DNA of 64,000 nucleotides, from positions 1,216,001 through 1,280,000 of the forward strand of contig OZ250186.1 of the NCBI GenBank assembly GCA_965238275.1, in the 5' to 3' direction. The notes under the pieces are model-generated. The model was not told the DNA's origin and made no database searches. It was given only the letters and a program-made list of their open reading frames with translations. A program made the translations under genes and the position numbers. Source of the DNA: Nitrosopumilus sp. (lineage in GTDB: Archaea > Thermoproteota > Nitrososphaeria > Nitrososphaerales > Nitrosopumilaceae). Below, one piece after another: positions 1-64,000 of this stretch; positions within the stretch are counted from its first letter, which is position 1, and each line of letters opens with the position of its first letter.

Positions 1-254
1 GACAGGACACGTTGCAGAACATGCCACAAAAAGCCGCAGGCATGTCTGCATGATGACATCTTATTCTTGCTATGCATTTTCACACACTGGCATATCTCTG
101 ATGGATGCTTCCATAATGGAGTCAGAATCACATACCCATGTATGACATCCCAGCTAGCGTGGAATTGGCAAGGGGGGACGTGAACGCTTACTGAGTGCAT
201 ACAATCACGCCCACACAAGTTTAATATAATGAGCTTTAACCTCATCGGTATATC

Positions 255-2369
255 ATGCCTGATGTCAAGACGATATTCGAGGAGACCATTCAGACAGACC
301 ACAAGATTATCACCGAGGAACTCTCAAAGTCCATTCTCAAAAAATACGACGTCAAGGTTCCTCCCTTTGCCCTTGTGACATCAGAGGCAGATGCTGTAAA
401 AAAGGCCAAAAAGATCGGTTTTCCGCTGGTAATGAAGGTGGTATCCCCCCAAATACTCCACAAGACTGATGTCGGCGGAGTCAAGGTGGGAATCGACAAT
501 ATCGGCGATGTAAAAAAGACATTCAACGACATGCATGGCAGGCTCTCAAAGAAAAAGGGCGTAAACGTCAAGGGAATCCTTCTTGAAAAGATGGTTCCAA
601 AGGGCGTGGAGCTGATAGTGGGAATCCAAAACGATCCGCAGTTTGGCCCGGTAATAATGGTCGGGCTCGGGGGAATCATGACTGAAGTAATGAAGGATGT
701 CGCATTCAGAATGCTCCCAATCACAACATCTGATGCAAGGTCCATGCTAAACGAGTTAAAGGGCTCGCAGCTTCTCAAGGGATTCAGGGGAAGTGATCCT
801 GTTGATCTTGGAATGGTCGCCGGCATGCTGGTCCGCATTGGAAAACTGGGCGTGGAGAATGCAGACTATATCAACAGCATCGACTTTAATCCCGTGGTGG
901 TATACCCAAAGTCCCACTATGTCGTTGATGCAAAGATTATCCTAAATGATGCTGTAAAAAAGAACTCCATCTCAAAGGCCAAGCCAAACAAGGACAACAT
1001 GGAGAAGTTCTTTACGCCAAAGTCAGTCGCGCTCGTGGGAGCCTCTACAAGCAAGGGCAAGATTGGAAACTCCATACTTGACAGCCTTGTAAACTATGAC
1101 TACAAGGGGGAGGTATACCCAATCAATCCCAAGGCAGATAAGATATTTGGGAAAAAGTGCTATCCGTCAGTTGCAGACATTCCCGGCGATGTTGATCTCG
1201 TGGTCATCTCAGTAGACCTCTCAATCACGGCTCCCGTCCTGAAGGACTGTGCCAAAAAGGGGGTCCACAGCGTGGTGATAGTCTCCGGCGGCGGCAAGGA
1301 GCTTGGAGGAAAACGTGCCGCGTATGAGGCAGAGGCCAAGAGGCTGTCTGCAGAGCACAACATCCGAATCATAGGACCAAACTGTATCGGAATGTTCAAT
1401 GCTGCAAACAGGCTTGACTGTGCGTTCCAGGGCCAGGAAAGGATGATACGTGCAAAACTGGGCACTGTCGCACTACTCTCCCAAAGCGGAACCATGGGGA
1501 TCAGCTTTTTGGAGACTGCCGATGCATTCGGGCTCTCAAAGATGGTAAGCTACGGAAACCGTTCTGACGTGGACGAGGCAGACATGATATGGTACCTTGC
1601 AAACGATCCCCAGACCAGCGTGATCCTGCTCTACGTCGAGGGGTTCGGAGACGGAAGAAAATTCATCAATACTGCAAAGCGCGTAATGAAGGAGACAAAA
1701 AAACCCGTTGTCATATGGAAGAGCGGCAGGACCGCGCTTGGCGCAAAACAGGCCGCATCGCACACCGGTTCCCTTGGGGGTTCCAACGCAATAATAATGG
1801 GCGCCTTCAAGCAGGCCGGAATCATCTCTGTTGACAGTTATCAGGAACTCGCAGCTGTTGCAAAGGCGCTTGCCTGGCAGCCGGGCGCAAAGGGCAACAG
1901 GGCTGCAATGACAAGCAACGGTGCAGGTCCGATGATTGGGGCAATTGACCACTTTGACAGAATGGGGCTGAGGCTTGCCAAGGTCACCTCAAAGTCACTC
2001 AAGCGCATGAAGGAGCATTTTCCGCCAACCTACGTGATTGGCAAGGGAAACCCCGCCGATGTCACCGGCGGCGCCAGTGCCGAGGACTATCAGTTTGTAA
2101 TCAAGGCTTTCATGGACGATCCAAACGTGGACATTGTGATGCCATGGTTCGTATTCCAAGACGATCCTCTTGATGAGGTAATCATTGATTATCTGGCAGA
2201 GTTCTCCAGCGAGAAGAGCAAGCCTGTCCTTGTCGGAGGAAACGGCGGACCATACACGCAAAAGGTCTCACGTCTCATTGAGGCCAGAGGCGTTCCAGTC
2301 TATGACGACCTGCGGGACTGGGTGGCGGCTGCATCCGCGCTTGCCCACTGGGGAAGAATCTCAAAATAG
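255..2369 (+). CDS. ADP-forming acyl-CoA synthetase (ATP-grasp + CoA-binding domains), likely 3-hydroxypropionyl-CoA synthetase of the thaumarchaeal 3HP/4HB cycle
   Basis: 704 aa; ATP-grasp N-half ([18 protein letters not shown]), CoA-binding GPNCIG, SQSG and phospho-His ASHTGSL motifs; adjacent to a crotonase as with Nmar_1309/1308. Confidence 0.85.
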
Positions 2370-2518
2370 ACATACCCTGTAGGGAGGGGGAAGATTTTGA
2401 TGTCCATGATGCCATGTTCTTTGGAGCCGGCGACAGTCACGTATTTTGGCGAACAGCAACAGCCCGCGTACATCATGTAAAGATAACGTTTAAGTCAAGC
2501 ATGGCGGGGCTGATTATC

Positions 2519-3280
2519 ATGTCACTGGTCACCACGTCCAAATCTGACGGCATATGCACTGTTACAATCAACAGGCCTGAAAAACTCAACGCCATGAATA
2601 CTGCAGTCGCAAAGGAACTTATCTCGACTTTTGAGGCGCTGAATCTGGATGACGATGTTCGGGTCATAATACTGACCGGCCAGGGAGACAGGGCGTTTTC
2701 TGCAGGGGCGGACATTGAGTACATGTCAAAGATCTCCGCAGACGAGTCAGTGGAATATGCAAAGACGGGGCAGCTTGTCACTTCCACAGTCGAACTTGTA
2801 AGGCAGCCAACCATTGCAGCCGTCAACGGCTTTGCGCTTGGAGGCGGATGCGAACTTGCAATGTCATGCGACATCCGAATAGCATCCGATACTGCAAAGC
2901 TTGGGCAGCCTGAGGTTACCATTGGTATTCCCCCGGGCTGGGGCGGAACACAGAGACTCATGAGAATCGTGGGAATCGCCAAGGCAAAGGAGCTTGTATA
3001 CACCGGCAAGATGGTCAAGGCAGAAGAGGCAAGGGAGATTGGACTTGTCAATCGCGTCGTTCCGCTTGCATCGCTGCAGGAAGAGGCCCTCAGGATGGCA
3101 CAAAAGATCTCTGCAAACTCTACCATGGGCGTTCAGATGTCCAAGGTCGCAATCAACAAGGGGCGAAACGCGGATCTTGACACCGGACTTGGAATCGAGC
3201 TTCTCGCGTGGAGAAACTGCTTTACCCATCCGGACCGGGAACAGCGCATGACTGCGTTTGTCCAAAAGTCAAAGAAATAA
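2519..3280 (+). CDS. Enoyl-CoA hydratase; likely bifunctional 3-hydroxypropionyl-CoA dehydratase/crotonyl-CoA hydratase
   Basis: Crotonase motifs [39 protein letters not shown]; start placed at ATG 2519 (MSLVTT), TATA-like TTTAAG about 28 bp upstream. Confidence 0.88.
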
Positions 3281-3608
3281 CCACGACCATTCATTCTGAT
3301 AAATTTTACACTCCAAGCCATGCCCGTAGAGGTACTGCCGACGTCATTATCACCGGGTATCCACGACGGCGGTTCCTTCAGCATGGAATGCATGCTGCCC
3401 CCAGCAGCACCACCATCCTGGGAATACAAGGTCACACCATTATTCATTTGTGTACCGGACTATTGTCCGTGTGGGCACCACCCACGCCTGGTTTTATACG
3501 GACGGTGCACCACCCTTCAAGGCTGTCCTGGCAGGATTGATTCTCATCAAACCCCGTTGGAAGGGCACGAAAAGCTTATTATAATTACGAGTGGTATTTT
3601 TACACATT

Positions 3609-3959
3609 ATGGCATCTGAACAGATACAGAAGATGATCACAGTGACCTCAAAGGCTGCTGAAAAGATCAAAGAGTTCATGAAGGAGGAGGCCGAATCTCC
3701 CGAGTACCTCAGGGTCTATGTCCAGGGCGGAGGATGCTCCGGCCTGTCTTACGGCATGGGTTTTGAAAAGGCACCCGAAGAAGACGACATTGTTCTGGAG
3801 GAGAACGGAGTCAAGCTCCTAGTCGACAGTTACAGCGTTGATCACCTACAGGGCGCAAATGTAGACTATATCGAAAGCCTGATGGGCTCTGGATTCAAGA
3901 TCAACAATCCCAACGTCACAAAATCCTGCTCCTGCGGTCACTCATTCAGCACCGAATAA
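3609..3959 (+). CDS. A-type Fe-S cluster carrier (IscA/HesB/ErpA family)
   Basis: GGGCSGLSY and C-terminal CSCGHSF motifs; ATG 3609 follows TATA-like TTATTATAA. Confidence 0.93.
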   Translation: MASEQIQKMITVTSKAAEKIKEFMKEEAESPEYLRVYVQGGGCSGLSYGMGFEKAPEEDDIVLEENGVKLLVDSYSVDHLQGANVDYIESLMGSGFKINNPNVTKSCSCGHSFSTE

Positions 3960-4350
3960 GCAAGACATACTTATTTTTCGATTCCGGCCTAGCATGTGCT
4001 GAGCTAAACTGCTGCCCATCATACAAACCAGTATGCGGGACACGGCCACCTAACACGGTGGATGGCTCTGCCGTGCCTGTGTGTCCGGCATTGCATGTGC
4101 AATTCATGATAGTGCCCGGCACACGATCGCGGCCCGTCCGAACGGCCATGAACGGAATCCCAAACCCCGATGAGCGCATTGCACACGGGATTTTGTTTTT
4201 GGGCAGCCTGAAGGATTCATTCCTGCCTGCCTGAATGCGGCGCCCTCTGGATGCAGCAGCATGCCCCACAGGCACAAAAACGCCAATCCGATACCCTCAT
4301 ATATCGTGTATTGGAATCAATATCATGATTATTAGGGAGATGAATAATTT

Positions 4351-5493
4351 ATGCCTCAATCAGGAATTGTCAAGTATCACGTTAAACTTTCCTACAAAGT
4401 TGATGGTCTAGTCGAGAGGGCGGACATAATAGGCGCCATCTTTGGCCAGACAGAAGGACTGCTTGGCCCCGAGATGAACCTAAATGAGCTCCAGCGCGTC
4501 TCCAAGGTGGGGCGCATCGAGGTCAACGCAAAGTCCACGACTAACACGACTTCAGGAGATGTTCTGATTCCGATGAGTACCGATATTGATACCTGCGCAC
4601 TGATTGCCGCAGGCATTGAGAGCATAGACAAGGTGGGGCCGTTTGACTGCACGTTCAAACTTGATGCAATTGACGACGTGCGGGCTGCAAAAAAGGACGA
4701 CATAGTCAGGCGCGCAAAGGAGATCAAGCAGAGATGGGCAACCAAGACTGTCAGCGAGGGTGAAAGCATGCTAAACGACGTTCATCAGGGCGACTCTAGA
4801 AAACTCTCCACATACGGGGCCTCAAAACTTACATGCAGTCCTGGCATCCATGACTCCAAATGGATAATCCTGGTGGAGGGAAGGGCAGACGTAATCAACC
4901 TTCTTCGTGCAGGCTATGACAACGCAATTGCAATCGAGGGTGCCAAGATTGACGAGTCAATAAAGACACTGTGTGCCACCAAGGACATAATCGTTGCATT
5001 CCTTGACGGGGACAGGTCAGGCGGCTTCATCCTAAAGGAGCTAAAGTCCGTCGTCCCGCTGGATTACGAACTCAGGGCCGACAAAGGTGTTGAAGTCGAG
5101 GAGCTTACCCCGCAGAGGATAGACGAGATCCTAAGACCGGTTGCCGACGAGATAAAGTCCGGAGGCCCCGCAGTCTCGCTCCGGGATGATACTGACAAGC
5201 CGTTGGCAGACATTGCCTCCAAGGTTTATCCTGATCTAAACGAGACCCTTGAGGCAGTGGCGCTGGACGACCGCAGCAAGCAGATCTTCAGGGTTCCAAT
5301 CAGCGAGCTTGTCAACAAACTGTCTACGCAGTCCGGCGTCCAGTATCTTCTGCTGGACGGCATCATAACCCAGAGGCTTCTGGAAGGTGCCAGAAAAGCA
5401 GGCATTGCATGCATAATGGGTCACAGGATTGCAAGGCTCTCAAACTCTGACGGCATAGAACTCAAAACGTTTGGCGATCTCGGCATAGCATAG
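4351..5493 (+). CDS. dnaG: Archaeal DnaG-type primase/exosome-associated protein
   Basis: GAIFGQTEGLLG N-terminus, TOPRIM motifs VEGRADV and FLDGDRSG. Confidence 0.95.
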   Translation: MPQSGIVKYHVKLSYKVDGLVERADIIGAIFGQTEGLLGPEMNLNELQRVSKVGRIEVNAKSTTNTTSGDVLIPMSTDIDTCALIAAGIESIDKVGPFDCTFKLDAIDDVRAAKKDDIVRRAKEIKQRWATKTVSEGESMLNDVHQGDSRKLSTYGASKLTCSPGIHDSKWIILVEGRADVINLLRAGYDNAIAIEGAKIDESIKTLCATKDIIVAFLDGDRSGGFILKELKSVVPLDYELRADKGVEVEELTPQRIDEILRPVADEIKSGGPAVSLRDDTDKPLADIASKVYPDLNETLEAVALDDRSKQIFRVPISELVNKLSTQSGVQYLLLDGIITQRLLEGARKAGIACIMGHRIARLSNSDGIELKTFGDLGIA

Positions 5494-5497
5494 ACTG

Positions 5498-6193
5498 ATG
5501 ACCGAACTGAAGATTCAGCACATTCTTACCCTCTCTTATCTTCTGTCTGCAGGCGCAAGACACAACTATGTCCTGATTACCACCTCTTCCCTTGGGAGAA
5601 GCATCAAAAGGTCACAGCAGGCAGCCTCGCAGCACCTTGTGGATCTTGAGCAGGGCCGGTTCATTGAGAGGATAATGAGCGGGGGGAGCATATCTGTAAA
5701 GGTGACTCCCAAGGGATTTGCAGAGGTATCCCGGCTCTCGTCCATTCTCCAAAAGTGCATCGACTCCTCGCCGTCACACGTGGACCTTGAGGGGGTGCTG
5801 GTATCCGGAATGGGCGAGGGTGCATACTATATGGGGCTGGAGGGATACACCAGGCAGTTCAAGTCCAAGGTAGGGTATGTTCCCTTTCCCGGCACGCTCA
5901 ACGTAAGGCTTGATGAGCGGGTCTACCTGGAGGCAAAAAGACAGTTTGACGGCATGGACGGTGTGACGATAGATGGCTTTTCAGACGGGCAGAGGACATA
6001 CGGGTGGGTCAGGTGTTTTTCGGCGGTGTTAAACGGCACAACCAAATGCCAACTTGTCGTGCTTGAAAGGACGCACCATGGCGACTCCATAATAGAACTG
6101 ATCTCAAAGGTGTGCATACGGGAGGATGCCGGACTTGTAGACGGATCCCGCGTATCCCTGAAGATTCCAATCGGCTCAGATCCCGTGGATTGA
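5498..6193 (+). CDS. ribK: CTP-dependent riboflavin kinase with N-terminal HTH (RbkR-like)
   Basis: SQQAASQHL HTH; SGMGEGAYY, PFPGTLNV, RTHH motifs. Confidence 0.92.
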   Translation: MTELKIQHILTLSYLLSAGARHNYVLITTSSLGRSIKRSQQAASQHLVDLEQGRFIERIMSGGSISVKVTPKGFAEVSRLSSILQKCIDSSPSHVDLEGVLVSGMGEGAYYMGLEGYTRQFKSKVGYVPFPGTLNVRLDERVYLEAKRQFDGMDGVTIDGFSDGQRTYGWVRCFSAVLNGTTKCQLVVLERTHHGDSIIELISKVCIREDAGLVDGSRVSLKIPIGSDPVD

Positions 6194-6802
6194 CTCGCCG
6201 TACTCTTCTTGTATCTTTGAACTGGAGATCTCCGGAATCGGGGACTGGAGCCTTGCAACCCGCGCATTCAGGTTGATCTTCTTGCATCCCTCGGTAATGA
6301 ACTTCTCCTGGTGAATCTGATCGTATCCCAGGGCGATAATCTCGGGCCTGACGTTGTCCACTGTCTTGAAGATGTCATCCTCCTGTCCGACCAGACACAG
6401 ATCCACCATCAAAAGCGATCTGACCATCTCCTGCCTCTGCTCCTGCGAGTGCAGCGGCATCTTCTTCTTCATCCTTACTGCCGTGTTGTCTGTCGCAACC
6501 ACCACCACAAGCACGTCGCCCAGCGCCTTTGCAGCATTGAGGGTATGGATGTGTCCTGGATGGATGATGTCAAAGACGCCCCCTGCCAGTACCACATGCA
6601 GCGAGTCGCGGCCAAAGTCAGTCAGCGTCTTCCTGTCTGCCTCCACAAGCTGGTTCCTTACCAGATCATCGATGCTCTCCCCAATCTTCCTTGCCGAAAG
6701 CATGCTGTTTCTTCCTATCTCCGCCAAGGGAGACGTCCCTGTAATCTGGGACGTATACATGACTGCAAGAATCCTCTTCTGGCTCTGATCCAACAACCCC
6801 AT
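6176..6802 (-). CDS. ribL: FAD synthetase (cytidylyltransferase family) with N-terminal extension
   Basis: GGVFDIIHPGH (HxGH), LGYDQ, SSSKI; convergent with and overlapping ribK. Confidence 0.82.
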   Translation of the reverse strand: MGLLDQSQKRILAVMYTSQITGTSPLAEIGRNSMLSARKIGESIDDLVRNQLVEADRKTLTDFGRDSLHVVLAGGVFDIIHPGHIHTLNAAKALGDVLVVVVATDNTAVRMKKKMPLHSQEQRQEMVRSLLMVDLCLVGQEDDIFKTVDNVRPEIIALGYDQIHQEKFITEGCKKINLNARVARLQSPIPEISSSKIQEEYGESIHGI

Positions 6803-6832
6803 TCATTCTCTCCCTATCTATAATTCATCATG

Positions 6833-7909
6833 CTACATCTTTGGCCCCAGGCCGTTTGCAATCATCAGCGCGTCTACCAGCCCGTCTGCATACCCGATAC
6901 TCAGCACCGCCACCTCGTCGTGCCCGTCTGCCAGAAACTTTTCTGCGTCCCTGGCATACAGGTCCGCATTCTCCAGAACCTGCAGCGACTCCTGATCCTT
7001 GCAGTATGGCCTGACCTCCTCGATGGCCTCCCTGACCATCGGCACGTACTTTTCAAGCATCTGAACCGGTATCCTCTTCAGCCTGCCGGAGTTGTCAAGC
7101 GGTTCGTCGATGCACCTGCATGACGACTTTAGGGCGTCTGACTCTGTGAAGTGCATGCTTCCGGGAACAATTATTGCGTGTGGCGGCATGCCAAAGTCCG
7201 TCTTTTCAAGGCTGGATATCATGCCTGCAACGATCGACTGGTCTGCTGAGCCTATCCTTGATGCCACTATGCAGTATGTGGACGGCGTCATGACATTCCT
7301 TGCCTGGCCCTCCTCTGTCCTGATGAGCGCAGACAGCGCGTCCCCGGGATCCAGAAAAAAATCCCCGTCCTGGCTGTACTCCAAAAGGAGTATCGTGTGG
7401 TTTCCATGGATCATGTTCCTGTATGTCACATAGTATGGGGTTGTCAGGGACTTTGCCTCGTTCATGATGGTTGCAGGCCTTCCCATCTTGTAAAAATGCA
7501 GGCCGCACTCGCCAGTCATTGCAGTGACAGCAGATGATGCATGGATGCATCCTGTTCTTATGCCCTGCTCGGCTGCCCTTGTCCTCAGCTCCGTATGCGT
7601 TGTGGCTACAAAGGGATCCCCGTACGAGGCCAGAACCACCATGCCGTCTTTGGCATTCCTGAGGATCTCGCCGCCGTCCTCCACCTGCCATCTCTTGACG
7701 AGTTTGAACCGTCCTCCTCCTCCTCCTCCTCCTCCTCCTCCTGAGGCATCCCTGATCTTGGAAATCTCTGATTCTGCGACTGGACTGGTAAAATGCTCCA
7801 GATACACCATGTCTGCACTTGAGAGTATCCCCAGTGCCTCGTTTGGGATTGAGCCAAACCCGGATATCCCGAGGCCTACAAACCACAGCATGCCCTGTCC
7901 TTCCGGCAT
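6833..7909 (-). CDS. dph5: Diphthine synthase fused to C-terminal DUF357-like domain
   Basis: LWFVGLG, GDPFVATTH, GLHFYKMG, PPHAIIVPG, HFTE; C-terminal AVLSIGYADGLVDAL; true start may be the second Met (MLWFVG). Confidence 0.92.
   Translation of the reverse strand: MPEGQGMLWFVGLGISGFGSIPNEALGILSSADMVYLEHFTSPVAESEISKIRDASGGGGGGGGGGRFKLVKRWQVEDGGEILRNAKDGMVVLASYGDPFVATTHTELRTRAAEQGIRTGCIHASSAVTAMTGECGLHFYKMGRPATIMNEAKSLTTPYYVTYRNMIHGNHTILLLEYSQDGDFFLDPGDALSALIRTEEGQARNVMTPSTYCIVASRIGSADQSIVAGMISSLEKTDFGMPPHAIIVPGSMHFTESDALKSSCRCIDEPLDNSGRLKRIPVQMLEKYVPMVREAIEEVRPYCKDQESLQVLENADLYARDAEKFLADGHDEVAVLSIGYADGLVDALMIANGLGPKM
7712..7741. repeat. (TCC)10 microsatellite encoding Gly10 inside dph5
   Basis: Ten perfect TCC units. 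Confidence 0.95.
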
Positions 7910-7919
7910 GCGCCTGTCC

Positions 7920-9077
7920 TCATGCCTGTGATCCTTCCATGCCGGTACCCGTGCCCAGCCTGCCGGCTCTTTTGTCGTGAAGCCTCTTCAGGTTGTGCAG
8001 GGTGCTCTTGATGATCTCAATTCCCTTCAGATACTCGCTGACGGAGACCTTTTCGTTGATCGTGTGGGCCTCGTGGGGGTTGCCGGGCCCGTACGTGACA
8101 ACCGGGATGCCCCACCTGCTTCCAAGTATGTTCATGTCCCCGGTTCCAGTCTTTCTGATAAGCATGGGTCTGCCATTCCCGTTCTTCATAACACTGATGA
8201 TTAGTGCCCTGACCAGCGGCGAGTCGTGGGGCGCCTCAAACGGCTCGGTCTCGTCAAGTATGGAGTATATGGCATTGACGCCCCGCTCCACCTCTATTGT
8301 CCTTACCGTGGTCTCTATATCCTGCTCCACAGACTTGCAGTTCATGTCCACTGGAATCCTGATGTCAAAGGTTATCTCGCACTCCTTGGGGGTTACATTG
8401 TGACTGCTTCCGCCCCTTACCTGGGTCATGGTCGCAGTCAGAAGCATTCCGTTGGTCTTGCCTTCCTGGCCCCTCTCCAGTTTCTCCTTGAGCTTTTCTG
8501 CAAAGATCATCGACTCTGAGATTGCATTCTTTGAAAGCCACGGTGCGCCTGCATGCGAGCTGTCCTTGACGCTTATCCTGAGGTTGATTGCAAGCCTTCC
8601 CTTGTAGGCAATAGTGATCCTGTTGATCCCGCTTGGCTCCCCAAACATGGCATAGTCTATATCCATTCTCTTCTTGACAAGGTTCTTGACCCCCGTTGCG
8701 TTTCCCTCCTCGTCTACTGCGCCGACAAAGATTATGGTCCCGCACTCGTCCTGCACTGATGCTGCTGCAAGCAGCATGGCCATCAGGGGGGCCTTTGCAT
8801 CAGAGGCCCCGCGCCCGTAGAGATAGTCCCCGTCCCTTCTCACCTTGATCTTTCCGGGAACGACGTCCATGTGTCCGCAGAGGATGATCTTGGGGGAGCC
8901 GGAGCCCTTCTTTGCAACCACGTTGCCCACCTCGTCGATCACAGTATCCTTGAATCCAAGATCATCGCACATGTCTACAAGAAATTCGGCCAGCGGCTTC
9001 TCAGCCAGGGACGGCGTATAGAACCTGAGCGTCTTTTCAAGCATCTTTGTTGCAAATTCCGGCGTTATTCTTTCCAA
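7920..9077 (-). CDS. lysK: [LysW]-lysine/ornithine hydrolase (M20 peptidase)
   Basis: GHMDVV, GRGASDAK, VDEEG, GTGDMN, AHTINE; in operon with lysX and lysW. Confidence 0.88.
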   Translation of the reverse strand: MERITPEFATKMLEKTLRFYTPSLAEKPLAEFLVDMCDDLGFKDTVIDEVGNVVAKKGSGSPKIILCGHMDVVPGKIKVRRDGDYLYGRGASDAKAPLMAMLLAAASVQDECGTIIFVGAVDEEGNATGVKNLVKKRMDIDYAMFGEPSGINRITIAYKGRLAINLRISVKDSSHAGAPWLSKNAISESMIFAEKLKEKLERGQEGKTNGMLLTATMTQVRGGSSHNVTPKECEITFDIRIPVDMNCKSVEQDIETTVRTIEVERGVNAIYSILDETEPFEAPHDSPLVRALIISVMKNGNGRPMLIRKTGTGDMNILGSRWGIPVVTYGPGNPHEAHTINEKVSVSEYLKGIEIIKSTLHNLKRLHDKRAGRLGTGTGMEGSQA

Positions 9078-9083
9078 TCTGCC

Positions 9084-9926
9084 CTAACCCTGTCTTGCAT
9101 ACTCTAGCATGATGGATGGAATGTCCACTCCGCATACCCTTACCGTATTTTTGTACTCTGTCGTATTGTTTACCTCGTGCACTACAAGCCCGTGCTCCTC
9201 GCTCTCCATCAAATCCACGCCGACAATCTCCCCCTGCACCGCATCCTTTGCCTTGATGCACATCTCCTCAAGCTCCTGGGTGACCGGGCACGGTTCTGCA
9301 ATTCCGCCAAGCGCCATGTTGGTCTTCCAGTTTCCGTCGCCGGAGATCCTGTATATTGCAGCAACCACCCTGTCCCCGACTGTGATCGCCCTAATGTCCC
9401 TTGGGGGCCTCTTGACAAACTCTTCCATATAGTGAATCTGGTATATGGGATACATGCCCTCCCTGCCCTCGATGATCCCCTCTGCCGAGTCCCTGTCGTT
9501 GAGCTTTGAGATGAGCCTTCCCCAGCTGCCCACTGTGGGCTTGATGACCCTGGGAAAGCCTTCCGTCTCCAGTGCCTGCAGGGCCGCATCCTTGGAGAAC
9601 GCGACTGTTGCATCCGGGGTCGGAACGCCATTCTTCTTTAGCAGCATGTGGGTGAACAGCTTGTTCCCGGCCAGAATCCCCGTATTGAGGCAGTTGACCA
9701 CCCTGACTCCGAGACCCTCAAGGGCCGCAGTCGAGTGCAGATTCCTGTAGTAGCTCACGCACCTCTGAATAACGGTGCCGTACCCCTCAGGCTCACTTTC
9801 CAGATTCAGTGCAAGCTTTTTGCAATCTACCATCTCTATGTCGACATCGTCTCTCCTGCCGGCCTCCAGCAGGGCCTTCTCCTCCCAACGAATGGTGTCA
9901 TAAAGAATGGTTACCTTTGGACTCAC
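9084..9926 (-). CDS. lysX: LysW-aminoadipate/glutamate ligase (RimK-family ATP-grasp)
   Basis: YDTIRWEEKAL, KPTVGSWGRL, WKTNMALG, HEVNNTTEY; GTG start at 9926 overlaps lysW stop (GTGA). Confidence 0.92.
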   Translation of the reverse strand: MSPKVTILYDTIRWEEKALLEAGRRDDVDIEMVDCKKLALNLESEPEGYGTVIQRCVSYYRNLHSTAALEGLGVRVVNCLNTGILAGNKLFTHMLLKKNGVPTPDATVAFSKDAALQALETEGFPRVIKPTVGSWGRLISKLNDRDSAEGIIEGREGMYPIYQIHYMEEFVKRPPRDIRAITVGDRVVAAIYRISGDGNWKTNMALGGIAEPCPVTQELEEMCIKAKDAVQGEIVGVDLMESEEHGLVVHEVNNTTEYKNTVRVCGVDIPSIMLEYARQG

Positions 9927-10090
9927 TGCCCCCAATCCTCGCCAACCGTCTGGGCAGGCTTGAAATCAAAGCTGTCTGAACCTTTCACCAGTTCGAAACT
10001 TGCGCCACATTCCGGACATGCTACAATCTCCCCCTGCACCGCGTCATCTGGAATCGGAATATTTGCATCACATTCTTCGCATTTTGACAT
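9923..10090 (-). CDS. lysW: Amino-group carrier protein LysW (55 aa, absent from the ORF track)
   Basis: Manual translation: MSKCEECDANIPIPDDAVQGEIVACPECGASFELVKGSDSFDFKPAQTVGEDWGQ; two CxxC and EDWG motif. Confidence 0.95.
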   Translation of the reverse strand: MSKCEECDANIPIPDDAVQGEIVACPECGASFELVKGSDSFDFKPAQTVGEDWGQ

Positions 10091-10170
10091 GTCTCTTCCT
10101 TCATATCCTCTCTATTTATCGTTTACAAGACGCTTTTTTCGCCCTTTTATAGAAACTGGATCACAGGATC

Positions 10171-10464
10171 ATGACCACGCATTACGAGGTGCTGCGGCCG
10201 GTGGCCGGGGCCGATCTCGACGCCATTCCCTCCGTCGTGAAGGCGTTGAGGACGATCCCGGAAGACGGCATTATCGCGTTCAATATGTTCAAGGGCGTCA
10301 ACAAGAGCGCCGCGGTAAGGACTGTGGCGCACGCCTGCAAGGCCGGGATGCTCAGGAGGGTGTCGCCGTGTCTTTCATTCTGCCTAGTCGGTTCATGCCG
10401 CTCTGCCTCAGAGACGCGCTCTTTCTTCGGCTGGCTTCTTGAGAAGATCCATGTCCCAGATTAG
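10171..10464 (+). pseudogene. N-terminal fragment of a tyrosine recombinase paralogous to 19723..21507 (similarity over about the first 65 codons)
   Basis: HYEVLRPVAGADLDAI...AHACKAGM resembles YYEILRPVNNDDLSKV...RAASCGI; TATA-like TTTTATAG about 25 bp upstream. Confidence 0.6.
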
Positions 10465-10551
10465 ATAACCCACCCATGTCAACATCCGTTCCCACCAGAC
10501 TGCGTCGATTCCAACCGTAGCGACGCGCAAAAATCCGCAGCGTTCCAAAAA

Positions 10552-10615
10552 GCCCAAAAAAACGCGAGATTTTTGGGCAAAAAATGCCAAAAAAACGAGA
10601 AGTTTTTGGGCAAAA
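10552..10615. repeat. Two tandem palindromic units (about 33-bp period)
   Basis: GCCCAAAAA-aacgcgaga-TTTTTGGGC followed by GCCAAAAA-aacgagaag-TTTTTGGGC. Confidence 0.85.
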
Positions 10616-10915
10616 CCAGGCGCATGCCGCCTCCTTTTGCGCGGAACAGCGTTCGCTGTATGCCAATCTTGCGCGAGGAAACCCACGACGGGTTCCGCCG
10701 AGCCAATGACGATACCAGGCGTGCTTAAGATGTTTGAACGCGGCCCAAGAAAAATCCGCAAACAACCCCGAAATGGACAGTTTGGAAGGATCCTGGGAAT
10801 TGGTGAATTTGAGAAAACCAAATGGCCCCGCCTGCCAAGATGCAGTCCGCAATCAACGAGACGGACGCAAACGATTCCGCGTCCGGAATCTGTTGTTGGT
10901 GCCTTGACAATCCTT

Positions 10916-11500
10916 ATGAATCCGTACCGCATGCGAGCAGTGTTGAGCGAAGAAACACGCGAACGCCTGAAATGGATCAAAGACGAACATGAGAGAAAAG
11001 TAGCCGTCCTACTGGAAGACATAGGCCTTGATTTTGTAGATTATGACGTGAAAATTTTCGAACCGCCAAAGCCTGTAATAGGGGAGGTCGATCTCGTGTT
11101 CGAGTCAGGCAATACGCTGATTCTGGTGGAGGTGAGCGCTGGCAGGAACTCCATCAGCGATAAGCAGTGGGCCTTCTTCTCCAAATGGGCCAACGACCAA
11201 GCCATAAAGGCCTTGGTGGAAAAGATTGGCAAGCAATCGCATCCAATAACCCGGGTCCACTTCCATTTGAGGCCGCCCCCAAGCAACATGGGTGGGGCGG
11301 AAGCCGTGGGCGTGGCGAGGCCCGGCAGCAGAAACATGATATGCTACAAAGACGACTTCGATCGACTAACTGGCATGGTGGGACAAGACGGCGCTATGAG
11401 GGATGACTTCGTGCAGGCGCTGGCCGGCGATCCTGATTCCAGCAGAGACGCGCGTGGAAAACTCGGAATCAATATGGGGCTCGGCATGATTGATGTCTGA
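10916..11500 (+). CDS. Hypothetical protein with PD-(D/E)xK nuclease-like signature
   Basis: GEVDLVFESGNTLILVEVS; start uncertain (10916/10931/10940), upstream extension in ORF track looks non-coding. Confidence 0.55.
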   Translation: MNPYRMRAVLSEETRERLKWIKDEHERKVAVLLEDIGLDFVDYDVKIFEPPKPVIGEVDLVFESGNTLILVEVSAGRNSISDKQWAFFSKWANDQAIKALVEKIGKQSHPITRVHFHLRPPPSNMGGAEAVGVARPGSRNMICYKDDFDRLTGMVGQDGAMRDDFVQALAGDPDSSRDARGKLGINMGLGMIDV

Positions 11501-11742
11501 TAAATTCTAGTGATCTGATCAACAAGGTCTACCACTAAGGTTCGGATGCGGCCATCTCATTTTTGAGCAACATTATTGGGTACATGACACTTTTGAACAC
11601 CGTGCCAAAATGCGGCGGGATCGAACCTGGAGAAGATCCAAAAAACACACTTTTGAACAGGAAACGTTAGAGATCACCTAAATTTACCAGAGCCCAAAAC
11701 CCACCAACCAATGTGTGCTAGATCACCTTGTTTGAACAGAGC
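11494..11742. repeat. Composite non-coding element A with three copies of a 23-bp motif (AGATCA-N12-AGAGC)
   Basis: Copies at 11494-11516(-), 11671-11693(+), 11720-11742(+); also CACTTTTGAACA x2 and CTGGAGAAGATCC. Confidence 0.75.
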
Positions 11743-11950
11743 CGTCTTGTCGGTCCTGTCCACGATACTTTGACACGCTCTGGAGTTGTTCGTCATGCCG
11801 CATCTCGGGCGATTTTTTTGGTGGACATGAAGCCGTCTGTGACGTGCCTTATTGATCTGTTTGCGTTGAAAGTTTGCCTAAACGTGTCACGTTTGGTTCA
11901 TCTGTTTTTATAAAAACATTATATACACAACGTGTATACGGTATTACGTT

Positions 11951-13051
11951 ATGCTTGATATTGTGCTTGGTGGCGTCGTGGCCGCATTGACGGTGGTCTG
12001 CGTTTTGCTTTATGGAAAGAACACCAAACTAAAAACGCAATTGGATTTGGGCAATTCGCGGGAAGGCGTGTCGGACCGGTTCGAAGTGCTGGCATCTGAC
12101 GTGCTCAAGAAGAATGTGGAAGAATTCAAGACAAACACGGCAGATCCGATGGCAAAGTCGATGGAAAGCCTCCAAGCGACCATAACTACACTGAAGGAAC
12201 AAAACGCAAGCAACGCTGCTACGTTTCAGACCAGCATGGAGGCCATGAAGGATACCAACGAAAATCTGATGAAGGACACCAAGACGATTTCAGGCATACT
12301 GGGCAGCTCGCAGAAGCGCGGAAGGTTCGCCGAGGTAGGGCTGGAGCGCGTGTTCGAGATGTCGGGGCTTACGAAGGGCGTGAACTACTACATACAGCAA
12401 ACCGAGGACGGCAGGCGGCCTGACTTTGTAGTAAAGTTGTCCGAAGATCGACAAATAGCAATAGACTCAAAGGCGCCGTTGGACTCGCTGTGGAGGGCAC
12501 AGGAAGCCGAAGACGAGGCAACAAAGGCAGACGAGCTGGACAAGCATGCCAAATCCATCAGGGAACACGCCAAGAGCCTTTCCAAGAAAAAATACTCCGA
12601 GGGCGGTGGGATGATGGACTACGTGGTGATGGTGGTGCCTGAACACGCGCTGCTCCCGGCGCTGGACAGGGACGGCGGGCTTACAGAATACGCACTTGAG
12701 AACAACGTAGTGTTGGTGACGCCTGCCACCTTGATGGTAGTGCTCAACGCGGTAAACCTCATGTGGAAACAAGACGATATGGCCAAAGCCGTAAAGGTGA
12801 TAGGGAATCTTTCGACCGAGCTACATGCCAAACTGTCCAAGTTTGCGTCACACTACCAGAAGGTCGGGAAAGAACTGGACGGGGCAATCAGCGCTTACAA
12901 CTCAAGCGTGGGTTCTTGGGATCGCAGGCTGATGCCTGCCGTTGAAAAACTGGAAGACGCTGGCGCAAAAAGCGGGGACGTTCCTGCAATAGAAATAATA
13001 GACGGCAAGGCACGCGAATTGCTCCCGGTAAAAGAAGAGCGCGAGTCCTGA
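11951..13051 (+). CDS. rmuC: RmuC-family DNA recombination protein
   Basis: N-terminal TM helix, coiled coil, KRGRFAEVGLERV, RPDFVVKL, AIDSKAP, VLVTPATL; TATA-like TTATATA upstream. Confidence 0.9.
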   Translation: MLDIVLGGVVAALTVVCVLLYGKNTKLKTQLDLGNSREGVSDRFEVLASDVLKKNVEEFKTNTADPMAKSMESLQATITTLKEQNASNAATFQTSMEAMKDTNENLMKDTKTISGILGSSQKRGRFAEVGLERVFEMSGLTKGVNYYIQQTEDGRRPDFVVKLSEDRQIAIDSKAPLDSLWRAQEAEDEATKADELDKHAKSIREHAKSLSKKKYSEGGGMMDYVVMVVPEHALLPALDRDGGLTEYALENNVVLVTPATLMVVLNAVNLMWKQDDMAKAVKVIGNLSTELHAKLSKFASHYQKVGKELDGAISAYNSSVGSWDRRLMPAVEKLEDAGAKSGDVPAIEIIDGKARELLPVKEERES

Positions 13052-13237
13052 AATCCAAAGCATGCATAAACCGACGTCGCAATCATTCATGCAATCCTAT
13101 CAATACGGGAACATGACCTGGGGGTTATTGAATTGGCGATCCAGCATGCAGAATGATGCGGTTTGATTACGAGAGTGGAATCATAACTGCACGGCATTTC
13201 ATGAGCCAGAATGTTGACATTCTCTGCGGTTCTTCAT

Positions 13238-13393
13238 GCTCTGGTAAGTTTTCATGATCTGACTACCAAAATTTACCAGAGCCACTTGGCAGTAAGCTCA
13301 CTTTCGAACAGTCGATTCCGCAAAATTCTGGAGAAGATCCGTATATCTCGCTTTCTAGCAGCAAATTCTCCAGATCACCACAATTGAAGAGCC
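13238..13393. repeat. Composite non-coding element B, homologous to element A
   Basis: Motif copies at 13238-13260(-), 13260-13282(+, degenerate), 13372-13392(+, 2 bp short); CACTTTCGAACA 13299; CTGGAGAAGATCC 13328. Confidence 0.75.
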
Positions 13394-13409
13394 ACAACGG
13401 GCAGATCTG

Positions 13410-13482
13410 AGACATGATTCGTAATTAGAATCCCGGGCGGTCCGATGACCAGAAAAGATCAAGTACTGCCATTTCCAGTCCA
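13410..13482 (+). mobile_element. Orphan left end of the IS5-like element
   Basis: CTG|AGACATGATTCGTAATTAG...GATGACCAGAAAAGATCAAGT...CCATTTCCAGTCC matches 17764-17836. Confidence 0.85.
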
Positions 13483-13560
13483 ATACCGTACTGCCCAAAG
13501 ATAAGAAATACTTTACATCCGTCTGATTCCCAGATTCTTTTGACGCATGCCATAGTTCCA

Positions 13561-14022
13561 TCAATCAAAACGGAAGCCTATTTTGTCCCGCAACATCGCC
13601 CTTTTCTCGATGCTCTCGTAGACGGCCTTCCTTACGTCGTCTTTATCCATGGCGACTTTGCCTGCAACGATGGCATTGGCCAGATCCACCAATTGGGCGT
13701 CGGAAAGTCCATGGTACTCGTAATGCGCCTCGTTGACGGCAGTGTCCGGCGTTGTCCCGTCATCTGATGGATCGGGAAGAAAAGGGAGTCCGGCTATGAT
13801 CGCGTATGTGATTGGCCCCAATTTTGTGCGGGGGGCGCAGACAGCGACAGCTATGCGTTTTGCAGGAAGACTTGTTGACGTGGCATACACGGATAAGCCA
13901 TCATCGGGTTTTCCTTTGAGAATCGCCACCATCCTTGAGTTGAGTTTGGCGTCAATTGTAACACAAGCGCCATACTCCCTTACAACTGACGGGGTTACCA
14001 CCAGCACAAACCCGTCGTTCAT
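13561..14022 (-). CDS. Hypothetical protein
   Basis: 153-aa ATG ORF with protein-like composition; no recognised motif. Confidence 0.5.
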   Translation of the reverse strand: MNDGFVLVVTPSVVREYGACVTIDAKLNSRMVAILKGKPDDGLSVYATSTSLPAKRIAVAVCAPRTKLGPITYAIIAGLPFLPDPSDDGTTPDTAVNEAHYEYHGLSDAQLVDLANAIVAGKVAMDKDDVRKAVYESIEKRAMLRDKIGFRFD

Positions 14023-14197
14023 TTTTCATTATTTGGAAACTACGGGAGCAATATTCCTGCTACTTGCTTCCAAGATAAACTCTACTATCGGCGGCGAATT
14101 GTTCTGTGGAGACATGTATTTGGTCAATGTAAGCAGCATCTTCGTATCTTCTGCGTTGCCAACATTTTTCTCAAGCTTTTTCGTCTCCCTTGGCAAG

Positions 14198-14674
14198 CTA
14201 GCCAACGGCATTTAGCAACGGCCCTGTGTCGATGTTGCGGAATTCCCCATTTATGGCAGCCTTGGACAGCCAGTTTGTCATTGCCTCCTTCACGGCTTCG
14301 TTGGATTCTGTCGCGTATGCGTCCCTTATTATGTCGTGCCGTTTCAGGTCGTGCAGGGCATCGACGGCCTCGTTGCGGACGATCCAACCCGGATGCGATT
14401 GCAGCACTCGTTGGAGTATCTCAACTCTCTTTTCCAAATGTTCCTGCTCGGAGTATCCGCAAAAATAGACCGCCCTGTAAACCGAATCAAACCCCTTAAA
14501 GCTGGGATCGAATATGCCCCCTTCGATGGCGTCAAGCGCGTCTGCCCCGTGTCTTGCTACCGCCCTTTCCAACTCTGCATAGAATGGATGGGCTGCATAA
14601 TCAAAACAATCATTGCAGACAATGCGTTTATGCTCGCCAAATAACCTAATTATGTTTTCCTTGACACTATCCAT
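14198..14674 (-). CDS. Hypothetical helical protein (HEAT-like C-half)
   Basis: 158 aa; WIVRNEAVDALHDL...EAVKEAM; TATA-like TTAAATAT about 25 bp upstream. Confidence 0.6.
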   Translation of the reverse strand: MDSVKENIIRLFGEHKRIVCNDCFDYAAHPFYAELERAVARHGADALDAIEGGIFDPSFKGFDSVYRAVYFCGYSEQEHLEKRVEILQRVLQSHPGWIVRNEAVDALHDLKRHDIIRDAYATESNEAVKEAMTNWLSKAAINGEFRNIDTGPLLNAVG

Positions 14675-14707
14675 GTATTTTATTGATCATTCTTTCGATA
14701 TTTAAGT

Positions 14708-16491
14708 CAGTTAACGCAGAAGTAAGGCTTGCAGAATCCATGGCAGCCAGTAATCATGACCTTGAATGACCCTGCTGGTGTTCCTGCACGGCATCGTACG
14801 CAATCTGAATGTCCAAATTACATGCGTCCACTGCAGCATCCGCAGGATGGGAAAGACATCCTTTTCAGGGACAGATATCAGACGGTCCGACAGAATCTGT
14901 CCGGAAGACAGAACCGTTACGGCACGCGAGGACGCGGCAGGATTAATCCTGTTGGTTTCTAAAAAACCTGCACGGTCCCCGGATGATCATCGTGGCGTCC
15001 CGTCACGCAGCTACGGCGCACGTCAGGCGGCGGCTTTTGCCTGACCAGGTACCACGGAATGTTGTTTATCGGCCTGACCACCAGCACGTCGGTTTGCGTG
15101 ACTGCCCGGTATACGCGATCAGATTTCTGCAAACCCGAGGTCAGCCTGGCATTTGCGATTACCCACGTGTTGTACAGGATCAGGGTGTACAGGAAGCAAA
15201 GCGCCCGGACCGTCTCGTTCTTGCTGCGGGTTCTCGCCCTTTGCTTTTCTGCCATCCTGTAGCCTGTCTCTATCATCCACCTCCGGGCATAATAATCGAC
15301 GTTGATCCCCGGCATGTTCGTGGCAGAGGCAATGTATTTCTCCTCCGGCTTTTCGGGACTGCCCGTCTTTCTCTTTCTCTTGCGTTTTGTTATGATCATG
15401 GTGTACTCGGCATGATCGTGTTTGGATTTTGCTATGCGAAATCCCGATACTGCAAGGCGTCTCCCGCATGCAAACTCTTCGATGGCGCGCGTCACATTGG
15501 GGGTGTTGATGCAGGGCATGAGATACCTTGTGCCCATTCCGTCAAGTGTCCGGATCACGTCTGTTGAAAAGAACTCGCGGTCAAGCATGGCGACGCCTAT
15601 TCTGACCTTCTTTTCCAGGCACGCATCGACGGCCTTGCGCACGAAATCGGCAGTATCAGTCAGGGCAGGCATGGGAAACGCCCCCAGGGTCAGCTGGATC
15701 CTCCGGGTCACGCACTGTACCGTGATGCATCGCTCAAAGAGATGCGTTCCCCTTTTGGCCCTTGATCTTACAAGCTCTGCGCCGTGTTTGTGGTCCCAGC
15801 GCGGTATCAGGTGCATGTCAATGGCAACATTCATCCTCCTGTGGCCAAGCATGCCCAGATCCTCAAGCTGGCTTACCTGTGAGGATACCATTTCATTAAA
15901 TGACCGCATCAGGCTTTTCGAATCAACCCGGGAGCAAATGTCGCGCATCCACTCGCTGCACGGGGCGCGCCTGTGGGATCTGCCAAGCCCCCGCACGGCA
16001 GTCACCATCCTGCGCACGGCCGCAGCGTACCCCCCGATCGATATCCCGAGCACGGCTGCCATTGCCATGATTCTGTGAAAATCATCCGTCCCGTACGCCG
16101 CGTTGGGCCTTTTGGAGACTGGAAGGCTTGAATCAAACACGCGGGCCGCATCAGACGTCGTATCCTGGCGAACCCGGGGGTTGTTTTGCAGGGAGCGCTG
16201 CAGGTGGCCTGTCATGTCAGTCACTGCAGATACCACCCGGCAGGCACCGTGAAATGCCAATGTGCGTTCAAATGCTTAAATTCCAATTCCGCAAAGGCAT
16301 GCTGATGCGTGAGTCTGTCTATGTTGGTGCATTGACAGATTTTCACCATCAATTCTTTTAAGCAGCAGGCTCCCCGTATGTTGACTGCCTAAGCCTTGTC
16401 TGGGCGAGTTTATTTTCATATTTGCTGTAACGTGCCGCAAGACACTCCCAGATCATTGTATCTTAGTCAGGTCTTACTTCTGCGTTAACTG
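14708..16491 (-). mobile_element. ISH3-like (IS4 superfamily) insertion sequence, copy 1; transposase ORF 14959..16260
   Basis: Perfect 19-bp TIR CAGTTAACGCAGAAGTAAG; DDE motifs AIDMH, LDREFFS, YARRWMIETGYR; no matching target duplication. Confidence 0.85.
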
Positions 16492-16639
16492 ATAATACAG
16501 CCACGCTACCGTATAATGCTGTCCACACCCTCATCCAAAATGCACACAAGTCCAAAGATCATTAGCATTATGCACCCGAAAAGTTTTGGAATACAGATCC
16601 CTTCCACAACCAATGAATTTCAACAGTTGCCGGGATCCC

Positions 16640-17135
16640 GTATGAGTAGTTCGCCCCCTCCAAGCCCTCCTTGACTTGGAGCTTAACGCCAAGGCCAACA
16701 GGTACGTGACCAAGAAAAAGGCAGGCCCAAGGAAGGCCGGCAGGCCCAAGGGGCAAAAACCCACCATCGCATCGACCGCGTCGAGGAGATCGACTGCAAG
16801 GAATGTTGGTGTTGACTGTCGCGTCGCTGGAAGGGTTCCCGGCGCGGCAAAACACGCGCGCCGTTCATCAAACTTTGATGCGGCCATGACATAATCGCGT
16901 CAAGATCAGGCAGGCAGAGCGCATGCGTTGGATTTTGTGGCACGGATCATGAATTTTCAGGATCAAAGACGGGCACACGAGGATCGTCGCGGCCCACTGC
17001 ATAGACGCGGAGCTGCGCGGGCTGATGAACGAACCGTTTCGATGGGCACGGCACCTCCGGGAGGGATACTTTATGACCACTGCACGTGGACGGCATCGAG
17101 CCGGACAACAACGCAGTGGAGAGGGTCAACCATGG
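16640..17135 (+). pseudogene. Degraded IS66-family transposase remnant
   Basis: SSSPPSKP...RKAGRPKG N-terminal pattern and DGIEPDNNAVERVN at about 17089-17130, in broken frames. Confidence 0.6.
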
Positions 17136-17292
17136 CTACAGTTGAGGCATCATTTCAAATTTTCTTCATTTCCACTCCACGCATGGCTACTTTCAAAAAA
17201 TCATGTGCAGCATCCACTACGGGCAATGCGCGATTCTGACGTCGTGCCGGACAGTCATTCTGCGCGGTACTCTTGGCCCGTCGGGCCGTCCA

Positions 17293-19594
17293 CTACCGTC
17301 TCCTCCGCCGGGGCATCTTTCTTTTGAACGCCCGTGCCGGAGTCTCGAGGTTGTCCCAGTCAATGGACATGTGCGGCCAGTCGTGGTTGTACCACTCCAT
17401 GAACCGTTCCACGGGATCCCTTGCAGGCGCGACGCAAAACGGCCCTCCCACGTGGGAGTCTTCTGACGCGCCGCGCTTGGTCTTGGCAGACGATGCGGCC
17501 TCGAACCGGCGCAGCTTGCGCTGCATCTCCCCGTGCAGGCGCTCCAGCTTGCCGTTTGTCTGCGGGTGCCGCACGCGCGCCAGCATGTGCCTGATTCCAA
17601 GCTCGACTAGCCTCTGCTCGAACCTGGAGGCTCCCTTCCTCTTGGCCTCGGACTCTGTGGCGTAGAACCGGGTGCCGCGGTCCGTCAGGATCGATGCGGG
17701 CTTGCCGTGGTTTTTTATGGCCCCGCTGAGCACCTTCAGGGCGTTTTCGGTGGTCGCCTCCTGAGACTTGATTCATAATTGGCATCTTGGGACTGCCTGA
17801 TGACCAGAAAAGATCAAGTGCCACCATTTCCAGTCCCATGTCATGTTGACACTTGGAAAACTGAGAGGAAACGTCAGAATGTTCAAGGCGTGTACCGGGA
17901 TGCCCCTCCAGCAGTTTGATATTTTGCTTGCAAACGTGGAGAAGGCATACCCTGACGGGGAGACAAAGAGGCTCTCCCGGAAATCCCGGAAGCGCGGGAT
18001 CGGCGCCGGACGCCGGCATTCGCTGGACATGCCAAAACGGGTGCTTGCGCTGCTGGTCCATTATAGGACGTACGCCACGCAAGACGTCCTTGCAGCACTG
18101 TTCAAAGTCGGCCAGGCCACGATATCCCGTTCCATTGATCAGGTTGCCCCGACCGTGAGGCAGTCGGCTCCAATCCCGGCAAAAATCTGCGCAGAGTCCA
18201 GAAAGACATCTGGCATGGACGAACTCGAGGGCATGTTTCCCGGACTGCCGTGCCTGACTGACGCCTCCGAGCAGCAGATCCAGAGGCCAAAACGCAAGGA
18301 CATGGAAAAAGTCCCACTATTCGGGCAAGGCCCACGGACGCACCTCCAAGGTGCAGTACACGACAACGTGGGACGAGTTGATAGTCCACAACGCCAGGCA
18401 CTCCCAGGGATCCAGGCATGACGCAAAGGTCTACAGGATGAGGCATCCCACGTTTCCCGCGGATCTGCAGTATGCCGGAGAGCCTTCCGATGAACGCCAC
18501 CGGAAGCGCACGGCCCTGAGGCACTATGGCGACAACGGGTGCGTCGGGGCGGCAAAGGCAGCCAAGGGCATCGGCATGGTGCTGCCAATCAAGAAAAAAC
18601 CCGGCTTGGAGCTTACCCCCCTGGAGAAAGGCTACAACAAAACCCACTCCAAGATCCGGGTGCGGGCGGAACACGCCATCCGCAGGGTCAAGGCATTCAG
18701 AATGATGGGCGGGGTGTACCGGAACCCGCTGAAAAAACACGATCGAGCCAACTACACCGTGTGCGGGCTGGTCAACCAAAGGGCTCTCCTGAAGAGGGCC
18801 GGAATCTGCTGAGCGCGGCATGCCAAAATGCAGGCAAGTGCGTTTGGTTTCTAATTACGGATCAAGTCTCTGGAACACCCCTAAGCCGGTCACGAAGCGC
18901 GAGGCGTCGTCCTCGTAGCACAGGAACCGCCTGCCGTCGTCAAGCTGTTTGTAGTCGGTGTGCCGCATCGAGTTGGGGCGCTCGCGCTCGTAGCGGATCC
19001 GCTTGCGGCGCCGGCTCTTCTTTGGCTGGGTGTCTGCAAAATCGGCACCCTTCAATATCCTGTGCAGGGCGTTGTGCGGGATATGTATTCCGGCAAGCGA
19101 CCTTATGATGCGCTCCGGATGCTGCCCCGCGGATCCCGTCTGACGCGGCCGATAAAACCGCGGAATGATCCCGCCGCCCGGGCGCGCACTTTTTGGGCCT
19201 GCCTGCCTGCCCATGGGGGCGCGGGGCATGCGATCTTGTCCTCGTCCTTGTACCTCTTCCACAGCTCTTGGATCTTGGACCTACACCCCCATGCTTGCAG
19301 CGACTCCTTGTTGCGGGAGTCCTTGCGCTTCTCTTGGATGATCCATTCGACTTTGGACCGTTCAATCTTTTTCATTACTCGCACTCTCCGTCTTCCCATA
19401 TGGCGCCACACGGCCGAGCGTCTCCGCCGGCGGCGGACCCACGCACCGTCGTTTCCAGTAAGGGACAGGCTGACTGCATTTCTCAGGGATTTTGCACGCG
19501 ATGCCATGCCGGCGAGAATGTCTGTCATGGGGCATGTCCACCCCAGGCCGGAGCCTCATGTGGGGTGTGGGTGAACAACTTTTGGGACTATACA
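17293..19594 (-). mobile_element. IS481-family element, copy 1 (frameshifted, interrupted by IS5-like element); distal end not located
   Basis: End TGTATAGTCCC at 19594; RYERERPNSMRHTDYK, YEDDASRFVT, ILTDRGTRF, HPQTNGKLERLH, WYNHDWPH. Confidence 0.88.
17764..18869 (+). mobile_element. IS5-family (DDE_Tnp_4/ISL2-like) element, copy 1; transposase frameshifted at the A-run near 18306-18310
   Basis: TIRs AGACTTGATTCATAATT / AATTACGGATCAAGTCT; 3-bp target duplication CTG; removal restores IS481 frame GVFQEATT; DASEQQIQRP, RVRAEHAIRRVK. Confidence 0.9.
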
Positions 19595-19722
19595 CAAAAC
19601 CGTACGTTCGTCCATTGTAACGAGGACACGATGAAATTCGTCAACTTTTGACCGCTTCACTGAACAAAGTTTGAAAACCTGGCGGATGGGCTATAAATAT
19701 TGAAAACGTGTAATGAAGGGCA

Positions 19723-21507
<1,785 letters not shown>

Positions 21508-22257
21508 TTTTTTGACATGGAACCGGGCCCCCGCGCAGGACCGTGCCAAGATCATCATCCCTTGCCCTGCCTGCCTGCCTGCCTGCCTGATGCCTGCCTG
21601 ATGCCCGCCGGCGTGGCAATCGCCCCTGCCCTTTGCGCGGCGCCGGGCGCCGCCGGTCCTTTTGTCCGGCTTTGCGCCGATGCTCCCTGCAACGGCAGCC
21701 CATGTGACGCCCTTTGCCTCCTGCAACCCTGCCGCGGGATCCTGGACCTGCCTGGGGGCGACAGCGCAAAGATCAGCGGGCCTGGCCACCTGCCGGTCTT
21801 TTTTGGCCGCCTGCCCTTCCATCATCCCCGCTTTCCCCCAGTCCTGCAATCCTTGACTCGGAACCTTCATCAGGCATGATGCAAACCGTGGGAAACGATG
21901 ATCCAAATTGGAATGGAGAGAAATTTGAGCAGATGCTCAAAAATAATTTCAAAAAATTACACAATTACACAAAAATATGTTCCATATAATGTATTACGGC
22001 GCCTAGTTTGGTGCATTTGTATCCCTGCCGGCAAGCCGTCCCGGAACCGCCCCGACTGCTACGCACGGTTTTGGCCGGGCCGGTCCTGCACGGGACTCAT
22101 GAAAGGTTATTTATGGAAGTATGTAGCCAAATTATACATTATGATTAGGCAAAACATCCAATCTATGGTGCGTAATACATTTTACGCACCACGTATTCGC
22201 AATGAAAGCGCACGTCGGAAGCCGCGCCGCTACGCGGGGGGGAAGGGGAATAGTTGC

Positions 22258-24135
22258 ATGACGGTGCCCAAGGCCGTGCTGCTCTCAGTCTTGGTTGCCG
22301 CGGCGGTATTCTCCGCGCTCGGCCTTGCGGATCAGTTCCAAGTCGGCGGCATTGACGCAGGCAGCATGGTGCCAGGGCACGCCTTTGCACAGGCAACGAC
22401 AGATGAGACGGCACCGAAGTTCTCCTCTGCCGCGCTTGACCGCGGCACCGGCGTGCTGGTGGTAACCTTTGACGAGGTGATAGACGCCGGCAGCATCGAT
22501 CCTGCCAAGTTCCACGTAAGGGCGCAGGACGATTCCACCGGCTACGTCACGCTGTCTATAGCGGAGCTTGACACGGATGCCGATTCTGCAACGGTCGCAT
22601 TCACGCTGAATCTTGCCAACCTCGCGACGGTAAACTTGCTGAGCGTGCCGGAACTTGCGATCGATCCCTCGGTCGTCTCTGACTTGAACGGAAACGGGTT
22701 CGTGGGCACCATTGACGTGACTAGCGCCTCCTACACGGGCAATTTTTCAGTCGGATCCCAGGATGACACCCCCACCGGCATCGCCTTCTCCCCCGACGGA
22801 ACAAAGATGTTCGTGGTCGGAGATGGCCGCGACAGCGTGTTCGGGTACGCGCTGTCCGACCCCTTTGACGTGACCGGCACCATCACCCACACGGGCAGTT
22901 TTTCAGTCGGATCCCAGGATGCCATCCCCACCGGCATCGCGCTCTCCCCCGACGGAACAAAGATGTTCGTGGTCGGAGGCAACAACGACAGCGTGTTCGG
23001 GTACGCGCTGTCCGACCCCTTTGACGTGACCGGCACCATCACCCACACGGGCAGTTTTTCAGTCGGATCCCAGGATGCCATCCCCACCGGCATCGCCTTC
23101 TCCCCGGACGGAACGAAGATGTTCGTGGTCGGAGAAGAACACGGCTCCGTGTACGAGTACGCGCTGTCCGACCCCTTTGACGTGACCGGTAACATTACCC
23201 ACACGGGCAGTTTTTCAGTCGGATCCCAGGATGACACCCCCACCGGCATCGCGCTCTCCCCCGACGGAACAAAGATGTTCGTGGTCGGAGATGGCAACGA
23301 CAGCGTGTTCGGGTACGCGCTGTCCGACCCCTTTGACGTGACCGGCAACATCACCCACACGGGCAGTTTTTCAGTCGGATCCCCCCTTGAATACCCAATA
23401 TCGATAAACGGCCACGGGTACCTGCTGGGAGGCGCCCGGAACACGCTGGAGCCGCAGACGGTGCGCGCAGGCGAGGAGACCACCATCACGTTCACCATAT
23501 ACGACATCTCGCCGATAACGCACTTTACGATGTACATGAACCTGCACGGTTCTGACGACCAATATTCTGACAGCGACACCTACGTCAGGTACGACGCCGG
23601 CAGCGTCCTGACAGCCGACCCGCACGGCCTCATGGAATCATCTGCCGTCACGATCCAGGCCGACGGAGACAGGCAGACGGCCACGTTTACCATCACGTTT
23701 GCAGGCGCCATGGAGCAGACCAACATCGTGGTACGGCTGTGGAACGCCGACCTGTCATTGCTGAACGTGCAGGTGCTGGACGCCTTTGAGGTGGTTGCCA
23801 CGCCCGAGTCGGCAGCTACCACCACCACCACCATCCCCGCCCCTGATGCAATCGTGGATCCTGAGCCCGGCGATGATGCCACGGCCGAATCCGGGGTAGG
23901 CCCCGGATCCGCGGCATCGCCCGGAACCGCGATGGACGTGCTGAAGAGGTGGGCAGGCTTTGCACCCGAGGTTGCCACCGACGCCGAGCTGCTCGAAGCG
24001 CTGGGCTTGGACTATCCGGGGGCCGACATCCCCGGCTGGGTGATGACCGAGCTGGGCCCGCTGGTGGCCAAGGGGCACGTCACGATGAGCGAGTTTATCG
24101 CGGCGCTGGAGTACGTGCTGGGGGAGGACGCGTAG
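22258..24135 (+). CDS. Surface protein 1: leader, four 52-aa beta-propeller-type repeats, shared C-terminal module
   Basis: Hydrophobic leader to GHAFAQ; 156-bp repeats (PTGIAFSPDGTKMFVVG) at 22747-23370; IPGWV...EFIAALEYVL end; start uncertain (22141/22165/22258). Confidence 0.85.
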   Translation: MTVPKAVLLSVLVAAAVFSALGLADQFQVGGIDAGSMVPGHAFAQATTDETAPKFSSAALDRGTGVLVVTFDEVIDAGSIDPAKFHVRAQDDSTGYVTLSIAELDTDADSATVAFTLNLANLATVNLLSVPELAIDPSVVSDLNGNGFVGTIDVTSASYTGNFSVGSQDDTPTGIAFSPDGTKMFVVGDGRDSVFGYALSDPFDVTGTITHTGSFSVGSQDAIPTGIALSPDGTKMFVVGGNNDSVFGYALSDPFDVTGTITHTGSFSVGSQDAIPTGIAFSPDGTKMFVVGEEHGSVYEYALSDPFDVTGNITHTGSFSVGSQDDTPTGIALSPDGTKMFVVGDGNDSVFGYALSDPFDVTGNITHTGSFSVGSPLEYPISINGHGYLLGGARNTLEPQTVRAGEETTITFTIYDISPITHFTMYMNLHGSDDQYSDSDTYVRYDAGSVLTADPHGLMESSAVTIQADGDRQTATFTITFAGAMEQTNIVVRLWNADLSLLNVQVLDAFEVVATPESAATTTTTIPAPDAIVDPEPGDDATAESGVGPGSAASPGTAMDVLKRWAGFAPEVATDAELLEALGLDYPGADIPGWVMTELGPLVAKGHVTMSEFIAALEYVLGEDA

Positions 24136-24444
24136 CCAACAACCTGGTCGGGAGACATGATGATGCTGACAAGACCGCGACTGCCTGCCTGCCTGCAGGG
24201 ACGCGCCGGGCCACTCTTGAAGGAGGAGAGGGGGGGGGGGGTTGGTACCCGACGTGAAACTCGTTGAATTGCACGACGGCCGGGGAATCGTGCCCGGCGG
24301 TGCATGGCGCCGTCATATTTTCAGGCCATGCGGTACATGGCGCCGGATACGTAAAGCTGAGGGCCCACACGCCGGCGCGCACAGCATGCGGCCGGGCTTT
24401 GGCACGACGCCGCGTACGCGGACGGCACCGCGTATCGCCCAAGG

Positions 24445-27400
24445 GTGGGGGCCTTGATAAACGACAACACTCCTCCCGGCAAACCGGATCCGTCAACCCT
24501 TGACGCTTTCGGATCCTCCGTGGCAGGCAATAGGCGGCCTGACGGCGACGGCACCGGACTGTCCGGGAACAGGCGTGGCGGCTCTGCGCCGCCGATCCGG
24601 CGGCAGGCCGCATTGGTGCTGGTAGCCGTGCTGCTCTCAGTCCTGGTTGCCGCGGCGGCATTCTCCGCGCCCGGCCTTGCAGACAGGTCCCAAGTCGGCG
24701 GCATTGGCGCGGGCGCGCCGGCAGGCATGCTGCCTGCGTGGGTGCCAGAACGCGCCTTTGCGCAGACCTCCCAGGATCCGCCGACGTTTGTCTCGGCCAC
24801 GCTTAACAATGGCACCGGCCTGCTGACGGTGATATTTGACAAGACGATAGACGTCGCGCAGATCGATCCCGCAAAGTTCCACGTGAGGGAGGCCGGGACG
24901 CCTGCCCACACAGTTACGCTCTCGACACCGGAGCTTGACACTACTGCGAACTCTTCGACGATCACCTTCACGCTCAACTCCGCCCACCTGGCTGCCGTGA
25001 ACGAGCTGACTACGCCCGAGCTCGTAATAGATTCGGGCGCCGTCACTGACACGAACAGCAACGCGTTCGGGGCCACCTTTGACGTCTCCACGGCCTCGTA
25101 CGAGCGCCAGTTTTCAGTCGGATCCAATGACACCAGCCCCACAGGCCTCGCCTTTGCCCCCGGCGGCATCAAGATGTTCGTCTTGGGAGACGAAAACGAC
25201 AGCGTGTACGAGTACGCGCTGTCCACGGCATTTGACATCTCCACGGCCTCGTACGAGCGCCAGTTTTCAGTCGGATCCAATGACACCAGCCCCACAGGCG
25301 TCGCCTTTGCCCCCAGCGGCATCAAGATGTTCGTCTTGGAAGACCAAACCGACAGCGTGTACGAGTACTCGCTGTCCACGGCATTTGACGTCTCCACGGC
25401 CTCGTACACGGACTTGTTTTCAATCACCGCTACAGTTACCTCCCCAACGGACGTCGCCTTTAACCCCGTCGGAACAAAGATGCTCGTCACGGAAGACCAA
25501 AACAACCGCGTGTACGAGTACGCGCTGTCCACGGCATTTGACGTCTCCACGGCCTCGTACGAGCGCCAGTTTTCAGTCGGATCCAGTGACACCAGCCCCA
25601 CAGGCCTCGCCTTTGCCCCCGCCGGCACCAAGATGTTCGTCTTGGGAGACCAAAACGACAGCGTGTACGAGTACGCGCTGTCCACGGCATTTGACGTCTC
25701 CACGGCCTCGTACGAGCACCAGTTTTCAGTCGGATCCAGTGACACCAGCCCCACAGGCCTCGCCTTTGCCCCCGCCGGCACCAAGATGTTCGTCTTGGGA
25801 GACCAAAACAACCGCGTGTACGAGTACGCGCTGGGCTCCTCCTTTGACCTGACGCTGACCGAGGAGGGCAACCGGAGGCCGACTGCCGATGCAGGAGGCC
25901 CGTACCAGCCCGTAGGCGAGGGGGACACGGTCACGCTGAACGGCACCGGCTCGTCTGATCGCGACACCGGCACCACCCTGATGTACTTGTGGAATCACAC
26001 CGGCAGCCCGGCCGTCACGCTGACCAACCCCACGACCGCGTCCCCGACGTTCACCGCGCCGGAGGTAGAACCGCCAAGCACCACGGTGAGGTTCACCCTT
26101 ACCGTATCTGACGGGAGTCTGAACCACACCGACACGGTCATCATCACGGTCAGAAACGTGGTCAAGGAACCCGTCGCCGACGCCGGCGATGACTTGGAAG
26201 TCGGCGAGAATAGCAGGGTAACCCTGTCGGGTCCTTCTGCAACCGACCCACAAAACGACTTCCTGACGTATCGGTGGACGCAAGCCCCGGCAGATGCGGG
26301 AGTGGTATTCGACAACTCCACTTCGCTGCAGCCGACCATCACCGTGCCTGCCGTGGACGCGGACACCACCATAACCCTCACCCTGACTGCCCGCGACGGC
26401 GGCAGCAATGAGGGGACTGACTCGCTTGCCCTTTTGGTAAGAGAGACGGGCACGGCGTTCATCACCACGTGGCGCACCACCGCTCCAAGCGAGTCCATAA
26501 CCATCCCTGGTACCAGCTCGTACCGCGTCATCTGGGGCGACGGCGCGGCAGACAACGAAACCAACGAGGCGACGCACGAGTACCCTAACGCCGGCACCTA
26601 CCGGGTCGTAATCACCGGCGGCCTTGAGGCGATTCGCCTGCACGACAACGCGGCCAACGCAGCCAAGCTCGCCTCGATAGAACAGTGGGGCAACACCTCC
26701 TGGACCACCATGGAGAACGCATTACGTGGCGCATCCAACATGGTCTACAACGCAGGTGATGCCCCCGACCTGTCCCGAGTCTACAACATGTCCCGCATGT
26801 TCGTCGGCGCCTCCGCCCTCAACGGCAACCTCTCCGGCTGGGACACCTCGAGCGTCACCGACATGAGATCCGTGTTCTACAACGCCACCGCCTTCAACGG
26901 CGACATCTCCGGCTGGACCACGTCGTCTGTCACGACCATGCACGCCATGTTCGCCGGCGCCTCCGCCTTCAACGGCGACATCTCCGGCTGGACCACGTCG
27001 TCTGTCACGACCATGCGCGGCATGTTCAACGTCGCCACCGCCTTCAACGGCACCCTCTCCGGCTGGACCACCTCGAACGTCACCGACATGAGCCGCTTGT
27101 TCGACGGCGCCTCCGCCTTCAACGGCGACATCTCCGGCTGGGACGTCAGGCGCGTTACCGACATGGCGCAAATGTTTTTCGGCGCCTCCGCCTTCAACGG
27201 CGACATCTCCGGCTGGACCACGTCGTCTGTCACGACCATGCGCGGCATGTTCCAGAGCGCCTCCGCCTTCAACGGCGACATCTCCGGCTGGACCACCTCG
27301 GACGTCACCGACATGGCCGGCATGTTCCACAGCGCCACCGCCTTCAACGGCAACATCTCCGGCTGGAACGTCTCGTCTGTCACCACCATGCGCGCCATGT

Positions 27401-30400
27401 TCAACGTCGCCACCGCCTTCAACGGCACCCTCTCCGGCTGGACCACCTCGAACGTCACCGACATGGCCGCCATGTTCGCCGTCGCCTCCGCCTTCAATCA
27501 GGATCTCAACGACTGGGACACCTCGTCTGTCACGACCATGAGTGACATGTTCGCCCGCGCCTCCTCCTTCAACCGGGACCTCTCCGACTGGGACGTCAGG
27601 CGCGTTACCGACATGGCGCAAATGTTTTTAGGCGCCTCCGCCTTCAACGGCGACATCTCCGACTGGAACACGTCGTCTGTCACGACCATGCGCAGCATGT
27701 TCCAGAGCGCCACCGCCTTCAACCAAGACCTCGACGACTGGACCACCTCGGACGTCACCAACATGGCCGGCATGTTCAACGCCGCCACCGCCTTCAACGG
27801 CAACATCTCCGACTGGGGCACCTCGAGCGTCACCGACATGGCATTCATGTTCTCAAATGATGATATACACAACGACACCGCCTTCAACCAGAACCTCAAC
27901 GGCTGGGACGTCTCGTCTGTCACCACCATGCGCGCCATGTTTGCCTATACCTCTGCATTCAATCAGGATCTCAACGACTGGGACACCTCGTCTGTCACCG
28001 ACATGGCATACATGTTCGACGTCACCGCCTTCAACGGCGACATCTCCGACTGGGACGTCTCGTCTGTCACCAACATGACATACATGTTCCGGCAAACCGA
28101 GGCCTTCGACCGGAACCTCGGAAAATGGTACACCACGCCTGGCGCCGTCACCGTAAACCCCACTACCCTCCCCGGACAGGTCACCACCCTGTCCGCCCAG
28201 AACGCCATCTTGGACGGACACAGCCCGACCTACGCGATAGGGACCGGCCACGACTCGATCCTCTTTGAGATCACCGGCGGCAACGTCCTGAACATGACTG
28301 AGGCCAATCCCGCCTGCACCCCCTGCACAGTCAACGTGACTGCCACGGGAACCCTCTTTGGGAGCGACAGCAGCTACAGGCTCATCTCGGTGAATCTGGT
28401 CGACGAATCCCACTTCGTCACCATCTGGGAGACGACTGCTGCAGACGAGGAGATAAGATTCATCAGCCACGGCGAGTTCAACGTGGACTGGGGCGACGGC
28501 ACATCAGACAATGACCTCACCGGAGACAGGCAAACACGCACGCACACGTATGACCGCGTCGACACGTACACCGTGACAATGTCAGGCCAACCCGAGCGAA
28601 TCTACTCGACTTCTGCCAACATCCGCTCCATCGAGCAGTGGGGTGACATCGGGTGGACGAGCATGAACTCCATGTTCTATGATGCTGCCAACTTGGTATC
28701 CCGCGCAACCGACGTACCGGACCTCTCGGGCGTGGCATCCACAGCCGATATGTTCGCCGGCGCCTCCTCCTTCAACGGCGACCTCTCCGGCTGGGACGTC
28801 TCGTCTGTCACCGACATGGTCTCCATGTTCGAAGGCGCCTCCGCCTTCAACGGCGACATCTCCGGCTGGAACGTCTCGTCTGTCCGCTACATGGGAAACA
28901 TGTTCGACGGCGCCTCCGTATTCAACCAGACCCTCAACGGCTGGGACACCTCGAGAGTCACCACCATGCTCCGCATGTTCGCCGGCGCCTCCGCCTTCAA
29001 CGGCAACATCTCCGGCTGGGACGTCTCGTCTGTCACCGACATGGTCTCCATGTTCGAAGGCGCCTCCGCCTTCAACGGCGACATCTCCGGGTGGACCCCC
29101 TCGAGCGTCACCCAAATGGGAAGCATGTTCTGGCGCGCCACGGCATTCAACGGCGACATCTCCGGGTGGGACGTCAGACGCGTCACCACCATGCCCAACA
29201 TGTTCTTCGGCGCCACGGCATTCAACGGCGACCTCTCCGGGTGGATCCCCTCGAGAGTCACCACCATGAACGGCATGTTCGCCGGCGCCTCCTCCTTCAA
29301 CGGCGACATCTCCGGCTGGAACGTCTCGTCTGTCCGCTACATGGGAAACATGTTCAACGGCGCCGCCTCCTTTGACCAGCCCCTCAACGGCTGGAACGTC
29401 TCGTCCGTGACTGACATGTCCAGCATGTTTGACGGCGCCGAAATGTTCCATCAGAACCTGGGCAACTGGTACGTCGTGATAGATAACACTACCATCGACC
29501 GATCCGAAATAACGCCGGCAGCCGTCCGCGGCATAGCCGCGCAAAACGGCTTCCTCGGGAACCACAACGCCACGTACGGCATCGGCCCCGGCGGCGACTC
29601 GGACCTCTTTGAAATCTCGGCTGACAACATGCTCCGCATGGTCTCGCAGGGCAGCAGGGACTCATACACGGTCAACATTACCGCCTCGGGCCAACACGTG
29701 TTCGAGGGCGAAAACAACTGGCGCGAGGTAAGTGTGATGCTGATCGGCTCCCACGACCCCGACGCGTTTGTCACCACTTGGAAGACTGGCAGTAACGACG
29801 AGTCCGTAACCATCCCGGGCACCGGGAGCTACATGGTCGACTGGGGCGACGGCACCGCCGGCACCTCCGAAGCGGACGACGCGACCCACACGTACAACGA
29901 CGCCTATACCTACAGGGTCTCGATCACCGGCGACCTTGAGCGAATAGACCTGAGCGGCGACCCGGACAACGCGGACAAGATCGTGTCGATAAACCAGTGG
30001 GGGACGATCTCTTGGACCACGATGGAGGATGCCTTTGCAAATGCCAGAAACATGCAATACAGCGCAACCGACGCCCCGAACCTCTCGGGCGTGGCGTCCA
30101 CAGGCGATATGTTCAACGGCGCCTCCTCCTTCAACGGCGACATCTCCGGGTGGGACGGTCTGTCACCGACATGAACAACATGTTCGGCGCCACGGTCAAC
30201 CGACATGTCACCGACATGAACAACATGTTCAACGGCGCCACGGCATTCAACGGCGACATCTCCGGGTGGGACGTCTCGTCTGTCCTCAACATGAACGGCA
30301 TGTTCAACTACGCCATAGCCTTCAACGGCAACATCTCCGGGTGGGACGCCTCGTCTGTCCTCAACATGGGCCAGATGTTCAGCAGCGCCACGGCATTCAA

Positions 30401-33400
30401 CGGCGACATCTCCGGGTGGACCCCCTCGAGCGTCACCCAAATGGGAAGCATGTTCTGGCGCGCCTCCTCCTTCAACGGCGACATCTCCGGCTGGAACGTC
30501 TCGTCTGTCACCGACATGCCCAACATGTTCTTCGGCGCCACGGCATTCAACGGCGACATCTCCGGGTGGACCCCCTCGAGAGTCACCACCATGAACGGCA
30601 TGTTCGCCGGCGCCTCCGCCTTCAACGGCGACCTCTCCGGCTGGAACGTCTCGTCTGTCACCGACATGGCCTCCATGTTCGAAGGCGCCTCCGCCTTCAA
30701 CGGCGACATCTCCGGGTGGGACACCTCGAAAGTCACCGACATGCACCGCATGTTCAACGGCGCCTCCGCCTTCAACCGGGACCTCTCCGGGTGGGTCGTT
30801 GTAATGGTGGAACGCATGGCTGGAATGTTCGTCGGCGCCACCTCATTCGACCAGAACCTGGGCAACTGGTATGTCGTGCTGCACGGCACGGCAATTAACC
30901 GGTCAGGCGTCCCCGGGTTCGTCGGCAACATATCGGCGCAGAATACTCCACTTGACGGCCACTCTCCCGCGTATCGCATAGGCGAAGGCGGCGACTCACC
31001 CAGATTCACCGTAACTGGCGACAACATGCTCAACATGGCCTCTGTAGATGACAGCACAATGGTGCATACGGTCAACATTACCGCCTCGGGTGCGAACGTA
31101 TTTGAGAACGGAAACAACTGGCGCGAGGTGAACGTGACGGTGACAGACGGCCCGGTCCCGACCATATCGTCTGATGTGGGTCCTGACGGCACCATTACAA
31201 ACGCCGCCCGGATTCCGTTCAGCGTGTCGTTCAACGAGGCCGTGACCGGATTCACCACCTGGAACCCCACCGTGAACGGCACCGCTGGCGTGGACGCAGT
31301 GAGCCCCGTTGTCGGCATCGGCGCGGGCCCGTACACTTTTACCGTCACGCTAGCCTCAAGCGGCACCGTGATTGTCAGCATACCTGCAGGCGTGGCCTTT
31401 GACTCCAACAACGACCCCAATGTCGAGGCCGGCCCGTTCACCATAACATACGACGGCACGGCACCGTTTATCGTGGATCGTGAAATCCCGCAGTCCCCCA
31501 CAAACGCCGCTAGTGCCACGTTTACTGTCACCTTTAGCGAGCCGGTCACGTTCGTGGGAGACATCGTGGTTAGCGGCGGCGGCACGGCCGACCCCCCGCG
31601 TCCGGCGGGTACGGCAGAAGAATCCTTCACCTTTACGGTGGAGCCTGACATTGAAGACACTGACACTGCCCTCACAGTGATAATCCCGGCAGGCGCCGTG
31701 CGGGATGCTGCCGGAAATACCAACGCCGCGCCCGCGTCATCTGCCATCAGGTTTGACCACGTCGCGCCGACAGTGAAATCCCTCTCCACGCTGGTGCCGT
31801 CCCCCACAAACGCCGCTAGTGCCGAGTTTACTGCCAACTTTAGCGAGCCGGTCACGTTCGTGGAAGACATCGTGGTTAGCGGCGGCGGCACGGCCGACCC
31901 CCCGCGTCCGGCGGGTACGGCAGAAGAATACTTCACCTTTACGGTGGAGCCTGGCATTGAAGACACTGACACTGCCCTCACAGTGACAATCCCGGCAGGC
32001 GCCGTGCGGGATGCTGCCGGAAATACCAACGCCGCGCCCACGTCATCTGCCATCAGGTTTGACCACGTCGCGCCGACAGTGACATCCCTCTCCCTGACCG
32101 ATTCGTCCCCAGACGGCTCAAGCGCTACTTTTACTGCCGTCTTTAACGAGCCGGTCACGTTCGTGGGAGACATCGATGTAACCGGCGGCACGGCCGACCC
32201 CCGGCGTCCGGAGGGTAAGACAGAATTATTCACCTTTACGGTAACTCCCACGGGCAGATCCATAGTTACCGTACAGATCCCCCAAGACGCCGTGCAGGAT
32301 GATGTCGGAAACTACAACGACCTGGCATCCGAGGAGGCCACGTTTGACCCGAACGGGTTTCAAACCCGAATCACGACTGAGCCTAAATCCCCCACCACTG
32401 AACGATCCGTGGACTTTACGGTGATCTTTGAGGATGCCCCCGATGACGACAACTATTCCCCCTTCGAAACAGACGATATATTGGTCAATTTCCAACCGCC
32501 CACATCACCCGCATCATTCACAAGCGACCCCGCCCAATCCAACGCCACCACCTACACGTTCGGCCTGGGCGGGCTCAACGGCACCTACAAAGTGGCAGTC
32601 AAAGGCGGCGCCGTGTTCAACGCCGATGGAACCCCCAACGCGGCCGCAAGCGCCGACGTGCTCGTGGACCTCGTGCCCCCCGACATCACGTACTCTGGCA
32701 TGACGACTATCCCGATCGGGAACCCGGTCCCGACGGCCACGTGCACAGACGCACTTGACCCTGACCCCGCCCTGAGTCGCACCGACCCTGACCCTAACCC
32801 CCACCTGGATCCACCCGACCCCAAAACATTTGAAAATGAGGGAGGCTCCGCCGTGACGTACACGTGCACGGATTGGGTCGGCCACTCCTCTACCCTGCAA
32901 GCCCAGTTTACCGTCACAAACGACCCCCCGGAACTCCGTTCGGCACTGCTCAAAAAGGGCTCCATGGAGCTGGTTCTCCGGTTCGACGAATCAGTCACGC
33001 CCCAAGATCCCATTGGAAAAATGTGGGTGCACGACACGGGCAACACTACCCGCGTGGTGGTAATGGGAGACGTTTTACTACGTCAGGGAGAATACCCCCT
33101 CAGCACCGTCACGATAGGCCTTAACGTTGCAACCCTTGACGCCATCGGGGACATGGGCAGGCCCCAGATTGACATTGGGCGGGACGCGTTTGTAGACAAG
33201 TACGGAAAGCAGATGAAGGAGGGCGGCGTCTCAAACCACACGATCAGGTTCCCGTCCTCGGGCGGCGGCGGTGACAGGGATCAGACGCCCCCGGTGATCG
33301 ACCTTGGCACCCTGCGTTCCCTGAACGTGATCCCGCTGCCAGAACGCGTGGAGCAGCTGCTCGAGTCGTACGACCGCAACGTCCCCCTCTCCCCGGTGGC

Positions 33401-35753
33401 AAATCCCGGGCCGTTTGGCTTTCCGCTGACCATTAACGGGGACGCGTACGCGCTAGGATCCCCGCACAGCACGCTGATCCCCAAAAACGTCGCAGCGGGC
33501 CTCCCCGCGACGATCGAGTTTGTCGTCTACGAGGAGTCCTACCTGTCCCACTTTACGCTGTACATGAACCTGCACGGCGGCAACGCGCTGTACCACAAAA
33601 GCGACACCCACGTACGGTACACCGCCGCCGCCGCCGCCGAGACCAGGATCACAGACCCGCACGGGTACATCCAAGACGCGTCCGTGGAAATAACGAAAGA
33701 CTCCTCCCCGATGACAGTCACGATCGTCGCGGAGTTTGCCGAGGCGATGGGAATGACCAACATGGCCGTCCGGACGTGGGATTCCGGGGGGAACGTGGCG
33801 GATCTGCGCGTGCTTGACGCCATTCGGGTAGTGGCCGCAGGAAGCGACGCCCTGGTGGACCCGGAGCCGTGCGGCGAGGACTTCGGCACGGTGGCGGCTG
33901 GCGCGGCAGGATCAGGCGCGCCGTATGTGGATCCCGAGCCGGACGTGGATCAGGAACCTGGGGTGGATCAGGAACCTGGGGTGGACCCCGAGCCGGTCAT
34001 GGATCTGGAGCCTAGGGTGGATCCTGAGCCCTGCGCTGAACCCGAAGCCGCACCCGATCCAGAACCCGAAGCCGCACCCGATCCAGAACCCGAAGCCGCA
34101 CCCGATCCAGAACCCGAAGCCGCACCCGAGTCCGCCATGGATCCGGGATCCGCACCGGACTACTCCGGGCTGTTAGAATCCCTGGGCCACTCCGAGACAG
34201 ACGTTCCGGACTGGGTGCTGGAGCAGCTGGGGCCGCTTGTGGTGCGGGGGCAGATCGGCATGGACGAGTTTGAGGCGGCAGTACAGTTCGTGCTGGGACC
34301 CGCACCTGGACCCGAGGCCGCACCTGGACCCGAGGCCGCACCTGGACCCGAGGCCGCACCTGGACCCGAGGCCGCACCTGGACCCAAGCCCGCGCCGGAA
34401 CCCGTGGTCACACAGGAGCCCGCCATGGATCCGGGATCCGCACCGGACTACTCCGGGCTGCTCGAATCCCTGGGCCACTCCGAGACAGACGTTCCGGACT
34501 GGGTGCTGGAGCAGCTGGGGCCGCTGGTGGCCCATGGGCAGGTCGGCATGGACGAGTTCAAGGCGGCGATACAGTACGTGTTGGGGCACGGGCCGGAGCA
34601 CGGGCCGGTGTACGGGCCGGAACACGCCCCCCCTGAATCCGCGGCAGCCGCGGCCCCTCCACCGGAGACCGGCTCGCCCGGGCAGAACCTGGGAATGTGG
34701 TACGTGGTCCCGGCCGACACCGAGTACGACCTCGGCGAGGCGTCCCTCAACGTCACGACGATATCTGCGCAGAACGCGTTCCTTGACGGGCACGACCCGG
34801 ACTACGGCATCGGCGACGGCGGCGACTCGCGCCTCTTCAACATGACCGGCAGCACCCTGATGTTCAAAGAGGAGCCTGCCTCTAACGGCACCTACGAGGT
34901 CAACGTGACGGCTTCAGGCGGCTACCTCGGCTCCGGCAACCACCGCGTGCTGGCAATAGAGGTCACCGGATTCGACTTGACGTCGTTTGTGACCACGTGG
35001 GAGGTTTCTGTCCCCGGCGGCACCGTGACGATCCCGACAGGCGGCGCCGGCGGCACATACTCTGTGGACTGGGGCGACGGCCTGGCCAGCGAGAACGTCA
35101 CGGGCGACTCAAAGCACGCGTACGGCTCGGCCGGCACGTACACCGTCTACATCTCCGGGAACTTTTCGAGGATACACCTGGGCGACGCGGCGCTTGCAGA
35201 CGCGCAGGCCAACGCGGCAAAGCTGCGATCCGTGGAGCAGTGGGGCGACGCGGAATGGGCCTCGATGGCCGGCGCCTTTGCCGGCGTCTCCAACATGGCA
35301 TACAACGCGCATGACGCGCCCGACCTGTCCGGCGTGGCCGACATGTCCCACATGTTCCACGGCGCCTCCTCGTTTGCAGGCGACCTGTCTGGCTGGGACG
35401 TCTCGGCCGTCCAAGACATGTCCCACATGTTCCACGGCGCCTCCTCGTTTGCAGGCGACCTGTCCGGCTGGGACGTCTCGGGGGTCGATGACATGTCCCA
35501 CATGTTCCACGGCGCCTCCTCGTTTGCAGGCGACCTGTCCGGCTGGGACGTCTCGGGGGTCGATGACATGTCCCACATGTTCCACGACGCCTCCTCGTTT
35601 GCAGGCGACCTGTCCGGCTGGGACGTCTCGGCCGTCCAAGACATGTCCCACATGTTCCACGACGCCTCCTCGTTTGCAGGCGACCTGTCCGGCTGGGACG
35701 TCTCGGGGGTCGATGACATGTCCCGCATGCTGGACGGTACTAGCTATGGGTAA
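24445..35753 (+). CDS. Surface protein 2 (about 3,750 aa if joined; frameshift at about 30157-30215): propeller repeats, PKD/Ig domains, four DUF285/BspA blocks, internal anchor-like module
   Basis: ORFs 24445..30174 and 29997..35753 continue the same 25-aa repeat ([18 protein letters not shown]); leader ends RAFAQ; start codon uncertain. Confidence 0.82.
34038..34390. repeat. Pro/Glu linker minisatellites: 24-bp (PEPEAAPD) x4 and 18-bp (PGPEAA) x about 5
   Basis: Directly visible tandem repeats either side of the first anchor-like domain. Confidence 0.9.
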
Positions 35754-35875
35754 AACACGATGCTTGACGGTGACTCCTCCCTTGATTGCAACCCTGGCAG
35801 CTGGCGTGTTGTGCAGGATCATGGGCAAAAAGGCACCCGGCATGATGGGAACGATGGGGGGGGGGAGATGACAAG

Positions 35876-38800
35876 GTGCGCGACATAATGCTGAATCGGC
35901 ATGATCCCGATCCCCGCCCCAGCCCGACCTGGTTTCGCGGCAGGCGCCGGGTTTGGCTGCTTGCAGTGTCCGTGCTGGTAGCAGCAACTGGCGCCGTGAT
36001 CCATGTGCCAGAACACGCCTTTGAGCAGGACGTCTTGGATCCGGGCGCGATGCCGGCGCCGGACGGCGCGGAGCCCGCATGGTACCAGCAACAGCAGCAG
36101 CAGCCCGGCCACGCATTTGCGCAGACGGCCAGCCCGGAAGAGATTGGGGTGCCTGAAAAGTTTGAGGGGCAGTTTTACGAACAGATACTTGCACTCGCAG
36201 GGGCGGGCGCGCAGCAGCAGCGGCCCGGCACCGACGCCGGCACGAAAACGCCCCCGGCGGGAGGCGACGGCGACGCAGGGCGGGATTTTGGCATCCCTCC
36301 GTACAACTTTGACGGCGACGACGTCTTCATCACGCCTGACGACGACGTCTTGTACCATACCGTGGTGATCATAGTGGCAAAGTACGGCCCGGACGGCGCC
36401 GACATATCCGGGCAGCAAAAGGCAGGGGTGGTCGGGGAGCTGGAGCTGGCAGGCGCAAGGGACATATCGGCTGCCCAGACGCTGCCGTTTGTAACGGCAT
36501 CCGTGCCAGTCGACATGATAATCGGCCTTTCGCTGCTCGGGGAGGTACGCCTGATCGGGGACGGCCAGATCCAGATGCATTCGGATGCATCCGATCCGAT
36601 TGCAACCATAAACGCGACTGCCGCGGCGCTTGCCACGGCACGCGGCACCACCGCAAACGGCACGGGCATCACGGTGGCAGTGATTGACTCCGAACTCGTC
36701 AACCATCCGATGGTACGCGACAAGATCACCGGCTACGTGGACTGTACCAGTAGTCCGTGTAGCAACGTGGCTGCCCCGACGGCCCCGACGCACCATTCAG
36801 ACTTGACGCATGGAGGTCTCGTGGCGCATTATATCGGAACCTCCGGCCACTTACTCTACAACGGAATCGCCCCCGGTGCCGAAATAATCAGCATCGCCGC
36901 TGGCTCACACATCGCCGGGACTTACCGCTCCTTTGACTGGGTAGCCACCAACGACGTGGACGTTGTCAACCTGAGCCTTGATAGCGTTAGCCGTTGCAGC
37001 GACTTGCCCGGCCCGTCTGCATACCGCACCATACTTGATGATACCGTCCTGTTAGGGACCGTCGTCTCGATTTCTGCCGGAAACTCCGGTCCCGGGTATG
37101 GAACGCTCGGACTGAGCTGCTCGTACAACACCATTCACGTGGGCGGAATCGATGACCGCGATGCCGCCGCCATTACCATGTATGACTCCTCCAGCAGGGG
37201 GCCGTACGGCAATACTGAAGGCCCCATCAGTACCCACCAATTGCACCCCGTAATGAAGCCAGAGATCGTGGCTCCAGCAGTGCAAGTGCCGATTGCAATC
37301 AACGCCACCACCTACGGGCGTGCCAGCGGAACAAGCTTTTCAGCCCCCCAAGTGTCGGCGGCGGCCGCCGTGCTGATAGGCGAGAACGGCGATCTGGGTC
37401 CCGAGGGGGTGCGCGCGGCCCTCTTTCTCGGGGCAGACTGGCAGGGACCGAACTCGTGCACGTCGGCGCAGTTTGAACAAGACGACCCGGAAGACAACTG
37501 TTCCCACGCGCGCCAGCCGCTCGGCGACGATGCCAAATCCCTTGAAATACTCAACAACGCGGGCTTTGGCATACTCAACGTGGGACGGTCCCTGCATTAC
37601 GCCCTGCAAGGTGACGGGGGGATGGGCCGCCACATCGTCGCAGGCGACCTTTTCGGGGGTGACCAGCTGCAGTACCAATTCGACGTCGCCGCCGCCAACG
37701 CCACAGAACCCGTCAAGGTGATCCTGACCTGGCTGAACAACCCGTATGACGTAATCCACTACGACAGGGACACCGGCGCAGTTGTGGTTGAATATGCCAG
37801 CATCTACAATCTTGACTTCTCGGTGGACTGTCCGGGAATGGACACCGTCCACGCCAACTCCGTCCGCCAGAACAACGAGTTTGCAGTGTTTGTGCCAGTT
37901 CAGGCCGGGACGTGCACCGTTCAGGTGGAGCGCCTTGATGCAGGAAACGACGTAAAGGGGTTCGCGCTTGCAAGCACCGTCCATCTCCACCGATCCCCGT
38001 CGATGAGCATCGTTTCCCATACTCCGACTGCCATAGGAATAAAGGCCGACTTTGGCATGGCGATCAAGCCTGACACGTTTACAGCATCTGACATCGCGGC
38101 CTCTGTGGGGAACGTGTCTGAGCCTGTAACCGGGAACAACCAGACGTTTACGTTTGGCATAGCATACCGGGGAGACAAGGACATTACAGTGTCAATCCCG
38201 GCCGGCGCCGTGGAGTATGCAGACGGACGCGCAAACTTTGAGGCAAGCATCGTTGTGAGGAAATCGTTTACCACCGGATGGACCACTACCTCTGCAAACC
38301 AGACGGTCGGGTTCACGATGCACGTGTCCGGAACCGCCACCATAGACTGGGGCGACGGTTCCCCTGATGCCAGCGTCACAGGCAACGGCTCGCAGACGCA
38401 CACGTATGAAAATGCAGGCAACCATGCCGTCACCATCAGGGGCGACCTGAAAGCCTTTCGCTTTGCCGGCGGTACCGACACCCCCGCGCTCCTCAAGTCA
38501 GTCGACCGGTGGGGGTACGCAGAATGGTCCACCATGAATGACATGTTCCACAGCGCAACCAATGTGGTGCATAAGGCGACTGACGCGCCGAACCTCTCCG
38601 GGGTGAAAAGCATGAGATACATGTTCTACAGAGCCGCCTACTTCGACGGCAACCTCTCCGGCTGGAACACCTCGTCTGTCACCGACATGACCGGCATGTT
38701 CCACGGTGCCACCAGATTTAACGGCGACCTCTCCGGATGGAACACCTCGCAAGTCACCTCCATGCCAAGCATGTTCTACAAAGCCGACAACTTCGACGGC

Positions 38801-41800
38801 AACCTCTCCGGCTGGGACGTCTCCGATGTCAGGGACATGAACAAAATGTTCGCCCAAGCCATAGTCTTCAACGGCGACCTCTCCGGATGGAACACCTCGC
38901 AAGTCACCTACATGTCAAGCATGTTCCAAGCGGCCAAGAGATTTAACGGCGACATCTCCGGCTGGAACACCTCGTCTGTCACCGACATGCACAACATGTT
39001 CGACAGCGCCACCGTATTTAACGGCGACATCTCCGGCTGGGACGTCTCGTCTGTCACCAACATGGCCCAAATGTTCTTCCTAGACGACGACTTCAACGGC
39101 GACATCTCCGGCTGGGACACCTCGTCTGTCGGAGTCATGAGTGGGATGTTCGCCGGCGCCACCAACTTCAACCGAGACATCTCCGGCTGGGACGTCTCGA
39201 AGGTATTCGTCATGAAGGACATGTTCAAAGCCGCCACCTCATTTGATCAGAACCTGGGGCCCTGGTATGTCGTGGCCGGTGGCACCACCGTAGTCCTATG
39301 GCCGGACGTGCCGCTCGGCCCCCGCGACATAGGCAGGATCACCCTGACCAGCTCGGCTCCCGGGACCATCCACGCTTCCTGGGCGGCGCCTGCCGAGAAC
39401 CCCGCCAACTACAGGATATCCTGGGCCAAGGTGGGTGATGACTTCCTGACCTATATCGACCATACCGGCAACGCCTTCCCGACAGAACCACGTCATACCA
39501 TTACGGGCCTGGAGGGTGGCGAGGAGTACAAGGTGATGGTGCGCGCCTCCAACGGCGACTGGAGCGGCGAGGTAACCATCACCGTTGCGGAGCCGCCTGA
39601 CAGCAGCCAGTCCGTCGAGGATCCGCCGCCGTCCATCACCGTAGACCGCGCCGCCCTCCCCGGGAAAGTCGCCACCCTGTACGCCCAGAACGACGTCCTG
39701 ACCAGACACAACCCGTACTACGCGATAGAGACCGGCCACGACTCGGCCCACTTTAGGATCATCGACGGCAACGTCCTGGACATGACCACGCCCAATCCCG
39801 CCTGCACCGTCTGCGCCGTCAACGTGACTGCGTCAGGCGACGCGGTGTTTGAGGACGGCAACAACTGGAGGATCATCCGGGTGATGCTGGTCGGCGAAGC
39901 CCCCGCCTTTGTCACCACCTGGCAGGCCACCGATACCGACAGAACCATAACCATCCCCGTCGGCGACTCTGTAGCCTCCTACGACATCGACTGGGGCGAC
40001 GGAAATACCGGGGATGGCCTCACCGGCAGCCAGACCCACAATTACACCGACACCGGCAACTACACAGTCACCATTACAGGCGGCTTTGAGAGGATCCGCC
40101 TGAACGGCGGCTCGTCAGGCACCACAGCAGAGCAAGGCAACGCCCGGCAGCTCCTGTCCATAGACCGGTGGGGGACGATCTCCTGGACCGACATGGCAGA
40201 CGCGTTTGCGGGAGCCTCCAACATGGAATACCGCGCGGTAGACGCCCCCGTCCTGTCCAGAGTCACCGACATGTCCCACATGTTCGAAGGCGCCGCCTCC
40301 TTTGACGGCGACATCTCCGGATGGGACACCTCGCGCGTCACCACCATGTCAAGAATGTTCGAAGGCGCCAGAGACTTCAACGGTAACATCTCCGGCTGGA
40401 ACGTCTCGAAGGCGACTGGCATGACTGACATGTTCTCCGGCGCCACCAACTTTGATCAGAACCTGGGGCTCTGGTATGTCGTTCCCGACGGCGCCACCGT
40501 CATAGACCGCGTCGGCCTCCCCGGGAACGTCGCCACCCTGTCCGCCCAGAACGGGTTCCTTGACGGACACGACCCGTACTACGCGATAGGGACCGGCTAC
40601 GACTCGGCCCACTTTAGGATCATCGACGGCAACGTCCTGGACATGGCCGAGGCCAATCCCGCCTGCACCACCTGCACCGTCAACGTGACTGCCACGGGAC
40701 CGTACGTCTTTGAAGACGGCAACAACTGGAGGATCATCCAGGTGAATGTGGTCAGCGGAACAGACTTTGTCACCACCTGGCAGGCCACCGATACCGACAG
40801 AACCATAACCATCCCCGTCGGCGGCTCCAAGGCCTCCTACGACATCGACTGGGGCGACGGAAATACCGGGACGGGCCTCACCGGCAACCAAAACCACACG
40901 TACACTGACGCCGGCAGCTACAATGTCGCCATCTCAGGCGACTTTGAGAGGATCCGCCTGAACGGCGGCTCGTCAGGCACCACAGCAGAGCAAGACAACG
41001 CGCGACAGCTCCTGTCCATAGACCAGTGGGGGACGATTTCTTGGACCAGCATGAGCGGCGCGTTTGCGGGAGCCTCCAAAATGGAATACCGCGCGGTAGA
41101 CGCCCCCGTCCTGTCCAGAGTCACCGACATGTTCCACATGTTCGAAGGCGCCGCCTCCTTTGACGGCGACATCTCCGGATGGGACACCTCGTCTGTCACC
41201 ACCATGTACCGCATGTTCGAAGGCGCCGCTTCCTTTGACGGCGACATCTCCGGATGGGACACCTCGCGCGTCACCGACATGCGCAGCATGTTTGAAAACG
41301 CCGCCTCCTTTGACGGCTACATCTCCGGATGGAACGTCTCGAAGGCGACTAACATGACTGACATGTTCTCCGGCGCCACCAACTTTGATCAGAACCTGGG
41401 GCCCTGGTATGTCGTTCCCGACGGCGCCACCGTCATAGACCGCGTCGGCCTCCCCGGGAACGTCGCCACCCTGTCCGCCCAGAACGGGTTCCTTGACGGA
41501 CACAGCCCGACCTACGCGATAGGGACCGGCTACGACTCGGCCCACTTTAGGATCATCGACGGCAACGTCCTGGACATGGCCGAGGCCAATCCCGCCTGCA
41601 CCACCTGCACCGTCAACGTGACTGCCACGGGACCGTACGTCTTTGAAGACGGCAACAACTGGAGGATCATCCAGGTGAGGCTGGTAGGCGACTTTGTCAC
41701 CACCTGGCAGGCCACCGATACCGACAGAACCATAACCATCCCCGTCGGCGACTCTGTAGCCTCCTACGACATCGACTGGGGCGACGGAAAGAACCAGACG

Positions 41801-44800
41801 GGCGTCACCGGCAACCAAAACCACACGTACGCTAACGCCGGTGACTACACAGTCACCATCTCAGGCGACTTTGAGAGGATCCGCCTGAACGGCGCCGCCG
41901 GGTCAGGAGGCACCACAGCAGAGCAAGACAACGCGCGACAGCTCCTGTCCATAGACCAGTGGGGGACGATTTCTTGGACCAGCATGAGAGGCGCGTTTGC
42001 GGGAGCCTCCAACATGGAATACCGCGCAGTCGACGCCCCCGACCTGTCCAGAGTCCTCAGCATGTCAAGCATGTTTGTCGGCGCCGCCTCCTTTGACGGC
42101 GACCTCTCCGGCTGGAACCCCTCGTCTGTCACCACCATGACAAACATGTTCAAAAATGCCACCAACTTTGACGGCGACATCTCCGGCTGGAACCCCTCTA
42201 GCGTCACCTCCATGTCCCACATGTTCTACGGCGCCGACTCGTTCAACCGCAACCTCTCCGGCTGGGACGTCTCGTCTGTCACCTCCATGTCCCACATGTT
42301 CGAAGGCGCCACCAACTTTGACGGCGACATCTCCGGCTGGAACCCCTCGTCGGTCACCTACATGAACAACATGTTCGACGGCGCCGCCTCGTTCAACGGC
42401 AACCTCTCCGGCTGGGACGTCTCGTCGGTCCACCTCATGTTCCGCATGTTCGAAGGCGCCGCCTCCTTTGACGGCGACATCTCCGGCTGGAACCCCTCTA
42501 GAGTCACCTCCATGTCCCACATGTTCTACGGCGCCGACTCGTTCAACCGCAACCTCTCCGGCTGGGACGTCTCGTCTGTCACCGACATGCGCCACATGTT
42601 CGAAGGCGCCGCCTCCTTTGACGGCGACATCTCCGGCTGGAACCCCTCTAGAGTCACCTCCATGTCCCACATGTTCTACGGCGCCGACTCGTTCAACCGC
42701 AACCTCTCCGGCTGGGACGTCTCGTCTGTCACCAACATGACAAACATGTTCAAAAATGCCACCAACTTTGACGGCGACCTCTCAGGATGGAACCCCTCTA
42801 GCGTCACCACCATGGAAAGCATGTTCGAACAAGCCATCTCATTCAACCGCAACCTCTCCGGCTGGAACGTCTCGTCTGTCACCGACATGCACAGCATGTT
42901 CAGAGGTGCCACCTCATTCAACGGCGACCTCTCCGGATGGAACCCCTCTAGCGTCACCACCATGGAAAACATGTTCGAACAAGCCATCTCATTCAACCGC
43001 AACCTCTCCGGCTGGAACCCCTCTAGCGTCACCACCATGCTTCGCATGTTCTACGGCGCCGCCTCGTTCAACGGCACCCTCTCCGGCTGGGACGTCTCGT
43101 CTGTCACCGACATGCGCCACATGTTCGAAGGCGCCGACTCGTTCAACGGCGACATCTCCGGCTGGAACGTCTCCGGCGTCAGGGAGATGAATGACATGTT
43201 CAAAGGCGCCACCAACTTTGATCAGAACCTGGGGCTCTGGTATGTCGTGCCTGATGATGCCACCCCCACCGTAGACCGCGCCGACCTCCCAGGAAACGTC
43301 GCCACCCTGTCCGCCCAGAACGGGTTCCTTGACAGACACAACCCGCACTACGCGATAGGGACCGGCCACGACTCGGCCCACTTTGGGATCATCGACGGCA
43401 ACGTCCTGAACATGACCACGGCCAATCCCGCCTGCACCACCTGCGCCGTCAACGTGACTGCGTCAGGCGACGCGGTATTTGAGGACGGCAACAACTGGAG
43501 GATCATCCGGGTGATGCTGATCGGCGAAGCCCTCGCCTTTGTCACCACCTGGCAGGCCACCGACGCCGACAGGACCATAACCATCCCCGTCGGCGACTCT
43601 GTAGCCCCCTACGACGTCCACTGGGGCGACGGAACGACCGGGGATGGCCTCACCGGCAACCAAAACCACACGTACGCTGACGCCGGCAACTACACAGTCA
43701 CCATTACAGGCGGCTTTGAGAGGATCCGCCTGAACGGCGCCAACGGGTCAGGAGGCACCACAGCAGAGCAAGACAACGCGCAACAGCTCCTGTCCATAAA
43801 CCAGTGGGGGGGCGTCTACTGGGCAGACATGGCAGACGCGTTTGCCGGAGCCTCCAACATGCAATACCTCGCCACTGACGCCCCCGACCTGTCCAGAGTC
43901 ACCCACATGAACAACATGTTCAGAGGTGCCTCCTCATTCAACGGCGACCTCTCCGGCTGGGACGTCTCGTCTGTCACCCACATGAACAACATGTTTACAC
44001 TCGCCAAAGCCTTCAACGGCGACATCTCCGACTGGAACCCCTCTAACGTCACCGACATGTACGGCATGTTTTCAAGCGCCAGAGACTTCAACGGCGACAT
44101 CTCCGGCTGGAACACCTCGTCTGTCACCACCATGTACGGCATGTTCGATAAAGCCTCCTCATTCAACGGCAACCTCTCCGGCTGGAACGTCTCGTCGGTT
44201 ACCTCCATGCACAGCATGTTCAGAGACGCCGACTCATTCAACGGCGACCTCTCCGGATGGAACCCCTCTAGCGTCACCACCATGACAAACATGTTCGAAC
44301 AAGCCATCAAATTTGACGGCAACCTCTCCGGCTGGAACGTCTCGTCGGTCACCACCATGACAAACATGTTCAAAAAAGCCACCAACTTTGACGGCGACCT
44401 CTCCGGCTGGAACCCCTCTAGCGTCACCACCATGACAAGCATGTTCGAACAAGCCACCAACTTTGACGGCGACATCTCCGGCTGGAACTCCTCCAGCGTC
44501 ACCCACATGAACAGCATGTTCGAAGACGCCAGAGACTTTGACGGCGACATCTCCGGCTGGGACACCTCGCGCGTCACCCACATGTCAAGCATGTTTGCCG
44601 GCGCCACCAACTTCAACGGCGACATCTCCGGATGGGACACCTCGTCGGTCACCACCATGACAGGCATGTTCGCCGGCGCCACCAACTTCAACGGCGACAT
44701 CTCCGGCTGGAACCCCTTGAGCGTCACCAGCATGCGCAGCATGTTCGAAAGCGCCTCCAAATTCAACCAGGACCTCTCCGGCTGGAACGTCTCGTCTGTC

Positions 44801-47800
44801 ACCGACATGCGCAGCATGTTCAAATTCGCCTCCTCCTTTGACGGCGACCTCTCCGGCTGGAACCCCTCGAGCGTCACCAGCATGCGCAGCATGTTCGAAG
44901 GCACCACCCAATTCAACGGCAACCTCTCCGGCTGGGACACCTCAAAAGTCACCGACATGGACTTTATGTTTGACCGCGCCACCGACTTCAACGGCAACCT
45001 CTCCAGCTGGGACACCTCAAAAGTCACCAACATGAGGGGCATGTTTGACCGCGCCACCGACTTCGACGGCAACCTCTCCGGATGGGACACCTCGTCTGTC
45101 ACCAAGATTCAACGCATGTTCGAAGGTGCCACTTCCTTCAACGGCAACATCTCCGGGTGGGACACCTCGTCTGCCCGCGACATGCACAAAATGTTCTCCG
45201 GCGCCGCCGCCTTCAACCAGGACATCTCCGGCTGGAACGTCTCGTCTGCAACCGCCATGACAGACATGTTCAACGGCGCCGCCTTGTTTGATCAGAACCT
45301 GGGAAACTGGTATGTCGTGCTGGATGACGCGCAGATCGCCAGAACCGACGTCCCCGTCCCTATCGGTGACATAACCGCCCAGAACGGGTTCCTTGACGAA
45401 CACCGCCCCACGTATGCAATAGGCCAAGGTGGCGACCCGAACTTTGAGATAAGCGGCACCGAACTCCGCATGAAAAACGCGACTGCCGGTAAATACTCGT
45501 ATGTAGTCAACGTGACTGCCTCAGGCAACAGGGTATTTGAAGACGGCAACAACTGGAAGGTGGTTCGGGTGACTGTGACAGGCAACACCGCCCCGGAGGT
45601 GGAGGCCGGCCCAGACCGGAGCGTAGCCGAGAGATCGACTGTCTACCTTGACGGGACAGTCACGGAGCATGATCTCGCAGACGCCCTGACCTACAAGTGG
45701 ACGCACGCCCCGGACCTCGGCATCACGCTTGCAAACAGCACGGCCGTCTACACCACGTTTACGGCGCCCAACGTGGCCGCAAACACGACAGTCACCTTCA
45801 CCCTGACGGTAAACGACGGCACCGCGTCAGTCTCTGACTCCATGATACTCACCATCACCGACAGCGAAAATACCCCCCCGACGGGCGTGGACGCCGGGGA
45901 TCCCCAGACCGCGCCGGAGGGCTCGCCTGTCACGCTCGCGGGGACTGCCATGGATAAGGACCCCGAGGACGTCCCCAACCTGGCGTACTCTTGGTCGCAC
46001 AACTTCACCGGCACCACCATAACGCTCACTAACGGGGATACCCTGGCGCCGTCGTTTGAGGCACCCGACGTCGCATCAAACACGACAGTCCAGTTCACCC
46101 TGACGGTAAACGACGGCACCGCGTCAGTCTCTGACTCCATGATACTCACCATCACGGACAGCGAAAACAGTCCGCCGGTAGTGAATGCAGGCGACGACCA
46201 GAGGGCAGCCGAGGGCTCGACTGTCACACTCGCGGGGACGGCCACGGATGATGACCCCGAGGACGTCCCCAACCTGGCGTACTCTTGGTCGCACAACTTC
46301 ACCGGCACCACCATAACGCTCACTAACGGGGATACCCTGGCGCCGTCGTTTGAGGCACCCGACGTCGCATCAAACACGACAGTCCAGTTCACCCTGACGG
46401 TAAACGACGGCACCGCGTCAGTCTCTGACTCCATGATACTCACCATCACGGACAGCGAAAACAGTCCGCCGGTAGTGAATGCAGGCGACGACCAGAGGGC
46501 AGCCGAGGGCTCGACTGTCACACTCGCGGGGACGGCCACGGATGATGACCCCGAGGACGTCCCCAACCTGGCGTACTCTTGGTCGCACAACTTCACCGGC
46601 ACCACCATAACGCTCACTAACGGGGATACCCTGGCGCCGTCGTTTGAGGCACCCGACGTCGCATCAAACACGACGGTAAGGTTCACCCTGACCGTCTCTG
46701 ACGACACGGAGGAAGTGTCAGACGCCGTCGATGTCACCATCACCGACGTGCCGCCCCCGCCTGACGCATTCGTCACCACCTGGACCACCGACGTCCCCAA
46801 CCAGACCGTGACCATCCCGGCTTCTGGCACCTACGACATCGACTGGGGTGACGGCATGACAAATGCCAGCGCCACCAACAGCAGCGCCCACACGTACGCC
46901 GTGGAAGGCAACCACACGGTCGCCATCACCGGCGGCCTTGAGGGGATCCGCCTTACCCCTCCCCCTCTCGAATACGACGATCAGAAAGCAGGCAACGCGA
47001 TGCGGCTGGCCTCCATAGACCAGTGGGGAAACGCCACCTGGACCACCATGGAGCGCGCGTTTGCCGGAGCCACCAACATGGAATACCGCGCCACAGACGC
47101 CCCCGACCTGTCCGGGGTGGGCAGCATGTCTGACATGTTCATGAGTGCCCGGCAGTTTGACGGCAACCTCTCCGGGTGGAACGTCTCGTCTGTCACCGAC
47201 ATGGGCAACGCGTTCAACGGCGCCGCCTCATTCAACGGCGACCTCTCCGGGTGGAACGTCTCGTCTGTCACCGACATGGGCAACATGTTCAACGGCGCCG
47301 CCGCCTTCAGCCAGGATCTTGACGGTTGGAACACCTCGTCAGTCACCGACATGCGCAGCATGTTAAGCTACGCCACCGTCTTCAACGGCAACCTCTCCGG
47401 TTGGAACGTCTCGTCTGTCGAGAATATGGGCGGCATGTTCTACCACGCCGCCGCCTTTGATGGCAACCTCTCCGGATGGGACACCTCGTCAGTCACCGCC
47501 ATGTCCAGCATGTTCAACGGCGCCACCGTCTTCAACGGGAATCTCTCCGGGTGGAACACCTCGAACGTCGCCGACATGAGATTCATGTTCCTCAACGCCG
47601 CCGCCTTCAACCAGGACCTCTCCGGGTGGGACGTCTCAAGCGTGACTCGCATGATGCAAATGTTCTCCAATGCTGACGCCTTTGTTCAGAACTTGGGAAA
47701 CTGGTACGTGGTGCTTGATGACGCGAGCATCAACAGGGCCTCCGTCCCAGGGATCGTCGGCGACATATCGGCGCAGAACGACTTCCTTGGGAACCACAAC

Positions 47801-50800
47801 GCCACGTATGCAATAGGCCAAGGCGGCGACCCGAACTTTGAGGTAAGCGGCACCGGACTCCGCATGGAAAACGTGACTGCCGGCAAATACTCGTATGAAG
47901 TCAACGTGACTGCCTCAGGCGGCGCGGTGTTTGAGGACGGCAACAACTGGAAGGTGGTTCGGGTGGATGCGGCAGGCAACACCGCTCCGACGGTAAGCGC
48001 TGGGGACGACCAGAAAATAGCCGAGGGCTTGACTGTCTACCTTGACGGCACTGCAACCGATTTGGAACCCGAGTATCCACTGATGTATGACTGGATGCAC
48101 AACTCGACTTTGGCGATCCAGTTGGGGAACAGATCCGCAGTCGACACCTCGTTTACGGCCCCCAACGTGGCCGCAAACACGACGATAAAGTTCACGCTGA
48201 CAGTAGACGACGGCACCGCGCCAGTCTCTGACACCGTCGATGTCACCATCACGGACAGCGCAAACACCGTCCCTGAGGTGGACGCAGGCGACGACCAGAC
48301 CGCAGTCGAGGGCTCGACTGTCAACCTGAACGGCACCGCAACCGATTTGGATCCCGAGGACGTCCCCCTCCTGACGTACGAATGGTCGCACAACTCCACG
48401 CTGGTCATATCCCTTGACGACAACGCGATACTCGACCCCGAGTTCACCGCCCCCAACGTCGCCGAGGACACAGTGGTAAAGTTCACACTGACTGCAACTG
48501 ACGGCATGACGCCAGTTGCCGCCTCGATGCTGCTGATCATCACCGACAGCGCAAACACCGCCCCGGTAGTGGACGCAGGCGAAGACCAGAGCGTCCCAGA
48601 GGGCTCGACTGTCAACCTGGACGGGACGGCCACGGATCCTGACACCGAGGACACCCTGGAATACACTTGGTCGCACGACTCGACGCTGGCGATCCAGTTG
48701 GGGAACAGCTCCGCCGTCGACACCTCGTTTGATGCACCCAACGTGGCTGCAAACACGACAGTCACCTTCACCCTGACAGTGTATGACGGCATGGCCACGG
48801 TGCAAGACACGATGCTGCTCCACATCGCCGACAGCGCAAACACCGTCCCTGAGGTGGACGCAGGCGACGACCAGACCGCAGTCGAGGGCTCGACTGTCAA
48901 CCTGAACGGCACCGCAACCGATTTGGATCCCGAGGACGTCCCCCTCCTGACGTACGAATGGTCGCACAACTCCACGCTGGTCATATCCCTTGACGACAAC
49001 GCGATACTCGACCCCGAGTTCACCGCCCCCAACGTCGCCGAGGACACAGTGGTAAAGTTCACACTGACTGCAACTGACGGCATGACGCCAGTTGCCGCCT
49101 CGATGCTGCTGATCATCACCGACAGCGCAAACACCGCCCCGGTAGTGGACGCAGGCGAAGACCAGAGCGTCCCAGAGGGCTCGACTGTCAACCTGGACGG
49201 GACGGCCACGGATCCTGACACCGAGGACACCCTGGAATACACTTGGTCGCACGACTCGACGCTGGCGATCCAGTTGGGGAACAGCTCCGCCGTCGACACC
49301 TCGTTTGATGCACCCAACGTGGCTGCAAACACGACAGTCACCTTCACCCTGACAGTGTATGACGGCATGGCCACGGTGCAAGACACGATGCTGCTCCACA
49401 TCGCCGACAGCGCAAACACCGCCCCGGTAGTGGACGCAGGCGAAGACCAGAGCGTCCCAGAGGGCTCGACTGTCAACCTGGACGGGACGGCCACGGATCC
49501 TGACACCGAGGACACCCTGGAATACACTTGGTCGCACGACTCGACGCTGGCGATCCAGTTGGGGAACAGCTCCGCCGTCGACACCTCGTTTGATGCACCC
49601 AACGTGGCTGCAAACACGACAGTCACCTTCACCCTGACAGTGTATGACGGCATGGCCACGGTGCAAGACACGATGCTGCTCCACATCGCCGACAGCGCAA
49701 ACACCGCCCCGGTAGTGGACGCAGGCGAAGACCAGAGCGTCCCAGAGGGCTCGACTGTCAACCTGGACGGGACGGCCACGGATCCTGACACCGAGGACAC
49801 CCTGGAATACACTTGGTCGCACGACTCGACGCTGGCGATCCAGTTGGGGAACAGCTCCGCCGTCGACACCTCGTTTGATGCACCCAACGTGGCTGCAAAC
49901 ACGACAGTCACCTTCACCCTGACAGTGTATGACGGCATGGCCACGGTGCAAGACACGATGCTGCTCCACATCGCCGACAGCGCAAACACCGCCCCGGTAG
50001 TGGACGCAGGCGAAGACCAGAGCGTCCCAGAGGGCTCGACTGTCAACCTGGACGGGACGGCCACGGATCCTGACACCGAGGACACCCTGGAATACACTTG
50101 GTCGCACGACTCGACGCTGGCGATCCAGTTGGGGAACAGCTCCGCCGTCGACACCTCGTTTGATGCACCCAACGTGGCTGCAAACACGACAGTCACCTTC
50201 ACCCTGACAGTGTATGACGGCATGGCCACGGTGCAAGACACGATGCTGCTCCACATCGCCGACAGCGCAAACACCGCCCCGGTAGTGGACGCAGGCGAAG
50301 ACCAGAGCGTCCCAGAGGGCTCGACTGTCAACCTGGACGGGACGGCCACGGATCCTGACACCGAGGACACCCTGGAATACACTTGGTCGCACGACTCGAC
50401 GCTGGCGATCCAGTTGGGGAACAGCTCCGCCGTCGACACCTCGTTTGATGCACCCAACGTGGCTGCAAACACGACAGTCACCTTCACCCTGACAGTGTAT
50501 GACGGCATGGCCACGGTGCAAGACACGATGCTGCTCCACATCGCCGACAGCGCAAACACCGCCCCGGTAGTGGACGCAGGCGAAGACCAGAGCGTCCCAG
50601 AGGGCTCGACTGTCAACCTGGACGGGACGGCCACGGATCCTGACACCGAGGACACCCTGGAATACACTTGGTCGCACGACTCGACGCTGGCGATCCAGTT
50701 GGGGAACAGCTCCGCCGTCGACACCTCGTTTGATGCACCCAACGTGGCTGCAAACACGACAGTCACCTTCACCCTGACAGTGTATGACGGCATGGCCACG

Positions 50801-53800
50801 GTGCAAGACACGATGCTGCTCCACATCGCCGACAGCGCAAACACCGCCCCGGTAGTGGACGCAGGCGAAGACCAGAGCGTCCCAGAGGGCTCGACTGTCA
50901 ACCTGGACGGGACGGCCACGGATCCTGACACCGAGGACACCCTGGAATACACTTGGTCGCACGACTCGACGCTGGCGATCCAGTTGGGGAACAGCTCCGC
51001 CGTCGACACCTCGTTTGATGCACCCAACGTGGCTGCAAACACGACAGTCACCTTCACCCTGACAGTGTATGACGGCATGGCCACGGTGCAAGACACGATG
51101 CTGCTCCACATCGCCGACAGCGCAAACACCGCCCCGGTAGTGGACGCAGGCGAAGACCAGAGCGTCCCAGAGGGCTCGACTGTCAACCTGGACGGGACGG
51201 CCACGGATCCTGACACCGAGGACACCCTGGAATACACTTGGTCGCACGACTCGACGCTGGCGATCCAGTTGGGGAACAGCTCCGCCGTCGACACCTCGTT
51301 TGATGCACCCAACGTGGCTGCAAACACGACAGTCACCTTCACCCTGACAGTGTATGACGGCATGGCCACGGTGCAAGACACGATGCTGCTCCACATCGCC
51401 GACAGCGCAAACACCGCCCCGGTAGTGGACGCAGGCGAAGACCAGAGCGTCCCAGAGGGCTCGACTGTCAACCTGGACGGGACGGCCACGGATCCTGACA
51501 CCGAGGACACCCTGGAATACACTTGGTCGCACGACTCGACGCTGGCGATCCAGTTGGGGAACAGCTCCGCCGTCGACACCTCGTTTGATGCACCCAACGT
51601 GGCTGCAAACACGACAGTCACCTTCACCCTGACAGTGTATGACGGCATGGCCACGGTGCAAGACACGATGCTGCTCCACATCGCCGACAGCGCAAACACC
51701 GCCCCGGTAGTGGACGCAGGCGAAGACCAGAGCGTCCCAGAGGGCTCGACTGTCAACCTGGACGGGACGGCCACGGATCCTGACACCGAGGACACCCTGG
51801 AATACACTTGGTCGCACGACTCGACGCTGGCGATCCAGTTGGGGAACAGCTCCGCCGTCGACACCTCGTTTGATGCACCCAACGTGGCTGCAAACACGAC
51901 AGTCACCTTCACCCTGACAGTGTATGACGGCATGGCCACGGTGCAAGACACGATGCTGCTCCACATCGCCGACAGCGCAAACACCGCCCCGGTAGTGGAC
52001 GCAGGCGAAGACCAGAGCGTCCCAGAGGGCTCGACTGTCAACCTGGACGGGACGGCCACGGATCCTGACACCGAGGACACCCTGGAATACACTTGGTCGC
52101 ACGACTCGACGCTGGCGATCCAGTTGGGGAACAGCTCCGCCGTCGACACCTCGTTTGATGCACCCAACGTGGCTGCAAACACGACAGTCACCTTCACCCT
52201 GACAGTGTATGACGGCACCGCCTCCGTCTCTGACTCCATGATGCTCACCATAACGGACAGCCAAAACACCGCCCCGGTAGTGGACGCGGGCAACAACCAG
52301 ACCGCATCGGAGGGCTCGACTGTGAACTTTGCGGGTACGGCAACGGATGAGGATCCCGAGGATGTCCCCCTCCTGGCGTACTCCTGGTCGCACAATTCCA
52401 CCGCGCTGACAATAACGCTTGACGACGGCAACACCCTGACGCCGGAATTTACCGCCCCCAACGTGAATGCCGACACGACAGTAAAGTTTACCCTGACAGT
52501 AGACGACGGCACCGCGTCAGTCTCTGATTCCATGCTGCTCACCATAACGGACAGCCAAAACACCGCCCCGGTAGTGGACGCGGGCAACAACCAGACCGCA
52601 TCGGAGGACTCGACTGTGAACCTGGACGGCACCGTCACGGATCCTGACACCGAGGACATCCTGGAGTATGCCTGGTCTCACAACTCGACGCTGGCGATCC
52701 AGTTGGGGAACAGCTCCGCAGTGGACACCACGGCCACGATCCCCAACGTCGCCGAGGACACGACAGTAAAGTTCACGCTGTCAGTCTCTGACGGCACCGC
52801 CTCAGTCTCTGACTCCATGCTGCTCACCATAACGGACAGCCAAAACACCGCCCCGACTGTCAACGCCGGAGACGATCAGGAAAAGGCCGAGGGCTCGACT
52901 GTCAACCTTGACGGCACCGTCACGGACCCTGACACAGAAGACACCCTGGAGTATGCCTGGTCTCACAACTCGACGCTGGCGATCCAGTTGGGGAACAGCT
53001 CCGCAGTGGACACCTCGTTTACGGCCCCCGACGTGGAATCGGACACGGCAGTCCAGTTCACCCTGACAGTAAACGACGGCACCGATTCTGCGTCTGACGC
53101 GATGACGCTGACCATAACGGATGTCCCCCAAGGCTTTTTCACTACTGACATAACTGCGGCTTCGCCGACAAACGATTCGCCCATAACGTTTCGGGTCGTG
53201 TTTGGAAGCGAGATAGACCCGGCGACTTTTGCCGTCTCGGACCTCACAGTTACAAACGGCGCCGCCTCGGGCATCGAGGGCGCCGGGAACGGCACGACGT
53301 TTGCAGTCGGGATCGCCCCCGCCACGGACGGCGACGTCACAGTCGCAATCGGCTCAGGCGCGGTCCGAGACGCCCATGGCAGCAGTAGCCAGAACGCCCC
53401 CGCGTCCAGGACGGTCGTATCCGACAGGACGCCGCCTGTGCTGACGGTTCCGGATGACGCGGTGACCCGGATATCCCAGCACGAGGCGTACGCGATTCCC
53501 CAGGCCACCTGCGTTGACGGGCTGGATCCTGACGCCGTGCTCACCAGTTCGGGAATGGTGGATACTGCCGTACCCGGAGAATACACCATAGAATACTCTT
53601 GCGTTGACGGCGCAGGCAACGCGTCAAGCGACGACCTCACAGTCACCGTGACCCCCGCGTCCAGCGTCCCGCGCGAAGTCGTGGTGGTGGTGGATGACCA
53701 GTCCGGCGGCGGCGGTGGTGGCGGTACACCCGGGAACGTCCCCCCGGTGGTGGACCTTGGCACGCTGGATAAGATGCAGTACGTGCCGCTGCCGCAGGGA

Positions 53801-54818
53801 GCCATGGACGCCCTCCTGTCGTACAACGCGTCTGCGCCGCTTGGGCCGGTGGGTGGTTCGGTAGCGCTTGGCTACCCGTCGCCGCCCCAAACAAATAGGT
53901 GCCTGCCGGGCACCAATGCGGGCCTTGACAGCGCCGCAGATGCGTTTGACTACCCGCTCCGGATAAACTCAGCCGAGTACGCGCTTGGCGGGCTGGCCAA
54001 CACGCTCGTGCCGCACGAGATAACGTCGGGGGAGACCGCCCTGGTCGGGTTTACGGCCTACGAGTCTACGGAGATTGTCCATTTTGCGCTGTACCTTAAC
54101 CTGCGCGACGACTCGGCATCGTACGCCGAGAGCGACACGCACGTCGCGTACAACCACGGAAAAGTCACGGTATCCGATCCGCACGACTACGTCGCGCACG
54201 CCTCGATCACCGTGGAGCCCGACGGGGCGCTGCCGTACAAAAAGACGATCCGCGTTGTGGTGGAGTTCAACGGCGGCGGCGGGGACGGCCACGCCGGGGT
54301 GAGGCATGGGCGTGACCAACATGGTCGCGCGCATGTGGGACTCTCATGGCGGCCTCACGAGCATACTCGTGTTTGACGCGCTTGACGTGGTTGGCAGGAC
54401 CGTGTTGGACCCCGAGCCGGGAGCCCCGACCGGTACGCTGCCGCCCTGGATGGACCCGGAGCCTGGCCAGACCGGCGCGCTGCCGCCCTGGATGGACCCG
54501 GAGCCTGGCCAGACCGGCGCGCTGCCGCCCTGCGTGGACCCCGAGCCCGTGCTGGAACTCGAGCCCGGCGTGGATCCCGAGCCCGGCGTCGCCGCGGGGG
54601 GCTTTAGCGCGTCCGAACTGCAGACGCTCCGGGACTGGGGCGGCTACTCGTCTGTGTACCTCGACGATGCGGGGTTCCTGGAGGCGTTCGGATTCCAGGG
54701 TGCGTCAGTCCCCGGCTACTTCAAGGGAATGGCAAAGTGGTTCCTAGACGGCACGCTGGACAGGCAGGACCTGATTAATGCGCTGTCATACCTGGAAGGA
54801 CGGGGGGTGCTGGGATAG
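35876..54818 (+). CDS. Giant surface protein 3 (6166-aa ORF plus frameshifted tail 54306..54818): S8 subtilase, six DUF285/BspA blocks, FN3, about 20 PKD-like repeats, Ig/DUF5011-like domains, C-terminal module
   Basis: S8 motifs VAVIDS, HGGLVA, SAGNSG, GTSFSAP; 25-aa repeats; PVVDAGEDQ repeats; tail MGVTNMVARMWD matches [12 protein letters not shown] of protein 2. Confidence 0.88.
49127..52217. repeat. Eleven consecutive, apparently identical 285-bp units (95-aa PKD-like domain); preceded by a 576-bp duplication (48260-49411)
   Basis: Unit starts at 49127, 49412, 49697, 49982, 50267, 50552, 50837, 51122, 51407, 51692, 51977; last unit diverges at its end. Confidence 0.95.
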
Positions 54819-54819
54819 C

Positions 54820-55005
54820 ATGGTGGCCAAACATGCCACGATCCTGATGGACGACGAACTGATACGCAAAATAAGGAAGCACCAGGCCAGGATGATGCTG
54901 GAACGCAACGCAGCGTACAGCTTCTCTGATGCCGTAAACGACCTGCTGGCAAGGGGATTGGCGACTTGTACCAAACGCGACAGCGGGGGAAGTGAATGCC
55001 AATGA
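54820..55005 (+). CDS. Small ribbon-helix-helix/CopG-like DNA-binding protein
   Basis: MVAKHATILMDDELIRKIRKHQARMM...SFSDAVNDLLARGL; strand-helix-helix pattern; ATG 2 bp after the upstream stop. Confidence 0.65.
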   Translation: MVAKHATILMDDELIRKIRKHQARMMLERNAAYSFSDAVNDLLARGLATCTKRDSGGSECQ

Positions 55006-55395
55006 ATCGGAGGTTCGTGTTTGATGCGCTTGACGTGGTTGGAAGGACTGCGGTGGATCCAGAGCCCGGCGCCCCTGACGGGCTGCCGCCATGGATGGAT
55101 CCCGAGCCCGGCGCGCTGCCGCCCCGGGTGGACCCGGAGCCCGGCGCTACTACTACTGCTGCTGCTGCGGAGGGGGGGCTTTAGCGCGTCCGAACTGCAG
55201 ACGCTCCGGGACTGGGGCGGCTACTCCCCAGTGTATGTAGACGACGAGAAATTCCTAGACGCGTTCGGGTTCGGGAGGACGACTGTCCCCGGCTACTTCA
55301 AGGGAATAGCAAAGTGGTTCATCAACGGGGATTTGGGCAGGCAGGACCTGATTAACGCGCTGTCATACCTGGAAGGGCGGGGGGTGCTGGGATAG
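55002..55395 (+). pseudogene. Orphan duplicate of the protein 3 C-terminal anchor-like domain, frameshifted at G7 (55172-55178)
   Basis: 55015-55395 parallels 54367-54818; ATG overlaps RHH stop (ATGA). Confidence 0.75.
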
Positions 55396-55396
55396 C

Positions 55397-57703
55397 GTGG
55401 TGGCCAAACCCGCCACGATCACGATGGACGGCGAGCCGGCACGCAAAGTAAGGGAGCGCCCGGCACGGCAAAGATCCAGCACCATTCGCCTAAAAGGGCG
55501 GCCGGGCCTTTGGGTCGTGTATGCAGCAGCGATTGCCGCCGGGATTCTGCTGTTGGCCGGAGTGAGTATGGCCGGGGGAGGAGAGGGGGAACTGATCCAA
55601 TTCTCCCAGAATGATCACTGGCTGTCAGTTTTTACCTACTATGCCTTTGCACAAGTGCCTGGCGTCCTGGGACTGACAGCGGCAGGCAGCATCGGCGACT
55701 CGGGCTCCCGCGAGCTTGACGGCGCCACCGGCATTGCCACCTTCAAGTCAGGCGGCAAAACCTATGCCGCTGTCGCCTCGTTTTCTGACGACGGCGTCCA
55801 GGTAATCCGCCTGAACATCTCGCCGACAGTCCACGCCGGCTCCGACCAGGCAGTCGACGAAGGCGAACCCGTCACGCTGTCGGGGACGGCCGTCGACTAC
55901 GAAGGCGACGCGCTGACCTACCTGTGGACCCACGACTCTGACCTGCCAATCAGCCTTACAGACGATACGGCCCTCTCAGCTGACTTTACCGCCCCCCAAG
56001 TCACCGACGAGGACTCCACCGTCACCTTCACGCTTACCGTCTCAGACGGCGCCGCCACCACGAAAGACACCGTAAAAGTCACCATCACCAACATCCTGGG
56101 CGTCGGCCCGACCCTGAGAGTGGGTGATGCAGGCAGCATCGACAGATCAGACGCCCGTGGCCTTAACGCTGCCACCGGCATAGCCACCTTCGAGTCAGGT
56201 AACGCCACCTATGCCACAGTCACCTCGTTTATTGAAGGCAGCGTCCAGATAATCGACCTGTCAGACCCGGACAACCCGGCGGCGGCAGGCAGCATCGGAG
56301 ACTCGGACACCCTCAATCTTGGCGGCGCCGACGGCATAGCCACCTTCGAGTCCGGCACCACCACGTACGCAGCCATCGCCTCGTTTGCTGACAACGGCGT
56401 CCAGATAATCGACCTGTCAGACCCCGACAACCAGAGGGCGGCAGGCAGCATCGGAGACTCGTCCTCCCTTGAGCTTTACGGCGCCGACGGCATCACCACC
56501 TTCGAGTCCGGCGGGACCACGTACGCAGCAGTCGCCTCGTCCTCTGACCACGGCGTCCAGATAATCGACCTGTCAGACCCGGACAACCCGGCGGCGGCAG
56601 GCAGCATCGGAGACTCGTCCTCCCTCGAGCTTTACGGCGCCCGCGGCATCGTCACCTTCGAGTCCGGCACCACCACGTACGCCGCAGTCGCCTCGTTTGA
56701 TGACAACGGCGTCCAGATAATCGACCTGTCAGACCCGGACAACCCGAGGGCGGCAGGCAGCATCGGCGACTCGGACACCCTCAATCTTGGCGGCGCCATC
56801 GACATCGCCACCTTCGAGTCAGGCACCACCACGTACGCCGCCGTCGCATCGTTTTTTGACCACGGCGTCCAGGTGATTGACCTGTCAGACCCCGACGACC
56901 CGACGGCGGCAGGCAGCATCGGCGACACGCCATTCCGTAATCTTGGCGGCGCCATCGACATCGCCACCTTCGAGTCAGGCAACGCCACGTACGCAGCCGT
57001 CGCATCGTCAGTTGACGACGGCGTCCAGGTGATTGACCTGTCAGACCCCTACAGCCCGGCAGCGGCAGGCGGCATCGGCGACACGCCATTCCGTAATCTT
57101 GAAGGCGCCAACGGCATCGCCACCTTCGAGTCCGGCACCACCACGTACGCCGCCGTCACATCGTATTTTGACGACGGCATCCAAGTAATCAAACTGAACA
57201 CCTCGCCGGCAGCCTACGCCGGCTCCGACCAGACAGTCAACGAAAACACCACCGTCACGCTATCGGGGACGGCCGTCGACGACGACGGCAACACGCTGAC
57301 CTACCTGTGGGCCCAATACTCGAACCTGCCAATCAGCATTACAAACGATACGGCCCTCTCGACTGACTTTACCGTCCCCCTGGTCAACGCCAACACCACC
57401 GTCACCTTCACGCTTGCAGTCTTTGACGGCATCACCACCGCAACAGACACTGCAGCAGTCACCATCATCGACGTCGTCCCCAACACCACGCCTGCCATCA
57501 CCATTACCGGCTTCAACCCGGCCAGCATCAACGTGGGCCGCTACTACGCCGACGAGGGTGCCACCTGCACGGATCCAGAGGACGGCGACCTGGACGCCAC
57601 GGTCGTCTCCAACACCGTCAACACCCATTCGACTGGCAGCTACAGGATCATCTATTCATGCACCGACTCGGCGGGCCATACAGTCAATAGACATAATCCG
57701 TAA
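55397..57703 (+). pseudogene. Surface protein 4: LVIVD-like propeller repeats, PKD and DUF5011-like domains; 3'-truncated by IS
   Basis: Leader ending YYAFAQ; GVQIIDLSDPDNP repeats; ORF runs into the IS TIR at 57689 and lacks the C-terminal module. Confidence 0.8.
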
Positions 57704-58847
57704 TTAGAAATTGTACATGTCATCCTATATTGTGTAGGTTGTTTGCCGCCTATCCGGTTGCTTCCCGGACCAATAGAACCCTGAGGTTGGCAAATCCGCA
57801 GACGATGTCATTGACGGTGTCGTATTTTTTCAGGCGATTTCGGTAGACGCCACTCATGATGCGAAACCGTTTGACCCTGCGGATGGCGTGCTCTACATAC
57901 ACCCGCATCTTTGAGTGTTTTTTGTTGAATTCCTTCTGTTCTGGGGACAGTTCCGTGCCCCGTGTCCTCTTGTATGGCACCACGGCATCCCTGTCTGGAA
58001 ACTCCTTGTTGATTCCCTGGTATCCGCTGTCTAGAAGCTCCCTTACTTTGGTCCTTTTCTTGTCCTTGCCCCCGTCCTTGCATGGAAGATTCTCAGGGAA
58101 CGTCGGGTGTTTCTTTTTGAATACTGTAAAGTCGTGGATTCTGCCTGGTCTTGTGGAGGATGAGGCCGTCCGTGGCCGATGTGTACTGGACCTTGGATGT
58201 GTGCCTGTGTGCCTTGCCCGAGTAGTGGGACCGTTCCATGTCCTTGCGTCCGGGCCGCTGTATCTGCTGCTCGGATGCATCAATCAGGGCAGTCAGGCCC
58301 GGAATGATCTCCTCAAGATCGTCAAGCGTTCTGGTGGCCTTGATGTCAGAGTATATCTTTGACGGAAGCGGAAGGCACTGCCGGATCGACGGCTCTAGTG
58401 CCCCCATGCTGCGGGACACACTGGCCTGACCCACATGGAACGTCAGGGCAAGAAGATCCTGCGTGGTGTACGTCCTGTAATAGAACAGGACCAGAAGAAA
58501 CCTGTTTTTCAGATCCAGTTTCCACCTGCGTCCGGCGCCCATGCCGCGCACCCTGTCTCTTCTGGAGAGTAGCCTTTGCTCTGCCTTGGGGTATTTTTCT
58601 GTCAGCCGATCTGCCATCAAATCAAATTCGGAGACTCAGTCCAGTGCACCTGATGAACAGATTGGGCTTTTTTGCCAGTTTGTCGTACAATGACATGCTT
58701 TGACATTGGAAATCAGAATAAAACACGACTGACGTATCGTTTTGTTCATTGGGTGAGCCCGAATTGACCTGTAATCCCTGCAACCGACCGGATTTGGTTC
58801 GACAATGTGCCCAATCGCATGGTTATGCCCAATTACGGATGATGTCT
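57689..58847 (-). mobile_element. IS5-family (DDE_Tnp_4-like) element, copy 2, frameshifted
   Basis: TIRs AGACATAATCCGTAATT / AATTACGGATGATGTCT; IDASEQQIQRP, LLDSGYQG, RVYVEHAIRRVK; flanks do not match. Confidence 0.88.
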
Positions 58848-61049
58848 CTTGTACCTCTTCCACAGCTTTTGGACCCATCTGACCGAGACGCCCATGCTTG
58901 CTGCAATCTCCTTGTTGCGGGCATTCTTGTGTTTTTGTTGGATGATCAGTTAGCACAGAAGTAAAAGATCCTGCCTGACATGCAGGACACGCCCGCGCCA
59001 TCTCGTACACATCCGCACTGAATCTGCAGGCGTTGCCAAAAATAGTTGCCGGCAGGTGCAAATTACATGTCATTGCAGCTTAAAAGAATGGAGTGAGAGT
59101 ACCCGTCAATGAACGACCATAAACGGGCTCACACACCATATCGGATTCACGGAATTGGAATTTAAGGTTTGCACGGCTGCTGCCGGAAACGGCGCCGCAT
59201 CAGGCAGGAGGCAAAACCCGAAGTGACTGCCATGCCCGGCCCGCAGAACCGCATGCAACGTTCCCTGAAAAACAATCCGGCCATGATGGGCGGGCCGGTC
59301 ATGGACGGGGTATCGGAGACATTTGATCCCGGAATTCCGTCCCCCAAAAGGCACAACACCACGTACGGGCCGGCCGATTTTCACAGGGTCATGGTGGCAG
59401 CTGCGCTGCTTGGCGTCTCGGCCTTTGGATACGCGTCTGCCATGCGCAATGCCACGACCTTCCTGTCGGGGCTGAAAAAATCCCACCGCCGGGCCGTCAG
59501 CGGCGAGTGGATCCGGGACACGATATCCAGGATCAAAAGGGATCAGCTGATCAAGGCGTTTAACGAAAAGATAGGCGTCCAGCTGGACAGGTTGCAGGAG
59601 CTGGGCATGCTTGCAGGCAGGAAGATGGACGTGGCCATAGACATGCACCTGATACCCCGCTGGGACTCCAACCACAATGAAGACGTGGTGCGCTCAAAGA
59701 GCAAGGGCAAGACGGGCAGTTTTGAGCGCTACGTCACGGCGCAGTGCGTCAACAGGAGGATGAACCTTGCGCTTGGCGTGATTCACATGCCCGCCCTTGA
59801 AGACGCCTCTGATTTTGTACGGCGGATCATCAAAACGTGCAGGGACAACAGGGTCAGAATCGGGGTTGCCATGCTCGACCGCGAATTCTTTTCCACCGAC
59901 GTCATCCGGACACTGCATGAGACGGGCGTGGACTTTCTCATGCCGTGCGTCAACACGACCAACGTGATCCGGGCCATCGCGCAGTTTGATCGCGGGGAGC
60001 GCATGGCAGTGTCCAGGTTCCGCATAGCAAAGACCAAGAACGACTACGAGGAATACACCATGATAATAACAAAACGCAAAAGAAAAAGCAGGAAATCAGG
60101 CGGCAAAAAGCCCGAGGAGGAATACATCGCGTTTGCCACAAGCGTGCCCGGAATCAAGCCAGACCTGTACTCCAAGAGGTGGGTCATAGAGACCGGATAC
60201 CGAATGGTGGAGAGCCAAAGGGTAAGGACGCGCAGTACCTCCAGTACCGCGCGGCTGTTCTGTTTTCTCTACTCGATGATCCTGTACAACGTGTGGGTTC
60301 TGGCAAATGCCGAGCTGACACGCAATCCGGGCATGTCAGGCGGCAGCGGGGTGTATTTGACAATGAGGCAGATTGACATGAAGGCGATCCTTTTGCTGAT
60401 GACCATTCCCCGGGATCTTGCCAGGCACAAGCCGCCGGATCCGTGCTGCATCTGCCACGCTGCCGGCCGCCGCATCCAAGGCACCCTGCCATCCCTGAAG
60501 TAGATTCCGCAGGGCCGTCTCTTGCAGGAATGAATGAATGAATGGACGGTGCGTAGCCATTCCGAAGAACCGGACGCAGTACTGCGTTTTGCCTTCAAAC
60601 GTATCCAGCGTGCCACCAAATGTTCGTCTTTTGTCCATGGGCACTGCCACCGACACCAGGTACCGCCATGCCCACGCCATACATCCGGATCATGCAGGCA
60701 GGACAAGACATTGGCATGTTTGAGGCTTTCAACATGGGTATTGGAATAGGCATTCTATCCAATCATGCACTAAATTGTTGTTACTTCTGCGTTAACTGGA
60801 TGATCCATTCGACTTTGGCCTGGTCCAGTTTTTTCATTACTCGCACTCTCCGTCTTCCTATATGACGCCACGCGGCCGTGCGTCTCCACCGACGGACCCA
60901 CACACCGCCGTTTCCAGTAAGGGACAGGCTGACTGCATTTCCCAGGGATTTGGCACGCGATGCCATGCCACCGATGATGTCTGTCATGGGGCGTGTCCAC
61001 CCAGGGCCGGAACCTCAGATGGGGGGTGAACAACTTTCGGGACTATACA
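58848..61049 (-). mobile_element. IS481-family copy 2, only 5' part left, interrupted by ISH3-like element
   Basis: End TGTATAGTCCC at 61049; 60799-61049 parallels about 19340-19594; removing the insert gives MKKLDQAKVEWII|QQKHKNARNKEIAASMGVSVRWVQKLWKRYK. Confidence 0.85.
58947..60798 (+). mobile_element. ISH3-like insertion sequence, copy 2; transposase ORF 59169..60503 appears intact
   Basis: TIRs CAGTTAGCACAGAAGTAA / TTACTTCTGCGTTAACTG; 6-bp target duplication GATGAT (58941-58946, 60799-60804); LDREFFS, YSKRWVIETGYR. Confidence 0.9.
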
Positions 61050-61207
61050 TGTCCGTCTTCAACCATGTGTCTTAATCCTCATGATCTTTAGCTTTTTCGG
61101 TCTGGATGATGGTGTATGGTGGTGCTCACTGTAACATGGTAGGCAGGATTATGCAATAAGCTACCATATACATAAGTTCTAATAGTCATATTGATCTGTA
61201 TGTGGTA

Positions 61208-64000
61208 ATGCTTGACCACACTAAACCCAGCAGGATGGCGCTGTTTGCAGTGGTGCTAATCGTTGCGGCCGTAGCCGCCAACCTCGTGTGGTATGGCGGG
61301 ACGAACCAGTTTGTGGTTGATGGCGGGAAACCTGGGCCGGGACTGCTGCCGGATGGCACCGCCTGGCCGGGGTTGGAGGCTGCGGTATCGGCAGGCATGC
61401 CGGGCCACGCCCACGCCGAACAGAACCAACAGGTTACTGGTGGGTTGGATCTGGTGGCGTCCATCCATGATGGCACCGACGGCTTTACGGGTCTTCACCA
61501 TCCGCGCAGCGTAGCTACCTTTCAGATGGGCAGGAACACATACGCGGCAATCGCCGCATCAGATGACGGCGTCCAGATAGTCGACGTCACCAACCCATCC
61601 AATCCTTCAGCGATCGCACACCTTAGGGACAGCGACACACGCGAACTCGATGGCGCGCGTGACATAAAGATATTCGAGATCAGCGGCAAGACATACGCTA
61701 TTGTTGGGGGATCCAGAGACAACGGCGTCCAGATAGTCGACGTCACCGACCCGCGCCAGCCGGTTGCGGCAGGACGCATTACCGACGAATACCTGAAAGA
61801 ATCTTACCGCCAGCATTACCGCACTCAGATCACGCCGGACTTTCACAATCCGCTTGGCGTTGCAATCTTCGAGAGGGGAGGGGATCTCTACGCGATCGTC
61901 ACGGCAACAGACGAGATTGCCGTCCAGATCTTCAACATCACAGACCCGCTCAACCCAACCCCGGCGGGGCACATGCAGGACGACGACAATCTCGAGCTTA
62001 GAGGTGCGCTTGGTGTCGACACGTTTGAGATAGACGGTGGCACGTACGCGATTGTCGTTGGACACAGGGACGACGGTGTGCAGATAGTCAACGTGACCGA
62101 CCCGCATGCCCCTGTTGCCGCAGGTTCCGTGGCAGACAACGCCAATTTGGAGCTATACCACGCCACCGGCGTCACTATATTCAAGTCCGGGAACAGCACG
62201 TACGCGGCGGTCGCGGGATACGAAGACTATGGAATGCAGATAATCGACGTCACGGATCCGCTCAACCCCGCTCCTGCCGGGAGCGTCACCAAAGTGAGTG
62301 ATACACTCGGGTATAGCACCGCGTCTCAGGTTGACATCTTTTATGCCGGAGGCGGCACGTACGCGGTCGTCACGTCATTTAACGGCGGATACATCTATCT
62401 GGTGGATCTTACCGATCCCTACAACCCGGCCAACCTAGCATACATCCAAACTCCTTACCGCATGGGCAACGGAGGGTACGGCGTCGACGTCTTTGAGACC
62501 GGCGGCGGCCTGTACGCGATCACTACGGCATACAAATCGAACTACGCCCATATCCTGCAGATCAGCATGACAGTCGACCGGCCACCCTGGGTAGCCGTCA
62601 ACTTGCAGCCGTTCGTATCGATACCGGCCGGCAGCGCCTATGAGGACGCAGGCGCCACCTGTACCGACGAGGCCGAAGGTGACCTCACGGGGCAGGTACT
62701 GACCGCCTCTAACGTCGACACCGCCGTACCCGGCACGTATGCCGTCACGTACACGTGCGCCGACACGGCGGGCAACGAGGCGACTGCCACGCGGACGGTG
62801 GTCGTGACGACGCCCCCTGCCCCGCTTCCTGTTGGCGCCCCGGTCATTGACGTTATCGGAGCCACTCCGGCCGAGGTGGCCGTCGGGGACGCCTACGCCG
62901 ACGCGGGAGCCACCTGCACAGACGAGGACTATGGAGACCTGACCGACAAGATAAGGATCGCATCCGACGTCAACGTATATGCGCACGGCAACTACACAGT
63001 CACCTACAGGTGCGCTGACTCGGAGGACAACGAGGCGACTGCCACGCGGACGGTGACCGTGACGGATGCAGACGCCCCCAGCATCTCCCGCACCGGCCAC
63101 TCCCCTGCCAAGATATACGTTGGGGACGCCTACGCCGACGCGGGAGCCACCTGCATGGACAGGGTGGAGGGCGACCTCACCGACAGCATGACGATCACCG
63201 GCAGCGTAGACACCTCTGCTGCTGGATCGTACACGATAACCTATTCGTGTGCCGACTCGGTGGGCAACGCGGCCGCCGACGCTTCCCGAACCGTGATCGT
63301 GCTTGATCCCGTTTCTGTAATTGCCGACGGGGTGGGAAACTTTACCGAGCTTGAAGGCGCGTACGGCGTCGAGATCTTTGAGAGTGGCAACAGCACGTAC
63401 GCGATTGTCACCGGATCCCACGACGACGGCGTGCAGATAATTGATGTCACCGACCCGAACCGCCCCGCGGCGGCCGGAAGCATCTCGGACAGTGCCGTTC
63501 TGGAGCTTGAAGGCGCGTACGGCGTCGAGATCTTTGAGAGTGGCAACAGCACGTACGCGATAGTCACCGGGTTCTACGACGACGGCGTGCAGATAATCGA
63601 CGTCACAGACCCGTTCAACCTCGCGGCGGCCGGGAGCATCTCTGACGGCGCCGGCCTGAAGCTTGACGGCGCATCCGACGTAGAGGTTTTTGAGAGAGGT
63701 GGCAGCACCTACGCGATAGTCGCGTCATACACCGACGACGGCGTGCAGATAATCGACGTCACAGACCCGTTCAACCCCGCGGCGGCCGGAAGCATCTCGG
63801 ACAGTGCCGTTCTGGAGCTTGACGGCGCGTACGGCGTCGAGATCTTTGAGAGAGGTGGCAGCACCTACGCGATAGTCGTCGGACACGAGGACAACGGCAT
63901 CCAGATAATCGACGTCACCGACCCTGCCAATCCGACCGCGATGGGCCACCTCTCCGACAGCCGCCGCCATCACCTTAATGGCCCGACAGATGTGGCCGTC
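61208..64000 (+). CDS. Surface protein 5 (runs off the window; not in ORF track): LVIVD-like propeller repeats and three DUF5011-like Ig domains
   Basis: MLDHTKPSRMALFAVVLIVAAVAANL...GHAHAEQ; GVQIVDVTDP repeats; GATC.D..EGDLT repeats; frame consistent at start and window end. Confidence 0.82.
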   Translation, partial: MLDHTKPSRMALFAVVLIVAAVAANLVWYGGTNQFVVDGGKPGPGLLPDGTAWPGLEAAVSAGMPGHAHAEQNQQVTGGLDLVASIHDGTDGFTGLHHPRSVATFQMGRNTYAAIAASDDGVQIVDVTNPSNPSAIAHLRDSDTRELDGARDIKIFEISGKTYAIVGGSRDNGVQIVDVTDPRQPVAAGRITDEYLKESYRQHYRTQITPDFHNPLGVAIFERGGDLYAIVTATDEIAVQIFNITDPLNPTPAGHMQDDDNLELRGALGVDTFEIDGGTYAIVVGHRDDGVQIVNVTDPHAPVAAGSVADNANLELYHATGVTIFKSGNSTYAAVAGYEDYGMQIIDVTDPLNPAPAGSVTKVSDTLGYSTASQVDIFYAGGGTYAVVTSFNGGYIYLVDLTDPYNPANLAYIQTPYRMGNGGYGVDVFETGGGLYAITTAYKSNYAHILQISMTVDRPPWVAVNLQPFVSIPAGSAYEDAGATCTDEAEGDLTGQVLTASNVDTAVPGTYAVTYTCADTAGNEATATRTVVVTTPPAPLPVGAPVIDVIGATPAEVAVGDAYADAGATCTDEDYGDLTDKIRIASDVNVYAHGNYTVTYRCADSEDNEATATRTVTVTDADAPSISRTGHSPAKIYVGDAYADAGATCMDRVEGDLTDSMTITGSVDTSAAGSYTITYSCADSVGNAAADASRTVIVLDPVSVIADGVGNFTELEGAYGVEIFESGNSTYAIVTGSHDDGVQIIDVTDPNRPAAAGSISDSAVLELEGAYGVEIFESGNSTYAIVTGFYDDGVQIIDVTDPFNLAAAGSISDGAGLKLDGASDVEVFERGGSTYAIVASYTDDGVQIIDVTDPFNPAAAGSISDSAVLELDGAYGVEIFERGGSTYAIVVGHEDNGIQIIDVTDPANPTAMGHLSDSRRHHLNGPTDVAV

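Follow-up and report, generated by a model that had tools for sequence, protein, structure and literature searches.

Repeats flanking rmuC in a Nitrosopumilus genome: probable transposon remnants rather than recombination sites of the integron type

The repeats that flank the rmuC gene in the window (the whole 64,000-nucleotide stretch of Nitrosopumilus sp. DNA analysed here) are probably what is left of a transposon, and not sites at which an integron-type system recombines. They are built from a 23-bp motif that forms the terminal inverted repeat (TIR) of a family dispersed through the genome. The two flanking elements, A and B, are likely to be degraded copies, acquired independently, of the terminal module of a non-autonomous transposon with IS6/IS26-like ends. 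The rmuC bracket itself is a fossil or a chance arrangement inside a strain-specific island of approximately 58 kb.

Results

Organization of the repeats around rmuC

An earlier note on this DNA had reported six copies of a 23-bp motif around rmuC, and reading of the window sequence located all of them. The motifs and associated boxes are as follows (window positions).

11494, minus strand: AGATCACTAGAATTTATCAGACA on the minus strand, degenerate
11587 and 11647: ACACTTTTGAACA, repeat family D6
11671, plus strand: AGATCACCTAAATTTACCAGAGC
11720, plus strand: AGATCACCTTGTTTGAACAGAGC
13238 (minus strand) and 13260 (plus strand): two motifs abutted into a 45-bp palindrome
13298: TCACTTTCGAACA, repeat family D6
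13372, plus strand: AGATCACCACAATTGAAGAGCC

The CACTTTYGAACA boxes were likewise found where they had been described, and CTGGAGAAGATCC occurs at 11627 and 13328, each time exactly 44 bp (start to start) before the AGATCACC at 11671 and 13372 (repeat family D1), as had been proposed. A pattern search at up to three mismatches recovered three of the six motifs in the window, versus 0.00 expected in 100 shuffles; the remaining three are 4-7 mismatches from the pattern. The gene between the elements had been correctly named as RmuC (Pfam PF02646, E 2e-74), and the nuclease-like ORF does end, with a TGA stop, within the left repeat of element A. The remnant claimed at 10441 corresponds to CTTGAGAAGATCC at window 10438-10450. 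The features of the region are listed below.

10124..64000: strain-specific island, ~58 kb, continuing beyond the window end
10371..10503, plus strand: module remnant marking the left edge of the island, from a related right-end module, with CTTGAGAAGATCC
10637..11500, plus strand: nuclease-like ORF, conserved part from near residue 101
11493..11694, plus strand: element A, full-length ~200-bp terminal module
11720..11743, plus strand: additional right-type TIR, 25 bp after element A
11786..11900, strand undefined: lone fragment of an ISH3-type IS end, lying after element A and before rmuC
11951..13051, plus strand: rmuC, between elements A and B
13237..13283, strand undefined: element B part 1, 45-bp palindrome of abutted left-type and right-type TIRs
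13284..13394, plus strand: element B part 2, decayed right half of a module

Element A comprises a degenerate left TIR (six mismatches to the consensus), a second inverted arm that completes a 45-bp palindrome, CACTTTTGAACA boxes, a GAATCTGGAGAAGATCC-type box and a right TIR. It matched positions 3-201 of an nhmmer profile built from nine full copies (E 9e-58), and its identity to the nine other full copies is 75.6-84.1%. The layout of a module, a ~24-bp spacer and a further TIR recurs in locus L055 of genome G138 (spacer with CCAACCAAT, then AGATCACCTGATTTGAACAGAGCC). In element B, the palindrome (inverted repeat I5, 15-nt arms, 93% complementary) matches model positions 1-80 (nhmmer, E 5e-07). 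The second part, in which TCACTTTCGAACA and CTGGAGAAGATCC are followed by a right TIR degenerate at seven positions, matches positions 133-199 (E 2e-05); model ~81-132 is missing. This part resembles a short subfamily represented at 46-182 and 1117188-1117315 of the genome. The stretch 10371-10460 of the remnant matches at least seven places in G137 at 77-79%.

The nuclease-like ORF had no Pfam match, gave weak YraN-type matches (E 0.001) and is 53% identical over 159 aa to an ORF of G136, which stops soon after the aligned part and before the insertion point of element A. The ISH3-type fragment was recognized by flank BLAST, in which the flank of element A matched 1786233-1786349 (85%) and also sites adjoining paralogues of the DDE transposase encoded in the window; many 80% matches to the fragment occur in G137 and G138. 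The rmuC gene was found in 3 of the 121 genomes of the genus. It had no DNA-level relative in G137, G138, G131, G061 or G006, and no close RmuC relative was found in metagenome contigs (136 pattern matches, none confirmed). The protein matches the RT-associated RmuC model of PADLOC (E 8.5e-45), but since the Pfam results for neighbouring ORFs include no reverse-transcriptase match, it is not read as a defence system.

Synteny with 59 of the 60 other genus genomes compared (60 of 61 when the window's own is included) ends at window ~10124, and in G017 it returns at the window-equivalent of ~67963. Besides elements A and B and rmuC, the island contains IS copies, genes for giant surface proteins and an integrase. 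No tRNA, and hence no tRNA-linked integration site, was revealed by scans of the window and locus L018.

The 23-bp motif is the end of a dispersed family

The host genome (G000) is an IS-rich archaeal genome of 2.2 Mb. The TIR consensus, read from outside to inside, is GGCTCTG[GT]TAAATTYTRGTGATC (~23 bp), and a pattern search yielded 59 matches at up to five mismatches in the 2,216,668-bp genome; the bracketing of rmuC by A and B is therefore no unique pairing. The TIR occurs in three forms: solo, as two abutted copies (the 45-bp palindrome), and in the ~200-bp module, which adds three CACTTTTGAACA boxes and one GGATCTTCTCCAG box. Profile searching of the genome with nhmmer found 10 full modules (E <= 2e-54), of which element A is one, together with one divergent and many partial copies; approximately 16 palindromes stand alone, among them that of element B.

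The TIR pattern at up to two mismatches was present in 22 of the 121 genus genomes, with no match to the reversed control in any, and at up to three mismatches G137 and G138 had 43 and 12 matches, respectively (control, 0). It was absent from the viral contig collection, and the metagenome contigs gave two isolated matches, neither with a module. Most family copies are found among IS in strain-specific islands. The modules share with MITEs that they are short, TIR-bounded and multi-copy; they are presumably non-coding, as the ORF lists place no transposase in them, although small frames overlap some copies. The motif maps to MITE/IS-type element ends, an outcome that the earlier note had named as refuting its own proposal.

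IS copies end 1-5 bp from several of the palindromes (flank BLAST, G000). Palindromes as IS targets were considered and rejected, one such case being a unit inserted into the IS.

Outward-facing TIR pairs carry genes to new sites

Six outward-facing TIR pairs bracket gene-carrying units of 0.95-4.8 kb with 8-bp target duplications. Among 77 left-right TIR pairs lying 40-8000 bp apart, these six had matching 8-bp flanks at offset 0 (five perfect, one at 7/8), whereas a shifted-flank control (28 of 8316 tests) gives an expectation of ~0.26 per 77 pairs. A seventh composite carries a 9-bp duplication. Duplications were seen only for cargo-enclosing pairs and not around single 45-bp or 200-bp copies, and flank BLAST found no paralogous empty sites within G000.

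Two of the units could be compared with empty sites in other genomes. The 951-bp unit at G000 672574-673524 has an exact empty site in G136 and G137, where a single GTAGTGTC is present. At G000 1986442-1987689, a PAPS reductase gene between two palindromes lies inside an IS66-type IS, and the copies of this IS in G136 are uninterrupted, with a single CATGTCTG, providing an exact empty site. A third unit, 708592-713380, is absent from the syntenic place in G017. Its cargo is shared at far higher identity than the genomic background: G000 710535-713316 is 99.1% identical to G138 (background ~65-70%), and 710990-713137 is 98.9% identical to G017 at another locus (background ~82-86%).

The bracketing copies are each other's nearest relatives in five of the six pairs. 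They are directly oriented at 710372/713118 and in the palindrome pairs 1110136/1113559 and 1986443/1987644, and inverted at 1948325/1952872 and 982023/982973. The cargo so far comprises quinone-pathway genes, a HEPN/MNT pair, PAPS reductase and an ABC ATPase. Given that movement is shown at these six loci, the family behaves like compound or pseudo-compound transposons with passenger genes. The suggestion that the repeats flank cassette-like genes holds for the family, whose members bracket and move one or a few genes (six duplications, two empty sites, cargo at 99% identity); for rmuC itself no evidence of this kind was found.

Probable IS6/IS26-type ends and a candidate helper transposase

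Judged from sequence, the ends are of IS6/IS26 type, as indicated by features of the TIR, the length of the duplication and a subterminal box held in common. Conserved positions of IS26-family TIRs, as described in PMC8477213, are GG at 1-2, a G7 between two T (TGT at 6-8) and G10. Most copies of the present TIR have GG at 1-2, and T6-G7 is present; T8 is found only in GTT variants, the commonest form having G8, and A takes the place of G at position 10. Over its first 9 nt, the IS26 TIR as given in PMC8477213 agrees at 9/9 positions with the variant GGCACTGTT. For the IS6 family, PMC7986276 describes an 8-bp duplication, MITEs and pseudo-compound transposons with direct repeats; the 8-bp direct target repeat is found here in six units, two of them checked against empty sites.

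The family is probably moved in trans by an IS6-like transposase, for which the best candidate is a 1.69-kb IS6-like IS of this genome. Its 381-aa transposase (genome 1894129-1895274) has IS6 (NF033587) as its best NCBIfam match (E 7.5e-24, profile 1-202 of 202), at 84.6 bits, below the cut-off of 125, and matches Pfam DDE_Tnp_IS240 at 27.2 bits, above the cut-off of 27. Five full copies of this transposase, which has an N-terminal zinc domain, are present. The 1.69-kb IS and the modules have in common a GG[CT]TCT terminus and a 13-17-nt subterminal box, the GGATCTTCTCCAG box lying 25-55 nt inside the GG[CT]TCTG termini of both. The IS has, however, its own TIR (GGTTCTCCTG...), which differs from that of the modules. 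The duplications made by this IS and its relatives are 9 bp long, as against strictly 8 bp in three of the cargo units. Across the genus, the IS6-like transposase occurs in 21 of 22 TIR-positive versus 26 of 99 TIR-negative genomes, a comparison confounded by kinship, genome size and assembly quality; for IS66, used as a control, the figures are 8 of 22 and 7 of 99.

Inspection of the ends of 16 IS families in G000 disclosed no autonomous element with exactly the family TIR (none starts GGCTCTGGTAAATT), and no recognizable TIR lies near a divergent IS240-type ORF at 1776924-1777952. A helper with GGCTCTGGTAAATT as its own TIR may be present in G117, G097 or G136. As a helper, IS630 was rejected (TIR GTAGGGGCCAGAGCAATCCGATCACC, TA flanks, two short words in the other order). 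The IS200/IS605-type TnpB IS (27 copies) was also ruled out, because the units carry TIRs and duplications.

Discussion

We propose that the recognition unit would be the ~23-bp TIR, and that any two outward-facing TIRs could be moved together with the intervening DNA, leaving an 8-bp (sometimes 9-bp) target duplication, by means of a transposase supplied in trans, possibly that of the 1.69-kb IS6-like IS. The position of rmuC between the full module A and the decayed B would then reflect either the erosion of an old unit or the separate arrival of two elements in a graveyard of mobile DNA. A and B are both degraded and are not sister copies, and they are probably inactive now. For the rmuC bracket, ordinary mobile-element debris suffices, and there is no sign of a new recombination system.

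A present or recent mobile unit A-rmuC-B, in the form of a pseudo-compound transposon or an IS26-style translocatable unit that would have delivered rmuC to the island and might still excise as a ~1.7-kb circle, we consider unlikely. Its architecture, TIR-bearing elements on either side of one gene, does match that of the proven units, and rmuC is an accessory gene. The remnant at 10371-10503, A and B form three right-facing modules that alternate with two co-oriented genes, as in IS26-type arrays, and such arrays are described without internal duplications in PMC8477213. Moreover, CATGATTG to the left of A resembles CATGATTC, 19 bp to the right of B, at 7/8 positions by eye (estimated chance ~0.02 over the offsets examined). 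Nevertheless, no combination of left and right TIRs at rmuC has a target duplication, offsets of up to 2 bp included, and it is missing at every canonical end. The outer TIRs are eroded, by six mismatches in A and seven in B, and no other pair of modules in the comparison was as dissimilar as A and B, in contrast to five of the six proven pairs. No second or near-identical rmuC was found in the 121 genus genomes, in the five genomes compared by DNA or in the metagenome contigs. The contigs (4 runs, 3 samples, 2 studies) contain only the A-rmuC-B arrangement and none joins across the unit, although rare forms such as circles or empty sites are invisible to contigs.

The family, which is probably mobilized in trans, resembles IS6/IS26 elements in some respects and differs from them in others. 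Besides the short TIR that starts with GG and has T-G at 6-7 (PMC8477213), it shares the 8-bp duplication, MITEs in the family and genes carried between flanking copies (PMC7986276), and the zinc-domain IS6-like transposase has a parallel in the long zinc-finger IS6 forms described there. Unlike in IS6/IS26, the flanking repeats are 45-200-bp elements without a transposase rather than full IS, the ~23-bp module TIR is accompanied by extra internal boxes, and the candidate helper makes 9 bp instead of 8. Two units have inverted flanks, in contrast to the 'invariably direct repeats' that PMC7986276 gives for the cointegrate rule. Nitrosopumilaceae-type archaea, to which the host belongs, are not mentioned in the consulted passages of PMC7986276. 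With classical MITEs and MITE-flanked composites of archaea and bacteria the family shares small, presumably non-coding, TIR-bounded, multi-copy elements, target duplication, a probable dependence on a trans-acting transposase and clustering in variable regions. It differs from them in that single copies have no duplication of their own, only cargo pairs having one, and in that a pair of abutted TIRs, 45 bp in all, is its smallest form.

IS6/IS26-style mobilization is best known from antibiotic-resistance plasmids. The present family shows gene-sized passengers with ends as small as two abutted 23-bp repeats and with clean target duplications, and these passengers are 99% identical between archaeal species that are otherwise 65-85% identical; it offers a concrete and testable path by which symbiotic ammonia-oxidising archaea could exchange genes, and it would extend gene mobilization in the style of IS6/IS26 to non-autonomous mini-elements in Nitrosopumilaceae. 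Possible, although with the balance of probability against it, is a broader reading in which the palindromes and modules are an archaeal counterpart of IS26 translocatable units without a transposase. Minimal IS6-type ends served in trans would capture single genes and shuttle them among co-resident sponge-associated Nitrosopumilaceae, the cargo perhaps including rmuC. The directly oriented row of three modules alternating with two genes at window 10371-13394 would then be what remains of an array that grew as new copies were targeted to the side of older ones. If true, such a gene-cassette system would in effect be driven by a transposase. In the parts consulted of the literature on Cenarchaeum, sponge-symbiont transposases and archaeal IS6/MITEs, subscription journals lying outside its coverage, no description of the family was found.

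The earlier note had favoured integron-like cassette boundaries or arm/core sites of the local recombinase. That the elements are site-specific recombination sites (attC-like, or att sites of a tyrosine recombinase) with crossover at the centre of the 45-bp palindrome now seems very improbable. Archaeal integrons with attC sites are reported (10.1101/2022.02.06.479319, as far as that source was available), and the present units resemble cassettes in being gene-sized, with imperfect palindromic repeats and varied accessory genes. Single modules and solo palindromes without target duplication would suit such sites, the direct, near-identical repeats around cargo would fit Campbell-type integration, and two breakpoints fall at the palindrome centre: the shared-cargo copy of G017 ends ...CTAGTGA| and the copy at 92757 starts |AGATCACC. 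The 92757-type start, however, is typical of a subfamily in which the upstream sequence is itself conserved, and is therefore no independent break. The 8-bp duplications of unrelated targets in six units and the exact empty sites are the signature of a transposase, not of a recombinase. Unlike integrons, the family has no integron integrase, attI or one-directional array, and its repeat is a transposon end rather than a folded single-strand recombination site, without an attC-type fold or the GTTRRRY core. The nearest tyrosine recombinase (window 19723-21507), 6 kb away, scores far below the cut-offs (37 bits against 335 for XerC; 29 bits against 220 for the XerA/integron-integrase model) and has no cassette array beside it; its seven paralogues are not adjacent to elements, lying ~2-32 kb from the nearest one. 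Rfam families were absent from window 9000-15000 at E <= 1, and the fold of the module consensus is weak (-10.8 kcal/mol over 205 columns, covariation term -1.5 kcal/mol).

That the repeats are host regulatory or structural DNA or RNA which simply became repeated (a promoter or terminator, REP/BIME-like repeats, iterons or a small RNA gene) is scarcely credible: conserved boxes do stand amid diverged spacers, an A/T-rich TTTA stretch in the TIR could mimic an archaeal TATA box, and one 7-pair internal helix covaries modestly (85.7% paired, reached by 4-8 of 500 shuffles), but such covariation arises in 5-25% of unconstrained related alignments, the insertion polymorphism with target duplications shows mobility, the copies lie mostly in islands among IS, and the Rfam and covariation results above apply equally. 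Iterons, which had been offered as an alternative, are excluded by the ~60 dispersed copies, with 59 matches in more than 25 places around the chromosome. Some modules may have a domesticated side-function.

The 23-bp motif around rmuC is a dispersed terminal inverted repeat

Reading of the window sequence located all six 23-bp motifs that the earlier note had described around rmuC. Three of the six were matched by a strict pattern at ≤3 mismatches (0.00 expected, 100 shuffles), and the other three needed 4-7 mismatches. The features concerned are as follows (window coordinates).

10438, upstream remnant, CTTGAGAAGATCC
10637-11500, nuclease-like ORF whose stop lies inside the left repeat of element A
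11493-11694, element A, with motifs 11494(-) and 11671(+)
11720(+), right-type repeat, 25 bp past element A
11951-13051, rmuC (Pfam, E 2e-74)
13237-13394, element B, with motifs 13238(-), 13260(+) and 13372(+)

The remnant, the CACTTTYGAACA boxes of both elements and their shared spacing were recovered by a repeat finder; the spacing follows a 58-nt register in which CTGGAGAAGATCC (11627 and 13328) precedes AGATCACC by 44 nt both times. The motifs 13238(-) and 13260(+) abut to form a 45-bp palindrome (inverted repeat I5). The layout with an additional right-type repeat at 11720 occurs again in another genome. The stretch between element A and rmuC includes the end fragment of an ISH3-type IS, and the nuclease-like gene is preceded by the remnant of a related module. 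Window 10525-10612 holds a pair of 33-bp tandem units similar to AAAAAGCCCAAAAAAACGCGAGATTTTTGGGCA, which resemble a conserved stretch of about 130 bp upstream of the '23-201' module subfamily.

In the genome of the window (G000), the 23-mer had 59 matches at ≤5 mismatches. Many were paired, (-) then (+), 177 bp apart, forming modules of about 200 bp with 23-bp terminal inverted repeats (TIRs); other pairs, 22 bp apart, formed 45-bp palindromes of two abutted repeats. With a profile built on nine full modules, 10 copies were recovered at full length (E ≤ 2e-54), along with a divergent full one and numerous pieces. Element A matched model positions 3-201 (E 9e-58). Element B matched in separate parts, at model positions 1-80 and 133-199, indicating that it is a decayed copy with an internal deletion; its outer repeat carries 7 mismatches and that of A 6, and among the modules compared B was the least similar to A.

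TIR copies bound mobile gene-carrying units

The 8 bp outside each left-type repeat were compared with those outside each right-type repeat 40-8000 bp downstream. Six of the 77 pairs matched at offset 0, five perfectly and one at 7/8, while control tests with outward-shifted flanks matched in 28 of 8316, or about 0.26 expected per 77. The cargo was annotated with Pfam.

Units bounded by TIR copies (genome coordinates; length; content)
672574-673524; 951 bp; A+T-rich, small ORFs
708592-713380; 4789 bp; TnpB IS, two modules, UbiA-like and UbiE-type genes
1110135-1113604; 3470 bp; HEPN/nucleotidyltransferase pair and an IS
1948532-1951945; 3414 bp; IS and ABC ATPase
1948325-1953068; 4744 bp; surrounds 1948532-1951945
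1986442-1987689; 1248 bp; PAPS reductase

In five of the six unit pairs the bracketing copies were mutual nearest relatives. Two exact empty sites were found: the relative G136/G137 carries a single uninterrupted GTAGTGTC at the place of the 951-bp unit, and the IS66-type IS copies of G136 are intact with one CATGTCTG, whereas the G000 copy is split by palindrome, gene and palindrome (1986442-1987689). The close relative G017 lacks unit 708592-713380 at the syntenic position. A seventh composite, at about 981997-983207, is likewise inserted relative to G017 and has a 9-bp duplication just beyond a further degenerate repeat. The same flank test found no own duplication around single modules or solo palindromes.

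Part of the 4789-bp unit is shared by three genomes. G000 710535-713316 is 99.1% identical to G138 (stretch L078, 6613-9394; background about 65-70%), and G000 710990-713137 is 98.9% identical to a non-orthologous site in G017 (stretch L033, 3902-6050; background about 82-86%). Such identity at non-orthologous sites indicates that this 2.1-2.8 kb segment, with a UbiA-like gene, a gene of unknown kind and a UbiE-type methyltransferase gene, was recently transferred between species.

In G075 and G056, the two ends of the TnpB IS in this unit (genome 708632-708709 and 710217-710369; 3633-3710 and 5217-5369 of extracted stretch L018) occur joined, with no gene between them (86-91% identical). Such copies look like end-only derivatives of an IS200/IS605-type element; ARAGORN found no tRNA at the ends. 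The PAPS-reductase cargo (genome 1986514-1987359) has a weak BrxP match (E 1.9e-10).

The ends resemble those of the IS6/IS26 family

Read from outside in, the TIR is GGCTCTG[GT]TAAATT... In the IS6/IS26 family, according to excerpts of PMC8477213, the conserved TIR positions are GG at the start (1-2), G7 with T on either side, and G10. The module TIR keeps GG in most copies, T6-G7, and T8 in its GTT variants, and has A at position 10; one variant equals the IS26 repeat, as excerpted, over the first nine bases. Traits of the IS6 family in excerpts of PMC7986276 include target repeats of 8 bp, long members bearing a zinc finger, pseudo-compound transposons and MITEs, of which two are known.

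A candidate helper is a 1.69-kb IS of G000 encoding a 381-aa transposase with an N-terminal zinc domain. Its best NCBIfam match was IS6, over the full profile length at 84.6 bits, below the 125-bit cut-off; five places in G000 exceeded the Pfam IS240 cut-off. The repeat of this IS and its relatives (GGTTCTCCTGCAAA...) resembles the excerpted IS26 repeat, and this IS, the modules and two other small cargo elements all have a GGATCTTCTCCAG box 25-55 nt in from the terminus. An IS6-like transposase was present in 21/22 TIR-positive and 26/99 TIR-negative genomes of the genus, and the IS66 control in 8/22 and 7/99, counts confounded by kinship and genome size. Against this IS as helper, its duplication is 9 bp; among 16 IS families of G000 with inspected ends, none had the exact module TIR. 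The elements are probably new non-autonomous variants of IS6-type ends.

Small elements at genome 1020510-1021700 and near 1082089 and 1173432 have GGTTCTGTAAC... termini with the GGATCTTCTCCAG box 25-28 nt inside, and probably represent sister non-autonomous families. A 177-aa gene for an apparent secreted protein is found on one of them.

Mobility of rmuC and alternative readings

No matching flanks were found at rmuC in 2 x 4 left-right combinations of the window, offsets ≤2 bp included. RmuC was present in only 3 of 121 genomes of the genus, and no second or near-identical rmuC copy was found in these genomes, in DNA comparison with G137, G138, G131, G061 and G006 or in metagenome_contigs. 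Contigs of three samples all kept the same order around rmuC, and contigs cannot reveal rare variants. The row of remnant, gene, A, gene and B in a single orientation resembles an array of the IS26 type, for which no internal duplications are needed; this is the boldest reading and a less probable one, and accumulated debris would give the same appearance. The gene-cassette idea held in kind for the repeat family, which forms gene-carrying units; transposition replaces the proposed site-specific recombination, and for rmuC itself the idea is unproven. By PADLOC, RmuC (window 11951-13051) matches the RT-associated RmuC model (E 8.5e-45); Pfam results for neighbouring ORFs contained no reverse transcriptase.

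An RNA or regulatory element is a weak alternative: the consensus fold is weak and one 7-pair helix covaries modestly, which may reflect subfamily structure. It joins columns 51-60 and 122-133 of alignment A1 (window about 11543-11552 with 11612-11623) across two CACTTTTGAACA boxes; five pairs stay paired through changes on both sides, and the 85.7% pairing was reached in 4-8 of 500 shuffles. The readings as integron boundaries or recombinase att sites, proposed earlier, fail because the units carry 8-bp duplications, the recombinase matches weakly and has scattered paralogues, and there is no array. The spread of copies around the chromosome excludes iterons.

Genomic setting and distribution

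G000 is one contig of 2,216,668 bp (52.7% G+C), of which the window covers 1216001-1280000; its gene content is archaeal (CTP-dependent riboflavin kinase, LysX, DUF357). It is packed with ISs, with nearly 300 repeated intervals of at least 300 bp and families that include IS5/Harbinger-like, TnpB, four IS66 groups, IS481-like, IS4/ISH3-like, IS630 and IS6-like. Synteny ends at window ~10124 in comparisons with 59 of 60 others in the genus and returns in G017 at the equivalent of ~67963, which places rmuC and both elements at the left edge of a strain-specific island of about 58 kb. A tyrosine recombinase, IS copies and genes for giant surface proteins lie in the island as well. Internal repeats of two giant ORFs, 29997-35753 (1918 aa, five DUF285 stretches and an Ig-like domain) and 35876-54376 (6166 aa), explain a large part of the self-similarity seen at genome coordinates 1254611-1269121.

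Several IS types (e.g. window 14708-14900) share 96-99% identity between G000 and G136/G137 (background about 88-94%), suggesting that ISs are still being exchanged or have multiplied in bursts very recently; one such case is the IS6-like transposase, 99% identical at six places in G136.

Within the genus, 22 of 121 genomes matched the repeat at ≤2 mismatches and none matched the reversed pattern. It is also carried by related MAGs labelled Nitrosopumilus sp. and Cenarchaeum sp. There were no matches in viral_contigs and two isolated ones in metagenome_contigs. An exact-pattern scan of genome_contigs returned 13 stretches: 10 in two archaeal MAGs, one on a contig labelled Poribacteria, and two other bacterial ones, one without a profile match and one matching only a 22-nt repeat (E 0.004). 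The Candidatus Poribacteria-labelled contig (stretch L050, CBDAOT010000002.1 19127-19948), from the bin of a bacterial sponge symbiont, carries a 178-bp module (model positions 24-201) adjoining the apparent C-terminal part of an IS630-type transposase, which reflects either transfer between domains or misbinning.

What the first reader, a model, noticed from the sequence alone, without database searches (positions are those of the whole stretch)
26455..47960. Ten capped DUF285/BspA solenoids built from mosaically shuffled 75-bp units: a possible VLR-like combinatorial surface repertoire
Seen: each block has an N-cap (FVTTW..DWGDG..SIxQWG..DAPxLS) and about 3-19 units with a fixed frame (FNGD(I/L)SGW...VT.M..MF) and hypervariable positions. 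All but the last block of protein 2 have a C-cap (NLG.WY...LSAQN...VNVTA...GNNW). Specific variants recur non-adjacently and across blocks: [15 protein letters not shown] (~29095, ~30420), [26 protein letters not shown] (~29190, ~30515), [12 protein letters not shown] (~27140, ~27590), SVRYMGNMF (~28880, ~29330). Framework codons are nearly invariant. Inference: gene conversion or template switching at sub-repeat scale diversifies a binding face, analogous to lamprey VLR assembly. The DUF285 family is known; I do not know of this diversification being described in archaea.
Basis: partly seen in the sequence, partly recalled or inferred. Interest (0 to 1): 0.75.

Follow-up and report, generated by a model that had tools for sequence, protein, structure and literature searches.

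The report
Reshuffled repeat surface proteins in archaeon
A marine archaeon carries giant surface proteins whose 25-residue repeats have swapped pieces over evolutionary time while a few exposed positions became very diverse, much like fungal immune receptors, but nothing shows lamprey-style antibody assembly in each cell.

Summary
Ten PKD-capped DUF285/PARCEL arrays (92 units; 88 of 89 regular units distinct) lie in giant secreted proteins of a Nitrosopumilaceae-type archaeon, one with a subtilase.

Units are mosaics. Synonymous variants 1-2 codons apart are never incompatible (0 of 19); those 4 or more apart are (50 of 132, free recombination 0.40). Blocks 2 and 3 have 44%-identical caps yet share a ~265-nt tract. 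A fixed-boundary duplication tree is rejected. Codons 15, 17, 18, 21, 22 carry 11-17 residues where neutral simulations give 3-5. An alignment-based model is LRR-like; the binding face is only inferred.

The VLR analogy is not supported. The genes are complete, no silent cassettes, reverse transcriptase or deaminase were found, and in close relatives 10 of 17 near-identical blocks keep identical arrays.

The best reading is ordinary homologous recombination plus diversifying selection, as in Podospora HNWD repeats. The signature recurs in other Nitrosopumilaceae, in co-occurring bacteria and in 4 of 8 unrelated DUF285 arrays. The family and its presence in sponge thaumarchaea are published; my searches found no unit-level description of this process. 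Ligand unknown.

The parts
24445..30174 (+). ORF 1 (1909 aa): N-terminal hydrophobic segment, 153-bp beta-propeller-type repeats, two PKD domains, DUF285 blocks 1, 2 and the start of 3
26458..28370 (+). Block 1: PKD/N-cap, 17 units (26818-28104; one of 90 nt, one of 72 nt), C-cap
28414..29730 (+). Block 2: N-cap, 8 units from 28771 plus a terminal unit at 29371, C-cap
29071..29335 (+). Tract copied between blocks 2 and 3 (partner 30396-30660, offset 1325), with a 69-nt exact match and an internal replaced patch
29767..31130 (+). Block 3: N-cap, 9 units (first one broken), C-cap; spans the ORF 1/ORF 2 frameshift
30155..30215 (+). Garbled partial copy of the next unit with several small deletions; shifts the frame (assembly artefact or real lesion, not resolved)
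29997..35753 (+). ORF 2 (1918 aa as called): rest of block 3, Ig-like repeats, proline-rich repeats, orphan C-cap, block 4
34686..35753 (+). Orphan C-cap (34686), N-cap (34986) and block 4: 5 units, 95% alike, no C-cap; units 1-4 show all four combinations of two variants
35876..54376 (+). ORF 3 (6166 aa): N-terminal hydrophobic segment, S8 subtilase, DUF285 blocks 5-10, FN3, PKD arrays
36659..37435 (+). S8 subtilase domain; Asp, His and Ser motifs at 36674, 36809, 37328
   Evidence: (E 3.7e-28); triad motifs recalled
38267..39880 (+). Block 5: 8 units (38642-39241); C-cap split by FN3 (about 39335-39577)
39908..40738 (+). Block 6: 2 full units
40766..41671 (+). Block 7: 3 full units; C-cap 98% nt-identical to block 6
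41693..43507 (+). Block 8: 15 units, partly a two-unit pattern; holds the only identical unit pair
43538..45565 (+). Block 9: 18 units; N-cap like blocks 6-8, C-cap like block 10
46769..47959 (+). Block 10: 7 units; modelled as an LRR-like solenoid, pLDDT 89.9
48525..53081 (+). 285-bp PKD array in ORF 3 with ten consecutive identical copies (internal control: homogenised without diversity)

Best explanation
These are secreted multidomain proteins carrying tandem LRR-like DUF285/PARCEL solenoids that act as variable binding modules, in ORF 3 tethered to a subtilase. About 90 near-identical 75-nt units recombine by ordinary homologous recombination: unequal crossing-over or conversion within an array and conversion-like tract transfer between arrays and genes. 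This keeps the framework DNA alike, and so able to recombine again, and reassorts patches of a few codons. Point mutations at exposed codons 15, 17, 18, 21, 22 and 24 are kept by diversifying selection. The process runs over strain-to-species time, with no dedicated enzyme. Shown: mosaicism, inter-block transfer, homogenised synonymous sites, excess amino-acid diversity, predicted LRR-like fold. Inferred: selection rather than targeted mutation, the binding role, the concave-side location, a sponge-symbiont lifestyle and host or phage ligands.
For: Four-gamete test on synonymous variants: 0 of 19 pairs incompatible at 1-2 codons, 50 of 132 at 4 or more; within-block free recombination 0.40; a clonal tree needs about 3 origins per allele. 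Linkage falls from 0.147 at lag 1 to 0.005-0.017 at lags 10-24; synonymous-anchored 0.185 to about 0.01, permutation sd 0.02 or less. Fixed-boundary duplication gives 0.09 incompatibility and 61% identical units against 0.38 and 2% observed. Blocks 2/3: N-caps 44% aa, 57% nt identical, yet a colinear ~265-nt tract with a patch that leaves and rejoins the diagonal. 84 of 89 units have their nearest neighbour in the window; dominant synonymous codons differ between genomes. Heterozygosity-based omega 9, 31, 18, 35, 6, 7 at codons 15, 17, 18, 21, 22, 24 and 0.3 or less at ten framework codons; neutral simulations give 3-5 residues at these sites against 14. Codons 18, 21 and 22 exceed 1 in all 9 genomes tested, two of them bacterial. 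In 66 block pairs from related proteins these sites diverge 2.4-11 times faster than caps, with multi-residue patches in pairs whose caps differ by 2% or less. All 50 top structural matches of the alignment-based model are LRR proteins, best Z 15.6, rmsd 5.8, 279 aligned. Synonymous sites are saturated in 4 of 8 unrelated DUF285 arrays, so low synonymous diversity is not a fixed constraint of the family.
Against: The PHI-type test was significant for 2 of 7 subsets (B1, B8) and 0 of 3 whole-set runs. A first simulation with codon resampling reproduced the long-range linkage and distances without recombination. No simulated model matched all statistics at once. The copying model found as many segments in permuted data (103) as in real data (106), so segment counts say little. 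The omega estimate assumes neutral synonymous sites, but GCC at 23 is near-fixed in all nine genomes. Caps are under purifying selection, so faster divergence than caps is not itself positive selection. Only 8 of 38 multi-residue patches have an exact copy elsewhere in the same protein. In one MAG 19 of 24 units have their nearest neighbour in another genome. The variable sites are mostly small polar residues, aromatic about 5%. The single-sequence model was a beta-helix instead. No ligand, expression or conspecific data.
Confidence: 0.68

Rival explanations
1. Programmed, VLR-like or cassette-conversion generator: a dedicated mechanism reassembles units so that cells of one population display different solenoids.
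For: Sub-unit patches and cross-block donors (62 of 106 painted segments have a donor in another block); switch points in 22 of 25 codon phases; almost no identical units (2 of 89); a garbled partial unit in block 3 of the kind a mixed read pool could leave; a tyrosine recombinase 5 kb upstream of ORF 1.
Against: Complete coding arrays and no silent cassette cluster in 64 kb. No reverse transcriptase or deaminase among 108 ORFs scanned (95 of 237 small ORFs from related loci plus 13 window ORFs, E 1e-10); shared neighbours are transposases. 24 of 57 block pairs with caps at least 95% identical have identical arrays and 1 differs in length; 10 of 17 identical and 6 of 66 length changes in the non-redundant set. 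All units on one strand and no inverted repeats in the arrays.
Confidence: 0.08
2. Neutral by-product: repeat slippage homogenises the DNA, and exposed positions merely tolerate any polar residue; the arrays are spacers or stalks.
For: The genome homogenises other repeats too (ten identical PKD copies). Roske et al. left neutrality open (section 6 of PMC2996958, read). Variable sites are mainly small polar residues.
Against: At matched synonymous diversity neutral runs give 3-4 residues and mean distance 8 codons against 14 and 12.7. Near-invariant GCC at 23 sits between hypervariable codons 21-22 and 24-25, so escape from conversion does not explain them. The PKD array became identical, the DUF285 arrays did not.
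Confidence: 0.17
3. Diversity-generating retroelement or other targeted hypermutation writes the variable codons.
For: Many variable codons end in C (84 of 89 at position 15); A is the commonest base at their first two positions (378 of 1068).
Against: Framework adenines are kept (ATG 88 of 89 and 86 of 89); G is nearly as common as A (338); no reverse transcriptase among scanned ORFs; C-ending codons are the norm in these genes. DGR rules are recalled.
Confidence: 0.04
4. Assembly artefact: chimeric units made by mis-assembly of repeats.
For: Two frameshifts in the cluster (about 30160 and about 54300) and ten identical PKD copies.
Against: 88 of 89 units are distinct and in frame with conserved structural residues; the same statistics appear in independent assemblies and in isolate plasmids.
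Confidence: 0.03

Closest known systems
DUF285 / PARCEL repeat proteins (PF03382, TIGR02167; RefSeq name 'BspA family leucine-rich repeat surface protein'); Roske et al. 2010, PMC2996958 (abstract, section 6 and passages read)
   Same: 25-residue tandem unit, conserved hydrophobic and variable polar positions, mostly unique units, membrane targeting, mobile context; intragenomic shuffling and variant reservoirs were proposed there.
   Different: That paper saw none in archaea, predicted helices, and in the parts read ran no unit-level recombination or selection test ('gene conversion' and 'mosaic' 0 hits). Here up to six capped arrays sit in one protein with a subtilase, and the model is LRR-like.
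DUF285 in sponge thaumarchaea; Haber et al. 2021, PMC7848895 (passages read)
   Same: DUF285 found in 2 thaumarchaeal symbiont genomes and listed as a eukaryote-like domain enriched in sponge metagenomes.
   Different: Presence only in the passages seen; no array structure or diversification. Its supplements were not read.
Podospora anserina HNWD WD40 repeats (het-d, het-e, het-r); PMC1805685 (abstract and first part of discussion read), PMC2873952 (abstract)
   Same: About 70 units under concerted evolution within and between loci, four codons under diversifying selection, rearrangements that create new units, homogenisation that keeps repeats able to recombine.
   Different: Intracellular NLR with NACHT and HET domains and a beta-propeller; rearrangement shown in mutants. 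Here a secreted archaeal LRR-like solenoid with unknown ligand and no experimental rate.
Lamprey variable lymphocyte receptors; PMC12264053 (passages read)
   Same: Capped LRR solenoid with variable unit number and sub-unit mosaic sequences.
   Different: VLRs are assembled somatically from an incomplete germline gene and many donor cassettes with CDA deaminases; none of these is seen here.
FNIP/FGxxFN LRR proteins of CroV; PMC9525666 (passages read)
   Same: [quoted passage not shown]
   Different: 22-residue unit, viral; the DUF285 segment between VxxM and FN is three residues longer (my hand alignment).
Xanthomonas TAL effector repeats; PMC5512977 (abstract)
   Same: Prokaryotic near-identical repeats with a few specificity codons, evolving by substitution, recombination and repeat deletion.
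   Different: DNA-binding, two variable residues, known code.

Membership tests
DUF285/PARCEL | Profile match above curated cut-off | tested here: met
   PF03382 355-1467 bits (cut-off 25); TIGR02167 145-504 bits (cut-off 30)
DUF285/PARCEL | Tandem 25-residue units, conserved hydrophobic and variable polar positions | tested here: met
DUF285/PARCEL | Dyad symmetry of the coding DNA | tested here: inconclusive
   Consensus unit matches its reverse complement at 34 of 75, shuffled mean 31.7, 23% reach it; method differs from the paper's MEME search
DUF285/PARCEL | Membrane or secretion targeting | tested here: met
   N-terminal hydrophobic segments in ORF 1 and ORF 3 by hydropathy scan; no signal-peptide predictor run
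LRR solenoids | LRR-like fold | tested here: met
   Predicted only: pLDDT 89.9; 50 of 50 top VIA rows are LRR proteins, Z 9.9-15.6; Foldseek best E 0.0014; the single-sequence model differed
LRR solenoids | Canonical LxxLxLxxNxL segment | tested here: not met
   Unit consensus lacks it; motif as given in PMC9525666
HNWD-type repeat diversification | Concerted evolution within and between loci | tested here: met
HNWD-type repeat diversification | Few codons under diversifying selection | tested here: met
   approximate single-site estimate, no formal site model
HNWD-type repeat diversification | Selected sites cluster on the interaction surface | tested here: inconclusive
   Sites 12-25 form one contiguous half-turn; strand bridge at position 15 in every turn; coordinates not available
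HNWD-type repeat diversification | Repeat number and order polymorphic among conspecific isolates | tested here: inconclusive
   No conspecific allele found (window protein P0021 is a one-member cluster); relatives show 6 of 66 length changes
HNWD NLR family | NACHT plus HET domains and WD40 sensor | tested here: not met
   it works like HNWD repeats but is not a member
VLR system | Incomplete germline gene with non-coding intervening sequence | tested here: not met
   Arrays lie in 1909-6166 aa ORFs
VLR system | Separate donor cassettes | tested here: not met
   All 92 units found on the + strand lie in the ten blocks; rest of the genome not seen
VLR system | AID/APOBEC-type deaminase | tested here: inconclusive
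   None in 108 neighbouring ORFs; whole genome not available
VLR system | Cell-to-cell diversity of assembled genes | not testable with these tools
   No reads; indirect evidence against
Diversity-generating retroelement | Adenine-specific variation from a template repeat | tested here: not met
   rule recalled
Diversity-generating retroelement | Linked reverse transcriptase | tested here: inconclusive
   None in scanned ORFs; not every ORF scanned
Invertase shufflon | Inverted recombination sites around variable segments | tested here: not met
   25 longest of 47 inverted repeats seen; none pairs two arrays

The most novel reading that the evidence does not exclude
Symbiotic archaea and co-resident bacteria share an LRR-based repertoire of binders that is reshuffled fast enough to differ between cells inside one host, under selection from host immune receptors or viruses, and some arrays aim a tethered subtilase at changing targets: a prokaryotic counterpart of an anticipatory receptor repertoire. 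The garbled unit in block 3 would then be the trace of a mixed population.
Probability: 0.12. Interest if true: 0.88.

Novelty: new variant of a known kind. Interest (0 to 1): 0.52.

Why it matters
DUF285 is a widespread family without a solved structure (no repeat match) or known ligand. If the reading holds, it is a family of evolvable binders with about six specificity codons, diversified by the route known from fungal NLR repeats, now in archaea and bacteria. That gives a testable handle on how animal-associated ammonia-oxidising archaea recognise or evade hosts and viruses, and a natural LRR-like scaffold with mapped variable positions. It is not a new dedicated diversification machine on present evidence, and the signature is not special to this window.

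Tried and rejected
PHI-type test on all units: not significant, probably because variable sites cluster. Codon-resampling simulation: could not separate models. Homology-gated conversion and crossover: did not improve the joint fit. Copying-model segment counts: same in permuted data. Whole-unit palindromy: not above shuffles. Single-sequence fold: beta-helix, set aside for the alignment-based model. Sequence search of solved structures: 0 hits for block 9, only weak PKD hits for the profile; no VLR chain among the listed fold rows, which excludes nothing. No conspecific genome among 26 related loci: the longest nucleotide matches are 63-69% identical. Cluster members could not be listed, so alleles within 90% identity were not seen. 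Metagenome and IMG/VR contigs stayed unchecked. Literature: ten searches; 63 and 86 (repeat conversion plus selection in archaeal or bacterial surface proteins) returned 0 papers; others gave no listing on unit-level DUF285 diversification; 40 of 54 DUF285 papers were listed and most seen only as listings; the library lacks most subscription papers, and no supplements were read. Preprints 10.1101/527234 and 10.1101/2023.03.21.533155 were seen as passages and added nothing on unit shuffling. Dropped before counts: 3 of 92 window units (broken or off-length); OZ241884 subsampled to 100 units and left out.
Full report
Setting. The window begins with core genes that include a 3-hydroxypropionate-CoA ligase above its equivalog cut-off and an archaeal DnaG. 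Syntenic copies at 54-71% identity lie in a contig titled Thaumarchaeota archaeon isolate TS. The organism is therefore a Nitrosopumilaceae-type ammonia-oxidising archaeon (inference). After several transposases and a tyrosine recombinase comes a cluster of large genes with N-terminal hydrophobic segments. A host-associated lifestyle is inferred from the relatives' titles and from PMC7848895; it is not shown.

Anatomy. Ten blocks are present. Each starts with a PKD domain and a lead-in, then 2-18 full 75-nt units, then (except block 4) a C-terminal region that probably holds a cadherin-like domain. The same three-domain combination occurs in Bacteroidota clusters. Blocks 1-3 start in ORF 1; a garbled partial unit at about 30155-30215 shifts the frame, so ORF 1 and ORF 2 are probably one gene. 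Blocks 5-10 lie in a 6166-aa ORF with an S8 subtilase, FN3 and PKD arrays. The repeats match DUF285 and TIGR02167 far above cut-off. Of 89 regular units 88 are distinct; entropy is 2.4-3.5 bits at positions 15, 17, 18, 21, 22, 24, 25 and under 0.5 at eleven of the twelve... framework positions 1, 6, 7, 8, 11, 13, 16, 19, 20, 23 (ten positions).

Are the units mosaics? That tract is the best single piece of evidence: the N-caps of blocks 2 and 3 are 44% identical in protein, yet about 265 nt of repeats are colinear with a 69-nt exact match, and one patch leaves the diagonal, matches another junction for 50 nt and returns. Caps are also reassorted: block 9 has an N-cap 84-88% nt-identical to blocks 6-8 and a C-cap closest to block 10 (82%); block 1's C-cap is 78-80% identical to those of blocks 6-8 while its N-cap is 63-64%. 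In block 4 four units show all four combinations of two variants. With synonymous variants only, 0 of 19 pairs 1-2 codons apart and 50 of 132 pairs 4 or more apart are incompatible; within-block free recombination gives 0.40, and a clonal tree needs about three origins per allele. Linkage falls from 0.147 at one codon to about 0.01 beyond ten. Forward simulations reject fixed-boundary duplication (0.09 incompatibility, 61% identical units; observed 0.38 and 2%). Variable-boundary crossover and long conversion tracts both give about 0.4 but too many identical units (14-24%); short tracts lose the adjacent-codon linkage. So mosaicism is shown, and the mechanism inside an array is not resolved. 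Against: the PHI-type test was significant in 2 of 7 subsets and 0 of 3 whole-set runs; a codon-resampling null could not reject clonality from long-range linkage alone; painted segment counts equal those of permuted data, although the real data fit far better (Viterbi -2876 against -3600).

Is the diversity selected? Units with the same residue differ in codon in 0.10-0.30 of pairs against 0.47-0.64 expected; diversity at nine four-fold sites is 0.19. From that, a neutral codon should show about 3.4 residues; positions 15, 17, 18, 21, 22 show 14, 17, 11, 15, 13, with heterozygosity-based omega 9, 31, 18, 35, 6. Neutral simulations give 3-5 residues. GCC at position 23 (83 of 84) sits between variable codons, which argues against local escape from conversion. 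A PKD array in the same ORF has ten identical copies. Caveats: the estimate assumes neutral synonymous sites, some of which are alike in all genomes, and no formal site model was run.

Structure. A 50-row alignment gave a model of block 10 with pLDDT 89.9 and pTM 0.84. All 50 top structural rows are LRR proteins, best Z 15.6, with a Bacteroides LRR protein (4fs7) at 13.1 and the FNIP protein 7zal at 12.7; these are moderate scores for repeats and Foldseek found nothing at E 0.001. The model has a strand bridge at position 15 in every turn. Aligning by hand on the shared FNQxI core with FNIP repeats, where LxxLxF forms the concave strand and the residues before FN are the most variable, at its edge (passages of PMC9525666), puts 15-18 on the concave side and 21-25 on its edge. 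A mapping to the recalled TpLRR consensus would put them on the other side. The variable sites are one contiguous half-turn in either case; which face is open.

How general? A scan of species-representative genomes gave 26 loci: Nitrosopumilaceae and Thaumarchaeota MAGs plus Poribacteria, Pseudohongiella and Spongiihabitans records, with arrays of up to 29 units. Units mostly cluster by genome (84 of 89 for the window; one MAG is an exception, 5 of 24), and in OZ241884 5 of 24,670 pairs from loci over 40 kb apart differ by 3 nt or less against 0 of 150,405 cross-genome pairs (whole-block duplication was not excluded there). Positions 18, 21 and 22 have omega above 1 in all nine genomes tested. 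Of 8 unrelated arrays picked from plasmid and phage hits, 4 (Aliivibrio, Jannaschia, Salinibacter, Thiomicrorhabdus) show the same state, synonymous diversity 0.13-0.16 against background 0.61-0.74, and 4 are saturated. The process is a recurrent state of the family, not a property of this archaeon.

How fast? No conspecific sequence was found. Among 298 blocks in 111 of 134 related proteins, 57 pairs have both caps at least 95% identical; 24 have identical arrays and 1 differs in length. In 66 non-redundant pairs, 10 of 17 with caps under 1% apart are identical, 6 of 66 differ in length, and the six variable positions diverge 0.023, 0.059, 0.129, 0.336 against 0.002, 0.022, 0.053, 0.104 for caps; some near-identical pairs differ by a patch of 5-9 residues. 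These records are unnamed, so some pairs may be one strain or recent paralogues. The pattern fits patchwise change over strain divergence, not renewal in each cell.

Machinery. No reverse transcriptase or deaminase appeared among 108 ORFs scanned; transposases are the only recurring neighbours. Framework adenines are kept and G is as common as A at variable sites, unlike a DGR (rule recalled). No inverted repeats pair the arrays, so the upstream recombinase is more likely an island integrase (inference).

Comparison with print. PARCEL/DUF285, its variability and possible recombination among variant reservoirs were described in 2010, when no archaeal case was known (PMC2996958). DUF285 was later noted in two sponge thaumarchaeal genomes (PMC7848895). 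Concerted evolution plus diversifying selection on a few codons of a repeat is established for Podospora HNWD genes (PMC1805685, PMC2873952) and is the closest working analogue. VLR assembly needs features that are absent here (PMC12264053). My ten searches found no paper showing this process for DUF285 units or for an archaeal surface protein, within the limits of the library.

Verdict. Real feature; known family; known kind of mechanism in a new setting. New variant of a known kind, interest 0.52. Most novel reading not excluded: a within-host, fast-turning binder repertoire, probability 0.12.

Noticed in passing
window 30155-30215: A partial copy of the next unit with several small deletions; unit spacing 116 nt, between one and two units. 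Could be a consensus of reads with and without an extra unit.
   Followed up: partly
window ~54280-54310: Second frameshift: the conserved C-terminal region of ORF 3 continues in the ORF at 54306-54818.
   Followed up: partly
window 22733-23383, 25078-25833, 56171-57190, 63347-63924: 153-156 bp propeller-type repeats. The two arrays measured differ at 24-27% of residues but only 5-15% of synonymous codons, possibly the same HNWD-like process in a second fold.
   Followed up: partly
window 48525-53081: Ten consecutive identical 285-nt PKD copies; recent expansion or assembly effect.
   Followed up: partly
window 34686-35753: Orphan C-cap, N-cap and a divergent five-unit block appended after the proline-rich C-terminal region of ORF 2, with its own codon dialect; looks like a captured fragment.
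   Followed up: no
window 39251-39677: FN3 domain inserted inside the C-cap of block 5.
   Followed up: no
window 19723-21507: XerC-like tyrosine recombinase with a low-complexity tail over a GCA repeat (21254-21386), upstream of the surface-gene cluster.
   Followed up: partly
window 14959-16260, 59169-60503, 17843-18812, 57750-58620: ISH3/IS4-type and DDE_Tnp_4-type transposase genes, some split, on both sides of the cluster.
   Followed up: no
L009, L020, L024, L021: The same capped block architecture in Poribacteria, Pseudohongiella and Spongiihabitans records at 39-46% identity in the cap junction, suggesting transfer between archaea and bacteria; no tree was built.
   Followed up: partly
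P0001-P0014: A family of 3600-6100 aa proteins, most with several DUF285 blocks and 9 of 14 with an annotated S8 domain.
   Followed up: partly
L034 1190-20443: A Vibrio phage gene of about 6400 codons with at least 49 DUF285 units and saturated synonymous sites.
   Followed up: no
window 42070-43221: Block 8 alternates two unit types (150-nt period), a higher-order repeat.
   Followed up: no
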